From positions 1,763 through 65,762 of the forward strand of contig JAZOVV010000045.1 of NCBI GenBank assembly GCA_045658925.1: a stretch of DNA of 64,000 bases. The letters run 5' to 3'. The first letter of the stretch is position 1, and each line of letters begins with the position of its first letter. The position numbers were made by a program, and so were the translations under genes. The notes under the pieces were generated by a model. That model was given only the letters and a program-made list of their open reading frames with translations, was not told the origin of the DNA and made no database searches. Source of the stretch: Eubacteriales bacterium. GTDB taxonomy: Bacteria > Bacillota > Clostridia > Oscillospirales > CAG-272. Shown here one piece after another: positions 1 to 64,000 of the stretch.

Positions 1-137
1 TAGCCGCTACGGGCAAAATCGTACGAATGTATTCGTGCTCCTGTGCATCGGCAGGTTCTGCCTTCGCCATCCGTTTGCATAGAAGCGGCACACACAGGAC
101 AGCGCAGCATAGCAAGAACCGTATCCTTCACTGTCAT
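1..137 (-). CDS. rlmA: 23S rRNA m1G methyltransferase RlmA family, 5' part only (runs off the window start)
   Basis: Not in the ORF track. Manual translation from ATG at 137 gives MTVKDTVLAMLRCPVCAASM...CRCTGARIHSYDFARSG, matching the RlmA N-terminal zinc finger (CPxC...C..H.FD.A..GY). ATGA overlap with the kinase stop codon. Confidence 0.75.
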   Translation of the reverse strand, partial: MTVKDTVLAMLRCPVCAASMQTDGEGRTCRCTGARIHSYDFARSG

Positions 138-1660
138 TCCTCCAGTTCTTCTGTTGTTTCGCGCTCACCGAGCGCAGGGGCAAGAATATCGAGTTCGAAC
201 CAGAAGGTAGAACCGCATCCAACCTTACTCTCAACACCGTAAGTGGCATTGTGAAGCTCCAAAACCTCTTTGACGATGGAAAGGCCAAGACCTGTGCCAA
301 TCATCGCACGGCGGTGAACCTTATCCACCTTGTAGTATCTATCCCAAATTTGCGGGATTTCGTCCTCGGCAATGCCATGTCCCGTATCGGTGACGCTGAT
401 GCGTACACGACCGTCGCGCACCTCTTGCTCGACTGTGACAGAAAGGTCGTCTCCGGTGTAGTTGACAGCATTGTTAATCAGGTTATAAAGCACCTGCAAA
501 ATCATTCCTCGGTCTGCAAAAACCGTGGCGCGCTCATTTGAGGCAAAGGTAATGTGATAGCCTTGATGCGCTGTAAAGGCATCGTAGCGTTTCATAATCT
601 CCTCAACAGCGGCTGTCAGGTCAAATTCCTCAAACATCGCCTTGCGCGAACCCGATTGAATTTTGGAAAGATCTAACAGGTCATTGACAAGCTCGGAAAG
701 TCGCGTGGTCTCATCGATAACAACCTGAATATTCTCGGCGGTGTTCTCGCCCGGAATATCACGCATAACCTCGCCGTATCCCTTAATCATGGTCAAGGGG
801 GTACGCAAATCGTGCGAAATGTTGGCAATCAGTTCCTTTTGCAAACGGTCAAGACGTGAAAGCTCATACGACGCATAGTTCAGCGTGTCGGCAAGCTCGC
901 GCGTCTCGCGATATCCCTCACCCGAGAATTCAACGTCATATTTGCCGTATGCCAACTGTTTTGCTGACTCGTTCATTTTAACAAGCGGCGAAGAAATGTG
1001 GCGATAAAGATAAAAAACCATAATACCTGCGCAAATGAGCAAAATTGTGGATATCCAAATAACCTGCGTTTGCAGAATTTGTACGGTTGTGGAAAGAGGT
1101 TGCAGACTTGCGTTTAAAACGATTAAGTACGCACTTTCCCCCTCTCCCTCGACAAGTTGCAAGTGCAACAGTCGAACATTGGAGCCGCCGGATTGTGTTT
1201 TACCATCTTTATCAACAAGCTGCAACCACTTGTGGTCGGTGACCTCAAGTCCTCCAAAGGTAAATTTGCCTGCAAAGCTACCTCCGTTCTCTGCTGCTTT
1301 TTTGCAAAACTGAAAAACCTGCTCTGTGGGCAGCGTTTCACCTGCTTGCCCCGTGGCATCCACGCTGGAAAGCTGTGACACTGTTCTACCTTGAATATGG
1401 TAAACCGCAACACCCATAACACCGTCAAGTGCTTGGTCGTAGGTGTGTATTCCGAGATCCTCTTGCTTAACGTGAAGCGAGAGGATTTGCGCGCTTCGCG
1501 CCATCTCGCGTTTCTTAATCACCTCGTAAAAGTTATTAAGCAAATAGACCTGGAACACCCACATTACCAAAAGGGCTATGGCTACGAAGATAGCAAAATA
1601 GACAATAAGCTTCCAACGGATACTGACGCGGCTGCGTTTTTTTCGCTCGCTTATTTTCAT
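134..1660 (-). CDS. HAMP-domain sensor histidine kinase
   Basis: Two TM segments, HAMP, H-box (ISHDLRTPL), N-box (NLINNAVNY), G1/F/G2 boxes (DTGHG, GTGLGL). Confidence 0.95.
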   Translation of the reverse strand: MKISERKKRSRVSIRWKLIVYFAIFVAIALLVMWVFQVYLLNNFYEVIKKREMARSAQILSLHVKQEDLGIHTYDQALDGVMGVAVYHIQGRTVSQLSSVDATGQAGETLPTEQVFQFCKKAAENGGSFAGKFTFGGLEVTDHKWLQLVDKDGKTQSGGSNVRLLHLQLVEGEGESAYLIVLNASLQPLSTTVQILQTQVIWISTILLICAGIMVFYLYRHISSPLVKMNESAKQLAYGKYDVEFSGEGYRETRELADTLNYASYELSRLDRLQKELIANISHDLRTPLTMIKGYGEVMRDIPGENTAENIQVVIDETTRLSELVNDLLDLSKIQSGSRKAMFEEFDLTAAVEEIMKRYDAFTAHQGYHITFASNERATVFADRGMILQVLYNLINNAVNYTGDDLSVTVEQEVRDGRVRISVTDTGHGIAEDEIPQIWDRYYKVDKVHRRAMIGTGLGLSIVKEVLELHNATYGVESKVGCGSTFWFELDILAPALGERETTEELEE

Positions 1661-2355
1661 ACTTCCTCAAAGCGGTATCCGACACCGCGCAAAGTAACGA
1701 TGTAATTGCTGTAACGTCCAAGGCTCTTGCGGAGCAGCTTGATATGTGTATCCAACGTGCGTGCGTCGCCGAAGAAATCGTAACCCCAAACCTCGCACAA
1801 CAGTTTTTCGCGCGAGAGTGCGATGTTGCGGTTGGCAAGCAGGTAGAAGAACAAATCGTACTCCTTGGGAGACATATCTACGCGCTCGCCATCGATGAAA
1901 ACAAGACGCGCGGTAACGTCGGCGCGCAAGCCGCCGTTATCAAGCTCAACAATGAGATTGGGCTTGCTTGCGGCATTCGCCTGTGCGGGAGCGGTTTTCA
2001 TACGCTTCATAATAGCTTCTACACGCAGCATCAGCTCCTTGGGAGAAAAGGGTTTGATGACATAGTCATCAATGCCCACCTCAAAGCCGTTGATGCGGTC
2101 GTATTCTTCGCCGCGCGCTGAGAGCATAATGATAGGCGTTTGTGTAATCTTACGAATTTCGCGGCAAGCCGAAAAGCCATCGAGCTCGGGCATCATAATA
2201 TCCATTATGATTAGGTCATATTCATTTTTACGGCAAAGCAGAACGGCCTCCATACCGTCACCTGCCTCGGTAACGGTGTGCCCGTCAAACTCTGCGTATT
2301 TACGAATGATGGAACGAATACGAGATTCGTCGTCTACAACTAAAATGTGATACAT
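1657..2355 (-). CDS. OmpR/PhoB-family response regulator
   Basis: Receiver motifs (VVDDE, MDIMMP, KPFS) and winged-helix end (TLRGVGYRF). Overlaps the kinase start. Confidence 0.95.
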   Translation of the reverse strand: MYHILVVDDESRIRSIIRKYAEFDGHTVTEAGDGMEAVLLCRKNEYDLIIMDIMMPELDGFSACREIRKITQTPIIMLSARGEEYDRINGFEVGIDDYVIKPFSPKELMLRVEAIMKRMKTAPAQANAASKPNLIVELDNGGLRADVTARLVFIDGERVDMSPKEYDLFFYLLANRNIALSREKLLCEVWGYDFFGDARTLDTHIKLLRKSLGRYSNYIVTLRGVGYRFEEV

Positions 2356-2382
2356 TCCAGTTCATCCTTTCAAAAAAAGTTT

Positions 2383-3687
2383 TTATTGCAACAAATCCTT
2401 AATGCGGTCGGGAACGTACTCCTGCAAAATAAGATTGCAGGTAATCGTTTCACCCTTGCGGTCAGCCACAATGGTAACGGTATCCCCTACCTTACATTTT
2501 GAGAAGATATCCTTAATTTCGCTGGTTGTCTTTATTTCAATGCCGTTTACGGAAACGATGCGGTCAAGAATTTTGAGCTCGGTAGCATATTCGGATTCGG
2601 TTACGTATACGCCTACCTCTTCAATGCCGTATCGGTTATAATAAAGCGGCAGATAATCTCTGGTGACGTCAAAAAGCGTCAAACCGTGGTCAATGACACC
2701 GCGCACGTATCCGTACTGCATCAAATCAAGCTGAACGGGATAGGCGGAGTCAATCGGAATGGCAAACGCAAGTCCTTCTACCCCGCTGGCGGAATATTTG
2801 GAGTTGACAATGCCAATCAGCTCTCCTGCAAGGTTGAAAAGTCCGCCGCCCGAGTTGCCCGAGTTGATGGCAGCATCGGTTTGAATCAAGGTCATCACCA
2901 CGCCTTCCTCAACCTGAACCACACGCTCGGTTGCACTGATATAACCTACGGTTACGCTACCTCCGAGCAATCCCAACGGATTGCCGATGGCAACCACTTG
3001 CTCACCTGCAACAAGGTCGGCACTGTGACCTTGCTCAACGAAGGTAAGTGCTTCATCAGCCGAAATCTTCAAAACGGCAAGGTCGCTTGCGTCATCACTG
3101 CCGACAAGAGCTGCCTCATACACTTTTTTGTTGCGAAGCGTTACCATAATAGACGTTGCACCTTCTACAACGTGATTGCAGGTAAGGATATATCCGTCGG
3201 CGGAGATAATCACGCCGCTCCCCGCGCTTGTTGAAGTGGTGGGATTGCCCCAAATAGAAGAGCCCGAAATGGTTACGTTGATAACCACTACCGCATCCTG
3301 CACTTTGTGAACAACACCAGATACTGCAAAGGCGTCCTCGCCTGCCGAGCCGTAAATGGAAGGGTCGGGCTCGGGACGTGTGATTACAGATTCGGGATTT
3401 TCGCAAAGAAGATTTTCGGTAGTAATCTCTTCGTATTGCTCGCCGTAATACTGACGGTTAAGGCACAACGCCCCCATTGCTCCCCCAAATCCTGCCGCAA
3501 AAGAAAGAAGAATGCACAAAAGAGCGCCAAAGAAAGATTTTCCGCGGCGTTTGCGGCGCAAGCGACGCTCTTGACGGCGTTGCTTTTTGGTATAGGCGTA
3601 ATCGGGTTGTTTCACTTCTCCTGTATAATCGAAATATGAGTTTTCAAATTGTGAATTTTGGTCTTGCATACTGATTGAGTCCTCCAC
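2383..3687 (-). CDS. htrA: HtrA/DegP-like membrane-anchored serine protease with PDZ domain
   Basis: Catalytic triad motifs TCNHVV, DLAVL, GNSGG. N-terminal TM helix and C-terminal PDZ-like region. Confidence 0.92.
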   Translation of the reverse strand: MEDSISMQDQNSQFENSYFDYTGEVKQPDYAYTKKQRRQERRLRRKRRGKSFFGALLCILLSFAAGFGGAMGALCLNRQYYGEQYEEITTENLLCENPESVITRPEPDPSIYGSAGEDAFAVSGVVHKVQDAVVVINVTISGSSIWGNPTTSTSAGSGVIISADGYILTCNHVVEGATSIMVTLRNKKVYEAALVGSDDASDLAVLKISADEALTFVEQGHSADLVAGEQVVAIGNPLGLLGGSVTVGYISATERVVQVEEGVVMTLIQTDAAINSGNSGGGLFNLAGELIGIVNSKYSASGVEGLAFAIPIDSAYPVQLDLMQYGYVRGVIDHGLTLFDVTRDYLPLYYNRYGIEEVGVYVTESEYATELKILDRIVSVNGIEIKTTSEIKDIFSKCKVGDTVTIVADRKGETITCNLILQEYVPDRIKDLLQ

Positions 3688-3864
3688 GCGTTTTGACCTT
3701 TAGAAATTATACTGCCATTTTACCGTGCAAATGTGATAAATACTTGACGGAGCAAGAAAAAAACATTGAAAAATGAGCGGATATCTTGCTTTTTGAGCAA
3801 TGTTTTGCTATAATAGTAGTGATATTAGTTATATTATAGCACAAAATGTCGGAAAGAAAAAGAG

Positions 3865-4695
3865 ATGTTTGAAAATTTGTTGAATTTTTTGCAAAAAAAG
3901 AATATTGACCTTGTGGGGGCGGTGCCACTATCGGCGTGCCGCATCATTCGCCCCTACCTTTTGGAGCGCGCAAATATCACAAGCGGAACCGTCATTATGC
4001 TGGCTGTCCCCTACTTTAGTCGCGCTTGCGAGGATGATGACCGATGCATCTCTGCCTATGCCGTTTCCCGCGATTACCATCTCTTTTTTAAAGAGCTTTA
4101 CGATGAATTGTTGCCTTTTTTGGCGAAAAAACACCCAAATCACTCCTTTGCCGCTTTTGCCGACCACTCCCCCATTAGTGAATTGCACGCAGCGGCTCGT
4201 GCAGGTCTTGGCATCATTGGCAAAAACGGGCTTCTTTTGACAGAAAAATACGGTTCCTACGTCTTTTTGGGCGAGGTCATTACCGATATGGAAATCCCCT
4301 GTGAGGCACAAGAGGTCAAGTTCTGCCCCGATTGCGGTGCTTGCGCAAACGCTTGCCCCTCGATTGTGAGTGAGAAGAGTGTCTGTCTTTCGGCTCTCTC
4401 GCAAAAGAAAGGCGCTTTGAGCGAGGAAGAAGAAAAAATCCTACTTGAAACCAACACCGTTTGGGGATGTGACAGATGTCAGGAATGCTGCCCTTACAAT
4501 CAACGCGCCAAAAAAGCAGGCAGTATTTATTCGCCAATTCCGTTTTTTAATGAAAACACTCTCTCCTGCCCCACTGTGCAAGAGATAGAAAATATGTCCG
4601 ACACGGATTTTGCGGCGCGTGCCTATTCTTGGCGCGGTCGTGAAACAATCTTGAGAAATTTGCGCCTTGGCAAGAAAGGAGACACACAATGTTAA
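3865..4695 (+). CDS. queG: Epoxyqueuosine reductase (Fe-S, QueG family)
   Basis: SRDYH, AGLGIIGKNG, CxxCxxCxxxCP and WGCDxCQxCCP motifs. Confidence 0.85.
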   Translation: MFENLLNFLQKKNIDLVGAVPLSACRIIRPYLLERANITSGTVIMLAVPYFSRACEDDDRCISAYAVSRDYHLFFKELYDELLPFLAKKHPNHSFAAFADHSPISELHAAARAGLGIIGKNGLLLTEKYGSYVFLGEVITDMEIPCEAQEVKFCPDCGACANACPSIVSEKSVCLSALSQKKGALSEEEEKILLETNTVWGCDRCQECCPYNQRAKKAGSIYSPIPFFNENTLSCPTVQEIENMSDTDFAARAYSWRGRETILRNLRLGKKGDTQC

Positions 4696-7600
4696 AATTG
4701 ATATGCGGCCCCTCGGGCTCCGGTAAAACCGAATATTTGACCGGCTGTATTGAAGCGGACATTCGTGCAGGTGTGCGCTCCTTTTTGCTCATTCCCGAGC
4801 AACAAGCATACATCAGCGAACGCGACCTTGCCGCAAGACTCCCCAAAAATGCAGGTCTGTTTTTTGAAGTCGTCAGCTTTTCGGGTCTTGCCGAAAAGGT
4901 CTTTTGCAAGTATGGCGGCGTTACGGCAGAATCGGTCAGCGGTGCGGTATCCTCTCTTTTGATGTGGCACACGCTCGCCACCCTCTCTCCTCTCCTTGAG
5001 CAATACGGCAAGAGTGCCGAGGGCGACCTAACGTTGACAAATTTGATGCTCTCCGCCGTTGCGGAAATGCGCGCGGGCGGTGTAAGTGCCAAGGCTTTGG
5101 AAGATGCCGCCTCGCAGATGGAAGCGGGCTCGCCTTTGCAAAAGAAGCTCTCTGACCTCGCTCTCATCGATGCCGCTTATCACGCAAAAATTGAGGAATG
5201 CTTTGGCTCCGACCCCTCGGACAAGCTTTTGCGCCTCTCCGCACTGTTACAAAAACACCGCTATTTTGAAAATTGCAACGTCTATATTGATTCCTTTACA
5301 AGCTTCACCGTACCCGAATACGCAGTTTTGTTGCAGGTTTTGAGGCAAGCTAAGTGTGTAACCGTATCTCTTTGCACCGAAGGTGCAAATTCAAAGCTGC
5401 CGCATTTTTTGTCGGTGAGTGACACTGCAAGACAACTCTCCCACCTTGCTAACCGCGCCGACGTGGAAGTGGAATACCTGACGCTTTCCCCCACGCAAGC
5501 CCAAAAGTCGCAGGCACTTTGCGTACTTGGCAAGGATTTGTGGCGTTTTTCGGCAAGTCAAACACCTCTTACCGATGATAAGTCTGTTCGTTTGAGCGTT
5601 GCCGCGAACGTTTATGAAGAATCCGAAGCAGCTACCTTGCAGATTTGCGAATTGGTGGCGGACGGTATGCGTTACGGTGACATTGCCGTTGTCGTTCGTG
5701 ACCTTGATGCGTATCGCGGCATTCTCGATGCCGCTCTGGAAAGACACGGCATTCCCTACTTCTTCTCGGAGCGAACCGACCTTGCATCCAAACCTATCTT
5801 CCGTCTTATTCTCTCTGCGCTCCGCGCCGTCAGTCGCAACTGGCGACAAAGCGATATGATTACGCTCCTTAAAACGGGACTTTGCGGAACAGAGTTGCGC
5901 GATGCCGCGATGTTTGAAGAATACGTTGAGACTTGGCACATTGGCGGCAATCGCTTTTTGGATGCCGTTTGGAACATGAACCCCGACGGTCTTACCACCG
6001 AGCGTTCTGCACGTGCCGAGGAGATTTTGGCTGCCGCCAACCGCGTACGCCTTCAGTTAATGACACCGCTCTCGGCTCTTTCGGCATCCCTGCGCGCATC
6101 TTGCCGTTTGGAGGACCGTTGCCGCGCGCTTTATGAATACCTCACCGCGATTGAGCTCCCCGCTATGCTCGCATCCCGCGCAAAAGAAGAGTTGGCACTC
6201 GGTCAAGTACGCGAAGCGAGCGAGAGCTTGCGTCTCTATTCCACCCTTTTGGATACTTTAACCACACTTTGTAAATTACTTCCCGATGCAGAGCTCTCGA
6301 TTGAAGACTTTATTGCTGCCTTGACCTTGGTATTTAGCAATGCTGACCTTGGTTCTGTTCCCACCACGCAAGATTCTGTTGTCATCGGCTCTGCCGACAC
6401 TTTACGTGTAGAGAACGTACGCGCCTCTATTTTGTTGGGACTGTGCGAGGGAGAATTCCCCCGCGCGGTGAGCGACGACGGCATTTTGACCGAAGCCGAC
6501 AAGGAAACGCTTGAGGAATACGGTGTCATTTTGCAATCTCGCGAGCGTATGCGCTCCTCCGAAGAGTTGTTTTACGCTTACCGCGCGATGAGTAAGCCGA
6601 GCGAATTCCTCTCGCTCTTTACGCACGCAAAGCAAACCGACGGCTCGGCTCGCACACCCTCACTTGCTTTTAACCGCGTAGCGTTTTTGCTCGATAAAAA
6701 ACCCGAGGTCATCGATTTTGCGGAAATTCGTCGCGCGCGCGCGCTACCTTCGAATGAAGAATTGCAAAAGCCTTTGCAAGCTCCCGCAACCGAGGGGCGT
6801 GTGGCTTTGCGCCTCTCGCAATCAAAAATTCAAGCCTTTGTGCTTTGTCCCTACCGTTATTACAGCACCTATTCGCTGAAATTGAGAGAGCGAAAAGACT
6901 CTCAACCCAGTTATGCCGACGACGGCACGTTTTTGCACTACGTCTTTGAGCATTTTTTGCGTACATCCCTTACCGATGACGGCAAGCTGGCCCTTCCCGC
7001 TCCCGAGGACGTTGAACCCCTTGCCGACCGCATCATTGCCGATTATATTGGCGAGGTCTGCCCCTTCCCTGCCGAGAGCATGGACAACCGCTTGCTCCAT
7101 TTGTATTCCCGTCTGCGCCGACTGGCTCTGAAAATGCTGCACGAAATTCTCGGCGAGGTTCGCACGGGACTTTTTGTGCCCACCTATTTTGAAAAAGGCA
7201 TTGGCACGCGCGACGAGGGCAGCTTGCCTCCCGTACGGCTAACACTTGAGAATGGTAGTTCCGTTCTGCTCAGCGGTAAAATTGACCGCGTGGACATTTA
7301 TGAGAATGACGAAAAGCTCTACTTCCGCGTTGTGGACTACAAGAGCGGAAAGCACACCTTCTCGCTTGACGAGGTGCGCTCGGGTATGGATATTCAGCTC
7401 ATTCTTTATCTGTTTGCACTCAATGGAGCAATGCCAAATGCCACCCCCGCAGGTGCACAGTATCTCTTTGCCTCTACCGAAAAAGGCGTAACCGAAATCA
7501 AACGAAGCGGCTTGCTGCTTGACGATGAGACCGTTTCTGCTGCCGTAAACGGAGAAAGTGAGAGCGTTTACTCCAAGGGACTGACAAAACAAACGATGGA

Positions 7601-7751
7601 AGAGATGCAACAGCTGCAACAGGAAATGCAGGATGCCGTCCGCTCGGTTGCCGAGCGTATTCTTTCGGGCGAAGCCGAAAAAACGCCCAGCGAAAAGGCT
7701 TGCGCCTTTTGCCCCGTTCGCGCGGACTGTAATCGCGCATATCATCGCTGA
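4689..7751 (+). CDS. addB: ATP-dependent helicase/nuclease subunit B
   Basis: GPSGSGKT, IPEQ, nuclease motif GKIDRVD...VVDYKSG, Fe-S cysteines (CPYRYY plus CxxCxxxxxC). Directly upstream of addA. Confidence 0.93.
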   Translation: MLKLICGPSGSGKTEYLTGCIEADIRAGVRSFLLIPEQQAYISERDLAARLPKNAGLFFEVVSFSGLAEKVFCKYGGVTAESVSGAVSSLLMWHTLATLSPLLEQYGKSAEGDLTLTNLMLSAVAEMRAGGVSAKALEDAASQMEAGSPLQKKLSDLALIDAAYHAKIEECFGSDPSDKLLRLSALLQKHRYFENCNVYIDSFTSFTVPEYAVLLQVLRQAKCVTVSLCTEGANSKLPHFLSVSDTARQLSHLANRADVEVEYLTLSPTQAQKSQALCVLGKDLWRFSASQTPLTDDKSVRLSVAANVYEESEAATLQICELVADGMRYGDIAVVVRDLDAYRGILDAALERHGIPYFFSERTDLASKPIFRLILSALRAVSRNWRQSDMITLLKTGLCGTELRDAAMFEEYVETWHIGGNRFLDAVWNMNPDGLTTERSARAEEILAAANRVRLQLMTPLSALSASLRASCRLEDRCRALYEYLTAIELPAMLASRAKEELALGQVREASESLRLYSTLLDTLTTLCKLLPDAELSIEDFIAALTLVFSNADLGSVPTTQDSVVIGSADTLRVENVRASILLGLCEGEFPRAVSDDGILTEADKETLEEYGVILQSRERMRSSEELFYAYRAMSKPSEFLSLFTHAKQTDGSARTPSLAFNRVAFLLDKKPEVIDFAEIRRARALPSNEELQKPLQAPATEGRVALRLSQSKIQAFVLCPYRYYSTYSLKLRERKDSQPSYADDGTFLHYVFEHFLRTSLTDDGKLALPAPEDVEPLADRIIADYIGEVCPFPAESMDNRLLHLYSRLRRLALKMLHEILGEVRTGLFVPTYFEKGIGTRDEGSLPPVRLTLENGSSVLLSGKIDRVDIYENDEKLYFRVVDYKSGKHTFSLDEVRSGMDIQLILYLFALNGAMPNATPAGAQYLFASTEKGVTEIKRSGLLLDDETVSAAVNGESESVYSKGLTKQTMEEMQQLQQEMQDAVRSVAERILSGEAEKTPSEKACAFCPVRADCNRAYHR

Positions 7752-7765
7752 AAGGAGTTGATTTG

Positions 7766-10700
7766 ATGGGTAGAACTTGGACCCCCTCGCAAGAGGCCGC
7801 TATGCAGATTGACGGCAAGACCTTGCTCGTATCTGCCGCCGCAGGCTCGGGTAAGACAAGTGTTTTGACCGAGCGCATCATTCGCAAACTGACCGATACC
7901 GAGCACCCCGCAGACCTCTCCCGTATGCTCATTGTTACCTTTACACGCGCCGCCGCGGCAGAGCTCAAGGGTAGAATTGCAAAAGCATTGACCGATGCGA
8001 TGGCAATCGACCCCGAAAACGCACACCTTTCGCGCCAGCTCTTTTTGTTGGGTAGCGCACAGATTTCTACCATTGATGCTTTCTTCCAAAAGGCAGTTCG
8101 TGCAAATTTTGAGCGTCTTTCGCTCCCCGCATCCTTCCGTATGGCGGATGAAGCCGAGGTGCTCCCCATTGCCGCCGAAATTATGGACGGGCTTTTGGAA
8201 GAATACTACGACCGATACGCCCAAAACAGCGCGCAAAGCTCTCCCTTTGCAAAGCTGCAAAACAATCCCTTTGCCGAAACGCTCGACCACTTGATGTCGG
8301 GACGCAGTGATGGCAAATTGGGCTCTGTTTTGCGTGAATTTCTTGCCCGTTTTTCGGCAGAGCCCGAGGGTGTCGACATTCTCGGTCGATTTGCAAAAGA
8401 GCTGAACGAGGCGGCAAATACCGAATATTTTACCACCTCTTACGGCTCGGTTGTGCGCAATTATCTTTTGGATTTGTTCGAGGGCTACATCGCCTTTTTG
8501 CAAAAAATCGAGGCACATCTCGACTCTGCCCCCGATATGCGCGCGAAATTCGCAGGTATTGTAGAGTCGGATATGGCTTACTGCCGCGCAATGAAAGAAG
8601 CTCTTGAAAAAGGCATCTATGCGCGCGCACGCGAGGTGGCAGTCACCTTTCTCAGCGGTCGTTTTCCCACATCAAAAGAGAAAACCAACGAAATCATCGC
8701 TTATCAAGAATGGCGAGGCAAGTTTAAAAACGATATTACCAAGCGTGTGCAAACACTTTTGCAGTTCCCTGCCGAAATCATCTCGGAGCAAATGCGCCGC
8801 ACCGCTCTGCCCGCCGAAATTCTTTACCGTTTTTACAGTGAATACACCGCTCGCCTTCTTGGCGAAAAGTTAGAGCGCGGTCTCTTGGAATTCGACGACG
8901 TGCGCGCAATGCTTTATAAGCTGCTCACCGATGAGAACGGCTCCCCCACGCCTTTTGCCGAGGAGCTTGCTGCTTCCTATGATGCCGTTTACATTGACGA
9001 GTATCAGGACGTGGACTATTTGCAAGACCGCATCTTCTCGCTCATTGGAAAGAACCGCCGCTTTATGGTTGGCGATATTAAGCAAAGTATTTATGGATTT
9101 CGCGGCAGCGAACCTTCTATTTTTGCGGGTTACAGGCGCGAAATGCCGCTCCATACCGCTCCCGAAGCCAAAAATGCCGATGGCGTTTGCGTATTTATGT
9201 CAGACAACTTCCGTTGCGATAAGCCCGTAATCGACTTTGCCAATAAGGTATGCTCTTTCCTCTTTTCTGCTTGTGAAAGCTCCGTCGGGTACCGTCCGCA
9301 GGACGACCTTGTGTGCTCCAAGTCCACAGACGGAATTGTTGCTCCCAAGCATCCCGTTCCCGTAACGCTTGCGGTGTTTGATGCACCCCCACACAAAAAA
9401 ACACGCACAGAGGACGAGGACGATGCCGAGGACGTACGCGAGGAAGCGGTTTGGGTTGCCGCTGAGATTTCCCGTCTTTTACGAGAAGAAACGCTCGACA
9501 ACGGCGCTCCTATTCGCCCCTCGGACATTGCCATTCTTGTTCGCAACAAGTCTCACGGCGCAACCTACACCGATGAATTGACAAAGTTAGGCGTTCCCGT
9601 ACTGTCGCCTACCTCTTCGGATATGGCGCAAGACCCCCTGCTTTACGATATGCTCAATCTGCTCAAGAGCGTGGACAACCCATGGCGTGATCTGCCGCTC
9701 TCGGAGTTTTTACTCTCGCCTCTCGGCGGATTTGATTTGGAAGAGCTCTGCGAAATTCGTGCATCTTCCGAGTCCTCTACCGCACTCTACGACGGACTTT
9801 TGACCGTATCAGAGGATGAAAGCCATCCACTTTGTGCAAAATGCTCCACCCTTCTCTCTTGGCTTGACCAAATGCGCCGCTTGGCAGATGCACAACCTGC
9901 AGACCGCTTTTTGCGCCTGCTCTACCAAGACGACCGCGTAGCACATCTTTCGGATAAGCCCGTGCTCCTCTATCTTTACGAGCAGGCACGCATTTATCAA
10001 AAGAATGCCTTTTGCGGTCTTTACGGCTTTCTTTCTCACTTTGCAAAGCTCCTTGAGGGCGACAAGCTCTCGGGAGAAGGCTTTGGCACGAGCGAAGATG
10101 CTGTTACTGTCATGACGGTTCACCACTCAAAGGGGCTTGAATTTCCCGTAGTTTTCCTATCCTCTACGGGCTCTCCCTTTAACAAGGATGACCTTAAGAA
10201 AAACCTGCTCTATCACCGCGAAGTCGGCATTGCCTGCCGCCTTTATGATGAAGATTCGGGTAACCTTGAGAATACTGCCCTGCGTGCGGCTCTCTCACTC
10301 AAGGTAGACGAAGAACAGGTGGAAGAATCCATCCGTACACTCTACGTTGCGCTCACGCGCGCAAGAGAGAGAATGTACGTCAGCGGAACACTTTCGGGTA
10401 AATGGGAAACCGCAATGACCAATGCCTCTCTCATTCGCAGAGGCAACCGCGCATCCATTCTCGGCGCTTCCAATATGCTTTCTTGGATTCTCGCGGCTCT
10501 TTATGAGGGCGGTTCTCTTTCGGATTCTTTGCCATTAACGGTGGTGCATCCCCTTTACGGTGAGGTCGAGCGCGGACTTCCTATCTCCGTCGGCGCGACT
10601 GCGCCCGATAAGGATGTCGTTCTCTCGCCCGTAGCCGAGCGTTACGCCGCTATTTACCGCGCAAAAGGAAAAGCAGAATATCCTTATGCATTTTTGCAAG

Positions 10701-11404
10701 GACTCCCCACCAAAGCGGCGGCATCCAAATTGCGTGCCAATCTGTTGGATACGATTCGCGACGAAGAGGATGAAGAAAGCGCGCTGATGGCGCAAATTGA
10801 GTTGTTGCAAAATGCGACACAACCTTTTGATAGCCTTTTGCAAGCGGGGGAGCTGCCGAGTGCCACCGAGGTCGGCAGTGCAACACACGCATTTTTGCAA
10901 TTCTGTAACTATGAACGCCTGATGGCGACTTCCCCCGAGGAAGAAGCCGAGCAGTTGGTAAAGGACGGCTTTATGAGCCGCCGCGCGGCAGATATTTTGC
11001 ACTTTGCGCAACTGCGGACATTTTGCAAGAGTGACTTGATGGATCTCATCAAGTCGGCTACCAAGATTGAACGAGAATTGAAATTCGGTGTTTTGACGCC
11101 GATGCGCACACTTACACAAAATGAAGCACTTGCCACACAGTTGGGTGATGAGACTTTGTTTGTGCAGGGCTCTATCGACCTGCTTTTGATAATGCCCGAC
11201 GAACGCCTAATTCTTGTTGACTACAAGACCGACCGCATCAGCAATGAGGAACGTGCCAATCCCGCACTCCTTGCCAAACGGTTGGGCAAGGTTCACGGGC
11301 ATCAGCTCGCCTGCTATGCCGAAGCGGTACGTGATCTGCTTGGTCGCGCTCCCGATGAAATGCGCATTTATTCCCTGCCTTTGGGGGCCAGTGTGCGAAT
11401 ATAA
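7766..11404 (+). CDS. addA: ATP-dependent helicase/nuclease subunit A
   Basis: UvrD motifs AAAGSGKT, VTFTRAAA, IDEYQD, VGDIKQSIYGFRG, MTVHHSKGLEF, YVALTRA. C-terminal nuclease motif GSIDLL..VDYKT. RBS AAAGGAG. Confidence 0.96.
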   Translation: MGRTWTPSQEAAMQIDGKTLLVSAAAGSGKTSVLTERIIRKLTDTEHPADLSRMLIVTFTRAAAAELKGRIAKALTDAMAIDPENAHLSRQLFLLGSAQISTIDAFFQKAVRANFERLSLPASFRMADEAEVLPIAAEIMDGLLEEYYDRYAQNSAQSSPFAKLQNNPFAETLDHLMSGRSDGKLGSVLREFLARFSAEPEGVDILGRFAKELNEAANTEYFTTSYGSVVRNYLLDLFEGYIAFLQKIEAHLDSAPDMRAKFAGIVESDMAYCRAMKEALEKGIYARAREVAVTFLSGRFPTSKEKTNEIIAYQEWRGKFKNDITKRVQTLLQFPAEIISEQMRRTALPAEILYRFYSEYTARLLGEKLERGLLEFDDVRAMLYKLLTDENGSPTPFAEELAASYDAVYIDEYQDVDYLQDRIFSLIGKNRRFMVGDIKQSIYGFRGSEPSIFAGYRREMPLHTAPEAKNADGVCVFMSDNFRCDKPVIDFANKVCSFLFSACESSVGYRPQDDLVCSKSTDGIVAPKHPVPVTLAVFDAPPHKKTRTEDEDDAEDVREEAVWVAAEISRLLREETLDNGAPIRPSDIAILVRNKSHGATYTDELTKLGVPVLSPTSSDMAQDPLLYDMLNLLKSVDNPWRDLPLSEFLLSPLGGFDLEELCEIRASSESSTALYDGLLTVSEDESHPLCAKCSTLLSWLDQMRRLADAQPADRFLRLLYQDDRVAHLSDKPVLLYLYEQARIYQKNAFCGLYGFLSHFAKLLEGDKLSGEGFGTSEDAVTVMTVHHSKGLEFPVVFLSSTGSPFNKDDLKKNLLYHREVGIACRLYDEDSGNLENTALRAALSLKVDEEQVEESIRTLYVALTRARERMYVSGTLSGKWETAMTNASLIRRGNRASILGASNMLSWILAALYEGGSLSDSLPLTVVHPLYGEVERGLPISVGATAPDKDVVLSPVAERYAAIYRAKGKAEYPYAFLQGLPTKAAASKLRANLLDTIRDEEDEESALMAQIELLQNATQPFDSLLQAGELPSATEVGSATHAFLQFCNYERLMATSPEEEAEQLVKDGFMSRRAADILHFAQLRTFCKSDLMDLIKSATKIERELKFGVLTPMRTLTQNEALATQLGDETLFVQGSIDLLLIMPDERLILVDYKTDRISNEERANPALLAKRLGKVHGHQLACYAEAVRDLLGRAPDEMRIYSLPLGASVRI

Positions 11405-11410
11405 TAAAGA

Positions 11411-11440
11411 AACGAGCAAGAACCGAAGTTCTTGCTCGTT
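11411..11440. terminator. Bidirectional intrinsic terminator
   Basis: Perfect 13-bp stem aacgagcaagaac/gttcttgctcgtt between convergent genes. Confidence 0.8.
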
Positions 11441-11444
11441 GTTC

Positions 11445-12104
11445 TTATGGCTTTTTGGTTGCATAACCGTAGCTTTGGGCGTATTCCTCGGCATAGGAAC
11501 CCGATTGACAAAGAAAGGTAAGCTTGGCATTGCAGTTTTCAAAAGCACCGTACTCGATTTTGGTAACGGTTGCGGGAATTTCGACCTCACTCAATGCAAT
11601 ACATCCGCGAAAGGCGAACCAACCGATGCTCACAAGGCTTTTGGGGAAAATAACCTTTTCTATGGTTAAATTGTTTTCAAAAGCAGTATCGGCAATGTGC
11701 GTTACGGGACAACCGCCGATTTCTTTGGGGACGGAAACAACCTTCTCCTTGCCAACGTAGGCGGTTATGGTGATTTTGCCTTCCTTTGTTGTGTACTGAA
11801 AATCGGATTGCGGTGCGGCTTCGGGAACACCGAGAGCAATTTCCAACTCTTCTATGCGCGATTCATACTCTACTCTTTCGGATGCGTAAGCATCCTTGAG
11901 GGAAAGAATTTCCTTTTGTAATTCCGAAACAAGCATTTGATAATACGTCGCACGCGCTTCGGCTGCATCTAAAGCGATTTGGTCAAGTGGGTCGGATGTA
12001 TCAAGAGGTGTAGTGGGCACTTGTGGCTCTTCCCCACCGCTCCCATCCGCGCAAGAGCCAAGAAGCAGACACAAAAGCAGGCAAACAATAGTGATTTTTT
12101 TCAT
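11445..12104 (-). CDS. Lipoprotein with coiled coil and BspA-type leucine-rich repeats (LRR_5)
   Basis: Lipobox LLGSC, repeats such as IGWFAFRGC and IEYGAFENC. Start moved to the ATG after RBS AAGGAGAAGG. Confidence 0.8.
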   Translation of the reverse strand: MKKITIVCLLLCLLLGSCADGSGGEEPQVPTTPLDTSDPLDQIALDAAEARATYYQMLVSELQKEILSLKDAYASERVEYESRIEELEIALGVPEAAPQSDFQYTTKEGKITITAYVGKEKVVSVPKEIGGCPVTHIADTAFENNLTIEKVIFPKSLVSIGWFAFRGCIALSEVEIPATVTKIEYGAFENCNAKLTFLCQSGSYAEEYAQSYGYATKKP

Positions 12105-12215
12105 AATCCTTCTCCTTTGATATGGGTTGTCCTCATCATACCATACTTCTCTTGTCGAATACAAGTGAAATAGGAGACCTATAAAAAATAATATACAAAA
12201 AAAGAAAAAAAGCCC

Positions 12216-12244
12216 TTGACTTTTGGCTCACGATAAGATATAAT
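12216..12244 (+). promoter_or_regulatory. Sigma-A promoter of tRNA-Ile2
   Basis: TTGACT-17-TATAAT with an upstream A-rich UP element. Confidence 0.8.
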
Positions 12245-12257
12245 ATAAAGAGCCAAC

Positions 12258-12334
12258 GGACCATTAGCTCAGTTGGTTAGAGCCACCGGCTCATAACCGG
12301 TCGGTCCAAGGTTCGAGTCCTTGATGGTCCACCA
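12258..12334 (+). tRNA. tRNA-Ile2 (CAT anticodon, lysidine type); elongator Met less likely
   Basis: Cloverleaf GGACCAT...CTCATAA...GTTCGAG...ATGGTCC-A-CCA, closely resembling Bacillota tRNA-Ile2. CCA is encoded. Confidence 0.9.
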
Positions 12335-12508
12335 CGCAAAGCCACCCCTTTGGGTGGCTTTTTTGCGTGGTAGACCATCAAGTTTGACTCGACCTTGCTC
12401 TGCAACGCAGTTGCAGAATAAGGTTCGCATTTCAAGCAAAGCCGACGGGAGCTCGCTCACAGGCGGCGCGCGCAGAAATATTGCCCCATAGTGGCAAAGT
12501 CCTTGATG
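12335..12508. repeat. tRNA-associated structured element: terminator hairpin plus inverted and direct partial copies of the tRNA 3' half
   Basis: 12368-12397 is a near reverse complement of 12307-12334. 12420-12427 and 12498-12508 together reproduce tRNA 12308-12326 exactly. Confidence 0.75.
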
Positions 12509-12608
12509 ATGTATTTTCGCTTTTCTATTTACTTTTCCATTTTGATATGATATAATAAATTTATTAACGTATCCTTTCCAAACTAAACTTTGCCTTGGAG
12601 AAATCAAA

Positions 12609-15600
12609 ATGAAACTAAAAAATAAGATTTTATCGCTATTTTTAGCCCTTTTTATTCTTTTTGGAATGGTTCCAACAACATTCGCAAGCACTGCTTCCCA
12701 ATCGGCAATCGCTGCCGTTGATGAAGATTTTAACGGCCTGCCCATCGGTTTGGAGCCCGACGGATGGACGGTTGAACCCATTGGTCGCACCGATGCGGGC
12801 GTTAAGATTGTCGCAGCTCCAAAAAAAGCACAAGGAGATAACGCTATGCGCATTGAGGATAATTCAACTGAATATGCCAATCCCGCTCGCGTAACCAAAA
12901 CCTTTGCGTCTGCTGCTGACGTAGAGCTTTGCTTTGACTACTACCTCGAAAGTGTTTCAGGCGCGAACGCTTTGGGCATTTGCAAGGACGGTATTGCAAC
13001 CAATCAAAAAAGAGTGAACCTTGGTATCTTCCCCAACGGGGACGGCAGTGCTACACTCAAATACTACAATCCCCAAACAAAATGGGTGGCAACTGCTAAA
13101 AAAGATATGCAAAAGGAAACTTGGTATTCCTTTAAGATTGTGTCAAAAGCCAATTCCGACACGGCTGACGTTTATGTGAACGGTGAGAAGATTGGCTCGG
13201 TTTGGGCTGACCAAAGAATTGCAACTGTCGACCGCATTGTCTTTCATACCAACAACAAAGCAAGCATCAATGACGTATTTTTGATTGACAACGTTAAGGT
13301 AATTGGCCCTGCCGTTGTTAGAGATTATCCCGTAGTTGCTTGCAACAGCGGCAAATTTGGATTTACTGCTACCCTTTCTCACCTATCAAATCTTAAATTC
13401 GCTCTCCTTTCGGGCGATGCATACGGCATTTATATTGCTGCCAAAGAGGATGGCGCGCTTTGCTATCGCCGTGATAACCGTTGGATTGAATTCAGCGCCG
13501 CAGGCGCCGTTTGCACCAATCAAGAAATGAAAATCGTTGTGGATTTGCCCGAAGGACGCAACGTTGATTATGCTCGCGTATATGTGAACGGCACTTACGT
13601 TGGTATGGCAATTTACACCAACAAATGTACAAACATAACCGCTATGCGCTTTGAAACCGAGGGCGACGTACGCATAACCGACGTTTGGTCGGACACCTCG
13701 GATGGCATCATACAAATGCCTTCTCGTACGGAAAGTGCACCTACGGTATACGTTCCCGAGGTCGTTGCCTCCTCTCCCCTTTATTGCCCCCTTGATTATA
13801 ATCCTTCTACCGGCAAGATGAACACATACACCGAAGATTGCTACGTTGACACCAACAACAATAGCGTTGGTGTAGATCTTGGGTATAAGCAACCTATCAA
13901 CGCGATTCGTCTATATGATAGCGATGCGGAAGTTACTTCCCGTTCCAACCATTTCACCCTTTGGCAAAGTGATGACAACAAAAATTGGACGGAGATACGC
14001 GGTTTTCAATTTAATCGCATCACCGAAGATGGCAAATGCCAAATTCTGTTTGAGTTCTCGGGCGTGGAAGCGCGCTACGTAAAAATCAATACTACAAAAT
14101 ACGATGAAGCTGCAAGCATTTATTTAAGTGACTTGTCTGCCTGCATTCGCGCAGAGCGCCGCATCGTCCGTCAGTGGAAGATGGCAGGCACACCGATGCA
14201 AGCTTTGGATGACTCCTCCCCCACCACAACGCCTATGGAACAAGTGTTTGTGCAGAACTCTTTGACCGTTACAAAAGGTGACAGCATTGGCATTTGGTTT
14301 GGTATTCACTCCGAGGTCGAAGCGATTGCGCTTTGTGGCAAGGGTCTTGAAAATCTTGGTAAGGATGCATTTGAACTCTATTACAGTAACGATAATATCA
14401 CTTATACGAAAATTGAGAACACCACTTTGAGCCGTGGGGAAAACACTTGGAGACTGACGTTTGACAGTATGAAATGCGGTTATCTCAAACTCTATGCAGC
14501 TGACGATATGAACGTTTCTCTTTCGAGCCTTGCAGACGGTATTTCGGCGTATTCCTCGCAGGAAGTGAACACAGGTCACGTTATGCAATCGACCGACAGA
14601 GGTGCGGACGGTGACTTTTACGTAATGCCGGACGGTACACTTGTAGCATCCTATAACGGCTTTGCCTCCAAGGTTGGCACTTCGGGTGGCGGTGATGCAT
14701 CCGATTCTTCGCTGAACGCTTTTACCTCCACCGACGGCGGGTATACTTGGGGCGACGGCAAAAGCTTTTTGATTAAAAGCGAAGGCAGCCTCAACGTGCT
14801 CAATCCAACCTATATTTGGCTTGCAGGCGGCGAGTTGGGTCTTATTTACATCGAAAAAGAAGCAACGGAAATCGCTAACATTTATATTCGCCGCTCTATC
14901 GATAACGGATTGACTTGGGGAGATGCCCAACGCATTACAGATGAACCTCAAGGATATTCCATTACCTCTAGCGGACACCGTGTTCTGCGTCTTTCCACAG
15001 GTCGTATTTTATTGCCCGTTGGTTATTCCGCTACCGTAAACGATGTGTACGGCTCAGATCGTGCTATTGGATACATTTGGTACTCCGACGATGAAGGTCA
15101 CACTTGGCACCGCTCTCTCGATGCCCTCACGCTTCCCCACGCAGCACTTGAGCCCTCGGTGGCAGAACTCAAAAACGGAAATATTTTGCTTTCTTTACGT
15201 ACGCGCGAGGAACGTGTTATTTACCAATCCATTTCCACCGACGGTGGCTTGACTTGGGCACAACCCGTCAAGATTGACATTCAATCCCCTAGCGCTACCA
15301 ACACGGTTATGCGCTTGCCTGCAACGGGTGATATTGCGCTCTTTTGGAACAACGATTTTTCTGCAAGTGGCGTTGACAGACGCCCCTTGACAGTAGTTCT
15401 TACCTCTGACGACGGATTGAGTTACCACAATCTTCGCAGTTTGGTAGAGTGTGATTATCCCACTCCTTGGCCGAGCGTGGCTTTTTATGGCAGAAGCGTA
15501 TTCTTAATGCACGGAAATGAAACGCACGTTCGTGTGTTTGATATTGCAACACTGTATTATACCACATCAGGCAAGGTGACTACCAACGATTTGCCGCAAG

Positions 15601-15962
15601 CCGCTACTCCCACAGCTGTGCTCGATAAAACAAGCGGTTGGCTGACGGGTATGAGTGAAACAATGCAATATTCTCTTGACGGTGGCAAAACCTGGACTTT
15701 TGCAGGTGGTACGAGCGTGCTACTTAACCTTGACAAGATAAACGCAATGGAAATTTTGGTTAAGGATATTGGAACAAGCGCCTTTGCACCTTCCACTATC
15801 CAAAGCATTTCTCTTATTCAAGAAGGCGAATCTCCCGAACAAAACACAAAACCGACCCTCGGTGCGGGCGCAATTGCCGCAATCGTGATCGGTTCTGTGG
15901 TTGCAGTTGGAACTGCCGGTCTTATAACATTTACTTTACTCAAAAGAAAAAAGAAAATTTAA
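12609..15962 (+). CDS. Secreted, membrane-anchored multidomain Asp-box (BNR) sialidase-like glycosidase with lectin/F5-8C-like modules
   Basis: Signal peptide. Asp boxes STDGGYTW, SIDNGLTW, SDDEGHTW, STDGGLTW, SDDGLSY. Discoidin-like motifs (VDLG, SDDNKNW, ARYVK). C-terminal TM helix with basic tail. Confidence 0.75.
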   Translation: MKLKNKILSLFLALFILFGMVPTTFASTASQSAIAAVDEDFNGLPIGLEPDGWTVEPIGRTDAGVKIVAAPKKAQGDNAMRIEDNSTEYANPARVTKTFASAADVELCFDYYLESVSGANALGICKDGIATNQKRVNLGIFPNGDGSATLKYYNPQTKWVATAKKDMQKETWYSFKIVSKANSDTADVYVNGEKIGSVWADQRIATVDRIVFHTNNKASINDVFLIDNVKVIGPAVVRDYPVVACNSGKFGFTATLSHLSNLKFALLSGDAYGIYIAAKEDGALCYRRDNRWIEFSAAGAVCTNQEMKIVVDLPEGRNVDYARVYVNGTYVGMAIYTNKCTNITAMRFETEGDVRITDVWSDTSDGIIQMPSRTESAPTVYVPEVVASSPLYCPLDYNPSTGKMNTYTEDCYVDTNNNSVGVDLGYKQPINAIRLYDSDAEVTSRSNHFTLWQSDDNKNWTEIRGFQFNRITEDGKCQILFEFSGVEARYVKINTTKYDEAASIYLSDLSACIRAERRIVRQWKMAGTPMQALDDSSPTTTPMEQVFVQNSLTVTKGDSIGIWFGIHSEVEAIALCGKGLENLGKDAFELYYSNDNITYTKIENTTLSRGENTWRLTFDSMKCGYLKLYAADDMNVSLSSLADGISAYSSQEVNTGHVMQSTDRGADGDFYVMPDGTLVASYNGFASKVGTSGGGDASDSSLNAFTSTDGGYTWGDGKSFLIKSEGSLNVLNPTYIWLAGGELGLIYIEKEATEIANIYIRRSIDNGLTWGDAQRITDEPQGYSITSSGHRVLRLSTGRILLPVGYSATVNDVYGSDRAIGYIWYSDDEGHTWHRSLDALTLPHAALEPSVAELKNGNILLSLRTREERVIYQSISTDGGLTWAQPVKIDIQSPSATNTVMRLPATGDIALFWNNDFSASGVDRRPLTVVLTSDDGLSYHNLRSLVECDYPTPWPSVAFYGRSVFLMHGNETHVRVFDIATLYYTTSGKVTTNDLPQAATPTAVLDKTSGWLTGMSETMQYSLDGGKTWTFAGGTSVLLNLDKINAMEILVKDIGTSAFAPSTIQSISLIQEGESPEQNTKPTLGAGAIAAIVIGSVVAVGTAGLITFTLLKRKKKI

Positions 15963-16996
15963 CGAATCGCCTTCTCCAAAAAGGCATTGATATCACCTAA
16001 CATTTTATCATTGGGAAGATTGACCAAATCGAGGTCGGCGTCGGCATAAACTGCTTGACGCTCCTCGGTGGGGATATCTTCCCCATATTTTTGTTTGAGT
16101 TCGGTAAGGCGTGCATTGATGCGGGCGATCTCTTCTACGCTTTTTGCATTGTGGAAGATGCTTGTGTGTCCGTCTTGTCCAGCGTCGCTCATAGGATAAA
16201 TGACAACGTTGGGGTTTGTAATTTCATCTCTGTGCGCTACAATACCGGTGCTATCAAAGCGGACAAGTGCGTCGCCGGTGCCGTGCACAAGCATAACGGG
16301 AATATTTGCACGATTGATGCCATCAACGGCTGTAAGTGTTGCGTATTTTCCAAAAAGGAAAAGGTACTCAAAGTAGGCAAAAGGGCGCAGAAGAGCGATT
16401 GCTCGGCTAATAGTCGAAGTACCAACGCTCAACATCATTTCAATTCCATCGGAGTAACCCGCAATGCTTGCCGAGGCTTTTACATTGTGGTCAAAATACA
16501 GCCCTGCGGCAACGGCATATCCGCCCCAGCTATGCCCCATCAGGCAGACGGGCAGATGCTTGAGTGTTTCGTCACTTTCGACATAAGTGAGTGCGGCGTG
16601 CAAATCAAGTGCCGATTGGATAAGCCCTGTTGTGCCAATGCCTTCACTTGTGCAAGAGCCTGTGGCGTCGTATGTGAAAACGCGCCAACCGCGGTCGACC
16701 ATCCAAAGAATTTCTTGTATATAGCTTTCGTGCCCTGAGTTGATGCCGTGTGCAAACACGAGGAGTCCTTTGGTATTTTCTTCACCAAAAATATAGCCCT
16801 GCAAACGGTTTTTGCCCGAGTAAAAGGAAACGTTGCGACGGGGATATGCATCTTTATAACAGTCGTAAAAATAATCGGCTACGGGATAGGCGGGATATTC
16901 CCCGCGCCCAAATTTTTTGCGCATAATGCGATGGGTGATGAGCAAAGCCGCCGCGAACAAAACGAGAACGGCACAAAAAAGAATCACAAAAGGCAT
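15959..16996 (-). CDS. Alpha/beta-fold hydrolase with N-terminal membrane anchor
   Basis: HG oxyanion motif, GHSWGG nucleophile elbow, HGTGD and later His. Confidence 0.88.
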   Translation of the reverse strand: MPFVILFCAVLVLFAAALLITHRIMRKKFGRGEYPAYPVADYFYDCYKDAYPRRNVSFYSGKNRLQGYIFGEENTKGLLVFAHGINSGHESYIQEILWMVDRGWRVFTYDATGSCTSEGIGTTGLIQSALDLHAALTYVESDETLKHLPVCLMGHSWGGYAVAAGLYFDHNVKASASIAGYSDGIEMMLSVGTSTISRAIALLRPFAYFEYLFLFGKYATLTAVDGINRANIPVMLVHGTGDALVRFDSTGIVAHRDEITNPNVVIYPMSDAGQDGHTSIFHNAKSVEEIARINARLTELKQKYGEDIPTEERQAVYADADLDLVNLPNDKMLGDINAFLEKAIR

Positions 16997-17058
16997 TGAT
17001 TTTCTCCTTAGCTTAGTTTCATCTTTATTATACCATTTTCAAAGAGAAAATACAAGGC

Positions 17059-17655
17059 TCATTTTCCTTTTTGCGGCACTCTCCCTTCAAAAAATCGTGC
17101 AAGAAGTGTGAGCGTGAAGAAAAAGAGGGAGATTCCATCGGCAATTTTAATCATTAGGTAAGCCGAAAATGCCCACAAAAGCCACAAAAACAAAAAGGTA
17201 CAACCGCGCAAAATCAAGCCCGTTTTTTGCGGCGTGGTAAAGGATAGAAGCGCGCACTCGAGCATTCTTCCGCCATCGAAGGTTTGAATGGGTAAAAGGT
17301 TGAGCAGTCCCAATAGAAGTGAGGCGCAGGAGAATGCAATGGCAAGAGCGCCGTGTGACCAAAAGAATGAACCGACAAGCGAAAAAGCAAGGCTTGACAA
17401 GGGGCCCGAGGCGCACAAAAGCCATTCTTCGCCATAGGATAGGATGCGCCCTTTGACGTCAATGCGCGCGCCGAGTAAATCGAAGCGCATGCAACCGATG
17501 GGGATTTTTAAAAACCTCGCCGCTGCAAGATGCCCCAGCTCGTGCAAAGCCGCCGCCAAAAGGCTCATTGCTGCAAGACCGCTCTTATCGCAAAAAAACA
17601 TAAAAAGCAGATAAATGAGGGCGAGTGGTTGTATCAAAAAGCGTTTTCGTTTCAT
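17059..17655 (-). CDS. spoIVFB: Site-2 (M50) metalloprotease, SpoIVFB-like
   Basis: HELGH and NLLPxxxFDGGR motifs, hydrophobic, sporulation gene neighbourhood. Confidence 0.75.
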   Translation of the reverse strand: MKRKRFLIQPLALIYLLFMFFCDKSGLAAMSLLAAALHELGHLAAARFLKIPIGCMRFDLLGARIDVKGRILSYGEEWLLCASGPLSSLAFSLVGSFFWSHGALAIAFSCASLLLGLLNLLPIQTFDGGRMLECALLSFTTPQKTGLILRGCTFLFLWLLWAFSAYLMIKIADGISLFFFTLTLLARFFEGRVPQKGK

Positions 17656-17682
17656 CGGTTCTTCCCTTTTCTCTTTTTTTAC

Positions 17683-17711
17683 AACCTATGTCATCTATCC
17701 TCGGGATATGC
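17683..17711 (-). promoter_or_regulatory. Putative sigma-E (mother cell) promoter
   Basis: Minus strand reads gcATA-16 nt-CATAggtT, matching the ATA-N16-18-CATAnnnT consensus. Confidence 0.5.
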
Positions 17712-17712
17712 A

Positions 17713-17750
17713 AAAAAGCACGGCCGACCAAAGCGTCTGCCGTGCTTTTT
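17713..17750 (-). terminator. Intrinsic terminator after dpaB
   Basis: Stem aaaaagcacggc/gccgtgcttttt. Confidence 0.7.
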
Positions 17751-17754
17751 ATCT

Positions 17755-18315
17755 TTATAGGAACAGCTTACGGCATTGCTTGCTCACAAAAGCTGCCTCA
17801 AGAGTTGGCAATAGAAGTGAAAAATCCGCTACGAGCGAGTGTGGTTTTTTCTCGGGGTCATCTTGATGCATTGGCACAAAGTATACGCATTTGCGTGAAA
17901 GCATTGTGGCGATGTTTTTGAGATTTGCCGAAAGCGCATCGTTGGATGCCAGTGCCAAAATCATTGGTCTGTCGCATCGCAGATGCGCCTTTGCCGCCAT
18001 ACAAACCGCCGTATCGGTAATGCCGTTTGCCATTTTGGCAAGCGTATTCCCCGTGCAGGGCGCAACAATAAGGGCATCAAGCGAGAGCTTGGGGCCAAGC
18101 GGCTCTGCCTCGGGAATGGTGTGTATGATAGGACGGCCGCAAATAGTTTCGAGCTCCTCTCTCAACTTTTGCGCCGTTCCAAATCGTGTATCTGTACTGT
18201 AAACGGTTTCGCTGACGATGGGTTGCACCTCGTAGCCTGCCGCAATTAAATTTTTAAGTTCTTTGAGCGATTGTGCGTGCGTGCAAAATGAACCGCACAA
18301 AGCATATCCAAGCAT
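17755..18315 (-). CDS. dpaB: Dipicolinate synthase subunit B (SpoVFB)
   Basis: GYALCGSFCT, DTRFG, APCTGNTLAK, QDDPEKKPHSL. Start set at MLGYAL. Confidence 0.95.
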   Translation of the reverse strand: MLGYALCGSFCTHAQSLKELKNLIAAGYEVQPIVSETVYSTDTRFGTAQKLREELETICGRPIIHTIPEAEPLGPKLSLDALIVAPCTGNTLAKMANGITDTAVCMAAKAHLRCDRPMILALASNDALSANLKNIATMLSRKCVYFVPMHQDDPEKKPHSLVADFSLLLPTLEAAFVSKQCRKLFL

Positions 18316-18338
18316 AGCGTTTACCCTTTTCCTCTCTC

Positions 18339-19226
18339 TCAAAAGTCGGAACGCTGTGAGGCGTCCAATAAAATAGGATGAACGGTCTGTCCGAGAATAA
18401 TCCCCGCGCTCTCGGGCGCGCACTTTCCGGGGAGCGCAGTTGCCCAAACAGAGCGAATCCCCAGCTCTGCCGCAGTCTCAAAATCCACTCCGCCCGGAGC
18501 GGATGCAAGGTCGATGATAATACAATTTCGCCCAAGTCTTTGGAGTACGGTGCGTGAGATGAGCCGACTCGGTACTGTATTAAAAATAACACGTGTATTT
18601 GTATCGAAAGAAAGAGAATCTTCTCCTGCAATCTGCTTGGCAGAATGCCCCAAGAGCTCGGCACGCACACAAACCTCGCGGCGGCGCGCCCAAACGGTTA
18701 CCTCTGCCCCCAATGCTTTGAGCTTGTGTGAAAGGACTTCTCCAATTCGTCCAAAGCCAATAATTGAGACCTTTGAGCCGTCAAGAACTACGGGAAGTTC
18801 GCGCAAGGCAATCTCAATGGCTCCCTCGGCGGTTGGAAGCGCGTTTTTGAGCTGTAAAATCTCGCTTTCAAAATAGTCTATCCAACAAATTCCCTCTCTG
18901 TCGGCGCGCAGGCGCAATGCTTCACTCAAACGGCCGACGAGCCACAGCTTATCGGGTGCTGCCGAAAAAAGCGTTTCCATCCGCAATTTCTCTTCGCCTT
19001 GGCACAGAGGCAAAGAGAGGTGAATTCCGTCAAGCGACGTGGGCAGTGGGAGCATCAAGGCATCAACATCCGCAAGCCATTCCTTGGCAATCTTGGCAAA
19101 AGCGGCGGCATCATCGCCATCGCTTCTCCCCCATTCGCAAACGTCATACCCAAGGCGCACAAGCTCGCGTGCGGCAAAATCCATTCGTTTATCTCCGCCC
19201 AAAACGGCTATAACTGTCTTTCCCAT
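18339..19226 (-). CDS. dpaA: Dipicolinate synthase subunit A (SpoVFA)
   Basis: GGDKR, NALPTAEGA, GFGRIG, IDLASAPGGVDF, LPGKCAP. Adjacent to dpaB. Confidence 0.93.
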   Translation of the reverse strand: MGKTVIAVLGGDKRMDFAARELVRLGYDVCEWGRSDGDDAAAFAKIAKEWLADVDALMLPLPTSLDGIHLSLPLCQGEEKLRMETLFSAAPDKLWLVGRLSEALRLRADREGICWIDYFESEILQLKNALPTAEGAIEIALRELPVVLDGSKVSIIGFGRIGEVLSHKLKALGAEVTVWARRREVCVRAELLGHSAKQIAGEDSLSFDTNTRVIFNTVPSRLISRTVLQRLGRNCIIIDLASAPGGVDFETAAELGIRSVWATALPGKCAPESAGIILGQTVHPILLDASQRSDF

Positions 19227-19298
19227 TGCTGTCCCCCCGCTTCTATCGATACACTGTCAGTATATGAAAAAAGCCTCGTTTCGACACAGAAACAAGGC

Positions 19299-21557
19299 TT
19301 ATTTTACAAAAAAGGTAATGGGTTCGCGGACATACTTGATATTGAGCGTGTTTTTGTAATCGGCGATGAAGCGAAGCAGCATTTCATCGGTGATAAAAAC
19401 CGCTTTATGGACTTTCCACGAGTGCTCGATAACGGTGCTTTCGGAGTTGGAAAAGCCCGTTTCTCCCAAAATGACGTAGTCGGCGGCATTCATCATATCG
19501 TGCATTTGATTGACAAGTAATGACTCGGGGAGTGAGCCGTTGACGTAGGTAAAGACTTCCCCACCAACCTCGGCACTGAACAGGAGCGCATCGTGCCGCT
19601 CGTTCGGCATGGTTTGGTGTTCGCTTGTGAGAATTTTCAAATCGTCAATCGCAAGATTCTCTGTGCCGAAAACAACGGCAATTCCGTGCCTTTCTGCCTC
19701 TTTGATAAGTTGATTGGCAATCGATTGCTCTTCTTGACTGTTGGGATGCGGCAAATGTAAGGTTTTGACACGTATACGCTTTGCCATTGAATAGATAAAA
19801 TAAGTATCGCGATTGTGATAATGTGTTAAGATTAGGTCGTCGAGCTCGGTGCAGCGCAAATCGTTTGCAATGCCCAAAAGTTGTACACCGCCGCCTGCCG
19901 TACCGTCGGAAAAATCGACCATCACGCTCTTATCCTTGTTGGTGAACAGAATCAAATCTCCACCGCCTGCGTGAACGAATGAGAAAGAGGTTCCGCGGTT
20001 TGGTAGATACGTGACGCAAAGAGATGTCAAAATTGTGATAAAAGTCAAAGCAAGCGGCACCAAGCACCACCGTTTTACCCTTTTGAGCTTTGCCACCGCA
20101 ACAAAAACAAGGCTGAGCAACACTGCAAGCGCGCAAAGTTGTGAGAACGTATCGTTCAAGGGCATTAGGATTCCTTCGATATTTGAAAACCATTCGGTAA
20201 CGGTGAGCATAATATTCCCCACAAAGGCGGTAACGATGCCGATTTGCGGAATGATAAGCGTGATAACAGACAGAACAAGCAATAGCGTTGTGGGAATAGA
20301 CAGTGCCAGCGTTGCAGGCACAGAGCCGAGAGAGACCTCGCCAAAGAACACCGCTTGCAGATATAAGAGCGCGAGATTTGCCGCAAGACCGACAACAACG
20401 GCAGTAATTGCTCCGCAAATCACCTTTATCAGCTTTGGTGAAATTGTCAGCTTGTTATAGAGGAAATTTTGCACAACGTCAAACGCAGGCAAGAAAATCA
20501 AAATGGATGCCGCAGCAACAAAGGATAGCCACATTCCCATATCGAGAACGGCATTGGGAGAAACGAGGAGCAATAGCGCGAGAACGGTGCAGACAGAGGT
20601 CAATGGGTCGTAATCGGTATTCCAATAGTAGCCGAGTGTGAGAACTCCCAACATCAGTACGGCACGTGCGATGGAGGGTGACGCACCCGTAAAGAAAAGA
20701 TATCCAAACGCAATGACAAACACAGAAATTGCGCGAATACGCTTGGGACAGGAAATGAGCTTTAAGAAAAGCTCCAATGCAGCAATGAGTATGGATACGT
20801 GCAAGCCGCTGAGTGCCAACAGATGCGAAACGCCCGCACGGCGGAAATGCAGTGAGGTATCCCCCGAGAGGTGGTCGCGCGTTCCAAAGAGGAGTGCCGA
20901 GGCAAGCTTGCCTGCTTCCCCACCGATAATTTGTTCCAGATGATAGGAAGCTGCAAAGTTCCAACGCGAAAGCGTTGCGCGCAAGGAAAACTTGCCGCTC
21001 TCCAACAATTCGCATTTCTCCATATCCTCATTTGTGATGCAAAGAAGAATTCCGTCTCGAAGGGAATTGATTTCTTCATTCTCCATATATTGGGTTTCAA
21101 AAGGCGCGCCTGTGCCCGAAAGGCGGAAACGGTCACCCACCTGCAAGGAGCTCGCATATGGGAATTGCAAACGCACGTCGGCGAGGCAAGGCTTGCCGTT
21201 GATTTTGTGAACCTCGGCTATGAGCGTGCTTTGGTAGGGCTTGCCCGTTTCGCGTTCGAGCACAACGCCTTCCACAATACATTCTTCCCCTATGCGCGCC
21301 TGCCAATTTTGATAGCGCACGTTGAAGAAAAAGTATGAAGAAACGAGCGCGAGAATAACAGCCAAAAGAATGAAAACACCGAGAAAAAGATTTTTCTTCT
21401 TGGTTTTAAAAAACAGAAAAGTTAGGACAAGAAGGGATAAAACAGAGGCTATAATGCATATAATTTGAACTGATGCGGACATCGTTTGTGCCAAAACTGC
21501 CACCGCGGCAAAGGTGCAACAAGACAATGCAAGCGGTCTATTATGAAAAATATGCAC
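19299..21557 (-). CDS. comEC: ComEC/Rec2 DNA-uptake channel
   Basis: GVSHLLALSGLH, ASPSIARA, multiple TMs, C-terminal MBL-like region. Confidence 0.9.
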   Translation of the reverse strand: MHIFHNRPLALSCCTFAAVAVLAQTMSASVQIICIIASVLSLLVLTFLFFKTKKKNLFLGVFILLAVILALVSSYFFFNVRYQNWQARIGEECIVEGVVLERETGKPYQSTLIAEVHKINGKPCLADVRLQFPYASSLQVGDRFRLSGTGAPFETQYMENEEINSLRDGILLCITNEDMEKCELLESGKFSLRATLSRWNFAASYHLEQIIGGEAGKLASALLFGTRDHLSGDTSLHFRRAGVSHLLALSGLHVSILIAALELFLKLISCPKRIRAISVFVIAFGYLFFTGASPSIARAVLMLGVLTLGYYWNTDYDPLTSVCTVLALLLLVSPNAVLDMGMWLSFVAAASILIFLPAFDVVQNFLYNKLTISPKLIKVICGAITAVVVGLAANLALLYLQAVFFGEVSLGSVPATLALSIPTTLLLVLSVITLIIPQIGIVTAFVGNIMLTVTEWFSNIEGILMPLNDTFSQLCALAVLLSLVFVAVAKLKRVKRWCLVPLALTFITILTSLCVTYLPNRGTSFSFVHAGGGDLILFTNKDKSVMVDFSDGTAGGGVQLLGIANDLRCTELDDLILTHYHNRDTYFIYSMAKRIRVKTLHLPHPNSQEEQSIANQLIKEAERHGIAVVFGTENLAIDDLKILTSEHQTMPNERHDALLFSAEVGGEVFTYVNGSLPESLLVNQMHDMMNAADYVILGETGFSNSESTVIEHSWKVHKAVFITDEMLLRFIADYKNTLNIKYVREPITFFVK

Positions 21558-21637
21558 AAAAACACCTCCTTTTATCTAAAATTATGTAAAAAACAGTCGA
21601 AAATGCCATACTTTTGCCGAAAAACGGAAAATAATTC

Positions 21638-21666
21638 TTGACAAAATCAACTTTTTATTGTATAAT
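21638..21666 (+). promoter_or_regulatory. Sigma-A promoter of acpP
   Basis: Perfect TTGACA-17-TATAAT. Confidence 0.85.
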
Positions 21667-21731
21667 GTACAAGGCGGCGCGAAGGCGCCTATTTCACCCC
21701 AAAAAGAAAATTTGTTGGAGGACATAAAACT

Positions 21732-21965
21732 ATGTTTGAAACTCTGAAGAACCTGCTCGTAGAAGAGCTGCAACTCAACCCTGATGAAATCACTCTTGAG
21801 TCCGACCTCGCAAATGACCTTGGTGTCAACTCTATCGAGCTTGCTGATATGATTATGATTTGCGAAGATAAATTCGGTGTTGAAATTAAAGACGAGGACA
21901 TCTTCAAATTCGTAAACGTTGGCGACGTTGTAAAGTTCTTGGAAGAAAACGCAACCGAGCAATAA
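21732..21965 (+). CDS. acpP: Acyl carrier protein
   Basis: 77 aa, acidic, DLGVNSIEL phosphopantetheine Ser motif, RBS GGAGG. Confidence 0.9.
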   Translation: MFETLKNLLVEELQLNPDEITLESDLANDLGVNSIELADMIMICEDKFGVEIKDEDIFKFVNVGDVVKFLEENATEQ

Positions 21966-22036
21966 TTGAACATTGCATATAAATGCGACCCGGTAATCCC
22001 GAGGTCGCTTTTATATTGCATATCAATATCCTCTTC

Positions 22037-22065
22037 ATTATATACCCGCTGTCGAAAAATGTCAA
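22037..22065 (-). promoter_or_regulatory. Consensus sigma-A promoter on the minus strand, pointing into acpP
   Basis: Minus strand reads TTGACA-17-TATAAT (+ strand attata 22037-42, tgtcaa 22060-65). Confidence 0.7.
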
Positions 22066-22162
22066 TATACGCGAGAAAATCTGCCAAAATATTTGGTTTT
22101 CGGTTGCATTTTTTTATTTTCTTTGATATAATAAAGGTAATCCATCAAAAAAGGAGAACTTT

Positions 22163-22639
22163 ATGAAAAAACACTTATCAGCAATCGGCTTAAATCTGCT
22201 CAAGGTTTGGGGCGCTGCTTGGGTTGGTTTTTTGATCGGATCCATCCCGTTGTATATCATTCGCGGCAATCTTGTTCCGAGAAATATCGAAAACATACTT
22301 TTTGGAATCATTGGCGGCGTTGGAGCAATGATAACACTTTTCTTCTTTTTCAAATGGGAAGGAAGAAAAAGAGAGTTTCGCGTGGAAACACCCAAGGAAA
22401 TTTTCTTGTGCTCTGTTGCACCTACTATTCTGTGGGCATTGATTGGATCTCTTTTCAAACCCAATCCTTTTCTTATACTAACAACAGTTACAGCCTTCTG
22501 CAATGGTGTAATGGGCGTTGAAAGCGTAGTTGAGTATACTTTCTTTCAACCGTTTCCCTTTGCTCTACTCTTTGCAGTTTTTTATTCTGCCGCTATTTTT
22601 GGCGGTTATATGTACGGTCGTAAATTCAGCGACCTTTGA
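22163..22639 (+). CDS. Hypothetical membrane protein (about 4 TM)
   Basis: RBS AAGGAG, hydrophobic segments, upstream TTGCAT-17-TATAAT at 22104-22132. Confidence 0.7.
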   Translation: MKKHLSAIGLNLLKVWGAAWVGFLIGSIPLYIIRGNLVPRNIENILFGIIGGVGAMITLFFFFKWEGRKREFRVETPKEIFLCSVAPTILWALIGSLFKPNPFLILTTVTAFCNGVMGVESVVEYTFFQPFPFALLFAVFYSAAIFGGYMYGRKFSDL

Positions 22640-22676
22640 TACAAACAATTATTACCGAACATAAGGAAACAAAACT

Positions 22677-23324
22677 ATGAGAATGAGAAGAAAAAAGCAC
22701 GGTGCCGAGAGAATCGCCGCGTGCTCCGAAATTTTAATCCCCTCTCCCATCGCGCCTGCGGCAGATCCGCAGTCCTTTTTTGCGGACAAGCGCCCCGTTT
22801 GCCTTGAAATTGGTTGCGGCAAAGGTGATTTTGCCGTTGGTATGTCGGCAAAATATCAAGACCTCAACTTTATAGCTATGGAGCGCGTTCCCGACGTGGC
22901 TTGTCTTGCTTTGGAAAAGGCAATGGCGGCAAAGGATTCTCGCCCCGACAATTTGAGATTTTTGATTGGTGATGCGCGAAACCTCACCGAGTTTTTCCTG
23001 CCTCACTCCTTTGATAGAATTTATCTCAATTTTAGTGATCCGTGGCCTAAAAAAGGGTACGCGAAGCGTCGTTTGACACATCGCGGATTCCTTGAGCTTT
23101 ATCGCTCTTTGCTCACTGAGCACGGTCTTTTGATCCTTAAAACCGACAACGAAGGACTCTTTGATTTCAGTTTGGAAGAATTTGAAGCAATGGGTCTCAC
23201 CATCGAGTGGCAAACACGCGACCTGCACGCGTCCGAGGCTGCTGCCGAGAACGTTATGACCGAATATGAGCGTCATTTCTCGGAGCTTGGTCAGGTTATT
23301 TATTCGGCTCGCGTTCGTTTTTGA
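22677..23324 (+). CDS. trmB: tRNA (guanine-N7)-methyltransferase
   Basis: LEIGCGKG, LNFSDPWPKK, KTDN, MTEYE. Confidence 0.96.
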   Translation: MRMRRKKHGAERIAACSEILIPSPIAPAADPQSFFADKRPVCLEIGCGKGDFAVGMSAKYQDLNFIAMERVPDVACLALEKAMAAKDSRPDNLRFLIGDARNLTEFFLPHSFDRIYLNFSDPWPKKGYAKRRLTHRGFLELYRSLLTEHGLLILKTDNEGLFDFSLEEFEAMGLTIEWQTRDLHASEAAAENVMTEYERHFSELGQVIYSARVRF

Positions 23325-23333
23325 GGAAAAATT

Positions 23334-23912
23334 ATGTTAAAAGATTTGTTATTATCTTCTCGCAGCTATCGCAGCTTTGATGAACGTGTAAAAATCAGTA
23401 ACGAAATGCTTGCCGATTGGGTGGACTGCGTGCGCTATGCGCCATCCTCTATCAATTTGCAAATGCTCAAGTTTTTTGCCGTAACCGATGCGGCTCTTTG
23501 TGCGCGTCTGCTTGGCGGTACGCGTTGGGCGGGCAAAATCAAAGACCAAAAGCTTCCGCCCGACGGTCACGCACCCGTTGCGTATATCGTCATTTGCGCG
23601 GACAAGAACGTTGTTCCCACAGCCGAAAACTTTGACAAAGACGTTGGCATTTGCGCCCAAACCATTATGCTCGCCGCGTGTGAAAGCGGCTTTGGCGGTT
23701 GTATGCTTGGCTCGTTCTCTCCCGATGTGGTAAGAGAGACTTTGGAGCTTGGTGAAAATCTTATCCCAAGGCTTGTTTTGGCTCTCGGCAAACCCGATGA
23801 GCGCGTGGAATTGGTTGACGAAGCCGAGGACGGCAGTGTAACCTACTATCGCGAGGGCGGTATTCATTACGTGCAGAAACGAAAACTCGAAAACATTTTG
23901 ATTCAAAAATAA
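23334..23912 (+). CDS. Nitroreductase family protein
   Basis: RSYRSF, APSSINLQ, DVGI..Q, GFGGC, ALG motifs. Confidence 0.88.
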   Translation: MLKDLLLSSRSYRSFDERVKISNEMLADWVDCVRYAPSSINLQMLKFFAVTDAALCARLLGGTRWAGKIKDQKLPPDGHAPVAYIVICADKNVVPTAENFDKDVGICAQTIMLAACESGFGGCMLGSFSPDVVRETLELGENLIPRLVLALGKPDERVELVDEAEDGSVTYYREGGIHYVQKRKLENILIQK

Positions 23913-23927
23913 GGAAAGGAATTGGCT

Positions 23928-24836
23928 ATGGTACTGGAACCCAACGGCGTGCTCATTGTAAACAAGCACGCGGGCGTAACCTCTCACCACATTGTGGGTG
24001 TGGTTCGCCGTCTTTATCATACACGCCGTGTGGGACACGCAGGCACACTTGACCCGATGGCAACGGGTGTGCTCGTGGTGCTTATCGGTCGCGCGGCAAA
24101 GGCCTCGGAGTATCTTTCGCACGATGCCAAGCATTACCGTGCCACTCTGCGACTCGGTCTTACCACCGATACAGAGGATACCACGGGTACAATTCTTACA
24201 ACTTCGGAGAATATTCCTACAAATGAAGAATTACAAGCAATTCTTCCCCGCTTTCGCGGTGAAATTTTGCAAATTCCGCCGATGTATAGCGCACTCAAGG
24301 TAGATGGGCAAAAGCTTGTTGACCTTGCTCGACGCGGTGAAGTCATTGAGCGCAAGGCACGCAAAATCACAATTTTTTCCCTTGAAGCGACTCCTACCGA
24401 CGATGCCTGCGAGTATATTCTTGACGTACATTGCTCGGGCGGCACTTACATTCGCACACTTTGCGCCGACATTGGTGCTGCACTTGGTTGTGGCGGTGCT
24501 ATGGCGGCTCTTGAGCGCGGTGAAGCCTGCGGATTTGACCTTTCCCTTGCACACACCGTGGAAGAATTGGAAGAGATGAGCGACGAAGAACGCGAAAACT
24601 TGCTCATTCCCACCGAAAGACTCTTTTCAAATTTACCACAGATTCGTCTTTCGGCATTCTTTGAAAAGCTCTCGCGCAGCGGATGCGAAATTTATCTCAA
24701 AAAAATAGGACTTGACTTCCCTCTTGGCACACGCGTAGCTCTCTGTGATGCAAACGGTAACTTCTTCGCTCTTGGCGAGGTTGGTGAGTTCAAAGACGGT
24801 ATTGCCGTAAAAGCGATTAAATTGTTTGCCTTATAA
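23928..24836 (+). CDS. truB: tRNA pseudouridine(55) synthase
   Basis: GHAGTLDPMATG, QIPPMYSALK, CSGGTYIRTL. Confidence 0.96.
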   Translation: MVLEPNGVLIVNKHAGVTSHHIVGVVRRLYHTRRVGHAGTLDPMATGVLVVLIGRAAKASEYLSHDAKHYRATLRLGLTTDTEDTTGTILTTSENIPTNEELQAILPRFRGEILQIPPMYSALKVDGQKLVDLARRGEVIERKARKITIFSLEATPTDDACEYILDVHCSGGTYIRTLCADIGAALGCGGAMAALERGEACGFDLSLAHTVEELEEMSDEERENLLIPTERLFSNLPQIRLSAFFEKLSRSGCEIYLKKIGLDFPLGTRVALCDANGNFFALGEVGEFKDGIAVKAIKLFAL

Positions 24837-24837
24837 T

Positions 24838-24883
24838 AATAAGAAAGACTTTCTTTCAAACACGAAAGGAAGTCTTTCTTATT
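24838..24883 (+). terminator. Hairpin/terminator after truB
   Basis: Inverted repeat aataagaaagact/agtctttcttatt. Confidence 0.6.
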
Positions 24884-24916
24884 CAAGAAAATTTGCATAT
24901 TTTTTCAAAAAAAGAC

Positions 24917-24944
24917 TTGACAAGCGCGAAAAAAGTGGTATAAT
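24917..24944 (+). promoter_or_regulatory. Sigma-A promoter of the T-box leader
   Basis: TTGACA-16-TATAAT with extended -10 TG. Confidence 0.8.
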
Positions 24945-24957
24945 AGGTGCACAATAC

Positions 24958-25227
24958 AAAAAGGCAATGACCGGAAATCAAGTACAAAACGTCTTTTGTG
25001 CACAGAGAGCTGCCGTTTGGTGCGAGGCAGTAACAGGGCCGTTTTGGAAATACACTCCGCGAGCTTTGCATCGAAAGTCACTCGGCGAGTAAGATGTAAC
25101 GGGTTGCTCCGTTATAGGCATAGGGTATGATGGTACCCGATGAGGTCTGATTTGTGAGAATCAGGCGAACAGAGGTGGTAACACGAAAGTTTTTCGTCCT
25201 CCGAGCACAGTCTCGGAGGGCTTTTTT
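24958..25227 (+). ncRNA. T-box riboswitch, Tyr (UAC) specifier
   Basis: Stem I with AGUA, AGAGA, GGUGCGA and GAAA-UAC-A (25051-53). T-box AACAGAGGUGGUAACACG (25168-85). Terminator tcctccgag/ctcggaggg plus U tract. Confidence 0.9.
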
Positions 25228-25261
25228 GTTTGCTCTACCCCATCAGAAGGAGGATTGAAAA

Positions 25262-26851
25262 ATGGACACTATTATCATCACAGCTTTATTGGTCGTATTC
25301 TTTGCGATTATGATCGGCATTGGCATTTATTGCCGTAAACATTCCACGGATGTGGGCGGATTTGTGCTTGGCGGCCGCTCGATTGGCCCTTGGCTCACCG
25401 CGTTTGCGTTTGGTACATCCTACTTTTCTGCCGTCATCTTTGTGGGATATGCGGGACAGTTTGGTTGGAACTTTGGTTTGGCTTCCACTTGGATCGGTCT
25501 TGGCAACGCCTTTATCGGGTCTCTTCTCGCTTGGGTTGTGCTTGGTCGTCGCACACGCGTTATGACACAGCATCTGGGGTCAAAAACAATGCCCGACTTC
25601 TTTGGCAACCGTTTTGGCTCGAATAGACTCAAAATTGCGGCCTCTTGTATTACCTTTGTTTTCCTTATTCCCTACACCGCATCTCTCTACAACGGACTTT
25701 CCCGCCTCTTCTCGATGGCGTATGAGGGCATTGACTACGCCGTTTGCGTAATTGTTATGGCCGCGCTGACAGGTGTTTACGTTCTTCTTGGCGGCTACGT
25801 TGCAACCGCCATCAACGACTTTATTCAAGGAATCATTATGCTTGGCGGTATTGTTGCCGTTATTTGGGCTGTTTTGCGCGACAACGGCGGCCTTGGTTCG
25901 GCTATCGAACAACTCGCCACCGGCGAGAATGGCGGTTGGGAGTATGCTTCTTTCTTTGGTGCTGACCCTGTATTCCTGCTCTTTGTCGTGCTTTTGACCT
26001 CTCTTGGCACTTGGGGACTGCCGCAGATGGTTGGTAAGTTCTACGCAATCAAGGACGAGGATGCCATTAAGAAAGGCACGGTTATCTCGACTGTGTTTGC
26101 TATGGTCGTGGCGGGCGGATGCTATTTCCTTGGCGGCTTTGGACGTCTGTACGACGTAAGCGATGCCGTTGCAATGGGTGACTATGACGCGATCATTCCC
26201 ACAATGCTCTCCACACTCCCCACAGTCATTATTGCGATTGTAATTGTTTTGGTTTTGTCTGCATCGATGTCGACGCTCTCCTCTCTGGTGCTGACGAGCA
26301 GCTCTACGGTAACACTCGATTTTATCGCGCCTCTTTGCGAGAGGAAAAAGCCCTTGAATGAAAAGAAGCAGATGCTCTGCATCCGCGCATTTATTGTGGT
26401 ATTCATCGTCATTTCGGCAGTCATCGCCATTATGCAGTACCAAAACAAGAATATGCTCATTGCACAGATGATGGGTGTATCGTGGGGTGCACTTGCAGGT
26501 GCATTCCTCGCTCCTTTCCTCTACGGTCTGTACTGGAAAAAGACCACGAGAGCGGGCGTTGTGGCATCCTTTGTGTTTGGCGTTGGTCTTGAGATCGTTC
26601 AGTTGCTCATTTCGATGAAGGTATTCAGCGTGGCGAACATTCCTGTGCTTTCCTTCGTATTCAGCAATTCCCTCTTCTCGGGCGTGTTTGCTATGATTGG
26701 TGGATTGATTCTTGTTCCCATTGTTAGTCTCTTGACACAAAAGACCGCTCCCACAAACACCGCCGAGATCTTCTCTTGCTACGAGCGCAAGGCTCTTGTT
26801 ACGGTGACGGATTCTTTGGGAGAGGAAAGGAGGATTGTTGAAAATATATGA
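25262..26851 (+). CDS. Sodium:solute symporter (SSS/PutP family), probable amino-acid transporter
   Basis: Many TMs, GGRSIGPW, SAVIFVGYAG, WGLPQM, SASMST. T-box leader upstream. Confidence 0.9.
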   Translation: MDTIIITALLVVFFAIMIGIGIYCRKHSTDVGGFVLGGRSIGPWLTAFAFGTSYFSAVIFVGYAGQFGWNFGLASTWIGLGNAFIGSLLAWVVLGRRTRVMTQHLGSKTMPDFFGNRFGSNRLKIAASCITFVFLIPYTASLYNGLSRLFSMAYEGIDYAVCVIVMAALTGVYVLLGGYVATAINDFIQGIIMLGGIVAVIWAVLRDNGGLGSAIEQLATGENGGWEYASFFGADPVFLLFVVLLTSLGTWGLPQMVGKFYAIKDEDAIKKGTVISTVFAMVVAGGCYFLGGFGRLYDVSDAVAMGDYDAIIPTMLSTLPTVIIAIVIVLVLSASMSTLSSLVLTSSSTVTLDFIAPLCERKKPLNEKKQMLCIRAFIVVFIVISAVIAIMQYQNKNMLIAQMMGVSWGALAGAFLAPFLYGLYWKKTTRAGVVASFVFGVGLEIVQLLISMKVFSVANIPVLSFVFSNSLFSGVFAMIGGLILVPIVSLLTQKTAPTNTAEIFSCYERKALVTVTDSLGEERRIVENI

Positions 26852-27318
26852 AAATTATCAAAATAGATGAAAGCTATGTAACTGATGTAAAGAACATACT
26901 CTATGAAGCTTACTTGCCGTTGTTAGAAAAATATCACGACGAAGAGAAAAATCCTGCAAATAAAACAACAGACGTTATTCTGTTTGATTTAAAGAGGGAA
27001 AATTCTGATGCGTATTTATTGATACTTGACACAAATCCGATTGGATATGTTCGTGTTGGACAACGAGCAAAAGGAGAATTTAGCATAGCAGATTTAGCAA
27101 TTCTTCCCACCCATCAAGGCAATGGATATGCTCAACTCTTCTTGAAAGAGATTGAAAAAATCTATGATATGGCAGAAAAATGGAGCCTTGTAACAATTAA
27201 AGAAGAAGAAAAGAATTGCCATTTATATGAAAAATTAGGATATGTTCAAAAAAACGTATTGGAAGAAGTAAATGAAAATATGCATTTTGTTCTATACGTT
27301 AAACAAATTCTAATTTAG
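26848..27318 (+). CDS. GNAT-family N-acetyltransferase (AT-rich gene)
   Basis: Motif A HQGNGYA and YEKLGY. ATGA overlap with the symporter. Confidence 0.85.
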   Translation: MKIIKIDESYVTDVKNILYEAYLPLLEKYHDEEKNPANKTTDVILFDLKRENSDAYLLILDTNPIGYVRVGQRAKGEFSIADLAILPTHQGNGYAQLFLKEIEKIYDMAEKWSLVTIKEEEKNCHLYEKLGYVQKNVLEEVNENMHFVLYVKQILI

Positions 27319-27339
27319 CGACATACAAAATATAAAAAT

Positions 27340-27367
27340 GGGCTGTCTCCATACGTGAGACAGCCCC
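27340..27367. terminator. Bidirectional terminator
   Basis: gggctgtctc/gagacagccc stem between convergent GNAT genes. Confidence 0.7.
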
Positions 27368-27378
27368 TACCTGTTTAT

Positions 27379-27966
27379 TTATTTTTTCCTCTTTTTCGCT
27401 CTCCACTCGGATGCGAGGATAGCGCAAACGCCGACGTTTGCGTAGCTGCCCTTGATGAGCATTGCCTCGCGTTGAATGCCCTCAAAGGTCATCCCCACCT
27501 TTTCCATGACGCGGCGCGAGGAATCGTTCCCTTCCATAAAACGTGCTTCGATGCGATTTAGTCCAAGATTTTCAAAACCAAATTCGATTACCTTTTCGAG
27601 GGCTTCGACGGCAATACCGCGTCCCCAATATTCGGGGTTGAGGACGTATCCGACCTCGGCACAGTCGTTGGCGCAGTGAAAGGCGGTAAAGCCGCAGGTG
27701 CCAATCATTTTGCAGTCGGGCTCGTAGACCACTGCCCAATCGTAAAACATTCCCGCAGAGTAGCGGTTGCCGAGGTATTCGAGGTACTCGCGAGTAAAAT
27801 CGCGGTCGGGGTGCGGATTCCAAGTAAGAAACTTGGTCACGTCGGGGCGAGAGGCATATTCGTACATATCGGAAGCATCTGCCACAATCATTTTGCGAAG
27901 CGTGAGACGCTCGGTAGCAAGCTCGGGCAGATGCGAGAAAACACGGTAGATTTTTTCTTTTTTCAT
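27379..27966 (-). CDS. RimJ/RimL-family GNAT acetyltransferase
   Basis: LATERLTLR, AEVGY, YWGRGIA, NDSSRRVMEKVGM. Confidence 0.9.
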   Translation of the reverse strand: MKKEKIYRVFSHLPELATERLTLRKMIVADASDMYEYASRPDVTKFLTWNPHPDRDFTREYLEYLGNRYSAGMFYDWAVVYEPDCKMIGTCGFTAFHCANDCAEVGYVLNPEYWGRGIAVEALEKVIEFGFENLGLNRIEARFMEGNDSSRRVMEKVGMTFEGIQREAMLIKGSYANVGVCAILASEWRAKKRKK

Positions 27967-28142
27967 GTCTTTACAGTCCTTCTTTTTTCTACCTTTCATT
28001 ATACCGAAAATCGGTCAAAAAAGCAAGCGTTTTTGTAAAAATTTTCTTTTATTATTTTTCTTTATCCCCTTTTATTTTGTAATAATGTGTGTTATAATAT
28101 ACTATATATAGTATTTTTTAGCCTTGAGAGGGGGGACGAGCA

Positions 28143-28550
28143 ATGGAATACATTATGAACGATGTGTTGTCGGGTGCTATCGTTCCCGTTTTGCTTGGTT
28201 TGACGACCGAGGCAAGTGAAACTGCGCACCGCATGTACCGCCGCCACGGCGTGATGTCACACGTGTTTTGCGATAGAATCCCCTTCGCTATGCGCCTCTC
28301 GCTTTGTATGAAATTCCATCGCATTCCCGCCACAACGGGAGACAAATTGATGCTGCAAGCACTCACCGATTTTGCCGATCAGCTTGGCAATGCCGACCTC
28401 ATTCTCTACCTCATTCCCTGCAACGAGCATTACACAAATCTTGTGTGGAATCACGCAGAAGAGTTGGAGCGTCGCTTTGTGATTGCCGACCGCGCAGAAA
28501 TGGAGCGCGTTTGGTTTGGTGCGGAAGCCGCACCGCTAAAGGAGGTGTGA
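28143..28550 (+). CDS. Hypothetical protein resembling the N-terminal domain of D-aspartate ligase (no ATP-grasp domain)
   Basis: PVLLG...GVxSHVF...L.DFA...LIPC.E.Y...EEL...F pattern recalled from carboxylate-amine ligase N-termini. Directly upstream of a racemase. Confidence 0.5.
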   Translation: MEYIMNDVLSGAIVPVLLGLTTEASETAHRMYRRHGVMSHVFCDRIPFAMRLSLCMKFHRIPATTGDKLMLQALTDFADQLGNADLILYLIPCNEHYTNLVWNHAEELERRFVIADRAEMERVWFGAEAAPLKEV

Positions 28551-28553
28551 GCG

Positions 28554-29291
28554 ATGAAAACTTGCACCTATCTTGGAATTCTTGGCGGTCTAGGTCCTGC
28601 GTCAACGGTCTATTTTTGTGAACTGCTCAACCGCCACACCGCCGCGACCTGCGACGCTGACCACATCGATATGCTCATCAGCAGCAAGGCTACCACGCCT
28701 GACAGAACTGCTTACATCCTTGACAAAAATTCTCCCGATCCCCTGCCCGTAATGCTTGCAGAGGCACACCGCTTGGAGAATGCGGGCGTTGATTTGATTG
28801 TTGTTCCCTGCAACACCGCACACTATTTTTATGACGGACTGACAAAGGGTTGCAAAACGCCCATTCTCAACATCATTGACGAGACAACAGCGCATCTTGC
28901 GCGTACGGGTGTGGAGACCTTTGGTCTGCTTGCCACTGTTGGAACCATCAAAGCAGGCGCTTACGAGCGTTTTTGCGCGCCTCGCGGTCTTGCTTGCATC
29001 ACCCCCACCAAAAAGGAACAAGCAATAATTTCGGACATCATTTATGGGCAAATTAAGCAGAACAAACCCATAGATAAGTCTGCGTTTGAGTGTGTAGTGA
29101 GTTCACTCCGCTCCCGCGGATGCGAAAAGATTGTACTCGGTTGCACCGAGCTTTCGCTTTTGAAGAAAGAGGGACTTGACGATGAGCTCTTTGTCGACTC
29201 TCTTGACGTTCTCGCGTACCGCACCATTCTTGCCTGCGGCAAGACGCCTGTGGGATTCCCTATCTCGTTTGATACGGAGGTGGCGCGATGA
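28554..29291 (+). CDS. Aspartate/glutamate racemase family protein (probable Asp racemase)
   Basis: GILGGLGP, PDRT, PCNTAH and LGCTELS two-Cys motifs. Confidence 0.9.
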   Translation: MKTCTYLGILGGLGPASTVYFCELLNRHTAATCDADHIDMLISSKATTPDRTAYILDKNSPDPLPVMLAEAHRLENAGVDLIVVPCNTAHYFYDGLTKGCKTPILNIIDETTAHLARTGVETFGLLATVGTIKAGAYERFCAPRGLACITPTKKEQAIISDIIYGQIKQNKPIDKSAFECVVSSLRSRGCEKIVLGCTELSLLKKEGLDDELFVDSLDVLAYRTILACGKTPVGFPISFDTEVAR

Positions 29292-30775
29292 AATCTTATC
29301 TTCTGCTTGGCAAAACCTTCCCATTTGACCACATTCCCGATTGCGAAATCACAACCTTGACCGACCACTCGGAGCGCACGGATGCAGAAAGCGTTTTTGT
29401 TTGCATTCGCGGTCAGCGCTTTGACGGTCACACCTTGGCGCCTCGCGCTTACGAGCGCGGATGCCGCATATTTGTAGCGGAAGAACCGCTCAATTTACCC
29501 GCAGACGCTTGCGTTCTTTTGACAAACAACAGCCGCAAGACGCTCTCGGAGCTTGCCTGCACGCTTTGGGGTGACCCCTCTGGCAAAATGCACGTCATTG
29601 GCATTACGGGTACCAAGGGCAAGACCACAACGGCTACAATGCTGGCACATATTCTTAATTCTGTTGGTATTCCAACGGGATATATTGGAACAAACGGCAT
29701 TTCTTACGGCTCGGTGGAACGCACAACGGCAAACACCACCCCCGACCCCTTGACACTGCAACAAACTCTTTATGATATGCAACGCTGTGGCATTCGCGCC
29801 GTTGTGATGGAGGTCTCCTCGCAAGGGCTGATGCAAAGCCGCGTTGCGGGCGTTCAATTTGGAACGGTACTCTTTACGAACCTTTACCTCGACCATATCG
29901 GTGGCGCTGAACACCCCACGTTTGAGCATTACCGCGCAACGAAGCATTCTCTCTTTACCGATTTCGCATCCCCAAATGCGGTTTGGAACATTGATGACCC
30001 CGCAACGCCCTTGATGCGCATAGGTTGCACCGCTTTGCGCAACCTCACAATTTCGGGAGAAGAAAAGCGTGCCGACTATTTGGCACAGAATACGCGCCCC
30101 TTGCGCGACGAAAACGGATTGTATTCCCTCTTCCGCCTCATTGCCGAGGACAAGGAAATAGAATGTCGCCTGCGTCTTTTAGGCGAGCACAACGTTTACA
30201 ATGCGCTCCTGGCGGTTGCCGTAGCGCACGGCGTTTTCCAAGTTCCTCTCTCTATGACGGTTGCCGCTCTTGAAAAATTGGCAATTCGCGGCAGAGCCGA
30301 GTGTATCCCTCTGCCTAACGGTGCGCTCTGCGTTATCGACTACGCACACAACGGCGAGAGCTTGCGACATTTGCTGACTTCTTTGCGTGTTTATCAGCCT
30401 TCTCGTCTCATTTGTCTGTTCGGCTCGGTTGGTGAGCGCACACAGGTCCGCCGCCGCGAGCTTGGTGAGGTTGCCGCAGAGCTTGCCGACCTCTCAATTT
30501 TGACGTCGGATAACCCCGGCACCGAGGACCCGATGCAAATTATTGACGAAATTGCCGCCGCCTTTGGCGACAATCGCAAGGCTTACATCAAAATTCCCGA
30601 CAGAAGCGATGCCATTCGCTGCGCGGTTTCCATTCTGCAACGAAATGACATTCTCGTTCTCGCGGGAAAAGGTCACGAGGAGTATCAGCTCATCGGGCGC
30701 GAAAAGCTCCCCTTCTCGGAGCGAGAAATCATTCGAGAGGTACTGAACGCTGACCCAATTCTCTTACCCCAATAA
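29288..30775 (+). CDS. murE: UDP-MurNAc-dipeptide:diamino acid ligase
   Basis: GITGTKGKTT, NTTP, MEVSSQG, DYAHN, AGKGHE. Specificity motif is DNPG. Confidence 0.92.
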   Translation: MKSYLLLGKTFPFDHIPDCEITTLTDHSERTDAESVFVCIRGQRFDGHTLAPRAYERGCRIFVAEEPLNLPADACVLLTNNSRKTLSELACTLWGDPSGKMHVIGITGTKGKTTTATMLAHILNSVGIPTGYIGTNGISYGSVERTTANTTPDPLTLQQTLYDMQRCGIRAVVMEVSSQGLMQSRVAGVQFGTVLFTNLYLDHIGGAEHPTFEHYRATKHSLFTDFASPNAVWNIDDPATPLMRIGCTALRNLTISGEEKRADYLAQNTRPLRDENGLYSLFRLIAEDKEIECRLRLLGEHNVYNALLAVAVAHGVFQVPLSMTVAALEKLAIRGRAECIPLPNGALCVIDYAHNGESLRHLLTSLRVYQPSRLICLFGSVGERTQVRRRELGEVAAELADLSILTSDNPGTEDPMQIIDEIAAAFGDNRKAYIKIPDRSDAIRCAVSILQRNDILVLAGKGHEEYQLIGREKLPFSEREIIREVLNADPILLPQ

Positions 30776-30798
30776 AAATAAACTTTTAAGGAGGCGCT

Positions 30799-32040
30799 AT
30801 GGCACGTTTGGTTTTTCACATCGACGTTAATAGCGCCTTTCTTTCGTGGGAAGCCGCAAGACGCGTTCGAAACGGCGAGGCAGATATTCGTCTCATTCCG
30901 TCCGCCATTGGCGGAGACAGAGAAAGCCGCCGCGGCGTGATTTTGGCAAAATCGATCCCATCCAAAAAATATGGCATCAAAACGGGCGAGCCCATTGCGA
31001 TGGCTCTGCGCAAATGCCCCGACCTCTATATTGCAAAGCCCGATTTTTCGCTTTACGAGCAGTGCTCGCGCGCTTTTATGGACGTTTGCCGTAAATATGC
31101 GCCTGTGGTAGAGGTCTACTCGATTGACGAGTGCTTCCTCGATATGAGCGGCACGTCGCGGCTCTATCCCGACCCGATTGAGATTGCCCGAAAGATTAAG
31201 GATGAAATTCGCGATACGCTCGGTTTTACCGTAAACGTTGGCATCGGTTCGAACAAATTGCTTGCCAAAATGGCAAGCGACTTTGAAAAGCCCGATAAAA
31301 TTCACACGCTTTTTACAGAAGAAATCCCCACCAAAATGTGGCCGCTGCCCGCCCACGCTCTCTTCTCTCTCGGTCGCTCCGCGGCGGAGAGACTGTACGG
31401 GATGCACATTCGCACCATTGGCGAGCTTGCCGCAACCGACGTGGCAGATCTGCGTACTGTTTTTGGCGTAAAGATGGGCGAACATCTCCACCGCTTTGCC
31501 AACGGCATTGACACCTCACCCGTGCTTGCCGAATCGGAAGAAGCCAAGGGCTATGGCAACTCTACAACACTTGCAAAGGATTTGACGACTGCCGAAGAAG
31601 CCTACCCGATTCTCCTCTCCCTTGCCGACAGTTGCACCTCGCGTATGCGCAACGATGGGCAAAAGGCAACTTGCGTTTCGGTAACCATAAGAGACACCGC
31701 CTTTCGCGACCGCTCGCATCAGCAGCATCTTTCGCACGCGACGGATATAACGTCCGAGATATACGAGGTTGCCTGCCGCCTGTTTGACGACCTTTGGGAC
31801 AGAAAGATGCCCTTGCGCTTGCTTGGTGTATCGCTCTCGCAACTGACGCGCGAGGATGCGGCACAGCTTTCGATGTTCCCCGACCCAAAGCGCGAGCGCG
31901 AGCAGGAGCTCGACCGCCTGATTGATGGTATTCGTCACCGCTTTGGCTCGGATACTATTGTGCGCGGCTCGATTATGGAGCAAAGCCGACACGTAGGTAA
32001 AAAGCACAAGGCGGCACTTGATTTAGAAAAAGAAGAATAA
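30799..32040 (+). CDS. dinB: DNA polymerase IV (Y family)
   Basis: HIDVNSAF, YSIDECFLD, NKLLAKMASD, little-finger motif LRLLGV. Confidence 0.95.
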   Translation: MARLVFHIDVNSAFLSWEAARRVRNGEADIRLIPSAIGGDRESRRGVILAKSIPSKKYGIKTGEPIAMALRKCPDLYIAKPDFSLYEQCSRAFMDVCRKYAPVVEVYSIDECFLDMSGTSRLYPDPIEIARKIKDEIRDTLGFTVNVGIGSNKLLAKMASDFEKPDKIHTLFTEEIPTKMWPLPAHALFSLGRSAAERLYGMHIRTIGELAATDVADLRTVFGVKMGEHLHRFANGIDTSPVLAESEEAKGYGNSTTLAKDLTTAEEAYPILLSLADSCTSRMRNDGQKATCVSVTIRDTAFRDRSHQQHLSHATDITSEIYEVACRLFDDLWDRKMPLRLLGVSLSQLTREDAAQLSMFPDPKREREQELDRLIDGIRHRFGSDTIVRGSIMEQSRHVGKKHKAALDLEKEE

Positions 32041-32135
32041 TATCCACCCCAAAAAGGTGGGTATTATTCTTTTTTTGCTCTATTTCCCCATCCTTTCTCA
32101 TAGAATAAGACAAGTAAGTTGTGCGAGGTGAGAAG

Positions 32136-33698
32136 ATGCGGACACGGGCGAGGGAGATTTTTTGGAATGCGATGCTACTAACTCTTGCGTCGCTGTTTAT
32201 GCGCACCGTTGGCGTGAGCTTTCAGGTTGTTGTATCAGGGCGCGTTGGCGCGGAGGCAATGGGGTTGTTCTCCATTCTTTCGGGCGTTTACGGCTTTGCC
32301 TTGACCTTGGCAACCTCGGGCATTCACCTTGGTGTCACGCGAATGACGGTGGAAGCGATGGAAAGCGGAAGTTGTGCGCGGGTTGGCGGTATCCTACGGC
32401 GCGCAACGGCTTATGCCCTCTTTTTTGGTTCTCTTGCATCGATTTTGCTCTTTTCGCTGGCGGAGCCGATTGGCACGTTTTGGCTAAAAGATGCACGCAC
32501 GATTTCATCGTTGCGACTTTTGGCAATTACGCTGCCCCTGATTGCGCTCTCCTCTGCGTGGGGCGGATATTTTTCGGCAATGCGACGCCCTTGGAAAAAC
32601 GCCGCCGTGCAGGTGTTTGAACAGTCCGTCAAAATTGGCGCGACGATGTATCTTTTGGCCTTCCACTTTGCCAAAGATGTGGAAAGTGCTTGCCGCATCC
32701 TTGTGCTTGGCGGTGCGGTAGCAGAGATATTTTCTTTTCTTTTGGAGTTCCTTTTATATCAACTTGACAAAAGGCGGCATCTTGGCAAAGCCTTTGTTCA
32801 TTGTGCGGGAGACGGAAAAAAACTGCTTTCTATCACGCTTCCCATTGCCGCAACGGCTTATATTCGCTCGGGATTGATTACGCTCCAACACATTCTCATT
32901 CCCGAGGGACTTCGCAGGAGTGGAGCTTCGCACGCCGCGGCACTTGTGGCTTACGGCACCATTCAAAGTATGGCACTCCCCGTTATCCTCTATCCTGCCG
33001 CTCTGATGTATTCCTTTTCGGGGTTGCTCGTTCCCGAGCTTGCCGAGGCAGAGGTGCACGACCACAGGCGGCACATTCACTATATGATATCGCGGGTATG
33101 GTCGCTCTCGCTCCTCTTTTCGTTTGGTGTGGCAGGGGTACTCATCTGCTTTTCGAGTGAGATTGGCGCGGCACTTTACCCGAATTCCGCGGCAGGATAT
33201 TACATTCGTATTCTCGCACCGCTCATTCCCATTATGTATCTCGATACCGCGACTGACGCGATGATGAAAGGGCTTGGCGAGCAGCTATATTCGATGAAAA
33301 TCAATATTGCCGATGCTGCAATTTCTCTTTTGATGGTTATTCTTTTGGTGCCTCGGTTTGGCATTTGGGGCTATATTGTTACCATTTACGTCTCGGAGCT
33401 CTTCAATACAGTTTGTAGCATTACGCACCTTTTGATAATCAGCAAAACCCCTGTGCGGCTTTGCAAATGGATTTACAAGCCTCTGTTTTGTATTGTTTGT
33501 TCTACATCGGTTGTGCAATTTCTGTTAGAAAAAACCGCGTTTAGAGTCGAATCTGCCGCATTCTCAATCATTTTTCATATTGTAGCGGTCATTTTGGTGT
33601 ACGTTCTCCTTTTGCGCCTGACACGTGCGGTGGAAAAGGATGACGTCGTGTGGGTAAAGGGACTGTTTAAAACAAAGGAAAAGGTCGAATCTCCATGA
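32136..33698 (+). CDS. spoVB: SpoVB-like MOP flippase / polysaccharide biosynthesis protein
   Basis: About 14 TMs, GAEAMGLF, LATSG, QVFEQ, MKGLGEQ. RBS GAGGTG and upstream CATAGAAT (sigma-E-like -10). Confidence 0.7.
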   Translation: MRTRAREIFWNAMLLTLASLFMRTVGVSFQVVVSGRVGAEAMGLFSILSGVYGFALTLATSGIHLGVTRMTVEAMESGSCARVGGILRRATAYALFFGSLASILLFSLAEPIGTFWLKDARTISSLRLLAITLPLIALSSAWGGYFSAMRRPWKNAAVQVFEQSVKIGATMYLLAFHFAKDVESACRILVLGGAVAEIFSFLLEFLLYQLDKRRHLGKAFVHCAGDGKKLLSITLPIAATAYIRSGLITLQHILIPEGLRRSGASHAAALVAYGTIQSMALPVILYPAALMYSFSGLLVPELAEAEVHDHRRHIHYMISRVWSLSLLFSFGVAGVLICFSSEIGAALYPNSAAGYYIRILAPLIPIMYLDTATDAMMKGLGEQLYSMKINIADAAISLLMVILLVPRFGIWGYIVTIYVSELFNTVCSITHLLIISKTPVRLCKWIYKPLFCIVCSTSVVQFLLEKTAFRVESAAFSIIFHIVAVILVYVLLLRLTRAVEKDDVVWVKGLFKTKEKVESP

Positions 33699-33715
33699 GA
33701 GATTCGACCCCTATT

Positions 33716-36700
33716 TTATTCTTTTGTTTTAATAATCTTAACGGGCTTAATATTCTTGATCTTGATAAGCGGGAATGCAAGCGAGAGGATTGCAAGCACA
33801 ACGATGAGCAAGCAGTCTTTGATTGCAATGGACGGTTGGAAGGTCAAGAATTTGAGTTCAAGCATAACGCGGTGCGAAGCAATGCGCTTGAGTGAATCGA
33901 TGAGCACTGAGTTGGCGGCATCGATGAAGAAGTAATACCCCACAATTGACATAAAGCAGGTCAAAATTGCGATCAAGCCAATTTGCAAACCGAAAATGGT
34001 TCCAATGGTGTTGTTTTGCGTACCAAGCGCTTTCAGAATACCGATTTCGTGCATTTTGGTGTGGATAAGACGTGTGGAGAAGTTTACCATAATGAAGATG
34101 GCACCAACGCAGAGGAAGAGCGCAACCATTTTGAAAATGGGAATGAATACTTCAACCGCACGGGTCATGGTGTAAACACCTTCGATAATGTAACTCAAGT
34201 GCGAATAACCAAGATCCTCGGTAATACCGAGAACGTTTTCGATTCCCTCGGAACCATCCAAATAAATGCCATATGCTCTGATACCGTCTTTTTTGAAAAG
34301 ATCGTAAATATTATCCGATGCACAAAGCGTAAGGCTAGCGTTTTGGACAAGTCCTACAATGGTAACTTCCTTGGTGAACAAGGCATTCTCATTCTCGGTC
34401 TCACGGAAGTCATAATGCGAAAGAGTCACCTTGTGAGGAACGAAGGTATCGAGATTTTCGGTGGTGTACTCTGTTCCAAATATTTGGTTATATCTTTCGT
34501 AGCTCATAGCAATGCTATCGTCGGGTAACTCGTCGCCGATTGCCCATTCTGCCGAAATAAACTCTTTGTTCTCATCGTAGAAGGTGCAATATGCGTAATG
34601 TCTCAAAGAAATAGCAGTGAACTCGGTAATTTTGGCGCCCTCGGGGATTTCGATGTAATCCGAAATCTTAGCCCCGGTTCTACCGTTGGAACCCGTTTTG
34701 ACTACGGAGCCATCGTATGGGTCAAGACCGATTCCATCTTTGGCATTCTTTTCCGGCGTTAGGAAATTCATCTGCTCTGCGGAGATGGGCTCGTTATCGT
34801 CAAAGCGAAGGAGCGCACTCTCCATTTTGGCAACCTCGGGGTTGTTGGTTTGAGAATTCTTCAGTCCTGTGTTAAAGGCTACGCGAATATACTTTGCACC
34901 CTCGGGAATTTCGGGGAGCTTTTGAGTGTAAAAAAACGAACTGTAAAGAGAAGATTCATAATCGCCGGCATTGTAGTGATACCAATAATCATATACCATT
35001 GCATTGGTGTACGTTGTGATATCTTCCTTGCCGTTAAAGTTGAGGCGATAGTGCGGTACGGAATAACTGATGTTGGTGTTGTGAAGTCTCTCAACAAAGT
35101 CGGGAGCGGTGGCGTAACAATAGCCGAGCGTATCATAAATTTCTTGAGTGAATTGTTGGAAAACAGGCTTTTGGTAAAGTTCAACCATTATTTGCGTCAA
35201 ATCTTTTTTGCCCTGTACAAATTCAAAAACCTCGGCATAACGCTCACGGTAGCCCGTATCAATAATGCCGTTGATGTATCCAACGGGAACGTTGGCACTA
35301 TTACTGTAATAATACTTTCCTACCATGGTATCATAACCCTTGCCGCGATACCTTGTGGGTCCCTTGCTACGAATAGCATCAGCAAGATAGTCGGTGATGT
35401 AAACACCATACGGTTGCTCAACCTCTGCCTTTGCTGCAAAAGTAATTTCTCCAAATTTGCGAGCGAGGAAGTCATCATCCACAACAAGGGTGCCAAATGC
35501 CTCGTTCATATAAAGGCTGTAACTGAGACCGACTCCATCGCCGTAACCCAAATAAACACTTCTATTACTAACGGGAATGGTATAATTGAGCAAGGGGTAA
35601 GCGGTGCCCTTATAACCTTCATTGTAAAGAGTTTGAATATCGTTCTCTCCAACACCCGAGTAAAAATGACGTCCCCACTTTTCGTAGGCTTCGTCATCTA
35701 CTTTTCTTGCAAGCAAGAGAGATTTTTGACTATTCTTTTTCAGCTCGTTTGCTACAACGCTGCTTGTGTCAAAAGCGATAATGGTTTGGGAGAAGGACAT
35801 AATAACCATGATAACCGCTATCATAAAGCTGGAGAAAGTAATGCTGAGTGCCTTGCTCTTGAGAAACTTTCGGGAAAGGCGCATCTTTTTGAAGAAGCTA
35901 AGCTTTTCCTTGACGATTTCAATAAATGTAGGCTCATCATTTCTATATTGCGTTGGCGCGAATTGCGTTCGACTCTTAACAAGTCGACGCGCACCGTTTG
36001 CATTGATAATGGCAATATCATTGTCGCTCAACTCTCTGCCCTCGGGATAAACCAAAAAGCCATTGGAAATACTGATACCGCCTACCGCTCCCACGTTACG
36101 GGTATAGTCGTCTACTATGCTACCGCCTGAAAGTTCAATAATGCGATCGGCATAATTACGCGCATCGCGTGTATTATGCGAAACCACCAAGATAAGATGA
36201 TTGTGGGAAAGTTCGCGCAAAAGCTCAATAATAGAAGTGGCTGTTTGGGTATCGAGGTTACCCGTAGGCTCATCGGCGAGGATGATGCGAGGATCCTTGA
36301 CAATGGCACGCGCAATGGCTACACGTTGACGTTCACCGCCACTGAGCTCCGACGGATAACGGTGCTCATAACCGGCAAGCCCTACCCTTGCAAGCGCCAT
36401 GCTGACATCGCCATAATCCTTCATTCGACGCAAATTAAGAGAAAGGACAATATTATCGTAAACGGTCAACTCCTCAATGAGGTGGTAATCTTGAAAGATG
36501 AATCCTACGTGAGAATTGCGGTAGTTGCACATCTTTCTCTCACTGAGGTGAGAAATGTCGTTGCCGTCGACCTCGATTGTGCCGCTTGTGATTTTATCCA
36601 AGCCGCCTATGAGGTTGAGAAGTGTGGATTTACCACTACCGCTCTTACCAAGGACGAAAACAAGACCTGCATCGGGCAGGGTCAAATTGATGTTATTAAG

Positions 36701-36763
36701 CGCTGCAACCTTTTTGCGCCTTTTGGAACGGTAAACTTTGTAAAGTGATGTAATTTTAATCAA
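33716..36763 (-). CDS. Fused ABC exporter ATPase/permease (MacB/FtsX-like)
   Basis: Walker A GKSGSGKS, LSGGERQ, LADEPTGNLD. One TM, large extracellular domain, C-terminal FtsX motif (HEIGILKALG). Confidence 0.9.
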   Translation of the reverse strand: MIKITSLYKVYRSKRRKKVAALNNINLTLPDAGLVFVLGKSGSGKSTLLNLIGGLDKITSGTIEVDGNDISHLSERKMCNYRNSHVGFIFQDYHLIEELTVYDNIVLSLNLRRMKDYGDVSMALARVGLAGYEHRYPSELSGGERQRVAIARAIVKDPRIILADEPTGNLDTQTATSIIELLRELSHNHLILVVSHNTRDARNYADRIIELSGGSIVDDYTRNVGAVGGISISNGFLVYPEGRELSDNDIAIINANGARRLVKSRTQFAPTQYRNDEPTFIEIVKEKLSFFKKMRLSRKFLKSKALSITFSSFMIAVIMVIMSFSQTIIAFDTSSVVANELKKNSQKSLLLARKVDDEAYEKWGRHFYSGVGENDIQTLYNEGYKGTAYPLLNYTIPVSNRSVYLGYGDGVGLSYSLYMNEAFGTLVVDDDFLARKFGEITFAAKAEVEQPYGVYITDYLADAIRSKGPTRYRGKGYDTMVGKYYYSNSANVPVGYINGIIDTGYRERYAEVFEFVQGKKDLTQIMVELYQKPVFQQFTQEIYDTLGYCYATAPDFVERLHNTNISYSVPHYRLNFNGKEDITTYTNAMVYDYWYHYNAGDYESSLYSSFFYTQKLPEIPEGAKYIRVAFNTGLKNSQTNNPEVAKMESALLRFDDNEPISAEQMNFLTPEKNAKDGIGLDPYDGSVVKTGSNGRTGAKISDYIEIPEGAKITEFTAISLRHYAYCTFYDENKEFISAEWAIGDELPDDSIAMSYERYNQIFGTEYTTENLDTFVPHKVTLSHYDFRETENENALFTKEVTIVGLVQNASLTLCASDNIYDLFKKDGIRAYGIYLDGSEGIENVLGITEDLGYSHLSYIIEGVYTMTRAVEVFIPIFKMVALFLCVGAIFIMVNFSTRLIHTKMHEIGILKALGTQNNTIGTIFGLQIGLIAILTCFMSIVGYYFFIDAANSVLIDSLKRIASHRVMLELKFLTFQPSIAIKDCLLIVVLAILSLAFPLIKIKNIKPVKIIKTKE

Positions 36764-36847
36764 ATCTCTTTTCCCGCTTTCTAATTACATTGCAATCATT
36801 ATAGCACATCTTTTGTATTTTGTAAAGGCAAAAATCGAATTTGCTTG

Positions 36848-36886
36848 AAAAAAGCCGAAGCACATTATAGTGCTTCGACTTTTTTG
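36848..36886 (-). terminator. Terminator of the V-ATPase operon
   Basis: cgaagcac/gtgcttcg stem flanked by A and T tracts. Confidence 0.75.
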
Positions 36887-36892
36887 TCGTTT

Positions 36893-37576
36893 TTATGCGT
36901 CTTGCTCTTCGTCTTCGTCATCCTCGCGCTTTTGCGAGAGTTGTGCTTGGAGCATCATATCCTTGACCTTCATAAGGCGCGTTGTGTTACCTCGCTCGTT
37001 TTCGTCAAGCTTCATTTTAATGGTCTTGATGGTTTCGAGATACTGCGGCATCAGGATATATTCGAGTGCGTTAACACGGCGGCGAGTGCGTTCAATCTCC
37101 TCGGCGAGGAGCTGTGCCGTTTTTTCGAGTTCCGCCAAACGGATGAGATCCTCGAGAATGCTGTTGAGTTCTCGCAAAGAGGAATCCAATTCACCCGACG
37201 TAAACGCCATACCGTAGTTATAGCTATCGCTTCCCCCCTCTGCGTGAACACGCAGGTGGAACACGGGAACCGTGACGCTCATAATATTTTTATAATCGAC
37301 GGAGAGCTCGCCCTCCTTTTTGGGACAGATGAGGGCTTCCTCCAGCATTTTGGGGCTACTGACAGCGCTTGCAACCGTGAAGGATTGGTAAACCTTGCCG
37401 AGTGCTTCCTCTACGCGTTCGCGCAAAGCCTTATCCTCGCGTACAACGTCCAAAAACTGTTTCATCAGTTCGTCGCGCTTATCCTTGAGCAGCTTGTGTC
37501 CCTTGCGTGCGGTTTGATAGCGTGTTTGAATACGCTTCATTTCCATACGTGTGGGATTGACTCTCAATTCAGCCAT
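36893..37576 (-). CDS. ntpD: V/A-type ATPase subunit D
   Basis: NPTRME, GHKLLKDKRDEL, TRRRVNALE. Confidence 0.96.
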   Translation of the reverse strand: MAELRVNPTRMEMKRIQTRYQTARKGHKLLKDKRDELMKQFLDVVREDKALRERVEEALGKVYQSFTVASAVSSPKMLEEALICPKKEGELSVDYKNIMSVTVPVFHLRVHAEGGSDSYNYGMAFTSGELDSSLRELNSILEDLIRLAELEKTAQLLAEEIERTRRRVNALEYILMPQYLETIKTIKMKLDENERGNTTRLMKVKDMMLQAQLSQKREDDEDEEQDA

Positions 37577-37619
37577 TTTCGTCTGTCACCTCTCTTTCCG
37601 TAAGAATTGGCCTCTGTCA

Positions 37620-38996
37620 TTATGCCTGCTTGGGCCAGTATTTTTCAATCATTTCGGGCTTGATACGCTTCATTTCGCTCTTAGGCAGAATGGAAAGCAG
37701 TTCCCAACCGAGATCCAAGGTCTCTTCAATGGAACGGTTCTCTTCAAAGCCTTGATTGATATATCTTGCCTCGAATTCATCTGCGAACTGTGCGTAGAGA
37801 CGGTCAATGGGAGAGAGCGCTGCCTCGCCCAAAACTACCATGAGTTCTTTTGCTTCTTTACCGCGTGCATAAGCGGCAAAGAGTTGGTTCAGGGTTGCTG
37901 CGTGGTCCTCGCGCGTTTTGCCCTCGCCAATACCCTTATCCTTGAGACGGGAGAGAGACGGGAGAACGTCAACGGGAGGCATATAACCTTTGCGGTACAT
38001 TTCACGGGAGAGAATGATCTGACCCTCGGTAATGTAACCGGTCAAGTCGGGAATGGGGTGCGTCTTGTCGTCCTCGGGCATAGTGAGGATCGGAATCATG
38101 GTGATGGAGCCCTCGGAGCCCATTTTACGACCTGCACGCTCATACATGGTTGCCAAGTCGGTGTAAAGGTAGCCGGGATAGCCGCGGCGACCGGGAACCT
38201 CCTTACGCGCGGCAGAAACCTCACGCAAAGCCTCGGCATAGTTGGTGATATCGGTGATGATAACAAGCACGTGCATATCGCACTCAAACGCGAGATACTC
38301 TGCGGCAGTCAATGCCATACGGGGCGTGGAGATACGCTCGATTGCAGGGTCGGACGCGAGGTTGATGAAAAGCACTGTACGGTCAATAGCACCGGTACGC
38401 TTAAAGTCGGAAATGAAGAAATCTGCCTCTTCAAAAGTGATACCGACAGCCGCAAAAACAACTGCGAATTTATCGTCGGCATTGCGAACCTTTGCCTGAC
38501 GGGCGATTTGTGCCGCAAGGTTTGCGTGCGGCAGACCAGAGCCCGAGAAGATAGGCAGCTTTTGTCCACGAACAAGGGTGTTGAGTCCATCAATGGTGGA
38601 AACACCTGTTTGGATAAACTCGGAAGGATAGTAACGTGCAGCAGGATTGATAGGTGTGCCGTTGATATCAAGTGTTTTTTCGGGAATCAAGCGTGCACCA
38701 CCGTCGATGGCTTCACCCATACCGTTGAATACGCGACCGAGCATATTTTGCGATACGGGGAGTTCTACACCGTGTCCCGTGAAGCGAACCTTACTATCTG
38801 CGAGGTTGATGCCTGCTGCGGATTCAAACAACTGAACAAGTACGTTTCTACCGTTGACTTCCAGTACACGACAGCGACGAACTTCACCGCCCGGCAGTTC
38901 GATTTCGCCAAGTTCATCGTACTTTACGCCTTCGACCTGCTTGACAAGCATAAGAGGACCTGCAACTTCTTCGATGGTTCTATATTCTCTGATCAT
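37620..38996 (-). CDS. ntpB: V/A-type ATPase subunit B
   Basis: [40 protein letters not shown]. Confidence 0.97.
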
Positions 38997-39010
38997 TGCC
39001 CTGCCCTCCT

Positions 39011-40783
39011 TTATTCAGCATCTACGCCTGCAATCAGCTTATCCATCTGTGCGGCGATTTCGGCTTTGATAGCCTTGAATTCGTTTTGGTAATTGTCGTT
39101 TGCAACTGTCTTTGCACGTGCAATTCTTTCGTGTACGGGCAAAGAGCAGATATCTTCGATGTCGGCGCCTGCCTCGATTGCCTTGCGTGCGCGATCCTCA
39201 TAGGCGAAGATCATTTCCAGCATACCGCACTGCTTATCGAGAGGTGTGTAGGAGTCGATATCAAGGAATGCGTTTTGTTGCAGGAAGTCCTCTCTGATAG
39301 ACTGTGCAACGTCAAGAGTGAGACGGTCGGAAGCAGAAAGTGCATCCATACCGACGAGCTTAACGATTTCTTGCAGGTCTGCTTCAATCTGCAAGGTCTT
39401 AAGACAACGCGCGGTATAATCCATCCACGCTTTGGAAACGTTCCCTGCGAACCAGCCCGACAGACGGTCGCGATAAAGCGAATAGGAATTGAGCCAGTTG
39501 ATTGCCGGGAAGTGACGGCGGTATGCCAAAGATGCATCCAATCCCCAGAAGACCTTAACAATACGCAGAGTTGCCTGCGTAACAGGCTCGGAGATGTCAC
39601 CACCCTGTGGGGATACGGCACCGATAGCGGAGAGTGCACCCTCACGTCCGTCGGAGCCGAGACATACTACCTTACCTGCTCTCTCGTAGAACTGTGCCAA
39701 ACGGGAGGTGAGGTATGCGGGGTAGCCTTCTTCACCGGGCATTTCCTCAAGACGGCCCGACATTTCGCGGAGCGCTTCTGCCCAACGGGATGTGGAGTCT
39801 GCGATAACGGCTACGGAATAGCCCATATCGCGGAAATACTCGGCTATGGTAATACCCGTATAAACCGATGCCTCACGTGCGGCAACCGGCATATCGGATG
39901 TGTTTGCAATAAGAATGGTACGCTCCATAAGGGAACGTCCGGTTTTGGGGTCGGTGAGTTCGGGGAACTCACGCAAAACGTCGGTCATTTCGTTGCCGCG
40001 CTCGCCGCAACCGATATAAACAACAAGGTCAACGTCGCTCCACTTTGCAAGCTGGTGTTGAACGACCGTTTTACCCGAGCCGAAAGGTCCGGGAACGCAA
40101 GCCGTACCGCCCTTTGCAATGGGGAAAAGCGCGTCGATAACACGCTGACCGGTAATCATCGGGTCAACGGGGGGCAGCTTTTCGCGATAAGGACGCGCTA
40201 CACGAACAGGCCACTTTTGAATGAGTGTGATGTTCTCAATAGTGCCATCCTCATATTTGATTTTACCGATGCGGTCGGTAACCTTAAAGTCACCCTCGCG
40301 CATTTCAACAATGGTTCCCTTTGTTTTGGGCGGAACCATAATTTTGTGCGTGATGATTTCGTTCTCTTGAACGGTACCGTAAATATCGCCGGGGCCTACC
40401 TTATCGCCAAATTTAACAGCGGGAACAAAGTGCCACACACGGTTTCTATCAAGCGCGGGCACGTCGATGCCGCGTTGCAGATTAGAACCGAATTTGAGAC
40501 GAATTTGCTCAAGAGGACGTTGGATACCGTCGTAGATGTTAGAGATGAGACCGGGGCCAAGCTCAACCGACAGAGGTGCTCCTGTGGAAACAACCTTATC
40601 TCCGCGGCCGATGCCTGCAGTCTCTTCATATACCTGAATAGATGCGCGGTCGCCGTGCATTTCGATGATTTCACCGATGAGGTTCTTGGAACCTACGCGC
40701 ACAACGTCGAACATATTTGCATTTCTCATACCCTCGGCAACCACAAGAGGTCCCGAGACCTTTAGAATTTTTCCTTCTACCAT
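39011..40783 (-). CDS. ntpA: V/A-type ATPase subunit A (catalytic)
   Basis: [27 protein letters not shown]. Confidence 0.97.
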
Positions 40784-40820
40784 TTTGATGATGAACCTTT
40801 CTTACTTTGTCAGTCGGGTG

Positions 40821-41141
40821 TTATTCCTTGAACAGAATATCAGCACCCACCGCGCGCTCTACGGCGGAACGGATGTTGTTCATACCGTAACCGGTAGAGC
40901 CGCCCTGCCCCGGCAGAGAAATGACTGCAGGCAGAGGCATATCTTTATAACGATTCATTTCTTCTTCAATCTGCACAGCATAATTTTCGGTGATAAAGAT
41001 GGTGGCATACGCACCGCTCTTTGCCATAGCGTGCAGCTTCTTTGCCGCTTCTTCGGCGCTCTTTACGTCCTCAACAACAAATCCGAGAGCCATAAAGCCA
41101 AGCACCGTGTCACGGTCTCCGATAATTCCAATTTTATACAT
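40821..41141 (-). CDS. V/A-type ATPase subunit F
   Basis: MYKIGIIGDRDTVLGF...VERAVGADI. Start trimmed from the ORF track. Confidence 0.93.
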   Translation of the reverse strand: MYKIGIIGDRDTVLGFMALGFVVEDVKSAEEAAKKLHAMAKSGAYATIFITENYAVQIEEEMNRYKDMPLPAVISLPGQGGSTGYGMNNIRSAVERAVGADILFKE

Positions 41142-42126
41142 AGCTATCACGAATCCTTTCGCGAATAGTTGCGACTGCAATTCCCGCTTCCTTACCCGAG
41201 AGCAGGATGCGCAAATTCTTAACCTCGTACTCGTGCGCTGCCAAGAATCCAATCATAACCTCAAGTCCGTCGGGAATAAATCTGTTTTCCAAAATGAGTG
41301 ACATCCAATAATTGTCGGCAAGTCGCTCGGCGGTGCTCAAGGCTCTGTCGCTCTTGTAGAAATTCTCGGCAAAGCGAGAATAATCCGAGTAACGTAAGAG
41401 TTCCAAGAGAGCATCCTCTCCGTTTTCCATGCAGTCGGTCATACGCTCGTGTGCGAGCTTGCCGCCCTCAAGGAATGCATCGGCAAAGAGAACCTTCCCT
41501 ACTTCCCCACTCTTCATACGAAGAATACGGAGAGCAATCATTGTATTGAGCAAATCGATTCTTGTTTCGACAAGACGGATGACGAATTCTTCACCCGATG
41601 CCTTTGCCGCTGCAAGCATATCGCGCCAGCAGGCCTTATCCAAAATCAAGTCGATGACCTGCGGATTTTTGGTTTTTGCATATTCATCCATCGCAGCAGG
41701 GGCAGACTCTTGCAAATTTGCAGGAAGCCCCTCATAGTTGCCCGTCTCTACCATTTTTACGATATTCAACGCGGGGACCGTGCCAAAATCGAAGAGCATA
41801 GAGGTAGGGTCTATACCGCGAATGAATGCCTTTTGTGCCGCTTTGAGGTTGTTGCAATCGTATGGATAGAGCCACAAACGAAGAGCATTCGAATCGGGGG
41901 CAAGTTCAGTTAAACGGTCATATGCGCCCTTTAAAATGCCCAAAAGCGTCTCTTCACGCATCGGGTTGCCGTCAGCGTTGCGAACAACAGTAACGCCCCA
42001 ATCGGAAAGAAGCTCCCACGCTTCGTGGGTGGTTTTGGTATTGAGCAATCTCTCGATGCGCTCGCGCCCGATGATTGCGTTTTCCAGTGTGCGTATATTG
42101 GCACTGCCAAATAAATAGTCAGCCAT
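41134..42126 (-). CDS. ntpC: V/A-type ATPase subunit C
   Basis: YDCNNLK, IDLLN, EYEVKNLRIL; operon position. Confidence 0.9.
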   Translation of the reverse strand: MADYLFGSANIRTLENAIIGRERIERLLNTKTTHEAWELLSDWGVTVVRNADGNPMREETLLGILKGAYDRLTELAPDSNALRLWLYPYDCNNLKAAQKAFIRGIDPTSMLFDFGTVPALNIVKMVETGNYEGLPANLQESAPAAMDEYAKTKNPQVIDLILDKACWRDMLAAAKASGEEFVIRLVETRIDLLNTMIALRILRMKSGEVGKVLFADAFLEGGKLAHERMTDCMENGEDALLELLRYSDYSRFAENFYKSDRALSTAERLADNYWMSLILENRFIPDGLEVMIGFLAAHEYEVKNLRILLSGKEAGIAVATIRERIRDSYV

Positions 42127-42146
42127 TATTTGCGCACTCCTTTGCC

Positions 42147-42830
42147 TTACGCTCTTGCCTCGAACAGCGTGCGTGCTACCTCGGACTCGAGGCTTTCGCG
42201 CAACTGTGCGAAGAGAATTGCGAGCGAGCAGTTGGATTCGACATTGCCACAGCGCAGAATGAGACCGCCTTCGATGTTTGCCGTATCGGTGGCAAGCGTC
42301 AAGCGAGAAAGCTTATCGGCAGACACTTTGCCAAAGAGGTGCTTTTGCACACCTTCGATAACAAGCTTGCCACAACGATCGCGGTCGCGCTGATTGAAAA
42401 GAACCTCATAGGATTCGGGGGCGAGTGCCTCCTCCTCACCGTAAAGGGTACGGCTTGTCTCCTCGGATTCAATCTGCTCAAGAAGAGCCGCGGACAAAAG
42501 TCCTATGAGAATTTCATTGTATTTTACAAGTTCTAAATTGCGTGTTTGCTCCAAAACGCCTGCAAAAACGCCGTCAATCAGGTCGCTCTTGGTTTGCAGG
42601 AGCAAATTGCGCTTGGATGTTGCCGCCGTGCTACGAATGCGCGCTACGTATTCCATTCCTCCCTTTTCGGCTTCTGTCGAGATTTCGGAACGGATTTTTT
42701 CGGCACGCTCGGCATATTCGGCGTTGATACGGTCACACTCCGCCTCGGCGTCAGCCAAAATCTTATCGGCCTTTGCCTGTGCTTCGGAGAGGATCTTATC
42801 GGTAATTTTATTCAGTCCGTTAATTGCCAT
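42147..42830 (-). CDS. ntpE: V/A-type ATPase subunit E
   Basis: GLNKITDKIL coiled coil, GGLIL, NCS; operon position. Confidence 0.88.
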   Translation of the reverse strand: MAINGLNKITDKILSEAQAKADKILADAEAECDRINAEYAERAEKIRSEISTEAEKGGMEYVARIRSTAATSKRNLLLQTKSDLIDGVFAGVLEQTRNLELVKYNEILIGLLSAALLEQIESEETSRTLYGEEEALAPESYEVLFNQRDRDRCGKLVIEGVQKHLFGKVSADKLSRLTLATDTANIEGGLILRCGNVESNCSLAILFAQLRESLESEVARTLFEARA

Positions 42831-42871
42831 TGCGGGCTAACTCCTTTTTTTGCGTATCGAGTAGATAGAAA

Positions 42872-43360
42872 TTAGAGAACGAGCAGGATGGAGATGAGCA
42901 GTGCGAGAATTGCGTAAAGCTCAACGAAGGATGCCGAAATTACTGCCTTACCAACAGCTTCGGGTTGCTTTGCAAGAACAGAAACACCTGCTACTGCTAC
43001 TTCGCCCTGTCTAATTGCAGAATACCAGCCGCCGAGTGCGATGGGGAGAGATGCGAATACATAATAGAAGCCTTGTTCGATGGGGAGAGCTTCACCGCCG
43101 CCCATAATGCCACTGAAAACAATGATAAGGAATGCAACTACCATGCCGTAGATACCCTGCGTCATAGGAAGTGCTTGGAGAAGCATGGATTTACCGTATT
43201 TTTGGGGTTCTTCGCAAATGAGGCCTGCGGTTGCTCTTGCAACCATATTGACTGCCTTTGCAGAACCAAAACCGGGAAGAAGAACTGCCAAAGCAGCACC
43301 CAAAATAGCCAAGTTTGTACCGTTAAAAAGTTTTTCGATAATGTTAAAAATAACGCCCAT
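42872..43360 (-). CDS. ntpK: V/A-type ATPase proteolipid subunit K (Na+ type)
   Basis: Four TMs; LPMTQGIYG, AIRQG and VELYA correspond to the E. hirae NtpK Na+ ligands. Confidence 0.93.
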   Translation of the reverse strand: MGVIFNIIEKLFNGTNLAILGAALAVLLPGFGSAKAVNMVARATAGLICEEPQKYGKSMLLQALPMTQGIYGMVVAFLIIVFSGIMGGGEALPIEQGFYYVFASLPIALGGWYSAIRQGEVAVAGVSVLAKQPEAVGKAVISASFVELYAILALLISILLVL

Positions 43361-43388
43361 TGTTTTAATCTCCTTTTTGTTTTTTAAT

Positions 43389-45431
43389 TTATTGATTTAC
43401 ATTGGGTACATAAGAAGTGTCTTCCGAATATTCCTCTGCCGGAAGTGCAGGTTTGAATGCCTCGCCGCCATCCTCGTAGAATTTACCGAAGAACTCGATA
43501 TATTGCAAACGAGCCGCGTGCACGAAGGTGCCGAGCAGGTTGATAGCGAGGTTGAGTCCGTGGCCCAAAATCATGACGATGAGCATAAAAATGAAGCCGA
43601 TGGGACTCGATGCGCCCATACTTGTGAGCATATTGATAACCTGTGCAATAACGCTTGCCACAAGTCCAAGAGCCAAAATACGAGAGTACGAAAGCAGGTC
43701 GGATGCAAAGCTGATAAGCGAATACAAGCCTCCCAAGCCCTTAATGAGCCAAGCGAAGACTGTCTTCTCTCCAATTCCCTTGAGGAACAGAATCATTGCA
43801 ATGCCTGCAAACATCACGTACATACCGATGCCGGAAAGATTTTGAAGCAATGCTTCGGTTGCCGGTGCGAGAGGTTCGCTTGAAATCATCCCTGCCGCCG
43901 CAAGAGGTGCCATCATATCGACACCCGCGAACATCACCCAGTAAGGTACGTTTTCGCAAAGTGCTACGAGGGGTTTACCACTCTTCCATGTTCTGACCAT
44001 ATTGACCGCCATACCGGCTATGAGGTGAACCTCACCCATTCCAAGCGCTACAAAGAGGAACGGAATGGAAGAGCTGACGGGGTTGAAGAATACACCGTTG
44101 TTAAAAAAGTGTCCCAAGGGTGTATTTTGGGCTTGTCCGTTAAACTGTGGGAAAAAGCTATTCATAATAGCAACCGGCAAGTCGCCAAACCATCCGCCAA
44201 ACAAGACACCCATAAGCATACAGGATATTCCGCAATAGCCGAACATCAGCATCATGCGCTTGAGCCCCTCTTTGGGATTGAGCAGTTTAACACCGCCAAA
44301 GCAAGCCAAAACCAACAAGAGTCCGTATCCCACGTCGGCAAACATCAAACCGAAAATGAGGAAATAGAAGATACTCATAATGAGTGTGGGGTCAAACGTG
44401 CCGTATTTGGGATAGGAATACATTTCGATAACCCACTCAAAGGTAGATGCAAACGCATTGTTTTTGAGGAGTACGGGAACGTCGTCTCCCTCTTCGGGTT
44501 CGGAAATCTCACACGCACACTCAAATGAGGAAAGTCCTTCGAGAACTCTCTTCTCTGCCGCCTCGGGGAACCATCCCGCGAGCACGATGCAGTTTTGCGT
44601 GTGATAAAGCTTTTGCTTTTGCAAGCAGATGTTGAGATTGGTACCTTCGACGTCGTAGAGGACTTCGATATCATCCAAAGAGTCTGCAAGCTCCATCAAA
44701 ACCTCAACCAAACCTGCGTGTTCATCCGCAAGAGCTGCTTGGCGTCTTTCCAATTCGTCGTAAGCCGCCTGTGCTGTGGTAGATATTTCGGGGAAACCCG
44801 CCTTGAGGAACGCACACTTGGCAAGTTCCGCCGTAACGGCCTCCTCATCCTCTTTGTGATAGGTGACTGTGAAATATTGTGTTTTGCCATCATCGGAAAC
44901 GTCTTCGACGTATGCGCCTGCCGCTTCCAAGGCTTCGTAGTTATAAAGCTTGACCGAACAGCTTCCCAGCTGCATAGCCGTGTGCGCCGAGCCCACCTCA
45001 CTTAAGGGAGCATCGTAGTTCAACCACGGGAAAAGGGATTGCATCACGGTTTCGTTGCGCGTTTGCTCGGCTACAATCTCGTCCATGCGAGTCTTTACCG
45101 CAAGCGTACGCTCAACGACCTCCCACGCGCGCTCTGCCCTGCCGTCGGCAACGAATGCCGCGCGGTCGAGACGCTGTACGCGACGGCCGATGCCGCCACG
45201 CCGTGTGCTGTACTTGGCCAACCGAGGTCTTGCCGCCTCAATGTGTGCCATACGTTCCCTAATCTCGGTTTGTCTTCCATCGCTTTCGATGCGTTCGATT
45301 GCAAACTCTCCCGCTTCGGGAATCGAGCGTTGAATTTGAACGCACTTGAGGTGGAGCATCCTGCGTACAATGGCATCTGCGTCGGAGCTGTGAGCTAAGA
45401 CGGTCAGTTTTTTCATTGTACTTATCGACAT
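43389..45431 (-). CDS. ntpI: V/A-type ATPase subunit I (a)
   Basis: MYSYP..DPT, MFADVGYG, SYSRILALG, RLQYIEFF. Confidence 0.95.
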   Translation of the reverse strand: MSISTMKKLTVLAHSSDADAIVRRMLHLKCVQIQRSIPEAGEFAIERIESDGRQTEIRERMAHIEAARPRLAKYSTRRGGIGRRVQRLDRAAFVADGRAERAWEVVERTLAVKTRMDEIVAEQTRNETVMQSLFPWLNYDAPLSEVGSAHTAMQLGSCSVKLYNYEALEAAGAYVEDVSDDGKTQYFTVTYHKEDEEAVTAELAKCAFLKAGFPEISTTAQAAYDELERRQAALADEHAGLVEVLMELADSLDDIEVLYDVEGTNLNICLQKQKLYHTQNCIVLAGWFPEAAEKRVLEGLSSFECACEISEPEEGDDVPVLLKNNAFASTFEWVIEMYSYPKYGTFDPTLIMSIFYFLIFGLMFADVGYGLLLVLACFGGVKLLNPKEGLKRMMLMFGYCGISCMLMGVLFGGWFGDLPVAIMNSFFPQFNGQAQNTPLGHFFNNGVFFNPVSSSIPFLFVALGMGEVHLIAGMAVNMVRTWKSGKPLVALCENVPYWVMFAGVDMMAPLAAAGMISSEPLAPATEALLQNLSGIGMYVMFAGIAMILFLKGIGEKTVFAWLIKGLGGLYSLISFASDLLSYSRILALGLVASVIAQVINMLTSMGASSPIGFIFMLIVMILGHGLNLAINLLGTFVHAARLQYIEFFGKFYEDGGEAFKPALPAEEYSEDTSYVPNVNQ

Positions 45432-45742
45432 TTAGATGCTAACCCCCTGATTACGATTTTTTCGGCGCTTCTTTTGCGCAAGGATGCCTGACGGACGATT
45501 TCCGCGGCCTCCTCTTTTGCTTCTGCATCAAGTCGCTCGCGCATATTTTCGGCACGCTCGCGCAGCTGCACGATGACCTCTTTTGCCGCGGCAACCGTTT
45601 CTGCCTCGGTGCTCTCGCACAAAGCGGCTCCGTTTGCCTCTGCATCAGCCACCATTTTTGCAGCCTTTTCTTGCGCTTCGCGCAGAATGCGCTCGGCTTC
45701 TTGTTCGGCTTGTTTTACCATCTTAATTGATTCTCTTGACAT
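45422..45742 (-). CDS. V/A-type ATPase peripheral stalk subunit G/H
   Basis: Coiled-coil Ala/Glu-rich protein, first gene of the operon, RBS GGAGG. Confidence 0.8.
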   Translation of the reverse strand: MSRESIKMVKQAEQEAERILREAQEKAAKMVADAEANGAALCESTEAETVAAAKEVIVQLRERAENMRERLDAEAKEEAAEIVRQASLRKRSAEKIVIRGLASKCR

Positions 45743-45828
45743 TAAAACCTCCATGCGGTTTCCCGTCATTTTTATTCCGACGAAAGGTCGGAGAGTTGGT
45801 ATTTTTTGACAAAATAACCTTAGTATAC

Positions 45829-45857
45829 ATTATACCACAAACACTCTCCGATTGCAA
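45829..45857 (-). promoter_or_regulatory. Sigma-A promoter of the V-ATPase operon
   Basis: TTGCAA-17-TATAAT with extended -10 TG. Confidence 0.7.
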
Positions 45858-45920
45858 GCACTTTTCGTCGTTTTATTTAAGTTTATTATTTAACAATGTC
45901 GTCCTTTTTGTCGTACGTTT

Positions 45921-46478
45921 TCAATGGGCGTTTTTTGCGTCTCCCAAAGGGCTTTTTCTTTGTGCCAAAGGTGTTTCTGCCGTTGGATTTTTGTAAAAAA
46001 TCAGTTCCTCGCCATCGGGATAAACTCCCTCGGGAACAAAGGGCAATTCCTTTTGCTTGATGCCGCACCCAAACAGTTCCAAAATTTGTGGGATGGGCAA
46101 AATGCTTTCTTCGTCAAGATTCCAAACATGTGAGAGTCTGTGATAGCTATTTTGCATTTGTTGCCGTTGCCCCAATAAATAGGATTCGCAAAGAATGGCA
46201 ATATAATGCTCGTTTTGCCACGGAATCCGCATCAAAAAACGATATTTTTGCGCTCGCCAAAGGGCGCGGTCGTGTAAATCCTCCAAAGACAAGAAATCTC
46301 GTCTGATGCGCTCCCCGTAAACCTCGGTTGCCCATGACATACATTTTTCGGCGAGCAGTCGGTAATAGTTGCAAATAACATCCTTCCCTTCAAACAAAAG
46401 AAGTTCAGCTTCGGCGCGCAAAAGCACCTGATATCCCTCTCGCACGCAGGCCCCGTGTTTTTCGGTGGTTGTATTCAA
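45921..46478 (-). CDS. Hypothetical protein, possibly sporulation-related
   Basis: 185-aa ORF with RBS AAGGAGG and an upstream sigma-E-like promoter. Confidence 0.65.
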   Translation of the reverse strand: MNTTTEKHGACVREGYQVLLRAEAELLLFEGKDVICNYYRLLAEKCMSWATEVYGERIRRDFLSLEDLHDRALWRAQKYRFLMRIPWQNEHYIAILCESYLLGQRQQMQNSYHRLSHVWNLDEESILPIPQILELFGCGIKQKELPFVPEGVYPDGEELIFYKNPTAETPLAQRKSPLGDAKNAH

Positions 46479-46499
46479 TGTAATCGCCTCCTTTTTACC

Positions 46500-46528
46500 T
46501 TTTTATGAGTAAGAAAGGGAAAATATGA
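46500..46528 (-). promoter_or_regulatory. Putative sigma-E promoter
   Basis: Minus strand reads tcATA-16 nt-CATAaaa. Confidence 0.45.
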
Positions 46529-46543
46529 AGGGACAACCAACAC

Positions 46544-46572
46544 AAAAGCTCCCCACCGCGTGGGGAGCTTTT
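46544..46572 (-). terminator. Terminator of the dlt-like cluster
   Basis: aaagctccccac/gtggggagcttt stem. Confidence 0.75.
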
Positions 46573-46579
46573 CCTTTAT

Positions 46580-47065
46580 TTATTCGGCATAGCCGTATTG
46601 AATATCGGTTACAACGCCATCTTTGAGGGAAAATTGCAGATACATTCCAACGGCTTCATAGGTGATATTGGTATCGGATATTTGATCGGGCGTTCCGTAT
46701 GTCGCAGTGACGGAATCCTTTGTAGCACCGATGCGAATACCCTTCTCTGTTGCTACGGTATCATCGTAAAGGCGGATCATATTGACAAGATCTTTCCCTT
46801 CCATAGGATAGGTGTATATTTCAAAACCGGGGTAGATATAGATCTTATCAAGCCCCTCAAATGCACAGGAAGGAGACTCGGCATAATCAAGCCACTGACC
46901 GAGAGCCGCCACAATGGGGGCAACATCGGCATGAACGGCGATTTTGGTCGTGCCGCTCGTAAAGGTGTAGGTCTTTCCCTCTTCGGCGGGGGGATCGTTA
47001 TCTTTGCAAGCAGCAAAGGAAAGAACCATTGCTACAAGCAAGAGATATATGAGACATTTCTTCAT
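46580..47065 (-). CDS. Hypothetical lipoprotein
   Basis: Lipobox FAAC, GIRIG...YG motif, ATGA overlap with the upstream SGNH-like gene. Confidence 0.75.
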   Translation of the reverse strand: MKKCLIYLLLVAMVLSFAACKDNDPPAEEGKTYTFTSGTTKIAVHADVAPIVAALGQWLDYAESPSCAFEGLDKIYIYPGFEIYTYPMEGKDLVNMIRLYDDTVATEKGIRIGATKDSVTATYGTPDQISDTNITYEAVGMYLQFSLKDGVVTDIQYGYAE

Positions 47066-48087
47066 TTCTTTTCTCCGTTTCTCTCTTTTTGATAGATGGA
47101 AAGTTTTTCTGCCCAAACGGCATCGAGTTCAGCCTCGCCGTGACGGTCGGCAAAACCGTATTTTTCAACAAGAATTTTGCCGAAATATGAAGTCAATTTT
47201 TCTGCTCCGTAAACGTTGAGGTGTACACCTGCATCGTATGTGTCGGTGTTCCAATCGATGCCGATTTCCCCGTCAAGGGGAATGAAATTGTAGTAATCTA
47301 CACTTTTTTCGTTTGCCCACGCTACAATCTGCTCCTCCCACTCATCGTACCAATAGTACTTCCAGTTGTTGGTAGGCGCTTTGATAAGGATAAACTCCAC
47401 GCCCTTTTCCTCGCAGAGTGCACGCATTTTTTCGAGATACTCAAAGCCGACCTCGGGCAAGGTGTAATCGTCAAGAGGTCTGCCCGCTATGCTGTTAGTT
47501 TTTGGTTTTATTGCGGTTTGCATCAAATATCCGTTATGGGAAACGGTATCGCGGTGGAAAAGGTATTTCCAATCCTCTCCACTCACTTCGCTCCAACGGC
47601 TATGGTAACGCAAGAGTGGGAAAGCGTAGGATAGGAAATCTTCTTCCTCGGTCATTGATGCGTGAATGGCATCGACTTTACTGCTCGACCATTTCATACC
47701 GTCCAATGTCATACGGTTGTATGCCTCGCTTTGGGGCTTGCCGTATTTGATGGAAAGGACGTTAAAGACAACTGCTTTAGGCGTTTCGCGCTTGAGCGTT
47801 TCTTCAAGCAGATAGTAGGATTGCCAAATGAGCTGCTGTGCACTGCCGCGCACATAGGATGTAATGCCGTACTCCTGCCACAGGGTGGGCGGGGTGAAGC
47901 ATTCGTAAACCTCGCAGTCGCCAATAAAAACGACGTCGTGGTCGGTCGTTTCGCGATAATATTCGGCGATGAGCGCACCGTCACGCGAGGTAGTCATATA
48001 TTTAGGTGTGACCAGCATTTGCACAAAGCCGAGGCATAAAACCGCGATAAGCAGAATGCAGGTGCACAAAATGAGTGTTTTTTTCAT
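47062..48087 (-). CDS. SGNH/GDSL-like extracellular acyltransferase (DltD/AlgJ-like)
   Basis: N-terminal TM, block I FIGDCE, C-terminal DAGVHLN. In an operon with MBOAT and ACP. Confidence 0.7.
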   Translation of the reverse strand: MKKTLILCTCILLIAVLCLGFVQMLVTPKYMTTSRDGALIAEYYRETTDHDVVFIGDCEVYECFTPPTLWQEYGITSYVRGSAQQLIWQSYYLLEETLKRETPKAVVFNVLSIKYGKPQSEAYNRMTLDGMKWSSSKVDAIHASMTEEEDFLSYAFPLLRYHSRWSEVSGEDWKYLFHRDTVSHNGYLMQTAIKPKTNSIAGRPLDDYTLPEVGFEYLEKMRALCEEKGVEFILIKAPTNNWKYYWYDEWEEQIVAWANEKSVDYYNFIPLDGEIGIDWNTDTYDAGVHLNVYGAEKLTSYFGKILVEKYGFADRHGEAELDAVWAEKLSIYQKERNGEKK

Positions 48088-48108
48088 AATTCTCCTTATA
48101 ATAATCGG

Positions 48109-48696
48109 TCAGGAAAAATAGAGTGTCATCGCAACAATAATGTTAATGTAGGCGACAACGGCAAAAGGCGCTCCGATACGAATTATTAAACGGTTCACTT
48201 TTTGCGTAGCTGGCGGTGAAATACGGCAGACGTATTTTTCATACAGTAAAACACCGAGAAACGCACCGAGTGTATTCAGTGTGATATCCTCAAACGAAAA
48301 CACACCAAAACGGGCAAAAAGTTGTATGCACTCCACAACACAAGAAAATGCACAGGCAAAGCCAACCGCTCTTCCCTTTCCGTAGAAAAAGGACACATAA
48401 ATACCCCAGGGGACAAATACGAGAATATTGAGAATGGCAATCAGCAAACCACGTACAAGTCTCCATAGGTCGTTCTCAAGAAAAAAATCAAAAAAGCGAA
48501 ACCCATCTAAAAAACGTGTACTAAGCGACTTTGGGGAGTTGATATTGATTTGGGAAATGAAAGAAAACTTGAATACAATTGCCCACACCAACAGCAAAAA
48601 ATAAATGCCCGTGGCAAAAATGAGGATCTTTTGCCCTTCGGTCGGCTTCTTTTGCGGTGCAACAATGCGACACAAAAAAGCTTTTATTGCTTTCAA
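48109..48696 (-). CDS. VanZ-family membrane protein
   Basis: NILVFVPWG, E..Q, D..LNTLG motifs; RBS AAGGAGG. Confidence 0.85.
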   Translation of the reverse strand: MKAIKAFLCRIVAPQKKPTEGQKILIFATGIYFLLLVWAIVFKFSFISQININSPKSLSTRFLDGFRFFDFFLENDLWRLVRGLLIAILNILVFVPWGIYVSFFYGKGRAVGFACAFSCVVECIQLFARFGVFSFEDITLNTLGAFLGVLLYEKYVCRISPPATQKVNRLIIRIGAPFAVVAYINIIVAMTLYFS

Positions 48697-48717
48697 AGTT
48701 TTCCTCCTTTCTTAAAA

Positions 48718-50307
48718 TCAGAACTGTTGATAAATAAATTGAGAAGCATCGTATCCGATGCCGTATGCGCCGAAGATGAGAATAACCACGGCAAGCGCGC
48801 AAACCGCGGCAAACCACACAACGGGCTTTTGTGCTGCGCGGCGATGGACGGGGGTCTCTCTTCCCAATCGGTCAAAGATGTTGATAACAACAATGCCGCC
48901 AAGAATAACACACCAATCGGCAACACCGAGACCGAATGAGGTAAGTCCATCCTCAAAAAGCTCGCCAATATTCCATTTTGTGAGCATACTGCCCCACAAG
49001 CGGAAGGTTTTGGGCACATCGCGATAGCAGTCAAGGCTACGGATAAGTCCCATCAAAAGGAAGGTGCGCGTCATCTGCCACATCTGCCAAGCCTTGGTGT
49101 CTCCAAGCTTCGGAAAACGCTTGTGGAAACGTCTATAAAGAGGCTCGAGCTCGCGCGAAACGAGGATAACGAGGCAGTTGAGCAGTCCCCATACGATAAA
49201 GTTCCAACCTGCACCGTGCCATAGTCCTGTCAAAAACCAAGTGGCGATAGTGGCGGTGTAAACGGGCAAGCGCATACCGAATCCTTTGCCAAAGCGTTTG
49301 GCGGTAGAGAGGGAGAGCTTTTGCATTCCCTTGCAAACAGAAAGCGGATAAAAGATGTAATCGGTGAACCACGTGCCCATTGTGATGTGCCAGCGGTTCC
49401 AATATTCCTTTGTAGATTTTGAGGAGAACGGGCGGTTGAAGTTTTCGGCAAGCTTGATGCCCATCGCCTCGGAAAGACCAATGGTAATATCGATGCCACC
49501 CGTAAAATCGCCGTAAATTTGTGCGGAATATAGTAAAATCAGCAAGAAAACGTAGATGCCGTCAAACTTGTCCGATTGCTCAATCAGGGTTTTGATACCA
49601 ATCATTGCGGTATCGGCAACAATCAGCTTTTTGAAATAGCCCCAAGCAACGCGGAAAAGTCCTGCGCGGACATTCTCGCCATTGAAGGGATGTTCGCCGA
49701 TGAGTTGCTCTTGCAAATCCCCAAAGCGGCTGATAGGTCCTTGCAACAGCTGTGGGAAAAAGGTGACGAAGAGCATAAACTTTGCAGGATTTCTCTCGGC
49801 GCGCACCTTTTTGCGGTAAACGTCGATAAGATATCCCATCGATTGGAATGTGTAAAAGGAAATGCCCAACGGCAACAAAAGCGACGGAACAGTGAGCTGC
49901 TTTGCACCGAATGCACCGAGAATACTATTGACATTCCCTACTGCAAATGCGGTATATTTCAGCACTGCAAGCATACCAAAGCCCAAAAGGAGACCTACGG
50001 TCAAGATGCGCAGGCGCTTCTTTTTCTCTTTGGCACGATAGGACTTGCGCTCCTCTTTGGAAAGAGTCGCGCGGTTCTCTTCCACGTAGGCATCCTCGCG
50101 GTCGGCAAAATGCTGCAAAGTGTGCCCCGTTAGGAAGGTCACAAACCAAGTATAGAGAATAAAATACAGGTATTCTACCCCTGCAAGTGTATAAAAACAC
50201 AGGCTGGATAAGAGCAGAACCTTCCACTGCGAGCGACGCGGCACGAGATAATAGACTATCAGCGTCAGCACCGCGAAGAGGATGAATGAAAATGACGTGA
50301 ATTGCAT
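48718..50307 (-). CDS. MBOAT O-acyltransferase (DltB/AlgI-like)
   Basis: PLGISFYTFQ, FFPQLLQGPI, ENF.RP, WNRWHITM, GLWHGA. Confidence 0.93.
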   Translation of the reverse strand: MQFTSFSFILFAVLTLIVYYLVPRRSQWKVLLLSSLCFYTLAGVEYLYFILYTWFVTFLTGHTLQHFADREDAYVEENRATLSKEERKSYRAKEKKKRLRILTVGLLLGFGMLAVLKYTAFAVGNVNSILGAFGAKQLTVPSLLLPLGISFYTFQSMGYLIDVYRKKVRAERNPAKFMLFVTFFPQLLQGPISRFGDLQEQLIGEHPFNGENVRAGLFRVAWGYFKKLIVADTAMIGIKTLIEQSDKFDGIYVFLLILLYSAQIYGDFTGGIDITIGLSEAMGIKLAENFNRPFSSKSTKEYWNRWHITMGTWFTDYIFYPLSVCKGMQKLSLSTAKRFGKGFGMRLPVYTATIATWFLTGLWHGAGWNFIVWGLLNCLVILVSRELEPLYRRFHKRFPKLGDTKAWQMWQMTRTFLLMGLIRSLDCYRDVPKTFRLWGSMLTKWNIGELFEDGLTSFGLGVADWCVILGGIVVINIFDRLGRETPVHRRAAQKPVVWFAAVCALAVVILIFGAYGIGYDASQFIYQQF

Positions 50308-50312
50308 CCTGT

Positions 50313-50540
50313 TTATTCTTCGTCAAGACGCTCGATAAGCGCCCAAATGGTGTTTACGTTTTGGAAGTTTTCGGGAATCAGCTCCTCGGCAGGAATTTGC
50401 ACGTCAAACTCCATACCAATCTCGGTAACGAGACGAACCATATCGAGGGAATCGAGCACGCCCTCGTCGTAGAGGTCGTCAATCGATGCAAAATCTACGT
50501 CGGGGTGAAGTCCGTTCAAAATTTTGAGTAAAGTTTCCAT
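50313..50540 (-). CDS. Carrier protein (DltC-like ACP)
   Basis: GVLDSLDM phosphopantetheine motif, PENF, acidic 75 aa. Confidence 0.88.
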   Translation of the reverse strand: METLLKILNGLHPDVDFASIDDLYDEGVLDSLDMVRLVTEIGMEFDVQIPAEELIPENFQNVNTIWALIERLDEE

Positions 50541-50583
50541 AATCTATTGCTCCTTAAAGTAACTGTCTAAATATCCACATTAT

Positions 50584-50612
50584 ATTATACCTTTTTTTAG
50601 AGTGGTTGTCAA
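50584..50612 (-). promoter_or_regulatory. Sigma-A promoter of the ACP-MBOAT operon
   Basis: Perfect TTGACA-17-TATAAT on the minus strand. Confidence 0.8.
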
Positions 50613-50696
50613 TGTGAAATGGGAAGATTTTTAGAGTTTTTTGAACTATTTATTAGCCTCCCTTGTGTAAAGCGAGCCTTTCGATAGATACGCAAA

Positions 50697-50720
50697 CAGC
50701 CGCACCCGAAAGTGCGGCTG
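50697..50720 (-). terminator. Intrinsic terminator
   Basis: cagccgcac/gtgcggctg stem downstream of the 50742 gene. Confidence 0.65.
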
Positions 50721-50741
50721 GGAACATTTAATATATGCGAA

Positions 50742-51467
50742 TCAATATCTGTCCTCAAATATATGACGACATTTCCAAAACTCCCTTGCGAGGAAAATGA
50801 CCACAGCCACCAATAAAATCAATGCCAGAGCGGTAACCAACAATGACTGTACAAAAACAATAGTCCGCGCATCATACAAAACTGTTGTTTGTCCGTCTGC
50901 ATTGGTACTTGTCAACTGTGAATAATTTATTGCAAACAAATTTAGGATGCCAAGATCGTTTTGAATAGCATATGTTTGACCTTGCACACTTTTTTCATTT
51001 GCCCCAACATCGTCCCAATAGGAACGATTGGCATAGGTATCTTCAATCTCTGACATTTGCAAAATTTGACCATTGGCATCAATTGATATAACAAGGTCAC
51101 TGCGAACTGTGCAAAGATTAATCAGGTCGCCATCCCATTCAACGCCAAAAGTACCCGCGGATTTAAATGTATAGCCATATTGGAATTCACCTTGATTGTA
51201 AACGCAAATCGTTTTTTTGTAGCGTCCCGCATCACAACCAATTACAAGCATTCCGTCTTCACGCACGTCAAAGCACGCAACGGGATATTTTGTAGGCTCT
51301 GATGTGATAGGCGTGAGTTGCAAATTCCCCTCGATTTTTTCTTGCTCCTCTTCGCTAATGTCCACCACAGAAAATCCTGTGTTGAGCGCGCTTGCACTTA
51401 TCATACTGTTCTGTATGATGATAATGCTAAAAAGAAATGCGCAAATCATTAGAAATGTTTTTTTCAT
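50742..51467 (-). CDS. Hypothetical exported protein with C-terminal TM anchor
   Basis: Signal peptide ending ASA, C-terminal hydrophobic helix. Confidence 0.7.
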   Translation of the reverse strand: MKKTFLMICAFLFSIIIIQNSMISASALNTGFSVVDISEEEQEKIEGNLQLTPITSEPTKYPVACFDVREDGMLVIGCDAGRYKKTICVYNQGEFQYGYTFKSAGTFGVEWDGDLINLCTVRSDLVISIDANGQILQMSEIEDTYANRSYWDDVGANEKSVQGQTYAIQNDLGILNLFAINYSQLTSTNADGQTTVLYDARTIVFVQSLLVTALALILLVAVVIFLAREFWKCRHIFEDRY

Positions 51468-51529
51468 AAGATAGATATTCCCTTTCAAAATTGAGCGGCA
51501 AGTACAATCAAAACATCAAAAAATTTATG

Positions 51530-52156
51530 TTACTTTTTCTTTTTGAGATAGAATTTCGACTCTGTTCCGGCTCTCAGGCGGCTGATGTTTTGGTGGTGGC
51601 GGGCTACTACGAGAATACCTGCAACTGCCATAATCACGAGTGTGATAGGGTTACGGCATCCGAGGATGAAGAGCACGATGGGAAACAGAACTGCAAAGCT
51701 CATGGATGCCACCGACATAAAACGGATGGTGAAAAGAATGATTACAAAGATGGCAAAGCAAATAAGTCCTGCGCGCCAATCAACAAACCACACACCTGCA
51801 AGGAAGGTGAGAACCGCCTTTCCCCCCTTAAAATCGTACCATACGGGGAACGCGTGGCCAAGCATACAGCCAAGAAGTGCGGATGCTGCGGCAAGTTGAC
51901 CTGCCCCATAAGCATTCTGCATTACAAGCTTTGCAAGGAGCACCGGAAGGATGGTTTTGCAAATATCAATCGCCATAACGCCAAAGGTTGCGGGGGCGAA
52001 GCCGTGAAGTCGTTTGAAATTGGTAAAGCCGGGGTTTTTGCTACCAAGCTTGCGAATGTCCTCGCGGTAAACCAAGTGCGAGAGGATAATGGCGCCGTTG
52101 ATACCGCCAAGCAAATATGCAAATGCGGCAAATGCTAAAGAATTCAAATATAACAT
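51530..52156 (-). CDS. plsY: Glycerol-3-phosphate acyltransferase
   Basis: YLLG, GSKNPGFTN, DICK, GHAFP..FKGGKAV, RHHQNI.RL. Confidence 0.93.
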   Translation of the reverse strand: MLYLNSLAFAAFAYLLGGINGAIILSHLVYREDIRKLGSKNPGFTNFKRLHGFAPATFGVMAIDICKTILPVLLAKLVMQNAYGAGQLAAASALLGCMLGHAFPVWYDFKGGKAVLTFLAGVWFVDWRAGLICFAIFVIILFTIRFMSVASMSFAVLFPIVLFILGCRNPITLVIMAVAGILVVARHHQNISRLRAGTESKFYLKKKK

Positions 52157-52175
52157 ATCGGTACTTCCCTTTCAA

Positions 52176-52793
52176 TCAAAGTTTGTTTTCGGTGTCGTTA
52201 AATGCCAACAAAATGTGGTGCGTGTTTTTGCGAACGCGAACAGTATACATTGTCGTCCAAAAGTTTACGATGCCGACAAGTCCCATCGAAACACCCATCC
52301 AAACGCTGACGTCGAGCTCGTGGTATGCCAACATAATCAGCACAACACCCACAAGGATTTCTAAAATGGCGGAAATAAGAACCCAATACCACTTTTTAAT
52401 GCCAAAGTTTTTGCCTTCAAGTGCCATTTGCGACTTATTTGTGCCATCGAGAATGGTCAAAATAGAAACGGCAGTAGGCAAAAGAACGGAAAGCTGGACG
52501 GGATTGATAATCAGCAAAACGCCAAAAATAACGTTAAAAATACCGAGGGCAAAGTCGAGTTGGAACGCCAAACGGTACATATCGTTGGAAAAATAACCGT
52601 AAATGCCCGTAGCACCGATGATGATGCTTGCAACTCCTACCACGATGTTGCGGAAAATGCCGGAATCTTCAAAATCCGGTACGAGTGCCAAAAGCAGTCC
52701 TGCCACAAAAAAGATGACAGCCGAGCAAAGGTGCATGATTTTTGCGCTTTTGACAATGGCACTGCTAATATCTGTGTTGTTTTGTTGATTCAT
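52176..52793 (-). CDS. DUF308/HdeD-like membrane protein
   Basis: Six TM helices with repeated GI...I.G..L..P pattern. Confidence 0.7.
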   Translation of the reverse strand: MNQQNNTDISSAIVKSAKIMHLCSAVIFFVAGLLLALVPDFEDSGIFRNIVVGVASIIIGATGIYGYFSNDMYRLAFQLDFALGIFNVIFGVLLIINPVQLSVLLPTAVSILTILDGTNKSQMALEGKNFGIKKWYWVLISAILEILVGVVLIMLAYHELDVSVWMGVSMGLVGIVNFWTTMYTVRVRKNTHHILLAFNDTENKL

Positions 52794-53359
52794 ATCTCTT
52801 CACTCTCCTTTTGGGGTTGATAGGTTGTAATCTTTTGGAGCGCAGTTGTAAAATAGGATTTGATGCGGTTGGATGCGTGTGCGATTTGCTGTGGATCTGT
52901 CGTTCTGCGCGGATCGCACACCCAACGCATTAGTGTGCCCACAAGCGCTTCCTCGCAGAGGACACGTACAAGATTTTCATCTTCTTCTGCCCCTCGTATG
53001 CTTTGCAAATACCGTAACAGATGCGGTCGCACCTGCTTTTTGAGGTAATTGGCAAGCGGTTCGTAGCCCACCGAATGATACAAATTATAAAGCACCTTTT
53101 GATATTCGACGCAGAATGCAAAGGAAGATGCCAAAAAATCTTCAAAGCTTTCGCTTTCCTCTCCAATCTGCTCAAATCCTGCAGCGAGGGCGTACTCAAG
53201 AACCTCGTAAATATCGTGAAAATAGTAGTAGAAGGTGTTGCGCGTGATGCCACAAGCTTCTACAATGTCGCGCACGGTTATCTTTTTAACGGTCTTTTGT
53301 TCGACCAGGCGCATCGTAGTCTCTACAATCGCCTTTTGCGTCAGTTGTGACAAAAGCAT
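52790..53359 (-). CDS. TetR/AcrR-family regulator
   Basis: ITVRDIVEACGITRNTFYYYF helix-turn-helix. Confidence 0.92.
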   Translation of the reverse strand: MLLSQLTQKAIVETTMRLVEQKTVKKITVRDIVEACGITRNTFYYYFHDIYEVLEYALAAGFEQIGEESESFEDFLASSFAFCVEYQKVLYNLYHSVGYEPLANYLKKQVRPHLLRYLQSIRGAEEDENLVRVLCEEALVGTLMRWVCDPRRTTDPQQIAHASNRIKSYFTTALQKITTYQPQKESEEI

Positions 53360-53519
53360 ACCTCCTCTCTTGTCTTATGCCATTATTATAGCATTTTTTC
53401 CTTTCTTTTGCAAGAAGGATAATAAAAGTTTACAATATTGAAAAAAGCATTGATTTTTAGGGCAAAATATGCTATAATAGCGTGTATTTGTTTTAAATTC
53501 AAAAAGGATTCTTGATTAT

Positions 53520-54455
53520 ATGAAATTTTTTAATAACGTCAAAGGCAGTGCCATTCTTGCCTTGGCTGCCCTGATTTGGGGACTTGCTTTTGTTGCGCAA
53601 GCACAGGCTGCCGACCTTGTTCCCCCCTTCGCATTCAATTCCATTCGTTGCTTTATCGGCTCGGCGGCTCTCTTTGCAGCACTCTCGGTAAAAAGTATAA
53701 AAACGAAAAAACCTATCTTTCCCACCGAAAAGGTGAAAATCAAAGAAATGCTCATTGGCGGCATTTTGTGCGGTATTTTTTTGGCTGTGAGTGTAAATTT
53801 TCAGCAATTCGGCCTCTCGGTCTATCCCGAAGGCTCGGCAAGTGAAGCAAGAGCTGGCTTTATTACGGCACTTTACGTCGTTCTTGTTCCTGTAGTTTCT
53901 ATGTTCTTTGGCAAAAAGAGCAACGTTATCATTTGGGGAGCTGTTGCGGTTGCTACCTGCGGTATCTATCTGCTCAGCCTTTCCGAGGGGCTCCACAACA
54001 TTTACCTTGGCGACCTCTTGATGCTTGGTTGTGCCCTGACCTTTACTTTTCATATTCTTGTTATCGACCGCTACGGCGAGCCCGTTGGCGGAATGCTTCT
54101 TTCCGCATTGCAATTCTTGGTTGCAGGTATCCTTTCGGGTGTGCTTGCCCTTTGTTGCGAGACGGTTGTGTGGGAAAACGTGCTTGCCGCCGCGCCGCAG
54201 CTGCTTTATATGGGTATCATGTCCTCGGGTGTGGCTTATACGCTGCAAATTTACGGTCAACGCTATGCAGAGCCTCCCGTTGCTTCGCTTACCATGAGCC
54301 TGGAAAGTGTTTTTGCCGCTCTTGGCGGTTGGATTATTTCGGGAAACACCCTCACGCCCCGCGAATTTGGCGGATGTGCACTCGTGTTCACCGCAATCGT
54401 TTTGGCACAGTTGCCGCAGTTTTTTGGAAAGAAAAAAGAGGCGGGAACTGTCTAA
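53520..54455 (+). CDS. DMT/EamA family transporter
   Basis: IWGLAFVAQ, AGFITALY, GDLL, AYTLQ, SLESVF; about 10 TMs. Confidence 0.92.
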   Translation: MKFFNNVKGSAILALAALIWGLAFVAQAQAADLVPPFAFNSIRCFIGSAALFAALSVKSIKTKKPIFPTEKVKIKEMLIGGILCGIFLAVSVNFQQFGLSVYPEGSASEARAGFITALYVVLVPVVSMFFGKKSNVIIWGAVAVATCGIYLLSLSEGLHNIYLGDLLMLGCALTFTFHILVIDRYGEPVGGMLLSALQFLVAGILSGVLALCCETVVWENVLAAAPQLLYMGIMSSGVAYTLQIYGQRYAEPPVASLTMSLESVFAALGGWIISGNTLTPREFGGCALVFTAIVLAQLPQFFGKKKEAGTV

Positions 54456-54494
54456 TTATGACAAAAAGATTTTTGACAAAATGTGCTCGGATAC

Positions 54495-54523
54495 TTGACA
54501 CCGAGCACATTTTGTATTATAAT
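54495..54523 (+). promoter_or_regulatory. Sigma-A promoter of tRNA-Gly
   Basis: Perfect TTGACA-17-TATAAT. Confidence 0.85.
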
Positions 54524-54537
54524 TGTAAAGCACCCAA

Positions 54538-54611
54538 GCAGGTGTAACTCAATGGCAGAGTGTCCGCTTCCCAAGCCGAATACGCGGGTTCGATTCCCGT
54601 CACCTGCTCCA
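54538..54611 (+). tRNA. tRNA-Gly (CCC)
   Basis: GCAGGTG/CACCTGC acceptor stem, U73, encoded CCA, anticodon loop TTCCCAA, T-loop TTCGATT. Confidence 0.92.
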
Positions 54612-54770
54612 AAAAGGAACCCCCACGCGGTTGCGTGGGGGTTCTTTTTGGCACAGTTGACGAGTTTTGAGAAACTGTGTGCGCGCATAGTGCGCCCGCG
54701 ACGAATTTGCGAAGCAAATTTGTGGCTCGATTGCAAACAATCGAGCCTTGGTTCTGATTCCCGTCACTTG
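54612..54770. repeat. tRNA-associated structured element: terminator, inverted and direct partial copies of the tRNA 3' end, hairpin array
   Basis: 54649-64 matches the reverse complement of 54596-611 at 12/16 positions. 54750-70 matches tRNA 54587-606 with one insertion and one substitution. Three perfect hairpins lie between them. Confidence 0.75.
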
Positions 54771-54857
54771 TCCTTTTAGAAAACTTCGCCTATGGGATTG
54801 CATTTTATTAAAATTTATGTTATAATAAGCACATCCTACGTAAACTTTGGAGAAAAA

Positions 54858-55535
54858 ATGAAGAAAACTACAAAAATCACAAAAAAGACAAAAGATAAAA
54901 AAGTCATAATCAAAATTACGGAAATTATAAAAAAGAAAAACGCCAAAAGAATCCTGATCGCGGCTCTTGCCGCCGTTTTGCTCATCGCTACGGTTGTTGG
55001 CATCGTGCTTTGGAGCTCGGTCCATCCCATTGAAAGATTCGCGCTCAAGATTGCAAGAAAGCAGAATTTTCAAATGGATATTACACTTTCGGGCATTCCG
55101 ATTTTCGGTGCGGTTGCCCTAACCTGTGAGGTGGACGGAAATATTCAGCATATTCCGCAAGGCACTTTTATTTCGGAATCCTACATCGAAACGGTTGGTG
55201 ATAAGCGTTACACCTACTCCAAGGACGATAGCGGAAGATGGACTAAAACAGAAAAAGATATAAGCGAGAACGATCTCTTTGGCAATCTTCAAGACAACGA
55301 AATGCTCAAAAAGCTGATAACCCCTGAGAACTACGAAAAGGTGGAAGGTGAGAAAAACGTCTACCGCCAAAAAGAAGGCGTTGAGTTTGAAAGCTTTAAA
55401 GACGTTACCATCACCATAGAAAAAAACACCTGCACCATTCAAATGATCCTTTACACAGACGGTATGGCTTTGGATACGGTGATCGTTATTTCTAACATTG
55501 GCAAAATGGACGTGACGTTGCCCAAAGTTGGTTAA
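54858..55535 (+). CDS. Hypothetical membrane-anchored extracellular protein
   Basis: Lys-rich N-terminus, single TM, beta-rich domain, RBS GGAG. Confidence 0.7.
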   Translation: MKKTTKITKKTKDKKVIIKITEIIKKKNAKRILIAALAAVLLIATVVGIVLWSSVHPIERFALKIARKQNFQMDITLSGIPIFGAVALTCEVDGNIQHIPQGTFISESYIETVGDKRYTYSKDDSGRWTKTEKDISENDLFGNLQDNEMLKKLITPENYEKVEGEKNVYRQKEGVEFESFKDVTITIEKNTCTIQMILYTDGMALDTVIVISNIGKMDVTLPKVG

Positions 55536-55552
55536 TTAAAAGGAGACACAGT

Positions 55553-56503
55553 ATGAGACTTTCCTTCAAACAAATAGAAAGCATTACCGTTGGAGCCATG
55601 CAAATTTGGGAAAACGTTGACGGCGTTCATTTTTGCAAAATGCTGTCCTCGCAGTTGGATGCCTATGCGGTAATTGACAATTTTATTTATGGCAACGCAA
55701 AAACCTCGACGGGTGTTCGTCTCGATTTTTGGACAGATTCGCCGTGGGTAAAGTTCCGCCCCACCGTTACGGGCAAATATGAGGTAAAGGTTGACGGTGT
55801 TCTTACGGAAAACCGCTTTGCCACCGAGGGCGAAGACACGCTTATAGCCGTTTCGAACAACGAAAAATTACACCGTGTGACCATTCACCTGCCCTGCCAC
55901 GACGTGATTGCGGGCATCAAGCTTTTGGAAATTGCCGACGGTTCGGTTGCAAGACCGCACGAGTTCTCGCGCAAGTTCCTCTTTCTCGGAGACTCTATTA
56001 CGCAAGGCTGGAATTCGGATATCAACACGCTTTCCTATGCGTATCAGGTCAGCGACCACTTCAATGCCGAAAGTGTCATTCAGGGTGTTGGCGGTGCGTT
56101 CTTTGAGGCGACCACGCTCGACCGCGGGGATTTTGAACCCGACACCGTATTCGTTGCCTTTGGCACGAATGATGCCCGTCGTTTTCATTCACTCGATGCC
56201 ATTCATTTGCGTTGCGAGGATTACATCAAAAAGGTACTCCGTCTCTTCCCCGAGGCGCAGATATACGTCATCACTCCCATTTGGTGCGGCGATTTTGACA
56301 CCGTTCAGCTCCCCTACGGACACGTTCGCGAGGTCAACGCCACTATTGCCGATGCGGCGCATCAGTTTGGCATTACGGTGATTGACGGACTGCAAATGAT
56401 CCCCCACGATATGACTTATTTCTCCGATGACCTGCACCCCAACACCGAGGGGTTCTGTGTTTATGCAGAGAATCTCATTAAGGCGTTGGAGAACAAGAAA
56501 TAA
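55553..56503 (+). CDS. SGNH/GDSL hydrolase
   Basis: LGDSITQG, GVGG, FGTND, DDLHPN. Confidence 0.92.
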   Translation: MRLSFKQIESITVGAMQIWENVDGVHFCKMLSSQLDAYAVIDNFIYGNAKTSTGVRLDFWTDSPWVKFRPTVTGKYEVKVDGVLTENRFATEGEDTLIAVSNNEKLHRVTIHLPCHDVIAGIKLLEIADGSVARPHEFSRKFLFLGDSITQGWNSDINTLSYAYQVSDHFNAESVIQGVGGAFFEATTLDRGDFEPDTVFVAFGTNDARRFHSLDAIHLRCEDYIKKVLRLFPEAQIYVITPIWCGDFDTVQLPYGHVREVNATIADAAHQFGITVIDGLQMIPHDMTYFSDDLHPNTEGFCVYAENLIKALENKK

Positions 56504-56549
56504 AAAGCTTCATAATCGATATGTAGAGAAAATCAAATGGGAGGAATTT

Positions 56550-57953
56550 ATGAGGAAAATAATTGGTGTAATTCTTTTCGTTTTGGTAATATTAACAGCT
56601 TCGGGTTGCGTAAACAATTTGGATAAAGATGCAATAGAATACACACTCTCCGATGACGAAACATATTATATTTTGTCTTATGTTGGAGAAAATATTGAGG
56701 AACTTGTTATTCCCGAATATTATAACGGAAAGCCGGTGCTTGAAATTGGAGATAATGCTTTTTGCTATAATATTCATCCAACATCACATAACAATTCTAA
56801 AATAAAGAATGTTCAAATCGAAGCAAAGCTGACCAAAATTGGCGCTTCCGCATTTAAAGAGTGCACTTTGCTTGAAACCATCAATATTCCGCAAACGGTA
56901 ACTGAAATTGGTTCAAACGCATTTTCAATGTGTGAATCTCTTAAAAGCATTGAAATTCCAATCGGTGTAACGCAAATTAACAAATCGCTCTTTTTTGAAT
57001 GTAAAGAATTAAAATCCATAAGCCTTCATAACAATATTGTAAAAATTGATGACTATGCTTTCTTTGGATGTAAGTCCATTACCGAAATAACCTTACCGCA
57101 GGAAATAGAATTTATTGGCGACTGTGCGTTTTCTACGATGGGAAGCCTTGCGGAAATCAAAATTGTTGAAGAAAACCCCAATTTTGCATCTGTTGATGGA
57201 GTTCTTTATAGCAAGGATCAAAAAACACTTATTCAATATCCACCCAAAAAAGAGTGCGAAAGCTATGCAATTCTCGAAGGAGTTAAAACAGTATGTGAAT
57301 ATGCTTTTGCAGAAAATTCTATCATCAAAAGTATTTCCATTCCCAACAGCGTAAATAAAATTCATTCCTATGCATTTTATAAGTGCGTCGCCCTAGAGGA
57401 CATAAACATTCCAACCGAAGTAAAAACATTATCAATGCGCGCATTTGAGGGATGCACATCACTTAAAGGGCTTGTGCTTCACAATAAAATAACAAAAATT
57501 GATTACGGAGCATTTATTGGTTGCTCTTCTCTTGAAAAAATGCAAATCCCAGAAAGCGTAACCGAGATAGGTGGATATGCGTTTGCGGAATGTTCAAGTC
57601 TGAAAGAGATCAATCTCCCCACTAGTTTGAAAGAATTACCTTATGCAATGTTTAAAAATTGCACATCTCTTGAAACCATTACCATTCCGAACGGGATAAA
57701 GGAAATTGATTTTGACACTTTTTTGAATTGCACTTCTCTAAAAAGCGTTTATATTCCAAGCTCTGTAAAGGAAATAAATTATGGAGCATTTGGAGTTTGT
57801 ACTTCCCTTTCAGATATCTATTTTGACGGCAGTATGACAAAATGGAAATTGGTTGACGGACTCTATGGAATTTTGGGAAACAAAAAAGATGATTGGTGCT
57901 TTGGCTCCAACAATTTTGTTGTTCATTGTACCGATGGAGATATTGGACAATAG
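56550..57953 (+). CDS. BspA-type leucine-rich repeat lipoprotein (AT-rich gene)
   Basis: Lipobox ASGC, many IG..AF..C..L repeats, SVDGVLYSKD motif. Start follows RBS GGAGG. Confidence 0.88.
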   Translation: MRKIIGVILFVLVILTASGCVNNLDKDAIEYTLSDDETYYILSYVGENIEELVIPEYYNGKPVLEIGDNAFCYNIHPTSHNNSKIKNVQIEAKLTKIGASAFKECTLLETINIPQTVTEIGSNAFSMCESLKSIEIPIGVTQINKSLFFECKELKSISLHNNIVKIDDYAFFGCKSITEITLPQEIEFIGDCAFSTMGSLAEIKIVEENPNFASVDGVLYSKDQKTLIQYPPKKECESYAILEGVKTVCEYAFAENSIIKSISIPNSVNKIHSYAFYKCVALEDINIPTEVKTLSMRAFEGCTSLKGLVLHNKITKIDYGAFIGCSSLEKMQIPESVTEIGGYAFAECSSLKEINLPTSLKELPYAMFKNCTSLETITIPNGIKEIDFDTFLNCTSLKSVYIPSSVKEINYGAFGVCTSLSDIYFDGSMTKWKLVDGLYGILGNKKDDWCFGSNNFVVHCTDGDIGQ

Positions 57954-57967
57954 AAAATAAGAAACAA

Positions 57968-57996
57968 AAAAAGGCTTCACGATGTGAAGCCTTTTT
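57968..57996. terminator. Bidirectional terminator
   Basis: aaaaaggcttcac/gtgaagccttttt. Confidence 0.8.
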
Positions 57997-58012
57997 ATTG
58001 TTCAATTTTGAA

Positions 58013-59128
58013 TTAGTGCAGGAAGCAACGCTCGGTGTCCTTGTCGAAGAAGTGCATTCTATCCATATCGAAGCCGACAACGATCTTTTCACCGGCTCTG
58101 GTGGTGGATCTGGAAGAAACGCGAGCGGTGAGTCTACCCTCTTCACCAACGGTGAGGTAGAGGTAAATTTCAGCACCCATAAGCTCGGTAACGTCAACGT
58201 CGCACTCAACGGTAGCACCGTGGCACTTGGAGATGGAGAGCTCGTCATCGTGGATACATTCGGGACGGAGACCTGCAACAACCTCTTTGCCGATGTACTC
58301 TTGCAGAGATTCTGCATTTGCCTTATCCTCGGGCAGCTTGAGCTCGTTGCCTTCGTATACGAAGTAAACACCGTCTTCCTTCTTAACCAGAGTTCCGTTA
58401 AGGAAGTTCATTTGAGGTGTGCCGATGAAGCCTGCTACGAAAATGTTAACAGGGTTATCGTACAGAGTTTGAGGAGTATCAACCTGTTGAATGAGACCGT
58501 CCTTCATAACAACGATTCTGGTAGCCATGGTCATAGCCTCTACCTGGTCGTGCGTTACGTATACGAAGGTGGTTTCTACACGGTTGTGAAGCTTTGTAAG
58601 CTCGGTTCTCATGGTTGCACGAAGCTTTGCGTCCAAGTTGGAGAGAGGCTCGTCAAGCAAGAATACCAGAGGATCACGGACGATTGCACGGCCGAGAGCT
58701 ACACGCTGCTTTTGACCGCCGGAGAGAGCCTTCGGCTTACGGTCGAGAAGGTGGGTAATGTCGAGAACGCGAGCTGCTTCCTCAACCTTTTTCTTAATGG
58801 TTTCCTTGGGAACCTTGCTCAACTTAAGACCGAATGCCATATTCTCAAATACGGACATATGGGGGTACAGAGCGTAGTTTTGGAATACCATTGCGATCTT
58901 ACGATCCTTAGGTGCTACGTCGTTTACAAGACGGTCGCCAATAAAGAGCTCACCCTCAGTGATCTCCTCAAGACCTGCGATCATACGAAGTGTGGAGGAC
59001 TTACCGCAACCGGAAGGACCTACCAATACCAAAAATTCTTTATCTTTAACTTCGAGGTTGAAGTCGGAAACAGCGGTAACGCCGCCGGGATACTTCTTGT
59101 AAATGTGTCTGAGGGATAAACTTGCCAT
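58013..59128 (-). CDS. msmX: Carbohydrate ABC transporter ATPase (MsmX/UgpC/MalK family), stand-alone
   Basis: GPSGCGKS, VFQNYALYPH, LSGGQKQR, DEPLSNLD, TOBE-like C-terminus. No adjacent permeases. Confidence 0.9.
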   Translation of the reverse strand: MASLSLRHIYKKYPGGVTAVSDFNLEVKDKEFLVLVGPSGCGKSSTLRMIAGLEEITEGELFIGDRLVNDVAPKDRKIAMVFQNYALYPHMSVFENMAFGLKLSKVPKETIKKKVEEAARVLDITHLLDRKPKALSGGQKQRVALGRAIVRDPLVFLLDEPLSNLDAKLRATMRTELTKLHNRVETTFVYVTHDQVEAMTMATRIVVMKDGLIQQVDTPQTLYDNPVNIFVAGFIGTPQMNFLNGTLVKKEDGVYFVYEGNELKLPEDKANAESLQEYIGKEVVAGLRPECIHDDELSISKCHGATVECDVDVTELMGAEIYLYLTVGEEGRLTARVSSRSTTRAGEKIVVGFDMDRMHFFDKDTERCFLH

Positions 59129-59241
59129 TTTAATTGACCTCCTTGGCGCCTCTTGCGAGGTATATTTTTTATCGTATAATATTATAACAGATTTTCGTCA
59201 AAATTGGAAGAGATTTTTCTCCCAAAATTTCTTCTTTTTTA

Positions 59242-59258
59242 TTGTGCAATCTGCACAA
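59242..59258. promoter_or_regulatory. Palindromic operator upstream of msmX
   Basis: Perfect TTGTGCA-atc-TGCACAA. Confidence 0.55.
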
Positions 59259-59270
59259 GGTTTTAAAGTG

Positions 59271-59307
59271 CGGGTGGTGTTCCCCAAGTAGGAAACACAC
59301 CCGTTTT
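59271..59307 (-). terminator. Terminator after tex
   Basis: cgggtggtgtttcc/ggaaacacacccg imperfect stem. Confidence 0.6.
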
Positions 59308-59320
59308 TTAATTTATTAAA

Positions 59321-61483
59321 TTACGCTTTTTGGCGACTTCTCATTGTCAGAGAAATGCGCTTTTTAGCAATATCAACGCTGAGAACGCGTACCTTTACGG
59401 CGTCTCCAACCTTAACAACGTCGGAAGGATGCTTAACGAACTTATCGGAAAGCTGAGAAATATGAACAAGACCGTCTTGGTGAACACCGATGTCAACGAA
59501 TGCGCCAAAGTCGATTACGTTACGCACGGTTCCGGTCAACTCCATATCGGGCTTGAGATCCTCAATACCGAGGATGTCATCGCGCAAAATGGGGGGCGGA
59601 AGTGTGTCACGAACGTCGCGGCCGGGCTTTTCGAGCTCGCTGACAATATCCTTGAGAGTAGGCTCACCGATGCCGAGCTTTGCGGCAACGTTGGCATACC
59701 CTTCCCCTTCAACCTTGCTACCAAGGTCTTTGAGGTTACCCTCGGCTACGTCCTCTTTGGTGTAACCAAAGTTTGCAAGCAAGGTGGCTGCTGCCTCGTA
59801 GGATTCGGGGTGAACGCCGGTATTATCGAAGATTTCCTTACCGCCGGGAACACGCAAAAAGCCTGCTGCCTGTTCGTAAGCCTTGGCACCGATGCGCGGA
59901 ACCTTGAGGAGCTGTGCACGGTTGGTGAATTCGCCGTTCTCTTCGCGGTACTTAACGATGTTACGCGCGGATGTAATATTGATACCCGAAATATAGGAAA
60001 GGAGCGAATAGGATGCCGTATTGATATCAACGCCTACGGCGTTTACGCAATCCTCTACAACGCCGCCAAGTGCTTCGTCAAGGCGCGCTTGCTTCATATC
60101 GTGCTGATACTGACCGACGCCGATACCCTTGGGGTCGATTTTGATAAGCTCTGCCAGAGGGTCTTGCAGACGGCGCGCGATGGAAACCGCACTTCTCTGC
60201 ATAACGTCGAATTCGGGGAATTCTTCGGCTGCGAGCTTGGATGCCGAGTAGATGGATGCACCTGCCTCGCTGACAACGATATACTTAGTTTCCTCGGGAA
60301 TTTCTTTGAGCAGATTTGCAACAAAGATTTCACTCTCCTTGGATGCCGTACCGTTACCGATAGCGATAACGTCTACGTTATGGCGGGTGATGAGGCGCTT
60401 CATAATGGATTTGCTCTTTTCAATCTCTTCGCGAGGCTTAACGGGATAGATAACTGCGGTGTCGACAACCTTACCGGTCTTATCGACCACTGCGAGCTTA
60501 CAGCCGTGTGCGTAGCCGGGGTCAAAGCCGAGGACAGTCTTGCCCTTAAGAGGAGATGCCATCAAGAGGTGGCTGAGGTTATCGGCAAATACCTTGATTG
60601 CACCTTCGCAAGCGTTATCAAAGATATCGCTACGGATTTCACGCTCGATAGAGGGCGCGATAAGACGGTCGTAGCTATCGAGAATAGCTGCGGAAACGTA
60701 CTTTTCGGCAGGGCTCTGGTTGTTGAGCAAAATTTGCGAGAAGAGATAATTGAGTACGATTTCGGGAGCGATGGCAATGCTTGCCTTGAGGAAATCTTCC
60801 TTTTCTCCGCGGTTGATAGCGAGAACGCGGTGAGGAAGAACCTTTTTGAGTGCTTCTGAGTACTCGTAGTATTGAGAATATACAGAATCCTCTTCCTTGG
60901 CTGCCTTAGAGGAAAGTGTACCGAACTCAAAGGTCAGGCGGCGAAGCTCTTTGCGGAACTCTGCATTATCGGAAATATCCTCTGCAATAATGTCCTTTGC
61001 GCCTTGAATGGCTTCTTCAACCGAAGCAACGCCCTTTTCTTCATCGATGAACGCCTCTGCTTGAACCTCGATAGCAGGCTCGTAGGTGGGCTCTTGTGCG
61101 ATGATGAGAGCTGCGAGGGGCTCGAGTCCCTTCTCTCTTGCAACAGATGCACGCGTTTTGCGGTGCGGGCGGAAAGGACGGTAAATATCGTCAACCTCGG
61201 TAATCGTTACGGCTGCTTGGATAGCTGCCTCGATTTCGGGGGTCATCTTTTCCTGTGCGGAAATGAGGTCGAATACCTCTTGTTTTCTCTTTTCGATATT
61301 GCGCAAGAAGTTGAGGCGGTCGTTCAGGTCACGCAGAATGTTGTCGTCAAGACTGCCCGTAACCTCTTTACGGTAACGTGCAATAAAGGGGATGGTGTTG
61401 CCCTCATCAATGAGTTCAACCGTCTTTTCAACGTGTTCGACCTTGATGTTAAATTCTTGCGAGAGTTTTTCAATAATGTTCAT
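59321..61483 (-). CDS. tex: Tex-family RNA-binding transcriptional accessory protein
   Basis: [30 protein letters not shown]-terminal S1 domain (FGAFVDIG). Start set at MNIIEKL. Confidence 0.95.
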
Positions 61484-61518
61484 CGTTGTAGCAGTTCCTT
61501 TCTGTTGGGACATAGAAT

Positions 61519-62220
61519 TTATGATTGGTTGAGCGCGGTAACTTCTGCTTCGGTCAGTTCTCGCCATTCTCCGCGCGAGAGCGTGGGGTCAAGCGTGAGC
61601 GGTCCGAAGGTGATGCGCTCGAGATAGGTAATTTGATTGTGGACGGCTTCCATCATCAACTTGATTTGATGATATTTGCCCTCGGTGAGGGTGATGTGCC
61701 CTTCTCTTTCGCCTGTCAATGAAACGGTGCAGGGCTTGGTGAAGTAGCCGCCGATGTCGACACCGCTCTGAAGTTCGGAAATATCTTTTTCCGACAGCGG
61801 AAACTTGACACGGAAGGCGTAGGTTTTTGCAACGTGGCGTTTTGGGGAGAGCAAACGGTGCGAAAGCTGACCGTCGTTGGTCAGGAGCATCAATCCAAGA
61901 GTATGCTTATCGAGGCGACCGCACGGGAAAAGCCCCATCTTTTGGTATTCCTCGGGCAAAAGCGAGGTGACAACCTGCTCACCGCGACTATCCTCGGTGG
62001 CACTGACGTAGCCGTCGGGCTTGTTGAGCATCACGTAAACGAATTCGCGCCACTTGACGGCTCTGCCGCAAAAGGTGATGACGTCGGTGGTGGGTTCGAC
62101 CTGCATATCTGCTTTGGTGACGGGTTGACCGTTGACGGTTATCTGCCCCGCTTTGGCGGCGCGTGCGCTTTCTTTTCGGCTTGCAATTCCACATTCCGAA
62201 AGCAATTTATCCAGTCGCAT
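61519..62220 (-). CDS. rsuA: 16S rRNA pseudouridine synthase (RsuA family)
   Basis: S4 domain [26 protein letters not shown]. Confidence 0.88.
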
Positions 62221-62277
62221 TCCCCGTCCTCCCACACATTCAAAATTCGATGTTTTCAAAAGTCAACATACGAATAT

Positions 62278-62306
62278 ATTATACCATATTTGTTATATAT
62301 TGTCAA
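62278..62306 (-). promoter_or_regulatory. Sigma-A promoter of rsuA-tex
   Basis: Perfect TTGACA-17-TATAAT with extended -10 TG. Confidence 0.8.
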
Positions 62307-62402
62307 TAGAAATATGGGGTTTTAAAAAGGAAATAACGTAGTCATATGATCAAAACAACTCCGCCGAGACTCCCCCATACGGTTACTCTCAGCGGTATTA
62401 TT

Positions 62403-63230
62403 TTATTTTTTAAAAAATGGCGTATTTCTCATTTGGACTTGCAAGCTGTAAGCTCCCGCATAACCAATCTCTCTTGCCATAATAAATAGCGCGAGCAATT
62501 TATGGCTTGGGTTAGAGTAATATAGCATACGTTCTTCGCCATTAATAATGAGTTTTTGTCTCCGTACGAGCTTCAGCAACAATAAATCTTCAAATACATC
62601 ATCAATTTGGTCATCTACAATGCCGCAATCCTTGGCAAGAACTGCACTTTCGAAAGCATAGTTTGCATTTTTTTGATACAAATAAATCAATGCTCTCATT
62701 GTGTTTTCGTGAGAAAGTGCCTCAAAGAGCTTTTGCAAATCGTCCTTATCATTCAGAAAATGACCGTATCCCCCGTCTGGTTGCGGAAATACAGAAAAGA
62801 AAGACTCTTTTCCGTTGGATATAATTGTAAATCCATAATCATCAAGAATATAGGATGCGTTTTTCTGATTTTTGATTTCGTTGGGATCGTACTCCTTTCC
62901 TATCTCCATACGGCAATTAAATAAACCACGCTCGATCTGCCAGCAGATATCACGTGCAAGATGGAACCGCTCCTTTTCCTTGGTATTATAAATTAAGGAC
63001 ATAATTCTGCTCGAAATATCCGCCATCGAAACAGAATTGTTGTCAAAAAGCACGTCAAGTGAGACGTCAAGCTCTTGGGCAAGCGGCACAAGGAGTGCGC
63101 CGTCGGGATAGGTTTCGCTTGTTTCCCACTTGGATACCGCTTGTGCAGATACACCGAGTTTTGCAGCAAGCTGCTCTTGTGTCAGATTTTTTTCTTGTCG
63201 TAATCTTTTAATATTCGCCGATAAGCTCAC
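62403..63230 (-). CDS. XRE-family HTH regulator with long C-terminal domain
   Basis: LTQEQLAAKLGVSAQAVSKWE HTH; GTG start after GGAGG. Confidence 0.88.
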   Translation of the reverse strand: MSLSANIKRLRQEKNLTQEQLAAKLGVSAQAVSKWETSETYPDGALLVPLAQELDVSLDVLFDNNSVSMADISSRIMSLIYNTKEKERFHLARDICWQIERGLFNCRMEIGKEYDPNEIKNQKNASYILDDYGFTIISNGKESFFSVFPQPDGGYGHFLNDKDDLQKLFEALSHENTMRALIYLYQKNANYAFESAVLAKDCGIVDDQIDDVFEDLLLLKLVRRQKLIINGEERMLYYSNPSHKLLALFIMAREIGYAGAYSLQVQMRNTPFFKK

Positions 63231-63231
63231 C

Positions 63232-64000
63232 TTATTTACCTCCTATCATATGACAATTTCCGTTATAACTATATTCGTTATCATTTCTGCCACACATTTT
63301 TTCAAATGCCATCGAGATTAAAGAAAGAATCATACCATCACCATAGCACTCATAAATTTTCACTTCCCCCTGCGCAAGGTGTGCTATTACCCAACCACAG
63401 CCACCAATATTCCAAAACTCATCGAGAATTTCTACAACACGATCTTCTTTTATGCCGGTATTTTTTGCAACATAGTCTGCGGTAAAACTCACCGAACAAC
63501 TGTTAGAGTGGATAAAATGGATTACAGAAAACACATCTTCATTTGACAAAAAGCGAAAAATTTTTACAATTTCCCTTTGCTTGCGCACATCTTTCATCCA
63601 AGCAAAGTCCGCCTTGTTTCGCAAAAGCATAACAGACAAGTTTATATCTTGCGAACTTGATGCGAACTTAAAAACATTTCGATGTGTAATATTGGAATTA
63701 TAAAAACAAGAAGTATCTGTCGGAAATATTTCTTGCGTGTTATATAGGTCGGCATCTTTCTCGGAAACCCTCCCAAATAAAGCGGGAACCAGCAAACGCT
63801 CTATTTCGAAGGCTTTCAGCACAGACTCTTTGTGACCCAATCCATCAAACATAGCGCATAATTTTTCTTTTGTGCTTTGCTTTTTGTCATTGGAAAGTCC
63901 AAGAAGTGCATCGGTACTGATTCCATAATATTTTGAGAGTTCGATAAGCATTGGAAGATCGGGCATAGATGCACCGTTTTCCCATTTTGATATAGTCTTA
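63232..64000 (-). CDS. XRE-family HTH regulator, 5' end outside the window
   Basis: Frame stays open past the listed Met: ...KTISKWENGASMPDLPML...ISTDALLG, the second half of an XRE HTH. Confidence 0.85.
   Translation of the reverse strand, partial: KTISKWENGASMPDLPMLIELSKYYGISTDALLGLSNDKKQSTKEKLCAMFDGLGHKESVLKAFEIERLLVPALFGRVSEKDADLYNTQEIFPTDTSCFYNSNITHRNVFKFASSSQDINLSVMLLRNKADFAWMKDVRKQREIVKIFRFLSNEDVFSVIHFIHSNSCSVSFTADYVAKNTGIKEDRVVEILDEFWNIGGCGWVIAHLAQGEVKIYECYGDGMILSLISMAFEKMCGRNDNEYSYNGNCHMIGGK

Follow-up and report, generated by a model that had tools for sequence, protein, structure and literature searches.

Gene-less, hairpin-rich modules behind tRNA genes of gut Clostridia: a repeated family that may derive from integrative elements

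Phages and genomic islands classically insert at tRNA genes, and the evolution of new tRNA specificity is poorly understood. In E. coli, the tRNA-linked repeats (RtT, tyrT operon) are structured non-coding repeats that each end in the last ~19 nt of the tRNA, can stand in tandem and have no explained function. The attC sites of integrons and the attP site of CTX phage carry inverted copies of their target ~100 nt apart, which can pair to form a double-stranded likeness of it. Large serine recombinases use att sites of ~40-50 bp that consist of imperfect dyad half-sites with a 2-bp crossover. Within tRNA genes, a T-loop sublocation of integration was reportedly described by Williams in 2002. 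The available part of PMC5704250 gives the definition of CIMEs together with an accretion model, and describes tRNA-targeting IMEs as using tyrosine recombinases, and serine recombinase elements as having very short direct repeats and disrupted targets. The tycheposons of Prochlorococcus are presented in the available part of 10.1101/2020.12.28.424599 as tRNA-specific elements that adjoin one another and are divided just by partial tRNA copies, with degenerate remnants and extra partial tRNAs piling up beside the tRNA.

The locus compared with these systems lies in a window of 64,000 nucleotides, which is the whole stretch of DNA analysed, from the genome of a bacterium of the Eubacteriales. 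Like the RtT repeats, as these are generally known, the module found here is a repeated non-coding unit behind a tRNA that ends in a copy of the tRNA 3′ end (11 nt in the window). Unlike RtT, it is set off from the tRNA by a terminator, also contains the tRNA end in inverted form and has a T arm that is split by a conserved core, and one core family serves many tRNAs. The RtT covariance model (RF00391, gathering score 45 bits) was absent among the 16 matches at E ≤ 10 in 11800-13000 of the window and gave no match at E ≤ 10 across the same genome, the same model being positive in the E. coli control. Only tRNA reached its Rfam gathering score in the window region, the window's second tRNA and five related loci.

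On architecture alone, the module fits the CIME definition as it stands in the available part of PMC5704250. As in att duplications and CIMEs, the tRNA is intact, a displaced 3′ copy runs from the T loop (to CCA in clean copies), units accrete and no integrase lies inside. Unlike the CIMEs described in that part of the source, the modules measure only ~170-190 bp, which is far smaller, and they carry a covarying hairpin core common to many tRNAs and an additional inverted target copy; unlike the tRNA-targeting IMEs described there, they have recombinases of the large serine type nearby. Tycheposon arrays resemble the modules in placing units side by side at a tRNA with partial tRNA copies between them, whereas tycheposons, in the available part of 10.1101/2020.12.28.424599, are multi-gene elements with mostly tyrosine recombinases, and a miniature structured unit is not described in that part. 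The module host also differs from Prochlorococcus in phylum and habitat. The likeness to attC and CTX attP is one of working only, by analogy, as the module is without an integron integrase or filamentous-phage context and its target is a tRNA gene. Neither an account of such units nor the phrase 'tRNA-linked repeat' was met in the literature searched, a scope that lay outside subscription papers and old scans. The family, which consists of small, gene-less, hairpin-rich DNA behind many tRNAs of uncultured gut Clostridia, is apparently undescribed.

Anatomy of the module in the window

The copy in the window (12335-12508) is a member of a repeated family, termed type A, whose units share one order: a terminator, the reverse complement of the 3′ end of their own tRNA, a variable hairpin, a T-stem 5′ strand with TTCG, a rod-like conserved core with the tip GGGAGCTCGCTCAC, a second hairpin and a copy of the T loop, T stem and acceptor. 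The features of the locus, in window coordinates, are as follows.

12216..12244, + strand: putative promoter-like site of the tRNA gene, TTGACT-17-TATAAT (consensus scan, 11/12)
12258..12334, + strand: tRNA(CAT) with encoded CCA, probably tRNA-Ile2 (ARAGORN; Rfam tRNA, 69.1 bits)
12338..12364, + strand: intrinsic-terminator-like hairpin, AAAGCCACCC / CTTT / GGGTGGCTTT and a T run (inverted repeat, 10 nt at 100%)
12365..12397, + strand: reverse complement of the tRNA's CCA, acceptor 3′ strand and T arm (repeat search, Rfam search, folding)
12399..12417, + strand: hairpin P1, 8-bp stem with cGCAg triloop, TCTGCAAC-GCA-GTTGCAGA (sequence variable among copies, stem kept)
12420..12427, + strand: copy of the T-stem 5′ strand and TTCG, AAGGTTCG (exact 8-mer repeat of 12308-12315)
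12428..12480, + strand: rod-like conserved core hairpin (model R1 at 12418-12482, 85.2 bits; covariation), with the invariant tip at 12447-12460
12481..12497, + strand: hairpin P5, TTGCC / CCATAGT / GGCAA (sequence variable among copies, stem kept)
12498..12508, + strand: copy of the T-loop 3′ part, T-stem 3′ strand and first acceptor bases, AGTCCTTGATG (exact 11-mer repeat of 12316-12326)
12528..12556, + strand: promoter-like site of the next gene, outside the module and setting its outer limit (scan 10/12, extended TG)

The first promoter-like site stops 13 nt short of the tRNA start, and the next gene (12609-15962) carries BNR_2 and F5/8 type C domains. The first-pass annotation had named the host gene tRNA-Ile2. 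No tool assigned that label, and ARAGORN calls the gene Met(CAT). The Ile2 identity is likely by elimination among the three CAT tRNAs of the genome, one of which is initiator-like (C1 opposite A72), and by the pairs C4-G69 and C5-G68, which we take to be TilS identity elements.

The arms of the terminator stem are 12338-12347 and 12352-12361, and the hairpin was left unlisted by a simple terminator scan because its T run is absorbed into the stem. The inverted copy prolongs this stem, and the entire hairpin spans 12307-12397 with the terminator stem enclosed; its arms 12320-12340 and 12362-12382 are 21 nt long and 95% complementary. Joined, AAGGTTCG and AGTCCTTGATG give tRNA positions 12308-12326; the break falls between G57 and A58 of the T loop, and 70 nt lie between the two pieces. 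Among 2000 mononucleotide shuffles of 12335-12540, direct matches of at least 11 nt to the tRNA arose in 6, and reverse-complement matches at least as long as observed (10 nt) in 17. The fold of 12258-12520 reached -118.8 kcal/mol, compared with -80.9 ± 5.0 in shuffles, and none of the 200 shuffles was as low. The first-pass annotation had placed correctly, to the base, the direct copies with their T-loop break and 70-nt insert, and its antisense copy of the T arm and acceptor at 12368-12397 and its P1 hairpin with the GCA triloop are borne out as well.

In the window, the identity of the direct copy ends at 12508, four bases into the acceptor strand, and the remaining acceptor and CCA have decayed. 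Since this 3′ copy stops after 11 nt, the window's unit, if it was ever mobile, is a decayed one. The whole acceptor end ...CCTTGATGGTCCACCA is retained in genome G008 and a full 18-nt copy to CCA in G095; the identity block reaches the tRNA 3′ end in both of these and at the Tyr, Leu-TAG and Ser-GCT tRNAs of the window's own genome. No gene lies in the 174 nt that separate the tRNA from the copy, where the only frames (52-56 codons) overlap the structure, and this agrees with the earlier description of a non-coding, tRNA-linked unit. The module is filed as a gene-less derivative because no recombinase gene lies between the repeats.

The inverted copy begins precisely with TGG opposite CCA, and clean direct copies extend from about position 58 to the terminal A. 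Such boundaries would suit retro-copies primed by tRNA, in which the inverted copy would be the primer-binding site and the direct copy, from ~58 on, would be reverse-transcribed from mature tRNA. This explanation is rated low because RVT_1 was unmatched in the window's own genome (95.6% complete). The same boundaries are accounted for by the classical att model, and the units hold terminators and flanks that are foreign to a mature tRNA. An origin by retro-copying is barely credible.

A covarying core behind many tRNA genes

The type A core was modelled alone (covariance model R1) because RNAalifold on the whole module gave just 11 pairs, the variable hairpins being misaligned. R1 gave five matches in the window's own genome and matched 45 of 78 genomes of the genus and 2 of 150 other genomes of the order, and G095 places the core in another family of that order. 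Of 80 loci fetched from a species-wide pattern scan, 70 were confirmed by R1, all of them from gut Clostridia; the other 10 were all non-Clostridia records and are taken as chance matches because every one failed the covariance model. Trailing units of this kind stand behind 12 of the 36 tRNAs of the window's own genome. Sister types of the unit also exist: type B, exemplified behind tRNA-Gly at 54612-54773, and the one that follows tRNA-Ile2 in G010 and G012.

Type A copies lie on the strand of the tRNA, mostly 79-97 nt behind the gene. Among the best 30 genus loci, a same-strand tRNA was found upstream in 20 (at 79-93 nt in 18 of these), and 8 more have at most 213 nt of upstream sequence present. 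The species-wide set gave a same-strand tRNA upstream in 45 of 70 loci, with 11 more truncated by the contig end, and 14 copies were without a tRNA in 250-596 nt of upstream sequence. The hosts comprise at least 12 tRNA species: Ile2/Met-CAT, Gln-CTG, Gln-TTG, Glu-CTC, Glu-TTC, Gly-CCC, Ser-GGA, Ser-CGA, Ser-TGA, Cys, Val and Tyr. The flanks follow the host. In 20 copies behind tRNAs, the inverted piece matched the last 18 nt of the cognate tRNA at a mean of 13.8 positions, compared with 9.7 for non-cognate tRNAs, and the T-stem 5′/TTCG copy matched at 8.4 of 9 positions compared with 6.5. The split T loop is seen again behind other tRNAs, where each copy fits its own tRNA.

The copies are bound to tRNA 3′ ends and their ends vary with the tRNA, which sets them apart from dispersed repeats of the REP, BIME or MITE type, and a match to an Rfam or REP family, which the first-pass annotation had named as grounds for refuting its reading, was not found. 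That annotation had pictured a mini-element built from the 3′ half of its own tRNA; the flanks do copy that tRNA, and the unit is not unique to it, the same core standing behind at least 12 tRNA species. Its view that a plain attR scar is insufficient agrees with the antisense copy, hairpins and 70-nt insert being covarying, conserved features of a family.

Covariation was found at 16 of 19 core pairs among 74 distinct copies (12 of 21 pairs in an earlier alignment), and the invariant 14-nt tip argues for selection. These data bear on the possibility of local duplication devoid of mobility or function, by slippage, template switching at the terminator palindrome or gene conversion with a neighbouring tRNA, followed by neutral drift. 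Template switching at quasi-palindromes can lengthen a hairpin into flanking sequence and would yield an inverted copy beside the terminator; the variable tandem copy number and the decayed 3′ copy of the window also suit such an origin. However, the same core recurs, with compensatory changes, at no fewer than 12 different tRNAs and also in a second family of the order, and local duplication is unable to carry a 70-nt core between unlinked tRNA loci. This explanation is already largely contradicted by the tRNA range and the covariation of the core, and we regard it as highly improbable.

In terms of strand, G.A mismatches greatly exceeded T.C mismatches on the tRNA's strand (57 vs 2 cells), three-base loops predominated, and cGNAg loops outnumbered cTNCg loops (20 vs 3 of 56). 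The loop excess points to one folding strand. Folding energy showed no strand difference (-51.15 vs -51.10 kcal/mol, the + strand being better in 17 of 30), and G.U pairs were scarcer than A.C in the core (3 vs 10 cells). A k-turn reading of the tandem G.A pairs was ruled out, the sole one-base bulge being two pairs off, as was a T-box or leader reading, the unit sitting 3′ of a terminator and 5′ of the next promoter. The contigs of three metatranscriptome runs cover the tRNA and not 12338-12538, and assembled contigs cannot show absence.

The strand bias, together with the strong core covariation, the conserved distance and the constant position on the tRNA's strand, is what would be expected of a trailer RNA analogous to RtT, made by read-through from the tRNA promoter, folded like a tRNA with an acceptor mimic, a hairpin and an expanded T arm, and processed, with a role in tRNA maturation, in regulation or in the sequestration of factors that recognise the 3′ half of the tRNA. 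Flanks that follow the cognate tRNA are what a mimic requires, and E. coli offers a precedent in its own tRNA-linked repeats. Against such an RNA, every unit is separated from its tRNA by an intrinsic terminator, as are the units of arrays from one another, and a conserved promoter was not seen by consensus scan or copy alignment. The equal folding energy of the two strands, the rarity of G.U and the varying presence and copy number of units among related genomes are further points against it, and RtT and all other Rfam families were unmatched. The first-pass annotation had offered a special case, a trailer whose antisense segment switches between the tRNA and the downstream copy; this found no support, the antisense-AAGG pairing not being conserved in the copies read and the module lying 3′ of an intrinsic terminator. 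We consider a trailer RNA unlikely.

The same hairpins could also serve DNA. In a folded single-strand attachment site, the inverted and direct copies would pair and rebuild a duplex image of the tRNA 3′ end, which a recombinase would join to the gene as at integron attC or CTX phage attP, with the other hairpins holding the fold. Such a site accounts for both the antisense and the sense copies of the target, and in the 12307-12397 hairpin the T arm, the acceptor strand and CCA reappear in duplex form. cGNAg loops are very stable in DNA, and their enrichment on one strand and the lack of module cover in the RNA contigs, with the limit given above, would be in keeping with it. However, no single-strand replicon, rolling-circle gene or integron-type integrase is tied to the units, some clean copies (e.g., G095) have a weak inverted copy or lack it, and the nearby recombinases are of the serine type, which acts on double-stranded DNA. 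A scan of viral contigs for GGTTCG-N20-24-GGGAGCTCGCTCAC, a pattern that misses the Ile2 subtype (gap of 19 nt), gave a single match, put down to chance as it lies within a 462-codon frame and the GC-rich contig around it lacks a tRNA. A folded site of this kind is quite improbable.

Signs of mobility and nearby recombinases

Filled and empty sites occur behind tRNA-Ile2. In G019, this tRNA is followed by a ~190-nt unit bounded by GAGTCCTTGATGGTCCACCA, and in G010 and G012 the sequence found downstream of the unit in G019 starts right after CCA, which makes these loci empty for that sister unit. Type A stands behind tRNA-Ile2 in 7 of the best 30 genus loci, and several relatives carry other sequence there. 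At the Tyr, Leu-TAG and Ala tRNAs of the window's own genome, the direct copy ends at or beside CCA, and behind it stands a second terminator that differs from the first; likewise, G095 shows a perfect 18-nt repeat to CCA and two different terminators. The original terminators have thus been displaced past the direct copy, which is counted as a sign of mobility. Tandem arrays were found at tRNA-Ala of the window's own genome and in G006, G018 and G007, and a contig of a public DNA run joins 12507 to 12334, which fits a tandem copy and a circle equally. The number of units differs, and their presence changes, among related genomes. The comparison of relatives suggested in the first-pass annotation yielded both filled and empty sites and a covarying core.

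The 3′ flanks of large serine recombinase genes, whose domains were confirmed, repeat this architecture in 10 of 18 readable cases, with a pseudo tRNA 3′ end, a terminator, an inverted piece, hairpins and a T-loop-like copy. Genes for large serine recombinases of the G008 or G056 type themselves end in GTTCGRAT-N15-CACCA. A type A copy stands behind a large serine recombinase gene in G008 and L127, and in G023 a convergent recombinase gene follows tRNA-Ile2, while the module with a 26-nt tRNA fragment lies on a separate contig. The first-pass annotation had allowed that the region might be the unconserved scar of an integrase-bearing island; recombinase-bearing elements do occur at tRNA-Ile2 in G023 and G008, and the module is conserved rather than such a scar. 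The tie of the module to large serine recombinases is one of adjacency only. A serine recombinase adjoins type A in only two cases (1 of 30 genus loci and 1 of 70 species-wide loci), no genome-level association was seen (type A in 14 of 23 genomes with a serine recombinase and in 24 of 38 without), and no one-contig element with attL, recombinase and attR of the window's type was found. Tyrosine recombinases occur in 59 of 61 genomes, with a tRNA at 4 of the best 30 loci (Val three times, Thr once). Repeats of 18-26 nt would be unusual for serine recombinases because the direct repeats reported for them in the available part of PMC5704250 are very short.

A possible integrative origin and its implications

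Taken together, the family, its tie to tRNA genes, the cognate flanks, the insertion signatures, the arrays and the architecture beside recombinase genes form the basis for reading the modules, which measure ~170-180 bp and follow single tRNA genes in a genus of uncultured gut Clostridia, as gene-less derivatives of elements whose integration sites lie in the segment from T loop to CCA of tRNA genes. We give this reading about an even chance. That their form is one of non-autonomous remains, or of a miniature version, of site-specific integrative elements is judged to be just as evenly balanced. The element would bring a substitute tRNA 3′ part followed by its own terminator, and integration would leave the tRNA intact on the attL side. 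The original 3′ part would be moved to the far end, on the attR side, which in the window would be AGTCCTTGATG at 12498. The arm of the element beside the crossover would consist of the hairpins and the conserved core, whose closing stem copies the T stem. Once the gene-bearing interior was lost, the terminator would directly adjoin this arm, and tandem arrays could result from repeated integration or unequal crossing-over. The units would accordingly owe their origin to recombination in the T loop; the acting recombinase would be of the large serine or the tyrosine type, and the core may serve as a protein-binding site or as a folded-strand site.

Further points count against the integrative reading. 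The presence of one core at many tRNAs, each time with flanks specific to the tRNA, needs many co-adapted lineages or gene conversion, and we know of nothing about att arms that demands a covarying core, P1 or P5. In addition, a module kept at the same tRNA across species fits the vertical inheritance of a functional part too.

A wider reading, which is doubtful, is that the modules are miniature mobile elements of a new class whose targets are tRNA genes generally. One structured core would move between tRNAs and at each gain a sense and an antisense copy from T arm to CCA, possibly in the form of a folded single strand resembling the duplex of the target, and the recombinases of the genus, including large serine ones with tRNA-tail-like 3′ ends, would use it as a portable attachment cassette.

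The conserved core with its tRNA-copying flanks looks like such a portable cassette in many states: single, tandem, decayed and beside a recombinase. If the link to recombinases is true, some serine recombinases would have tRNA genes as their natural targets, together with long rebuilt repeats, a combination uncommon in this enzyme family. Assemblies of gut Clostridia are interrupted at tRNA loci by these units, which could also be mistaken for pseudo-tRNAs or island scars. Should the units work as RNA instead, Clostridia would have in them a widespread equivalent of the E. coli tRNA-linked repeats, whose function is unexplained.

The tRNA(CAT) gene and its trailing module

The tRNA gene with anticodon CAT is followed directly by a terminator and by inverted and direct copies of its own 3′ half. 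The following features were located on this segment.

12258-12334, + strand: tRNA, anticodon CAT (ARAGORN, Rfam)
12338-12347 / 12352-12361, + strand: terminator stem (repeat finder)
12307-12397, + strand: whole hairpin including the terminator and the antisense copy (Rfam search, folding)

The first-pass annotation had described a mini-element built from the 3′ half of the tRNA and split in the T-loop, with an additional antisense copy, and a repeat finder recovered all of these pieces. The direct copy consists of AAGGTTCG (at 12308, repeated at 12420) and AGTCCTTGATG (at 12316, repeated at 12498), which together equal tRNA 12308-12326, broken between G57 and A58 and set 70 nt apart. The antisense copy is a 21-nt inverted repeat (12320-12340 / 12362-12382, 95% complementary) that lengthens the terminator stem. 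The hairpin P1, which with P5 forms the variable hairpins on either side of a conserved core, is present at 12399-12417, as had been noted. Folding of 12258-12520, which had been proposed as a check, gave a value 7.6 standard deviations below its shuffles. A direct tRNA match of at least 11 nt occurred in 6 of 2000 shuffles and a reverse-complement match of the observed length in 17 of 2000; the direct copies, the antisense copy and the fold all exceed chance.

Three CAT tRNAs are present in the own genome and one of them is initiator-like; the one at 12258-12334 carries C4-G69 and C5-G68, TilS identity elements, and is likely to be tRNA-Ile2. Over 30 nt, the promoter-like region of the tRNA (12216-12245) agrees at 73% with that of the next gene (12528-12557; repeat D1). 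The flanking genes are unrelated to the module; one (11445-12164, - strand) encodes a BspA-type leucine-rich-repeat lipoprotein-like product, and the other (12609-15962, + strand) a secreted product of 1117 residues with BNR/sialidase-like and F5/8 type C domains.

A family of units with cognate flanks and a covarying core

When the own genome and 40 relatives were searched, the segment 12417-12507 was found again elsewhere, often close to contig ends. The aligned copies, here called type A, begin with a variable P1, 2-5 bases, GG and T(T/C/G)CG, continue with a long irregular stem that has the invariant tip GGGAGCTCGCTCAC, and end with a variable P5, A-rich bases and the complement of the bases preceding TTCG. 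They trail different tRNA genes on the same strand (CAT, Gln-TTG, Glu-CTC, Gln-CTG, Gly-CCC and Ser-GGA by ARAGORN). The order was identical at each locus read: the tRNA, the terminator, and the reverse complement of its own CCA and acceptor strand, often taking in the T arm too; then P1, the T-stem 5′ strand with TTCG, the core and P5; and finally the T-loop 3′ bases, the T-stem 3′ strand and a partial acceptor strand of the same tRNA.

A covariance model of the core only (R1), built from alignment A2 of 19 copies, found 5 places in the own genome, one of them weak: behind tRNA-CAT, behind tRNA-Ser-GGA, at the start of contig C4, which continues the end of the tRNA-Gln-TTG contig C19, and on contigs C34 and C60. 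It matched in 45 of 78 genomes of the genus and in 2 of 150 in the rest of the order. A strict motif scan of species-representative genomes gave at least 120 stretches, and R1 confirmed 70 of the 80 fetched. The confirmed loci all carry labels such as Clostridia, Eubacteriales or Oscillospiraceae, and none of the 10 fetched from other phyla passed. A same-strand upstream tRNA was present at 20 of the 30 best genus loci and absent at 2, while 8 more have no more than 213 nt of upstream sequence; the distance was 79-93 nt at 18 of the 20, and 249 and 320 nt at the other two. Among the 70 species-wide loci, 45 had such a tRNA, 11 ran into a contig end and 14 had none within 250-596 nt upstream. 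Some type A copies trail the end of a protein gene instead of a tRNA (G000:C34:999-1119; loci L140, L146 and L175); after this gene end come the conserved words GGCATCTTTTTTGTCAA and a terminator.

The flanks of the module track the cognate tRNA. For 20 copies behind tRNAs, the reverse complement of the last 18 nt matched the cognate tRNA at a mean of 13.8/18 (9.7 for other tRNAs), the T-stem 5′ strand with four loop bases at 8.4/9 (6.5), and the 12-nt 3′ part at 8.95 (6.7). Compensating changes preserve the core. In A2, both sides change at 12 of 21 pairs, and 78.7% of cells pair, compared with 70.1% in shuffles (none of 500 equal) and 27-48% with a slid partner. In 74 distinct species-wide copies, an alignment fitted to R1 that hence leans towards the model, both sides change at 16 of 19 core pairs and 82.8% of core cells pair, compared with 68.5% in shuffles (0/500 equal). 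At loci L154 and L164, a tRNA-like 3′ part with a long variable-arm-like stretch (...cttgaaaaccgtttgg..ccaaa.gcca + GGGGGTTCGAATCCC...CCA) lies upstream of the core and received no ARAGORN call; in L164 it is fused straight to the type A core. The copied tRNA part can therefore extend upstream of the T arm.

Folding strand and turnover of the units

Folding energy did not differ between the two strands (-51.15 and -51.10 kcal/mol; in 17 of 30 the + strand was the better). Core G.U cells were rarer than A.C cells (3 vs 10), mismatches on the tRNA strand were G.A/A.G in 57 cells and T.C in 2, and the majority of the P1/P5 loops (n = 56) had three bases, including 20 cGNAg and 3 cTNCg. Because the G.A/A.G and cGNAg excesses mark the strand of the tRNA, our data suggest that a single strand folds, as RNA or as single-stranded DNA. 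If as DNA, the unit could serve as a folded single-strand attachment site, which we hold to be rather improbable. If as RNA, it could be a read-through trailer like the E. coli tRNA-linked repeats, which are the nearest described thing and share the plan of type A units. This is an unlikely reading, as a terminator stands before each unit, including those within arrays, no conserved promoter was seen and no Rfam family matched; RtT, the Rfam model of those repeats, had no match near the window's module or in the own genome. RNA contigs covered the tRNA alone, which counts neither for nor against transcription of the module. A retro-copy, made back from RNA, is scarcely credible.

At tRNA-Tyr, Leu-TAG and Ala of the own genome, the direct copy stops at or beside CCA, and beyond it stands a second terminator unlike the first, as expected if inserted DNA pushed away the original 3′ end and its terminator. 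The comparison with relatives that had been recommended for tRNA-Ile2 did yield an empty site: genome G019 has a ~190-nt sister unit between 20-nt repeats, and G010 and G012 carry its downstream sequence straight after CCA. The tRNA-Gln of genome G095, a member of another family in the order, is trailed by a type A unit, with a perfect 18-nt repeat reaching CCA and two different terminators. Tandem units were found in G006, G018, G007 and at the own-genome tRNA-Ala, and arrays of the core only in G006 and G010. Purely local duplication, with the copies arising in place, is judged quite improbable. The public DNA run X4 contains a 209-nt contig in which 12507 leads through AATAA back into 12334; its depth is roughly half that of the contig crossing 12507/12508 normally. 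Contigs with the window's arrangement are present beside it. The junction fits a tandem copy of the window's unit, or less probably a circular form, in a natural population.

Type A or sister units trail 12 of the 36 tRNAs of the own genome. The window holds one such sister unit.

54538-54611: tRNA-Gly-CCC, the window's second tRNA
to 54773: type B unit trailing it, with a terminator, an inverted-like piece, three hairpins and CCTTGGTTCTGATTCCCGTCACTTGTCC

CCTTGGTTCTGATTCCCGTCACTTGTCC (54746-54773) copies the T arm and acceptor strand of this tRNA with one extra T-loop base, and the unit had no Rfam match. Many tRNA terminators of the genus are a palindrome, ..AATCCGAAC / GTTCGGATT.., made of a T-loop-like word and its complement (L014, L015, L016, L030; G000:C9 after tRNA-Glu-TTC).

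Recombinase genes and the proposed origin of the units

In genome G008, a type A copy with the complete end ...CCTTGATGGTCCACCA lies immediately downstream of a gene whose product has Recombinase and zinc-ribbon domains, those of large serine recombinases. Relatives of this gene were found in 23 of 61 genus genomes, and 18 of the 20 best loci had readable 3′ flanks. The coding end carries GTTCGRAT-15 bases-CACCA, a 28-nt tRNA-tail-like motif with a terminator next, in 14 of the 18. Ten of the 18 flanks show the module plan with the recombinase gene end replacing the tRNA: past the terminator come an inverted piece, then hairpins, then a T-loop-like copy of the 3′ part of a tRNA. The Ser codon of the motif is always TCG and its Pro codons always CCA (L030 1190-1230, - strand; L046-L064), and this invariance suggests a constraint at the DNA level. 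The motif exceeds tRNA T54-A76 by 5 nt; attP half-sites of large serine recombinases exceed attB half-sites by ~5 bp. In several of these frames the terminator comes before any stop codon. A third unit type begins with gcggcaagttgccgc... directly after the tRNA-Ile2 CCA (L018, L021, L022) or after the direct copy (L020, L030), and ends with GGTTCGGAT, 15 bases, CCACCA and a terminator, which is the 28-nt motif without the gene.

Of 18 larger stretches, 8 contained a tRNA. Four recombinase genes are convergent directly on a tRNA (Lys twice, Ser-GGA, Ser-GCT), and one in G023 likewise on tRNA-Ile2; a sister module and a 26-nt tRNA-Ile2 fragment on another G023 contig appear placed as an attR would be. 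A single contig of G015 carries tRNA-Asn and, after ~4.9 kb of genes, the recombinase gene with a module and a 3′ copy of tRNA-Asn (G015:C19; L058, L069). The only close serine recombinase gene of the own genome, at a contig start (G000:C33; L050), is followed by a module and a tRNA-Asn-like 3′ copy with a ~25-nt insert in the T arm; G015 matches this arrangement and adds the intact tRNA-Asn ~4.9 kb upstream, a tRNA not assembled in the own genome. Several points limit the link to recombinases. Type A lies behind a large serine recombinase gene at 2 loci only (G008, L127), and it is as frequent in genomes with the recombinase (14 of 23) as in those without (24 of 38). Tyrosine recombinases adjoining tRNA-Val are also present in the genus. 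Published serine-recombinase elements are reported to carry very short repeats and to disrupt the sites they target (PMC5704250).

After the E. coli repeats, the systems closest to type A units are att duplications and gene-less, cis-mobilizable elements (PMC5704250), and element arrays separated by partial tRNAs are also close (10.1101/2020.12.28.424599). As these sources describe them, none combines a small unit, one covarying core common to units at many tRNAs, a T arm that is split and an additional inverted copy, and no description of units of this plan was found in open-access text.

We give about even chances to the reading that elements recombining within the T-loop-to-CCA segment of tRNA genes gave rise to the window's unit as a derivative without genes. 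The data show the family, its tie to tRNAs, the cognate flanks, the covariation and the turnover; that recombination took place, which enzyme acts and what the core does are what we infer. On this reading, the element would have brought the present 3′ part of the tRNA and the terminator, the arm adjoining the crossover would consist of the hairpins and core, and AGTCCTTGATG at 12498 would be the remnant of the displaced original 3′ end.

Follow-up and report, generated by a model that had tools for sequence, protein, structure and literature searches.

Units built on copies of the tRNA 3' end lie directly downstream of many tRNA genes in a clostridial genus

Two tRNA genes in a 64,000-nt stretch of an Eubacteriales genome (the window, i.e., the whole stretch of DNA that was analyzed) are followed by the same succession of features, and the question they raise is whether this succession reflects a common mobile origin, a common function, or neither. 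Behind both genes, the original prediction had described a terminator hairpin, the 3' end of the same tRNA copied in antisense, several perfect hairpins, and then the T-arm copied in sense with its T-loop broken, and all of this was confirmed. The features given below lie on the forward strand.

The first gene (anticodon CAT; positions 12258 to 12334), named tRNA-Ile2 in the original prediction, was called Met by ARAGORN, matched the Rfam tRNA family, and has a promoter-like site at 12216 to 12244 that agrees with 11 of 12 consensus positions. By sequence and fold, a terminator hairpin with A- and T-tracts (12335 to 12367) forms the apex of a long palindrome, continued in register by a stretch (12368 to 12397) antisense to the tRNA's final ~28 nt; it covers TGG, the acceptor 3' strand and the T-arm, departs from them by an insert of 3 nt and a gap of 1 nt, and has a local alignment score of 35 (z of 9.8 against shuffles). 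A perfect 7-bp hairpin with a GCA triloop, C-GCA-G, follows at 12400 to 12416 (sequence and fold), and then a module that we call family B (12416 to 12511), recognized by covariance model R1 with 73.9 bits (match G000:C45:14178-14273, G000 being the genome of the window). Read from the sequence, the module consists of the T-stem 5' half plus TTCG (12420 to 12427), a 71-nt structured insert (12428 to 12498) that contains the invariant loop GGGAGCTCGCTCAC (12447 to 12460), and the T-stem 3' half with the start of the acceptor strand (12499 to 12511). The region downstream of this tRNA folds with a z of -7.5 against dinucleotide shuffles, none of 200 equaling it. A promoter-like site at 12528 to 12556, from the consensus scan, lies outside the element and belongs to the next gene (ORF 12609 to 15962).

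The second gene, tRNA-Gly(CCC) (54538 to 54611; ARAGORN and Rfam tRNA match), has a promoter-like site matching 12 of 12 consensus positions at 54495 to 54523. Its terminator hairpin, with a 12-bp stem and bidirectional A/T tracts (54612 to 54648; sequence and fold), is continued in register by an antisense copy of CCA, the acceptor 3' strand and the T-stem 3' strand (54649 to 54662; 11 of 14 positions complementary). The core, assigned to family A by alignment A3 and pair counts (54664 to 54757), holds three hairpins with perfect stems, at ~54681 to 54695, at 54701 to 54723 (with a GAA triloop closed by C-G), and at 54724 to 54747, and then CTTGGTTC. At 54750 to 54773, the T-loop, the 3' strand of the T-stem and the acceptor strand recur in sense orientation (score of 31, z of 8.1), with one extra T at 54755. 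Here the downstream region folds with a z of -9.3, again equaled by 0 of 200 dinucleotide shuffles.

The layout is not confined to these two examples. In three genomes of the genus, with other tRNAs masked and a score of at least 24 required, copies of the tRNA 3' end were found within 300 nt downstream of 31 of the 71 tRNAs and upstream of 0 of 82; sense copies alone followed 24 of the 71 at the same score. Up to 44% of the tRNA genes of a genome are affected, and the combination of a shared layout and tRNA-specific ends is recurrent and far above background. These counts also bear on chance similarity or an artifact of metagenome-bin assembly. Several copies are found at contig ends (C4, C21, C39, and C60), and arrays can be misassembled. 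However, the upstream control is empty, the same layout recurs in assemblies made independently by many studies and in a complete single-contig genome, and DNA contigs of runs X3 and X7, from two other studies, cover parts of the Met element region, so that we give this explanation almost no weight.

The repeated unit consists of the terminator, the antisense tRNA 3' end, a conserved hairpin core, and the sense T-arm with the acceptor 3' strand. Units measure ~110 to 190 bp, contain no ORFs, and lie directly 3' of tRNA genes. The antisense copy lengthens the terminator into a long palindrome, its start being in every case exactly in register with the terminator stem. In the sense copy an insertion, whether small or large (+1, +2, an insertion at the stem border, or the +71-nt module), disables the T-arm. 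At tRNA-Gly genes, the arms of the first unit are often perfectly complementary and track a C/T polymorphism of the acceptor stem. Such a design could be made in situ by template switching during replication, with no mobile element: the new strand would fold back at the terminator hairpin and yield an inverted copy of the tRNA 3' end, a second switch at a downstream hairpin would return it to the sense orientation, and gene conversion within the palindromes would follow. The exact register, the arms that follow the tRNA-Gly polymorphism, and the sense/inverted/sense layout around two hairpin centers, the expected product of two switches, all favor it. Yet the terminators of other genes do not carry such extensions: flank complementarity of at least 24 occurred at 2 of 486 non-tRNA terminator-like hairpins, whereas the scores at the 13 tRNA-adjacent hairpins detected include 38, 37, 22, and 21, indicating that the extension is not a general terminator trait. 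Template switching also leaves unexplained the cores common to different tRNAs and genera and the arms that match another tRNA allele (L158 and L151; see below), and we consider it unlikely.

The absence of primary-sequence similarity between the Met and Gly elements stands, but each has close relatives at other tRNAs, and the interior that was supposed to be locus-specific belongs to conserved families common to different tRNAs. Family A was found in 15 of 78 genomes of the genus, at Gly-CCC, Ala-GGC, and Trp-CCA, with different tRNA-matched ends, and forms tandem arrays of up to five units. In its alignment, 97.7% of cells are paired, versus 22 to 47% when the strands are slid, and 10 pairs show double changes; a G.U on the tRNA strand is invariant in 31 of 31 units. 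Family B occurs at Met, Gln-CTG, Gln-TTG, Glu-CTC, Glu-TTC, Ser-GGA, Cys, Gly-CCC, and Tyr, with 84.8% of cells paired versus 35 to 42% when slid, 15 pairs with double changes, and 0 of 500 shuffles reaching the same pairing. Its covariation-supported fold surrounds the invariant 14-nt loop, which is kept in hosts of very different GC content. In a sample of the order, family B was present in 4 of 151 genomes and 4 of 97 genera, and its exact motif (19 specified bases) was found at 35 or more MAG loci of low-GC gut Clostridia, with locus GC from 38 to 59%. Outside the genus, in other gut Clostridia, the cassettes are sporadic. Wherever a tRNA was in view at a family B locus, it lay upstream and co-oriented (21 of 21). 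The exception observed to tRNA adjacency is that of Cys-type copies, which follow a protein-coding gene. That the 14-nt loop and the helices are so strictly conserved suggests that the units have some function and are not just decaying.

In a second reading, read-through of the tRNA terminator would yield a structured RNA that folds like a tRNA: the 5' acceptor strand would lie inside the antisense arm, the hairpin core would replace the D and anticodon arms, and the altered T-arm and 3' acceptor strand would come after it. In cis, such an RNA could affect how read-through transcripts are processed, degraded or insulated; in trans, it could mimic the acceptor/T minihelix of its own tRNA or serve as its decoy. 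Helices kept by compensatory changes in both families, the loop that stays invariant across hosts of different GC, the invariant G.U of family A, and the strict co-orientation with the tRNA are all in its favor, as is the variety of ways in which the T-loop is disabled, as if selection had acted to keep the tRNA 3' half from being functional. Other observations oppose it: a strong terminator separates the tRNA from the element, and the consensus scan found no promoter-like site inside the Met or the Gly element. Family B shows no strand asymmetry, either in folding (17 for the plus strand versus 16 for the minus strand) or in GT/TG versus AC/CA counts (40 versus 41). The triloop and the fully Watson-Crick hairpins are what DNA-level palindromes would be expected to have, and arrays, family replacement at one locus, and truncated internal sense arms would be unusual for a functional RNA. 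We regard a read-through RNA as possible but somewhat doubtful.

Comparison of loci revealed turnover. Among the 20 tRNA-Gly-CCC loci of the genus, some hold family A, some a family D-like core or yet other cores, and some have no element, and L006 and L010 have a common right junction and flank with an entirely different terminator, antisense arm, and core. The set of occupied tRNAs differs among G000, G015, and G019, and the tRNA-Tyr locus, which is empty in G063 and G058, holds an element in G000, G006, and G073. Arrays contain two to five units, the internal ones with truncated sense arms. Sense copies are perfect through CCA at L033, L046, L048, L054, L057, L092, and L219, and at L092, L046, L219, and the Tyr locus of G000 a different terminator comes after the perfect distal copy, the arrangement that an original 3' end should show once displaced. 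Behind tRNA-Met of G095, an insert of ~190 nt lies between perfect direct repeats of ~70 nt that run from the T-arm to CCA and include the terminator. At L158, both arms match another tRNA-Gln allele and not the adjacent gene, indicating that arms travel with the element. The Met element is polymorphic in copy number in a natural population: among assembled contigs of public runs there was one tandem-duplication joint, from 12507 back to 12334, and no excision joint. The Arg-ACG element (G058, G073, and G006) and the Leu-TAG element (all five close relatives examined) were present wherever the tRNA locus was recovered, a pattern compatible with vertical inheritance.

The units show the hallmark by which tRNA-gene integrative elements are recognized, namely, a regenerated tRNA gene whose displaced 3' fragment is directly repeated at the distal end. 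Together with the architecture, the enrichment and polarity, the core families that have different tRNA-matched ends, the arrays, the copy-number polymorphism, the L158 arms, the patchy distribution, the presence/absence differences, and the family turnover between species, this leads us to favor, tentatively and at slightly under even chances, non-autonomous integrative cassettes at tRNA 3' ends. Each element would carry its own copy of the tRNA 3' segment, usually with a terminator, and would enter by a crossover placed within or adjoining the T-arm, regenerating the tRNA and pushing the previous 3' end downstream. Tandem arrays would result from repeated entry or unequal crossing-over, and old copies would degrade as they gain indels or lose one arm of the palindrome. 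The units would move, or have moved, as DNA, and the machinery might be either a trans-acting recombinase or, once DNA has been taken up, the host's own homologous recombination. Several findings weigh against this: the model needs neither the antisense arm nor the in-register palindrome, no recombinase is linked to the elements in cis or nearby, and the loci and contigs compared gave no excised circle and no clean empty/filled pair with identical flanks. The strictly conserved loop and helices, the inheritance pattern of the Arg-ACG and Leu-TAG elements, and the lack of matches in mobile-element collections also count against it. In addition, the terminator stem base of the empty Tyr sites resembles the proximal and not the distal terminator, which fits the cassettes only if the identity block of the element takes in the terminator.

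A Pfam scan of the 54 ORFs of the window found no integrase or transposase, as predicted, and none lies in the 4- to 15-kb downstream regions examined at two loci; the genes neighboring elements are housekeeping genes. G000 (95.6% complete) has PF00589 and PF01797 matches on contigs other than that of the window. Three of its four tyrosine recombinase (PF00589) matches are on C52 and C64, where a BLAST search of the elements against G000 found no cores (nor did it find longer copies with ORFs anywhere in this genome), and the fourth, partial, is on C34, ~11.5 kb from the family B copy there. Zero matches in G000 to PF01548 (IS110-type DEDD recombinase), PF07282 (TnpB-type nuclease), and PF00078 (reverse transcriptase) led us to reject, respectively, an IS110/IS1111 bridge-RNA element, a TnpB/IscB omega RNA scaffold, and a retron or other reverse-transcribed element. 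Mobilization by an HUH enzyme, another early suggestion, did not hold up. The IS200-type Y1 transposase (PF01797) matched in 21 of 78 genomes of the genus, 18 of them over the cut-off; element-rich G019, G014, G003, and G045 had no match and G015 a weak one below the cut-off. G000 has one IS200 tnpA, but tnpA and elements do not co-occur across the genus, and a REP/RAYT or IS200/IS605-derived palindrome was rejected. The layout points to small elements without a recombinase in cis, as originally proposed.

Could the units simply be decayed attL/attR scars of ordinary phages or ICEs? Partial tRNA 3' copies downstream of the gene are the classical mark of such integration, as described for tRNA-gene islands and tycheposons (PMC4383910; 10.1101/2020.12.28.424599). 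Scars would hardly account for units of 110 to 190 bp with conserved, covarying cores or for their presence at so many tRNAs of a genome, and no integrase remnants adjoin the units. Searches of 50,697 phage and 72,556 plasmid records gave no match to either element, and the family B motif gave only one chance match in IMG/VR. We judge this origin very unlikely. Since none of the collections searched (phage, plasmid, and viral) yielded the elements, no vehicle for them is known. In Rfam only tRNA reached the gathering score, with nothing meaningful over either element even at an E value of ≤10, and the family B motif had no match in the literature searched. The cassettes look like an undescribed family of tiny tRNA-gene-associated elements.

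We compared the units with tRNA- and tmRNA-gene islands in the Islander definition (PMC4383910) and with tycheposons, presented as tRNA-gene integrative elements in a preprint (10.1101/2020.12.28.424599). As in the descriptions given by these two sources, the units sit at the 3' part of a tRNA gene that stays intact, with a displaced partial 3' copy at the far end, and successive entries stack by the tRNA while older ones decay. They depart from the islands so described in their size, in having no gene and no integrase in cis or nearby, in the antisense tRNA-end copy in register with the terminator, in hairpin cores conserved between different tRNAs, in the disabled T-arm of the displaced copy, and in the large share of a genome's tRNA genes that they occupy. 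CIMEs are cis-mobilizable, att-flanked remnants of ICEs or IMEs without recombination genes, which can form tandem accretions. The units resemble them in their direct att-like flanking repeats, lack of a recombinase, and tandem accretions, but are far smaller, fit the same core to many tRNAs, and have no cognate integrase-bearing element at the same tRNA genes where these were examined; with no integrase-bearing relative at the same att site at the two loci examined, we did not class them as CIMEs.

Like MITEs and REP/BIME sequences, the units are short, noncoding, and multicopy, with perfect GC-rich hairpins, copies at contig breaks, and terminal inverted repeats, here formed by the antisense and sense arms. 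Unlike them, their inverted repeats copy the neighboring tRNA 3' end and not a transposase-binding end, the unit junctions read have no target-site duplication, and the units stay by tRNA genes instead of being dispersed; a Y1/RAYT-type enzyme, expected for REP, does not co-occur with them. A MITE was rejected, since the flanks consist of a T-tract from one terminator and an A-tract from the terminator that follows and are not direct repeats, and since G000 gave no longer, ORF-bearing copy. The tRNA-like domain of tmRNA and the Y-RNA-like YrlA mimic the acceptor stem and T-arm and replace the rest of the tRNA body, as the units do. The units differ in matching no Rfam family (tmRNA and tRNA included), in each mimicking its own neighboring tRNA, in their noncanonical T-loop, and in having no promoter. 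Folded single-strand recombination sites are also known, such as the integron attC and the attP of CTX phage used by XerCD. Formally, inverted target-like copies with bulges ~100 nt apart could likewise fold into a target-mimicking duplex, and arrays grow at a regenerated site in both cases; the likeness is purely formal, however, the target would be the tRNA T-arm/acceptor and not attI or dif, and the units have no known replicating single-stranded vehicle.

A further reading, which we hold to be quite unlikely, is that the units are a novel class of self-guided, tRNA-mimicking elements that home to their tRNA genes by nucleic acid pairing, with no recombinase of their own. Pairing of the antisense arm with the sense arm would give a stem identical in sequence to the duplex 3' end of the cognate tRNA gene, a host factor would be recruited by the conserved core (in family B, for example, by the invariant 14-nt loop), and the unit would home as folded single-stranded DNA or RNA. 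If this were true, such units would be a bacterial counterpart of tRNA-derived SINEs, retargeted by a change of arms alone.

Two tRNA genes were called in the window by ARAGORN and supported by Rfam, tRNA(CAT) at 12258-12334 and tRNA-Gly(CCC) at 54538-54611, with promoter-like sites at 12216-12244 and 54495-54523, respectively. Reading of the window sequence bore out the common layout proposed in the original prediction, i.e., terminator, antisense copy of the tRNA's own 3' end, hairpins and a broken sense copy. At the Met locus, the terminator (12335-12367) is followed by an antisense copy of the tRNA's final ~28 nt (12368-12397), a 7-bp hairpin with a GCA triloop (12400-12416), the 5' half of the T-stem plus TTCG (12420-12427), a 71-nt insert and the 3' half of the T-stem with the first acceptor bases (12499-12511). 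At the Gly locus, the terminator (54612-54648) and antisense copy (54649-54662) are followed by three perfect hairpins, of which one has a C-G-closed GAA triloop, and by a sense copy whose T-loop contains an additional T (54750-54773). Both regions folded far better than their shuffles (z of -7.5 and -9.3). No promoter-like site was found within either element, the following one at the Met locus lying past its end (12528-12556). An exact 14-nt string is common to the 3' coding end (54400-54430) of an EamA-family gene upstream of tRNA-Gly and the Gly antisense arm (54645-54665), probably by chance; in relatives, the gene differs at this spot and the arm is unchanged. The sole non-tRNA Rfam match in the window was a T-box leader (24958-25204, plus strand, 121 bits) immediately 5' of a sodium:solute symporter ORF (25262-26851).

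To follow this layout across the genome containing the window (G000, an assembly of 1.93 Mb in 73 contigs), the last 30 nt of each of its 36 tRNAs were aligned to 350 nt on each side. A second test compared the last 26 nt with 300-nt flanks in which other tRNAs were masked, adding two well-assembled relatives, G015 and G019, and counting a copy at a score of at least 24. Copies were present downstream of 12/28 tRNAs and upstream of 0/33 in G000, 15/30 and 0/34 in G015, and 4/13 and 0/15 in G019, which amounts to 31/71 downstream versus 0/82 upstream, confirming and generalizing the observation made at the two window loci. The 31 downstream cases comprised a sense copy in 24 and an antisense copy in 11, with both in 4. 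Set beside these counts, an artefact seems extremely improbable. In the outgroups G033 (a complete genome from another family) and G095, downstream copies reached the same score at 1/39 and 3/17 tRNAs, with 0/31 and 0/13 upstream; cassette density varies with lineage. General palindrome extension at terminators was also considered and rejected, as only 2 of 486 non-tRNA terminator-like hairpins of G000 had a flank score of at least 24, both involving A/T tracts or nested hairpins, while flank complementarity at tRNA-adjacent hairpins scored up to 38. The antisense arm is not a general trait of the terminators of this genome.

In all families of units recognized (see below), the terminator carries A- and T-tracts and the antisense arm starts exactly where the stem would continue, so that tRNA 3' end, terminator and antisense arm form one long palindrome. 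The arm includes TGG and a complement to the 3' strand of the acceptor, and therefore contains the 5' acceptor strand, with the T-arm complement included in some families. At its right end, every family has a T-arm 5' half of the GGTTC form, and then come the T-stem 3' strand and acceptor strand specific to the tRNA. In this sense copy, the T-arm is most commonly broken by one extra A or T past TTC; the other breaks are two extra bases (Pro-TGG, L017), additional nucleotides at the T-stem's 5' border (Leu), insertions at two places (Ser-GCT) and the 71-nt module (family B). The sense copy of the G095 tRNA-Met has an unaltered T-arm and looks like a recent case. Such a variety of forms suggests that disruption is selected or survives preferentially, and is unlike the footprint expected of one enzyme. 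One unit without a terminator lies within a tRNA operon (contig C1 of G000, 217-365, minus strand), between tRNA-Val-TAC and tRNA-Asp, and carries a sense copy of the Val 3' end that extends intact through CCA.

The internal sequence had been taken as specific to each locus, a view that did not hold, since BLAST of the G000 elements against their own genome, together with inspection, showed that cores recur at different tRNAs. Family A, that of the window Gly element, is found at Gly-CCC, Ala-GGC (two units) and a contig end with the 3' end of tRNA-Trp; family B, that of the window Met element, at Met, Ser-GGA, Gln-CTG and two contig ends; family D at His and Arg-ACG; and a further family at Leu-TAG and Leu-CAG. 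The difference between the two window elements thus reflects their membership in separate families.

Family A (query, window 54648-54775) was present in 15/78 genomes of the genus, behind Gly-CCC, Ala-GGC and Trp-CCA and frequently in arrays of two to five units. Among 31 distinct units, the three helices were paired in 97.7% of cells versus 22 to 47% with slid partners, with double-sided changes at ten pairs and one invariant G.U on the tRNA strand. The check for compensation between arms covered the 16 units caught by regular expressions, many internal sense arms being truncated. Family B has an invariant 14-nt loop (GGGAGCTCGCTCAC), and a pattern of 19 specified bases, scanned against bacterial and archaeal genomes with one for each species, matched at least 117 loci. 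Of the 80 listed with flanks, the high-GC ones are chance matches in coding regions without tRNAs; 38 had 60% GC or less, and three of them (L113, L161 and L174) were dropped by eye. The 35 kept among those listed came from gut Clostridia, Eubacteriales, Oscillospiraceae or Acutalibacteraceae MAGs. A tRNA was found within 400 nt in 21 of these 35, and in all 21 it was upstream on the same strand, ending 77 to 271 nt ahead of the motif (among the matches listed, Met, Gln-CTG, Gln-TTG, Glu-CTC, Glu-TTC, Ser-GGA, Cys, Gly-CCC and Tyr). From the raw MAFFT alignment, RNAalifold produced a poor structure, and one was drawn by hand instead with the T-stem halves, two covarying helices, the invariant-loop helix and a variable triloop hairpin. 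It was paired in 84.8% of cells in 33 sequences versus 35 to 42% when slid, with double changes at 15 pairs and 0/500 shuffles as high. A covariance model derived from this structure found six copies in G000 and, in a sample of the order, matches in 4/151 genomes and 4/97 genera, the three copies from other genera lying behind tRNA-Gln (two) and tRNA-Tyr. Neither motif matched Rfam release 15. Some family B units with tRNA-Cys-type arms (G000 contig C34, ~900-1120; L125, L163 and L117) are preceded by a protein-coding gene and its terminator, with a conserved GGCATCTTTTTTGTCAAC stretch after the gene in place of tRNA-Cys; a near-identical unit, L106, is behind a genuine tRNA-Cys.

Covariation shows that the hairpins matter and does not tell in which molecule. 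A structured RNA made by read-through of the tRNA terminator is a possible, rather doubtful reading of the conserved cores, as the strong terminator and the missing promoter argue against abundant transcription of the units. Assembled RNA contigs from public runs had no listed piece over 12335-12510 and break at the tRNA. Family B showed no strand bias by either MFE asymmetry or GU-versus-AC counts. The C-G-closed triloops, of the GNA type, and the perfect Watson-Crick stems suit DNA hairpins.

The set of occupied tRNAs differs between genomes. Among the 20 tRNA-Gly-CCC loci found in the genus, the occupant is family A, a D-like core or some other core, or is missing altogether; L006 and L010 have their right junction and flank in common while terminator, antisense arm and core are entirely different. 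At one Gly-CCC locus with a two-unit family A array (L066, G063), the 3' acceptor strand of the adjoining tRNA is unable to pair with the 5' end, and ARAGORN does not call this tRNA; the cause is an assembly error or else damage to the gene. tRNA-Tyr is filled in G000, G006 and G073 and empty in G063 and G058, close relatives with 88 to 97% identity in a neighboring protein; the empty sites stand in rearranged contexts, and no clean empty/filled pair with identical flanks was found among close relatives at Gly-CCC, Arg-ACG or Leu-TAG. In arrays, internal sense copies are degenerate or truncated and one palindrome arm is often deleted. In some cases (L092, L046, L219 and the G000 Tyr), the most distal copy is perfect as far as CCA and a different terminator comes after it, which is how a displaced original 3' end would look. 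The G095 tRNA-Met has an insert of ~190 nt between perfect direct repeats of ~70 nt (T-arm to CCA plus terminator). The Met element was tandemly duplicated in one contig from a DNA run of another study (at the joint, 12507 is followed by five letters and then by 12334); the assembled contigs of public runs showed no excision joint. At L158 both arms fit another tRNA-Gln allele than that of the adjacent gene, and at L151 they retain an older state of the tRNA, which implies that arms are inherited with the element rather than continuously copied from the neighbor. Template switching in situ, which would make the arms at the locus itself, is an unlikely origin.

Other repeats were seen in these flanks. 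A dispersed repeat of about 55 to 85 nt with its own hairpin, unrelated to tRNAs, forms the spacer between two units behind tRNA-His (G000 contig C48, 10209-10350) and occurs at 12 or more other places in G000 (contigs C72, C51, C41, C55, C11, C42, C56, C70 and C57). Short-hairpin arrays with recurring spacers such as ATGAAG/ATGAAATC or TATATCATC are a different kind of tRNA-downstream repeat, located behind other tRNA terminators (G000 contig C71, 870-1080; L060, Arg-ACG of G019; L056 and L229, Tyr of G019 and G058; L227 of G006). An element of ~190 nt with runs of TTCAC-type direct repeats, inverted copies of them and a T-arm-like right end (GGGTTCAAATCC) sits past the terminator behind a tRNA or sense copy in L048, L054 and L028 (G015/G019) and in L220 (G131, from another family of the order).

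As had been stated originally, no integrase or transposase was found among the 54 ORFs of the window, which are housekeeping genes including AddAB, V-ATPase, MurE, DinB, ComEC, TruB and a TrmB-like methylase. Those for the ComEC-type competence protein (19299-21557), the TrmB-like (Methyltransf_4) methylase (22677-23324) and TruB (23922-24836) are of interest solely as background to DNA uptake and the biology of the T-loop; ComEC is common in Firmicutes, and its presence here proves nothing. Downstream of two other occupied tRNAs, Ffh, LDH, MscS and mini-RNase III are encoded. G000 has four tyrosine recombinase matches on other contigs and one IS200 tnpA; IS110, TnpB and reverse transcriptase are each absent from it and were discarded as movers. 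The tnpA (C71, 129-485, plus strand) has typical end hairpins and lies just 5' of a tRNA promoter, and the tRNA-Val-GAC downstream of it (784-860) is without a tRNA-specific cassette. The common generating mechanism suggested originally is supported in outline, while its HUH version is rejected: Y1 transposases of the IS200 type occur in 21/78 genomes of the genus and do not co-occur with the elements, several element-rich genomes being without a match above Pfam's cutoff. A phage or plasmid origin was likewise dismissed, as none of the phage, plasmid and viral collections searched contained the elements; blastn against plasmid and phage collections gave no match, and the single IMG/VR match to the family B motif was a chance one in a coding region of 65% GC. 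Whole-genome BLAST for distant sense copies of tRNA ends was too noisy to reveal kilobase-sized elements. Movement might depend on a recombinase acting in trans or on host homologous recombination following DNA uptake.

The units appear to be miniature structured cassettes without genes, placed at the 3' ends of tRNAs. A regenerated tRNA gene with a displaced 3' fragment, and older elements stacked beside the tRNA, are the logic of tRNA-gene islands as set out for Islander (PMC4383910) and for tycheposons (10.1101/2020.12.28.424599), and the units follow the same logic. The island model leaves the antisense arm and the conserved cores unexplained. Decayed island scars are, in our judgment, a very unlikely origin. 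When tested for membership, the units fell outside integrase-bearing islands, CIMEs, MITEs, REP/RAYT or IS200/IS605 derivatives, IS110 and TnpB RNA scaffolds, retrons and every Rfam family. A literature search found no description of the elements or of the 14-nt motif. The best explanation seems to be that they are nonautonomous integrative cassettes, which we consider plausible at somewhat less than an even chance; something that we have not considered has about as slim a chance as the island scars.

Families A and B represent two covariation-supported motifs without a match in Rfam release 15. The elements account for many contig breaks beside tRNAs in metagenome bins of gut Clostridia and could mislead predictors of islands and att sites. 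If confirmed, they would extend the biology of integration at tRNA genes by a miniature tier without genes, present at as many as almost half of a genome's tRNA loci with conserved structured cores and arms fitted to each tRNA. They would also provide a concrete test system for the retargeting of mobile DNA between tRNA genes, reveal what tRNA 3' flanks tolerate and show whether host recombination or a trans-acting enzyme can move att-only cassettes.
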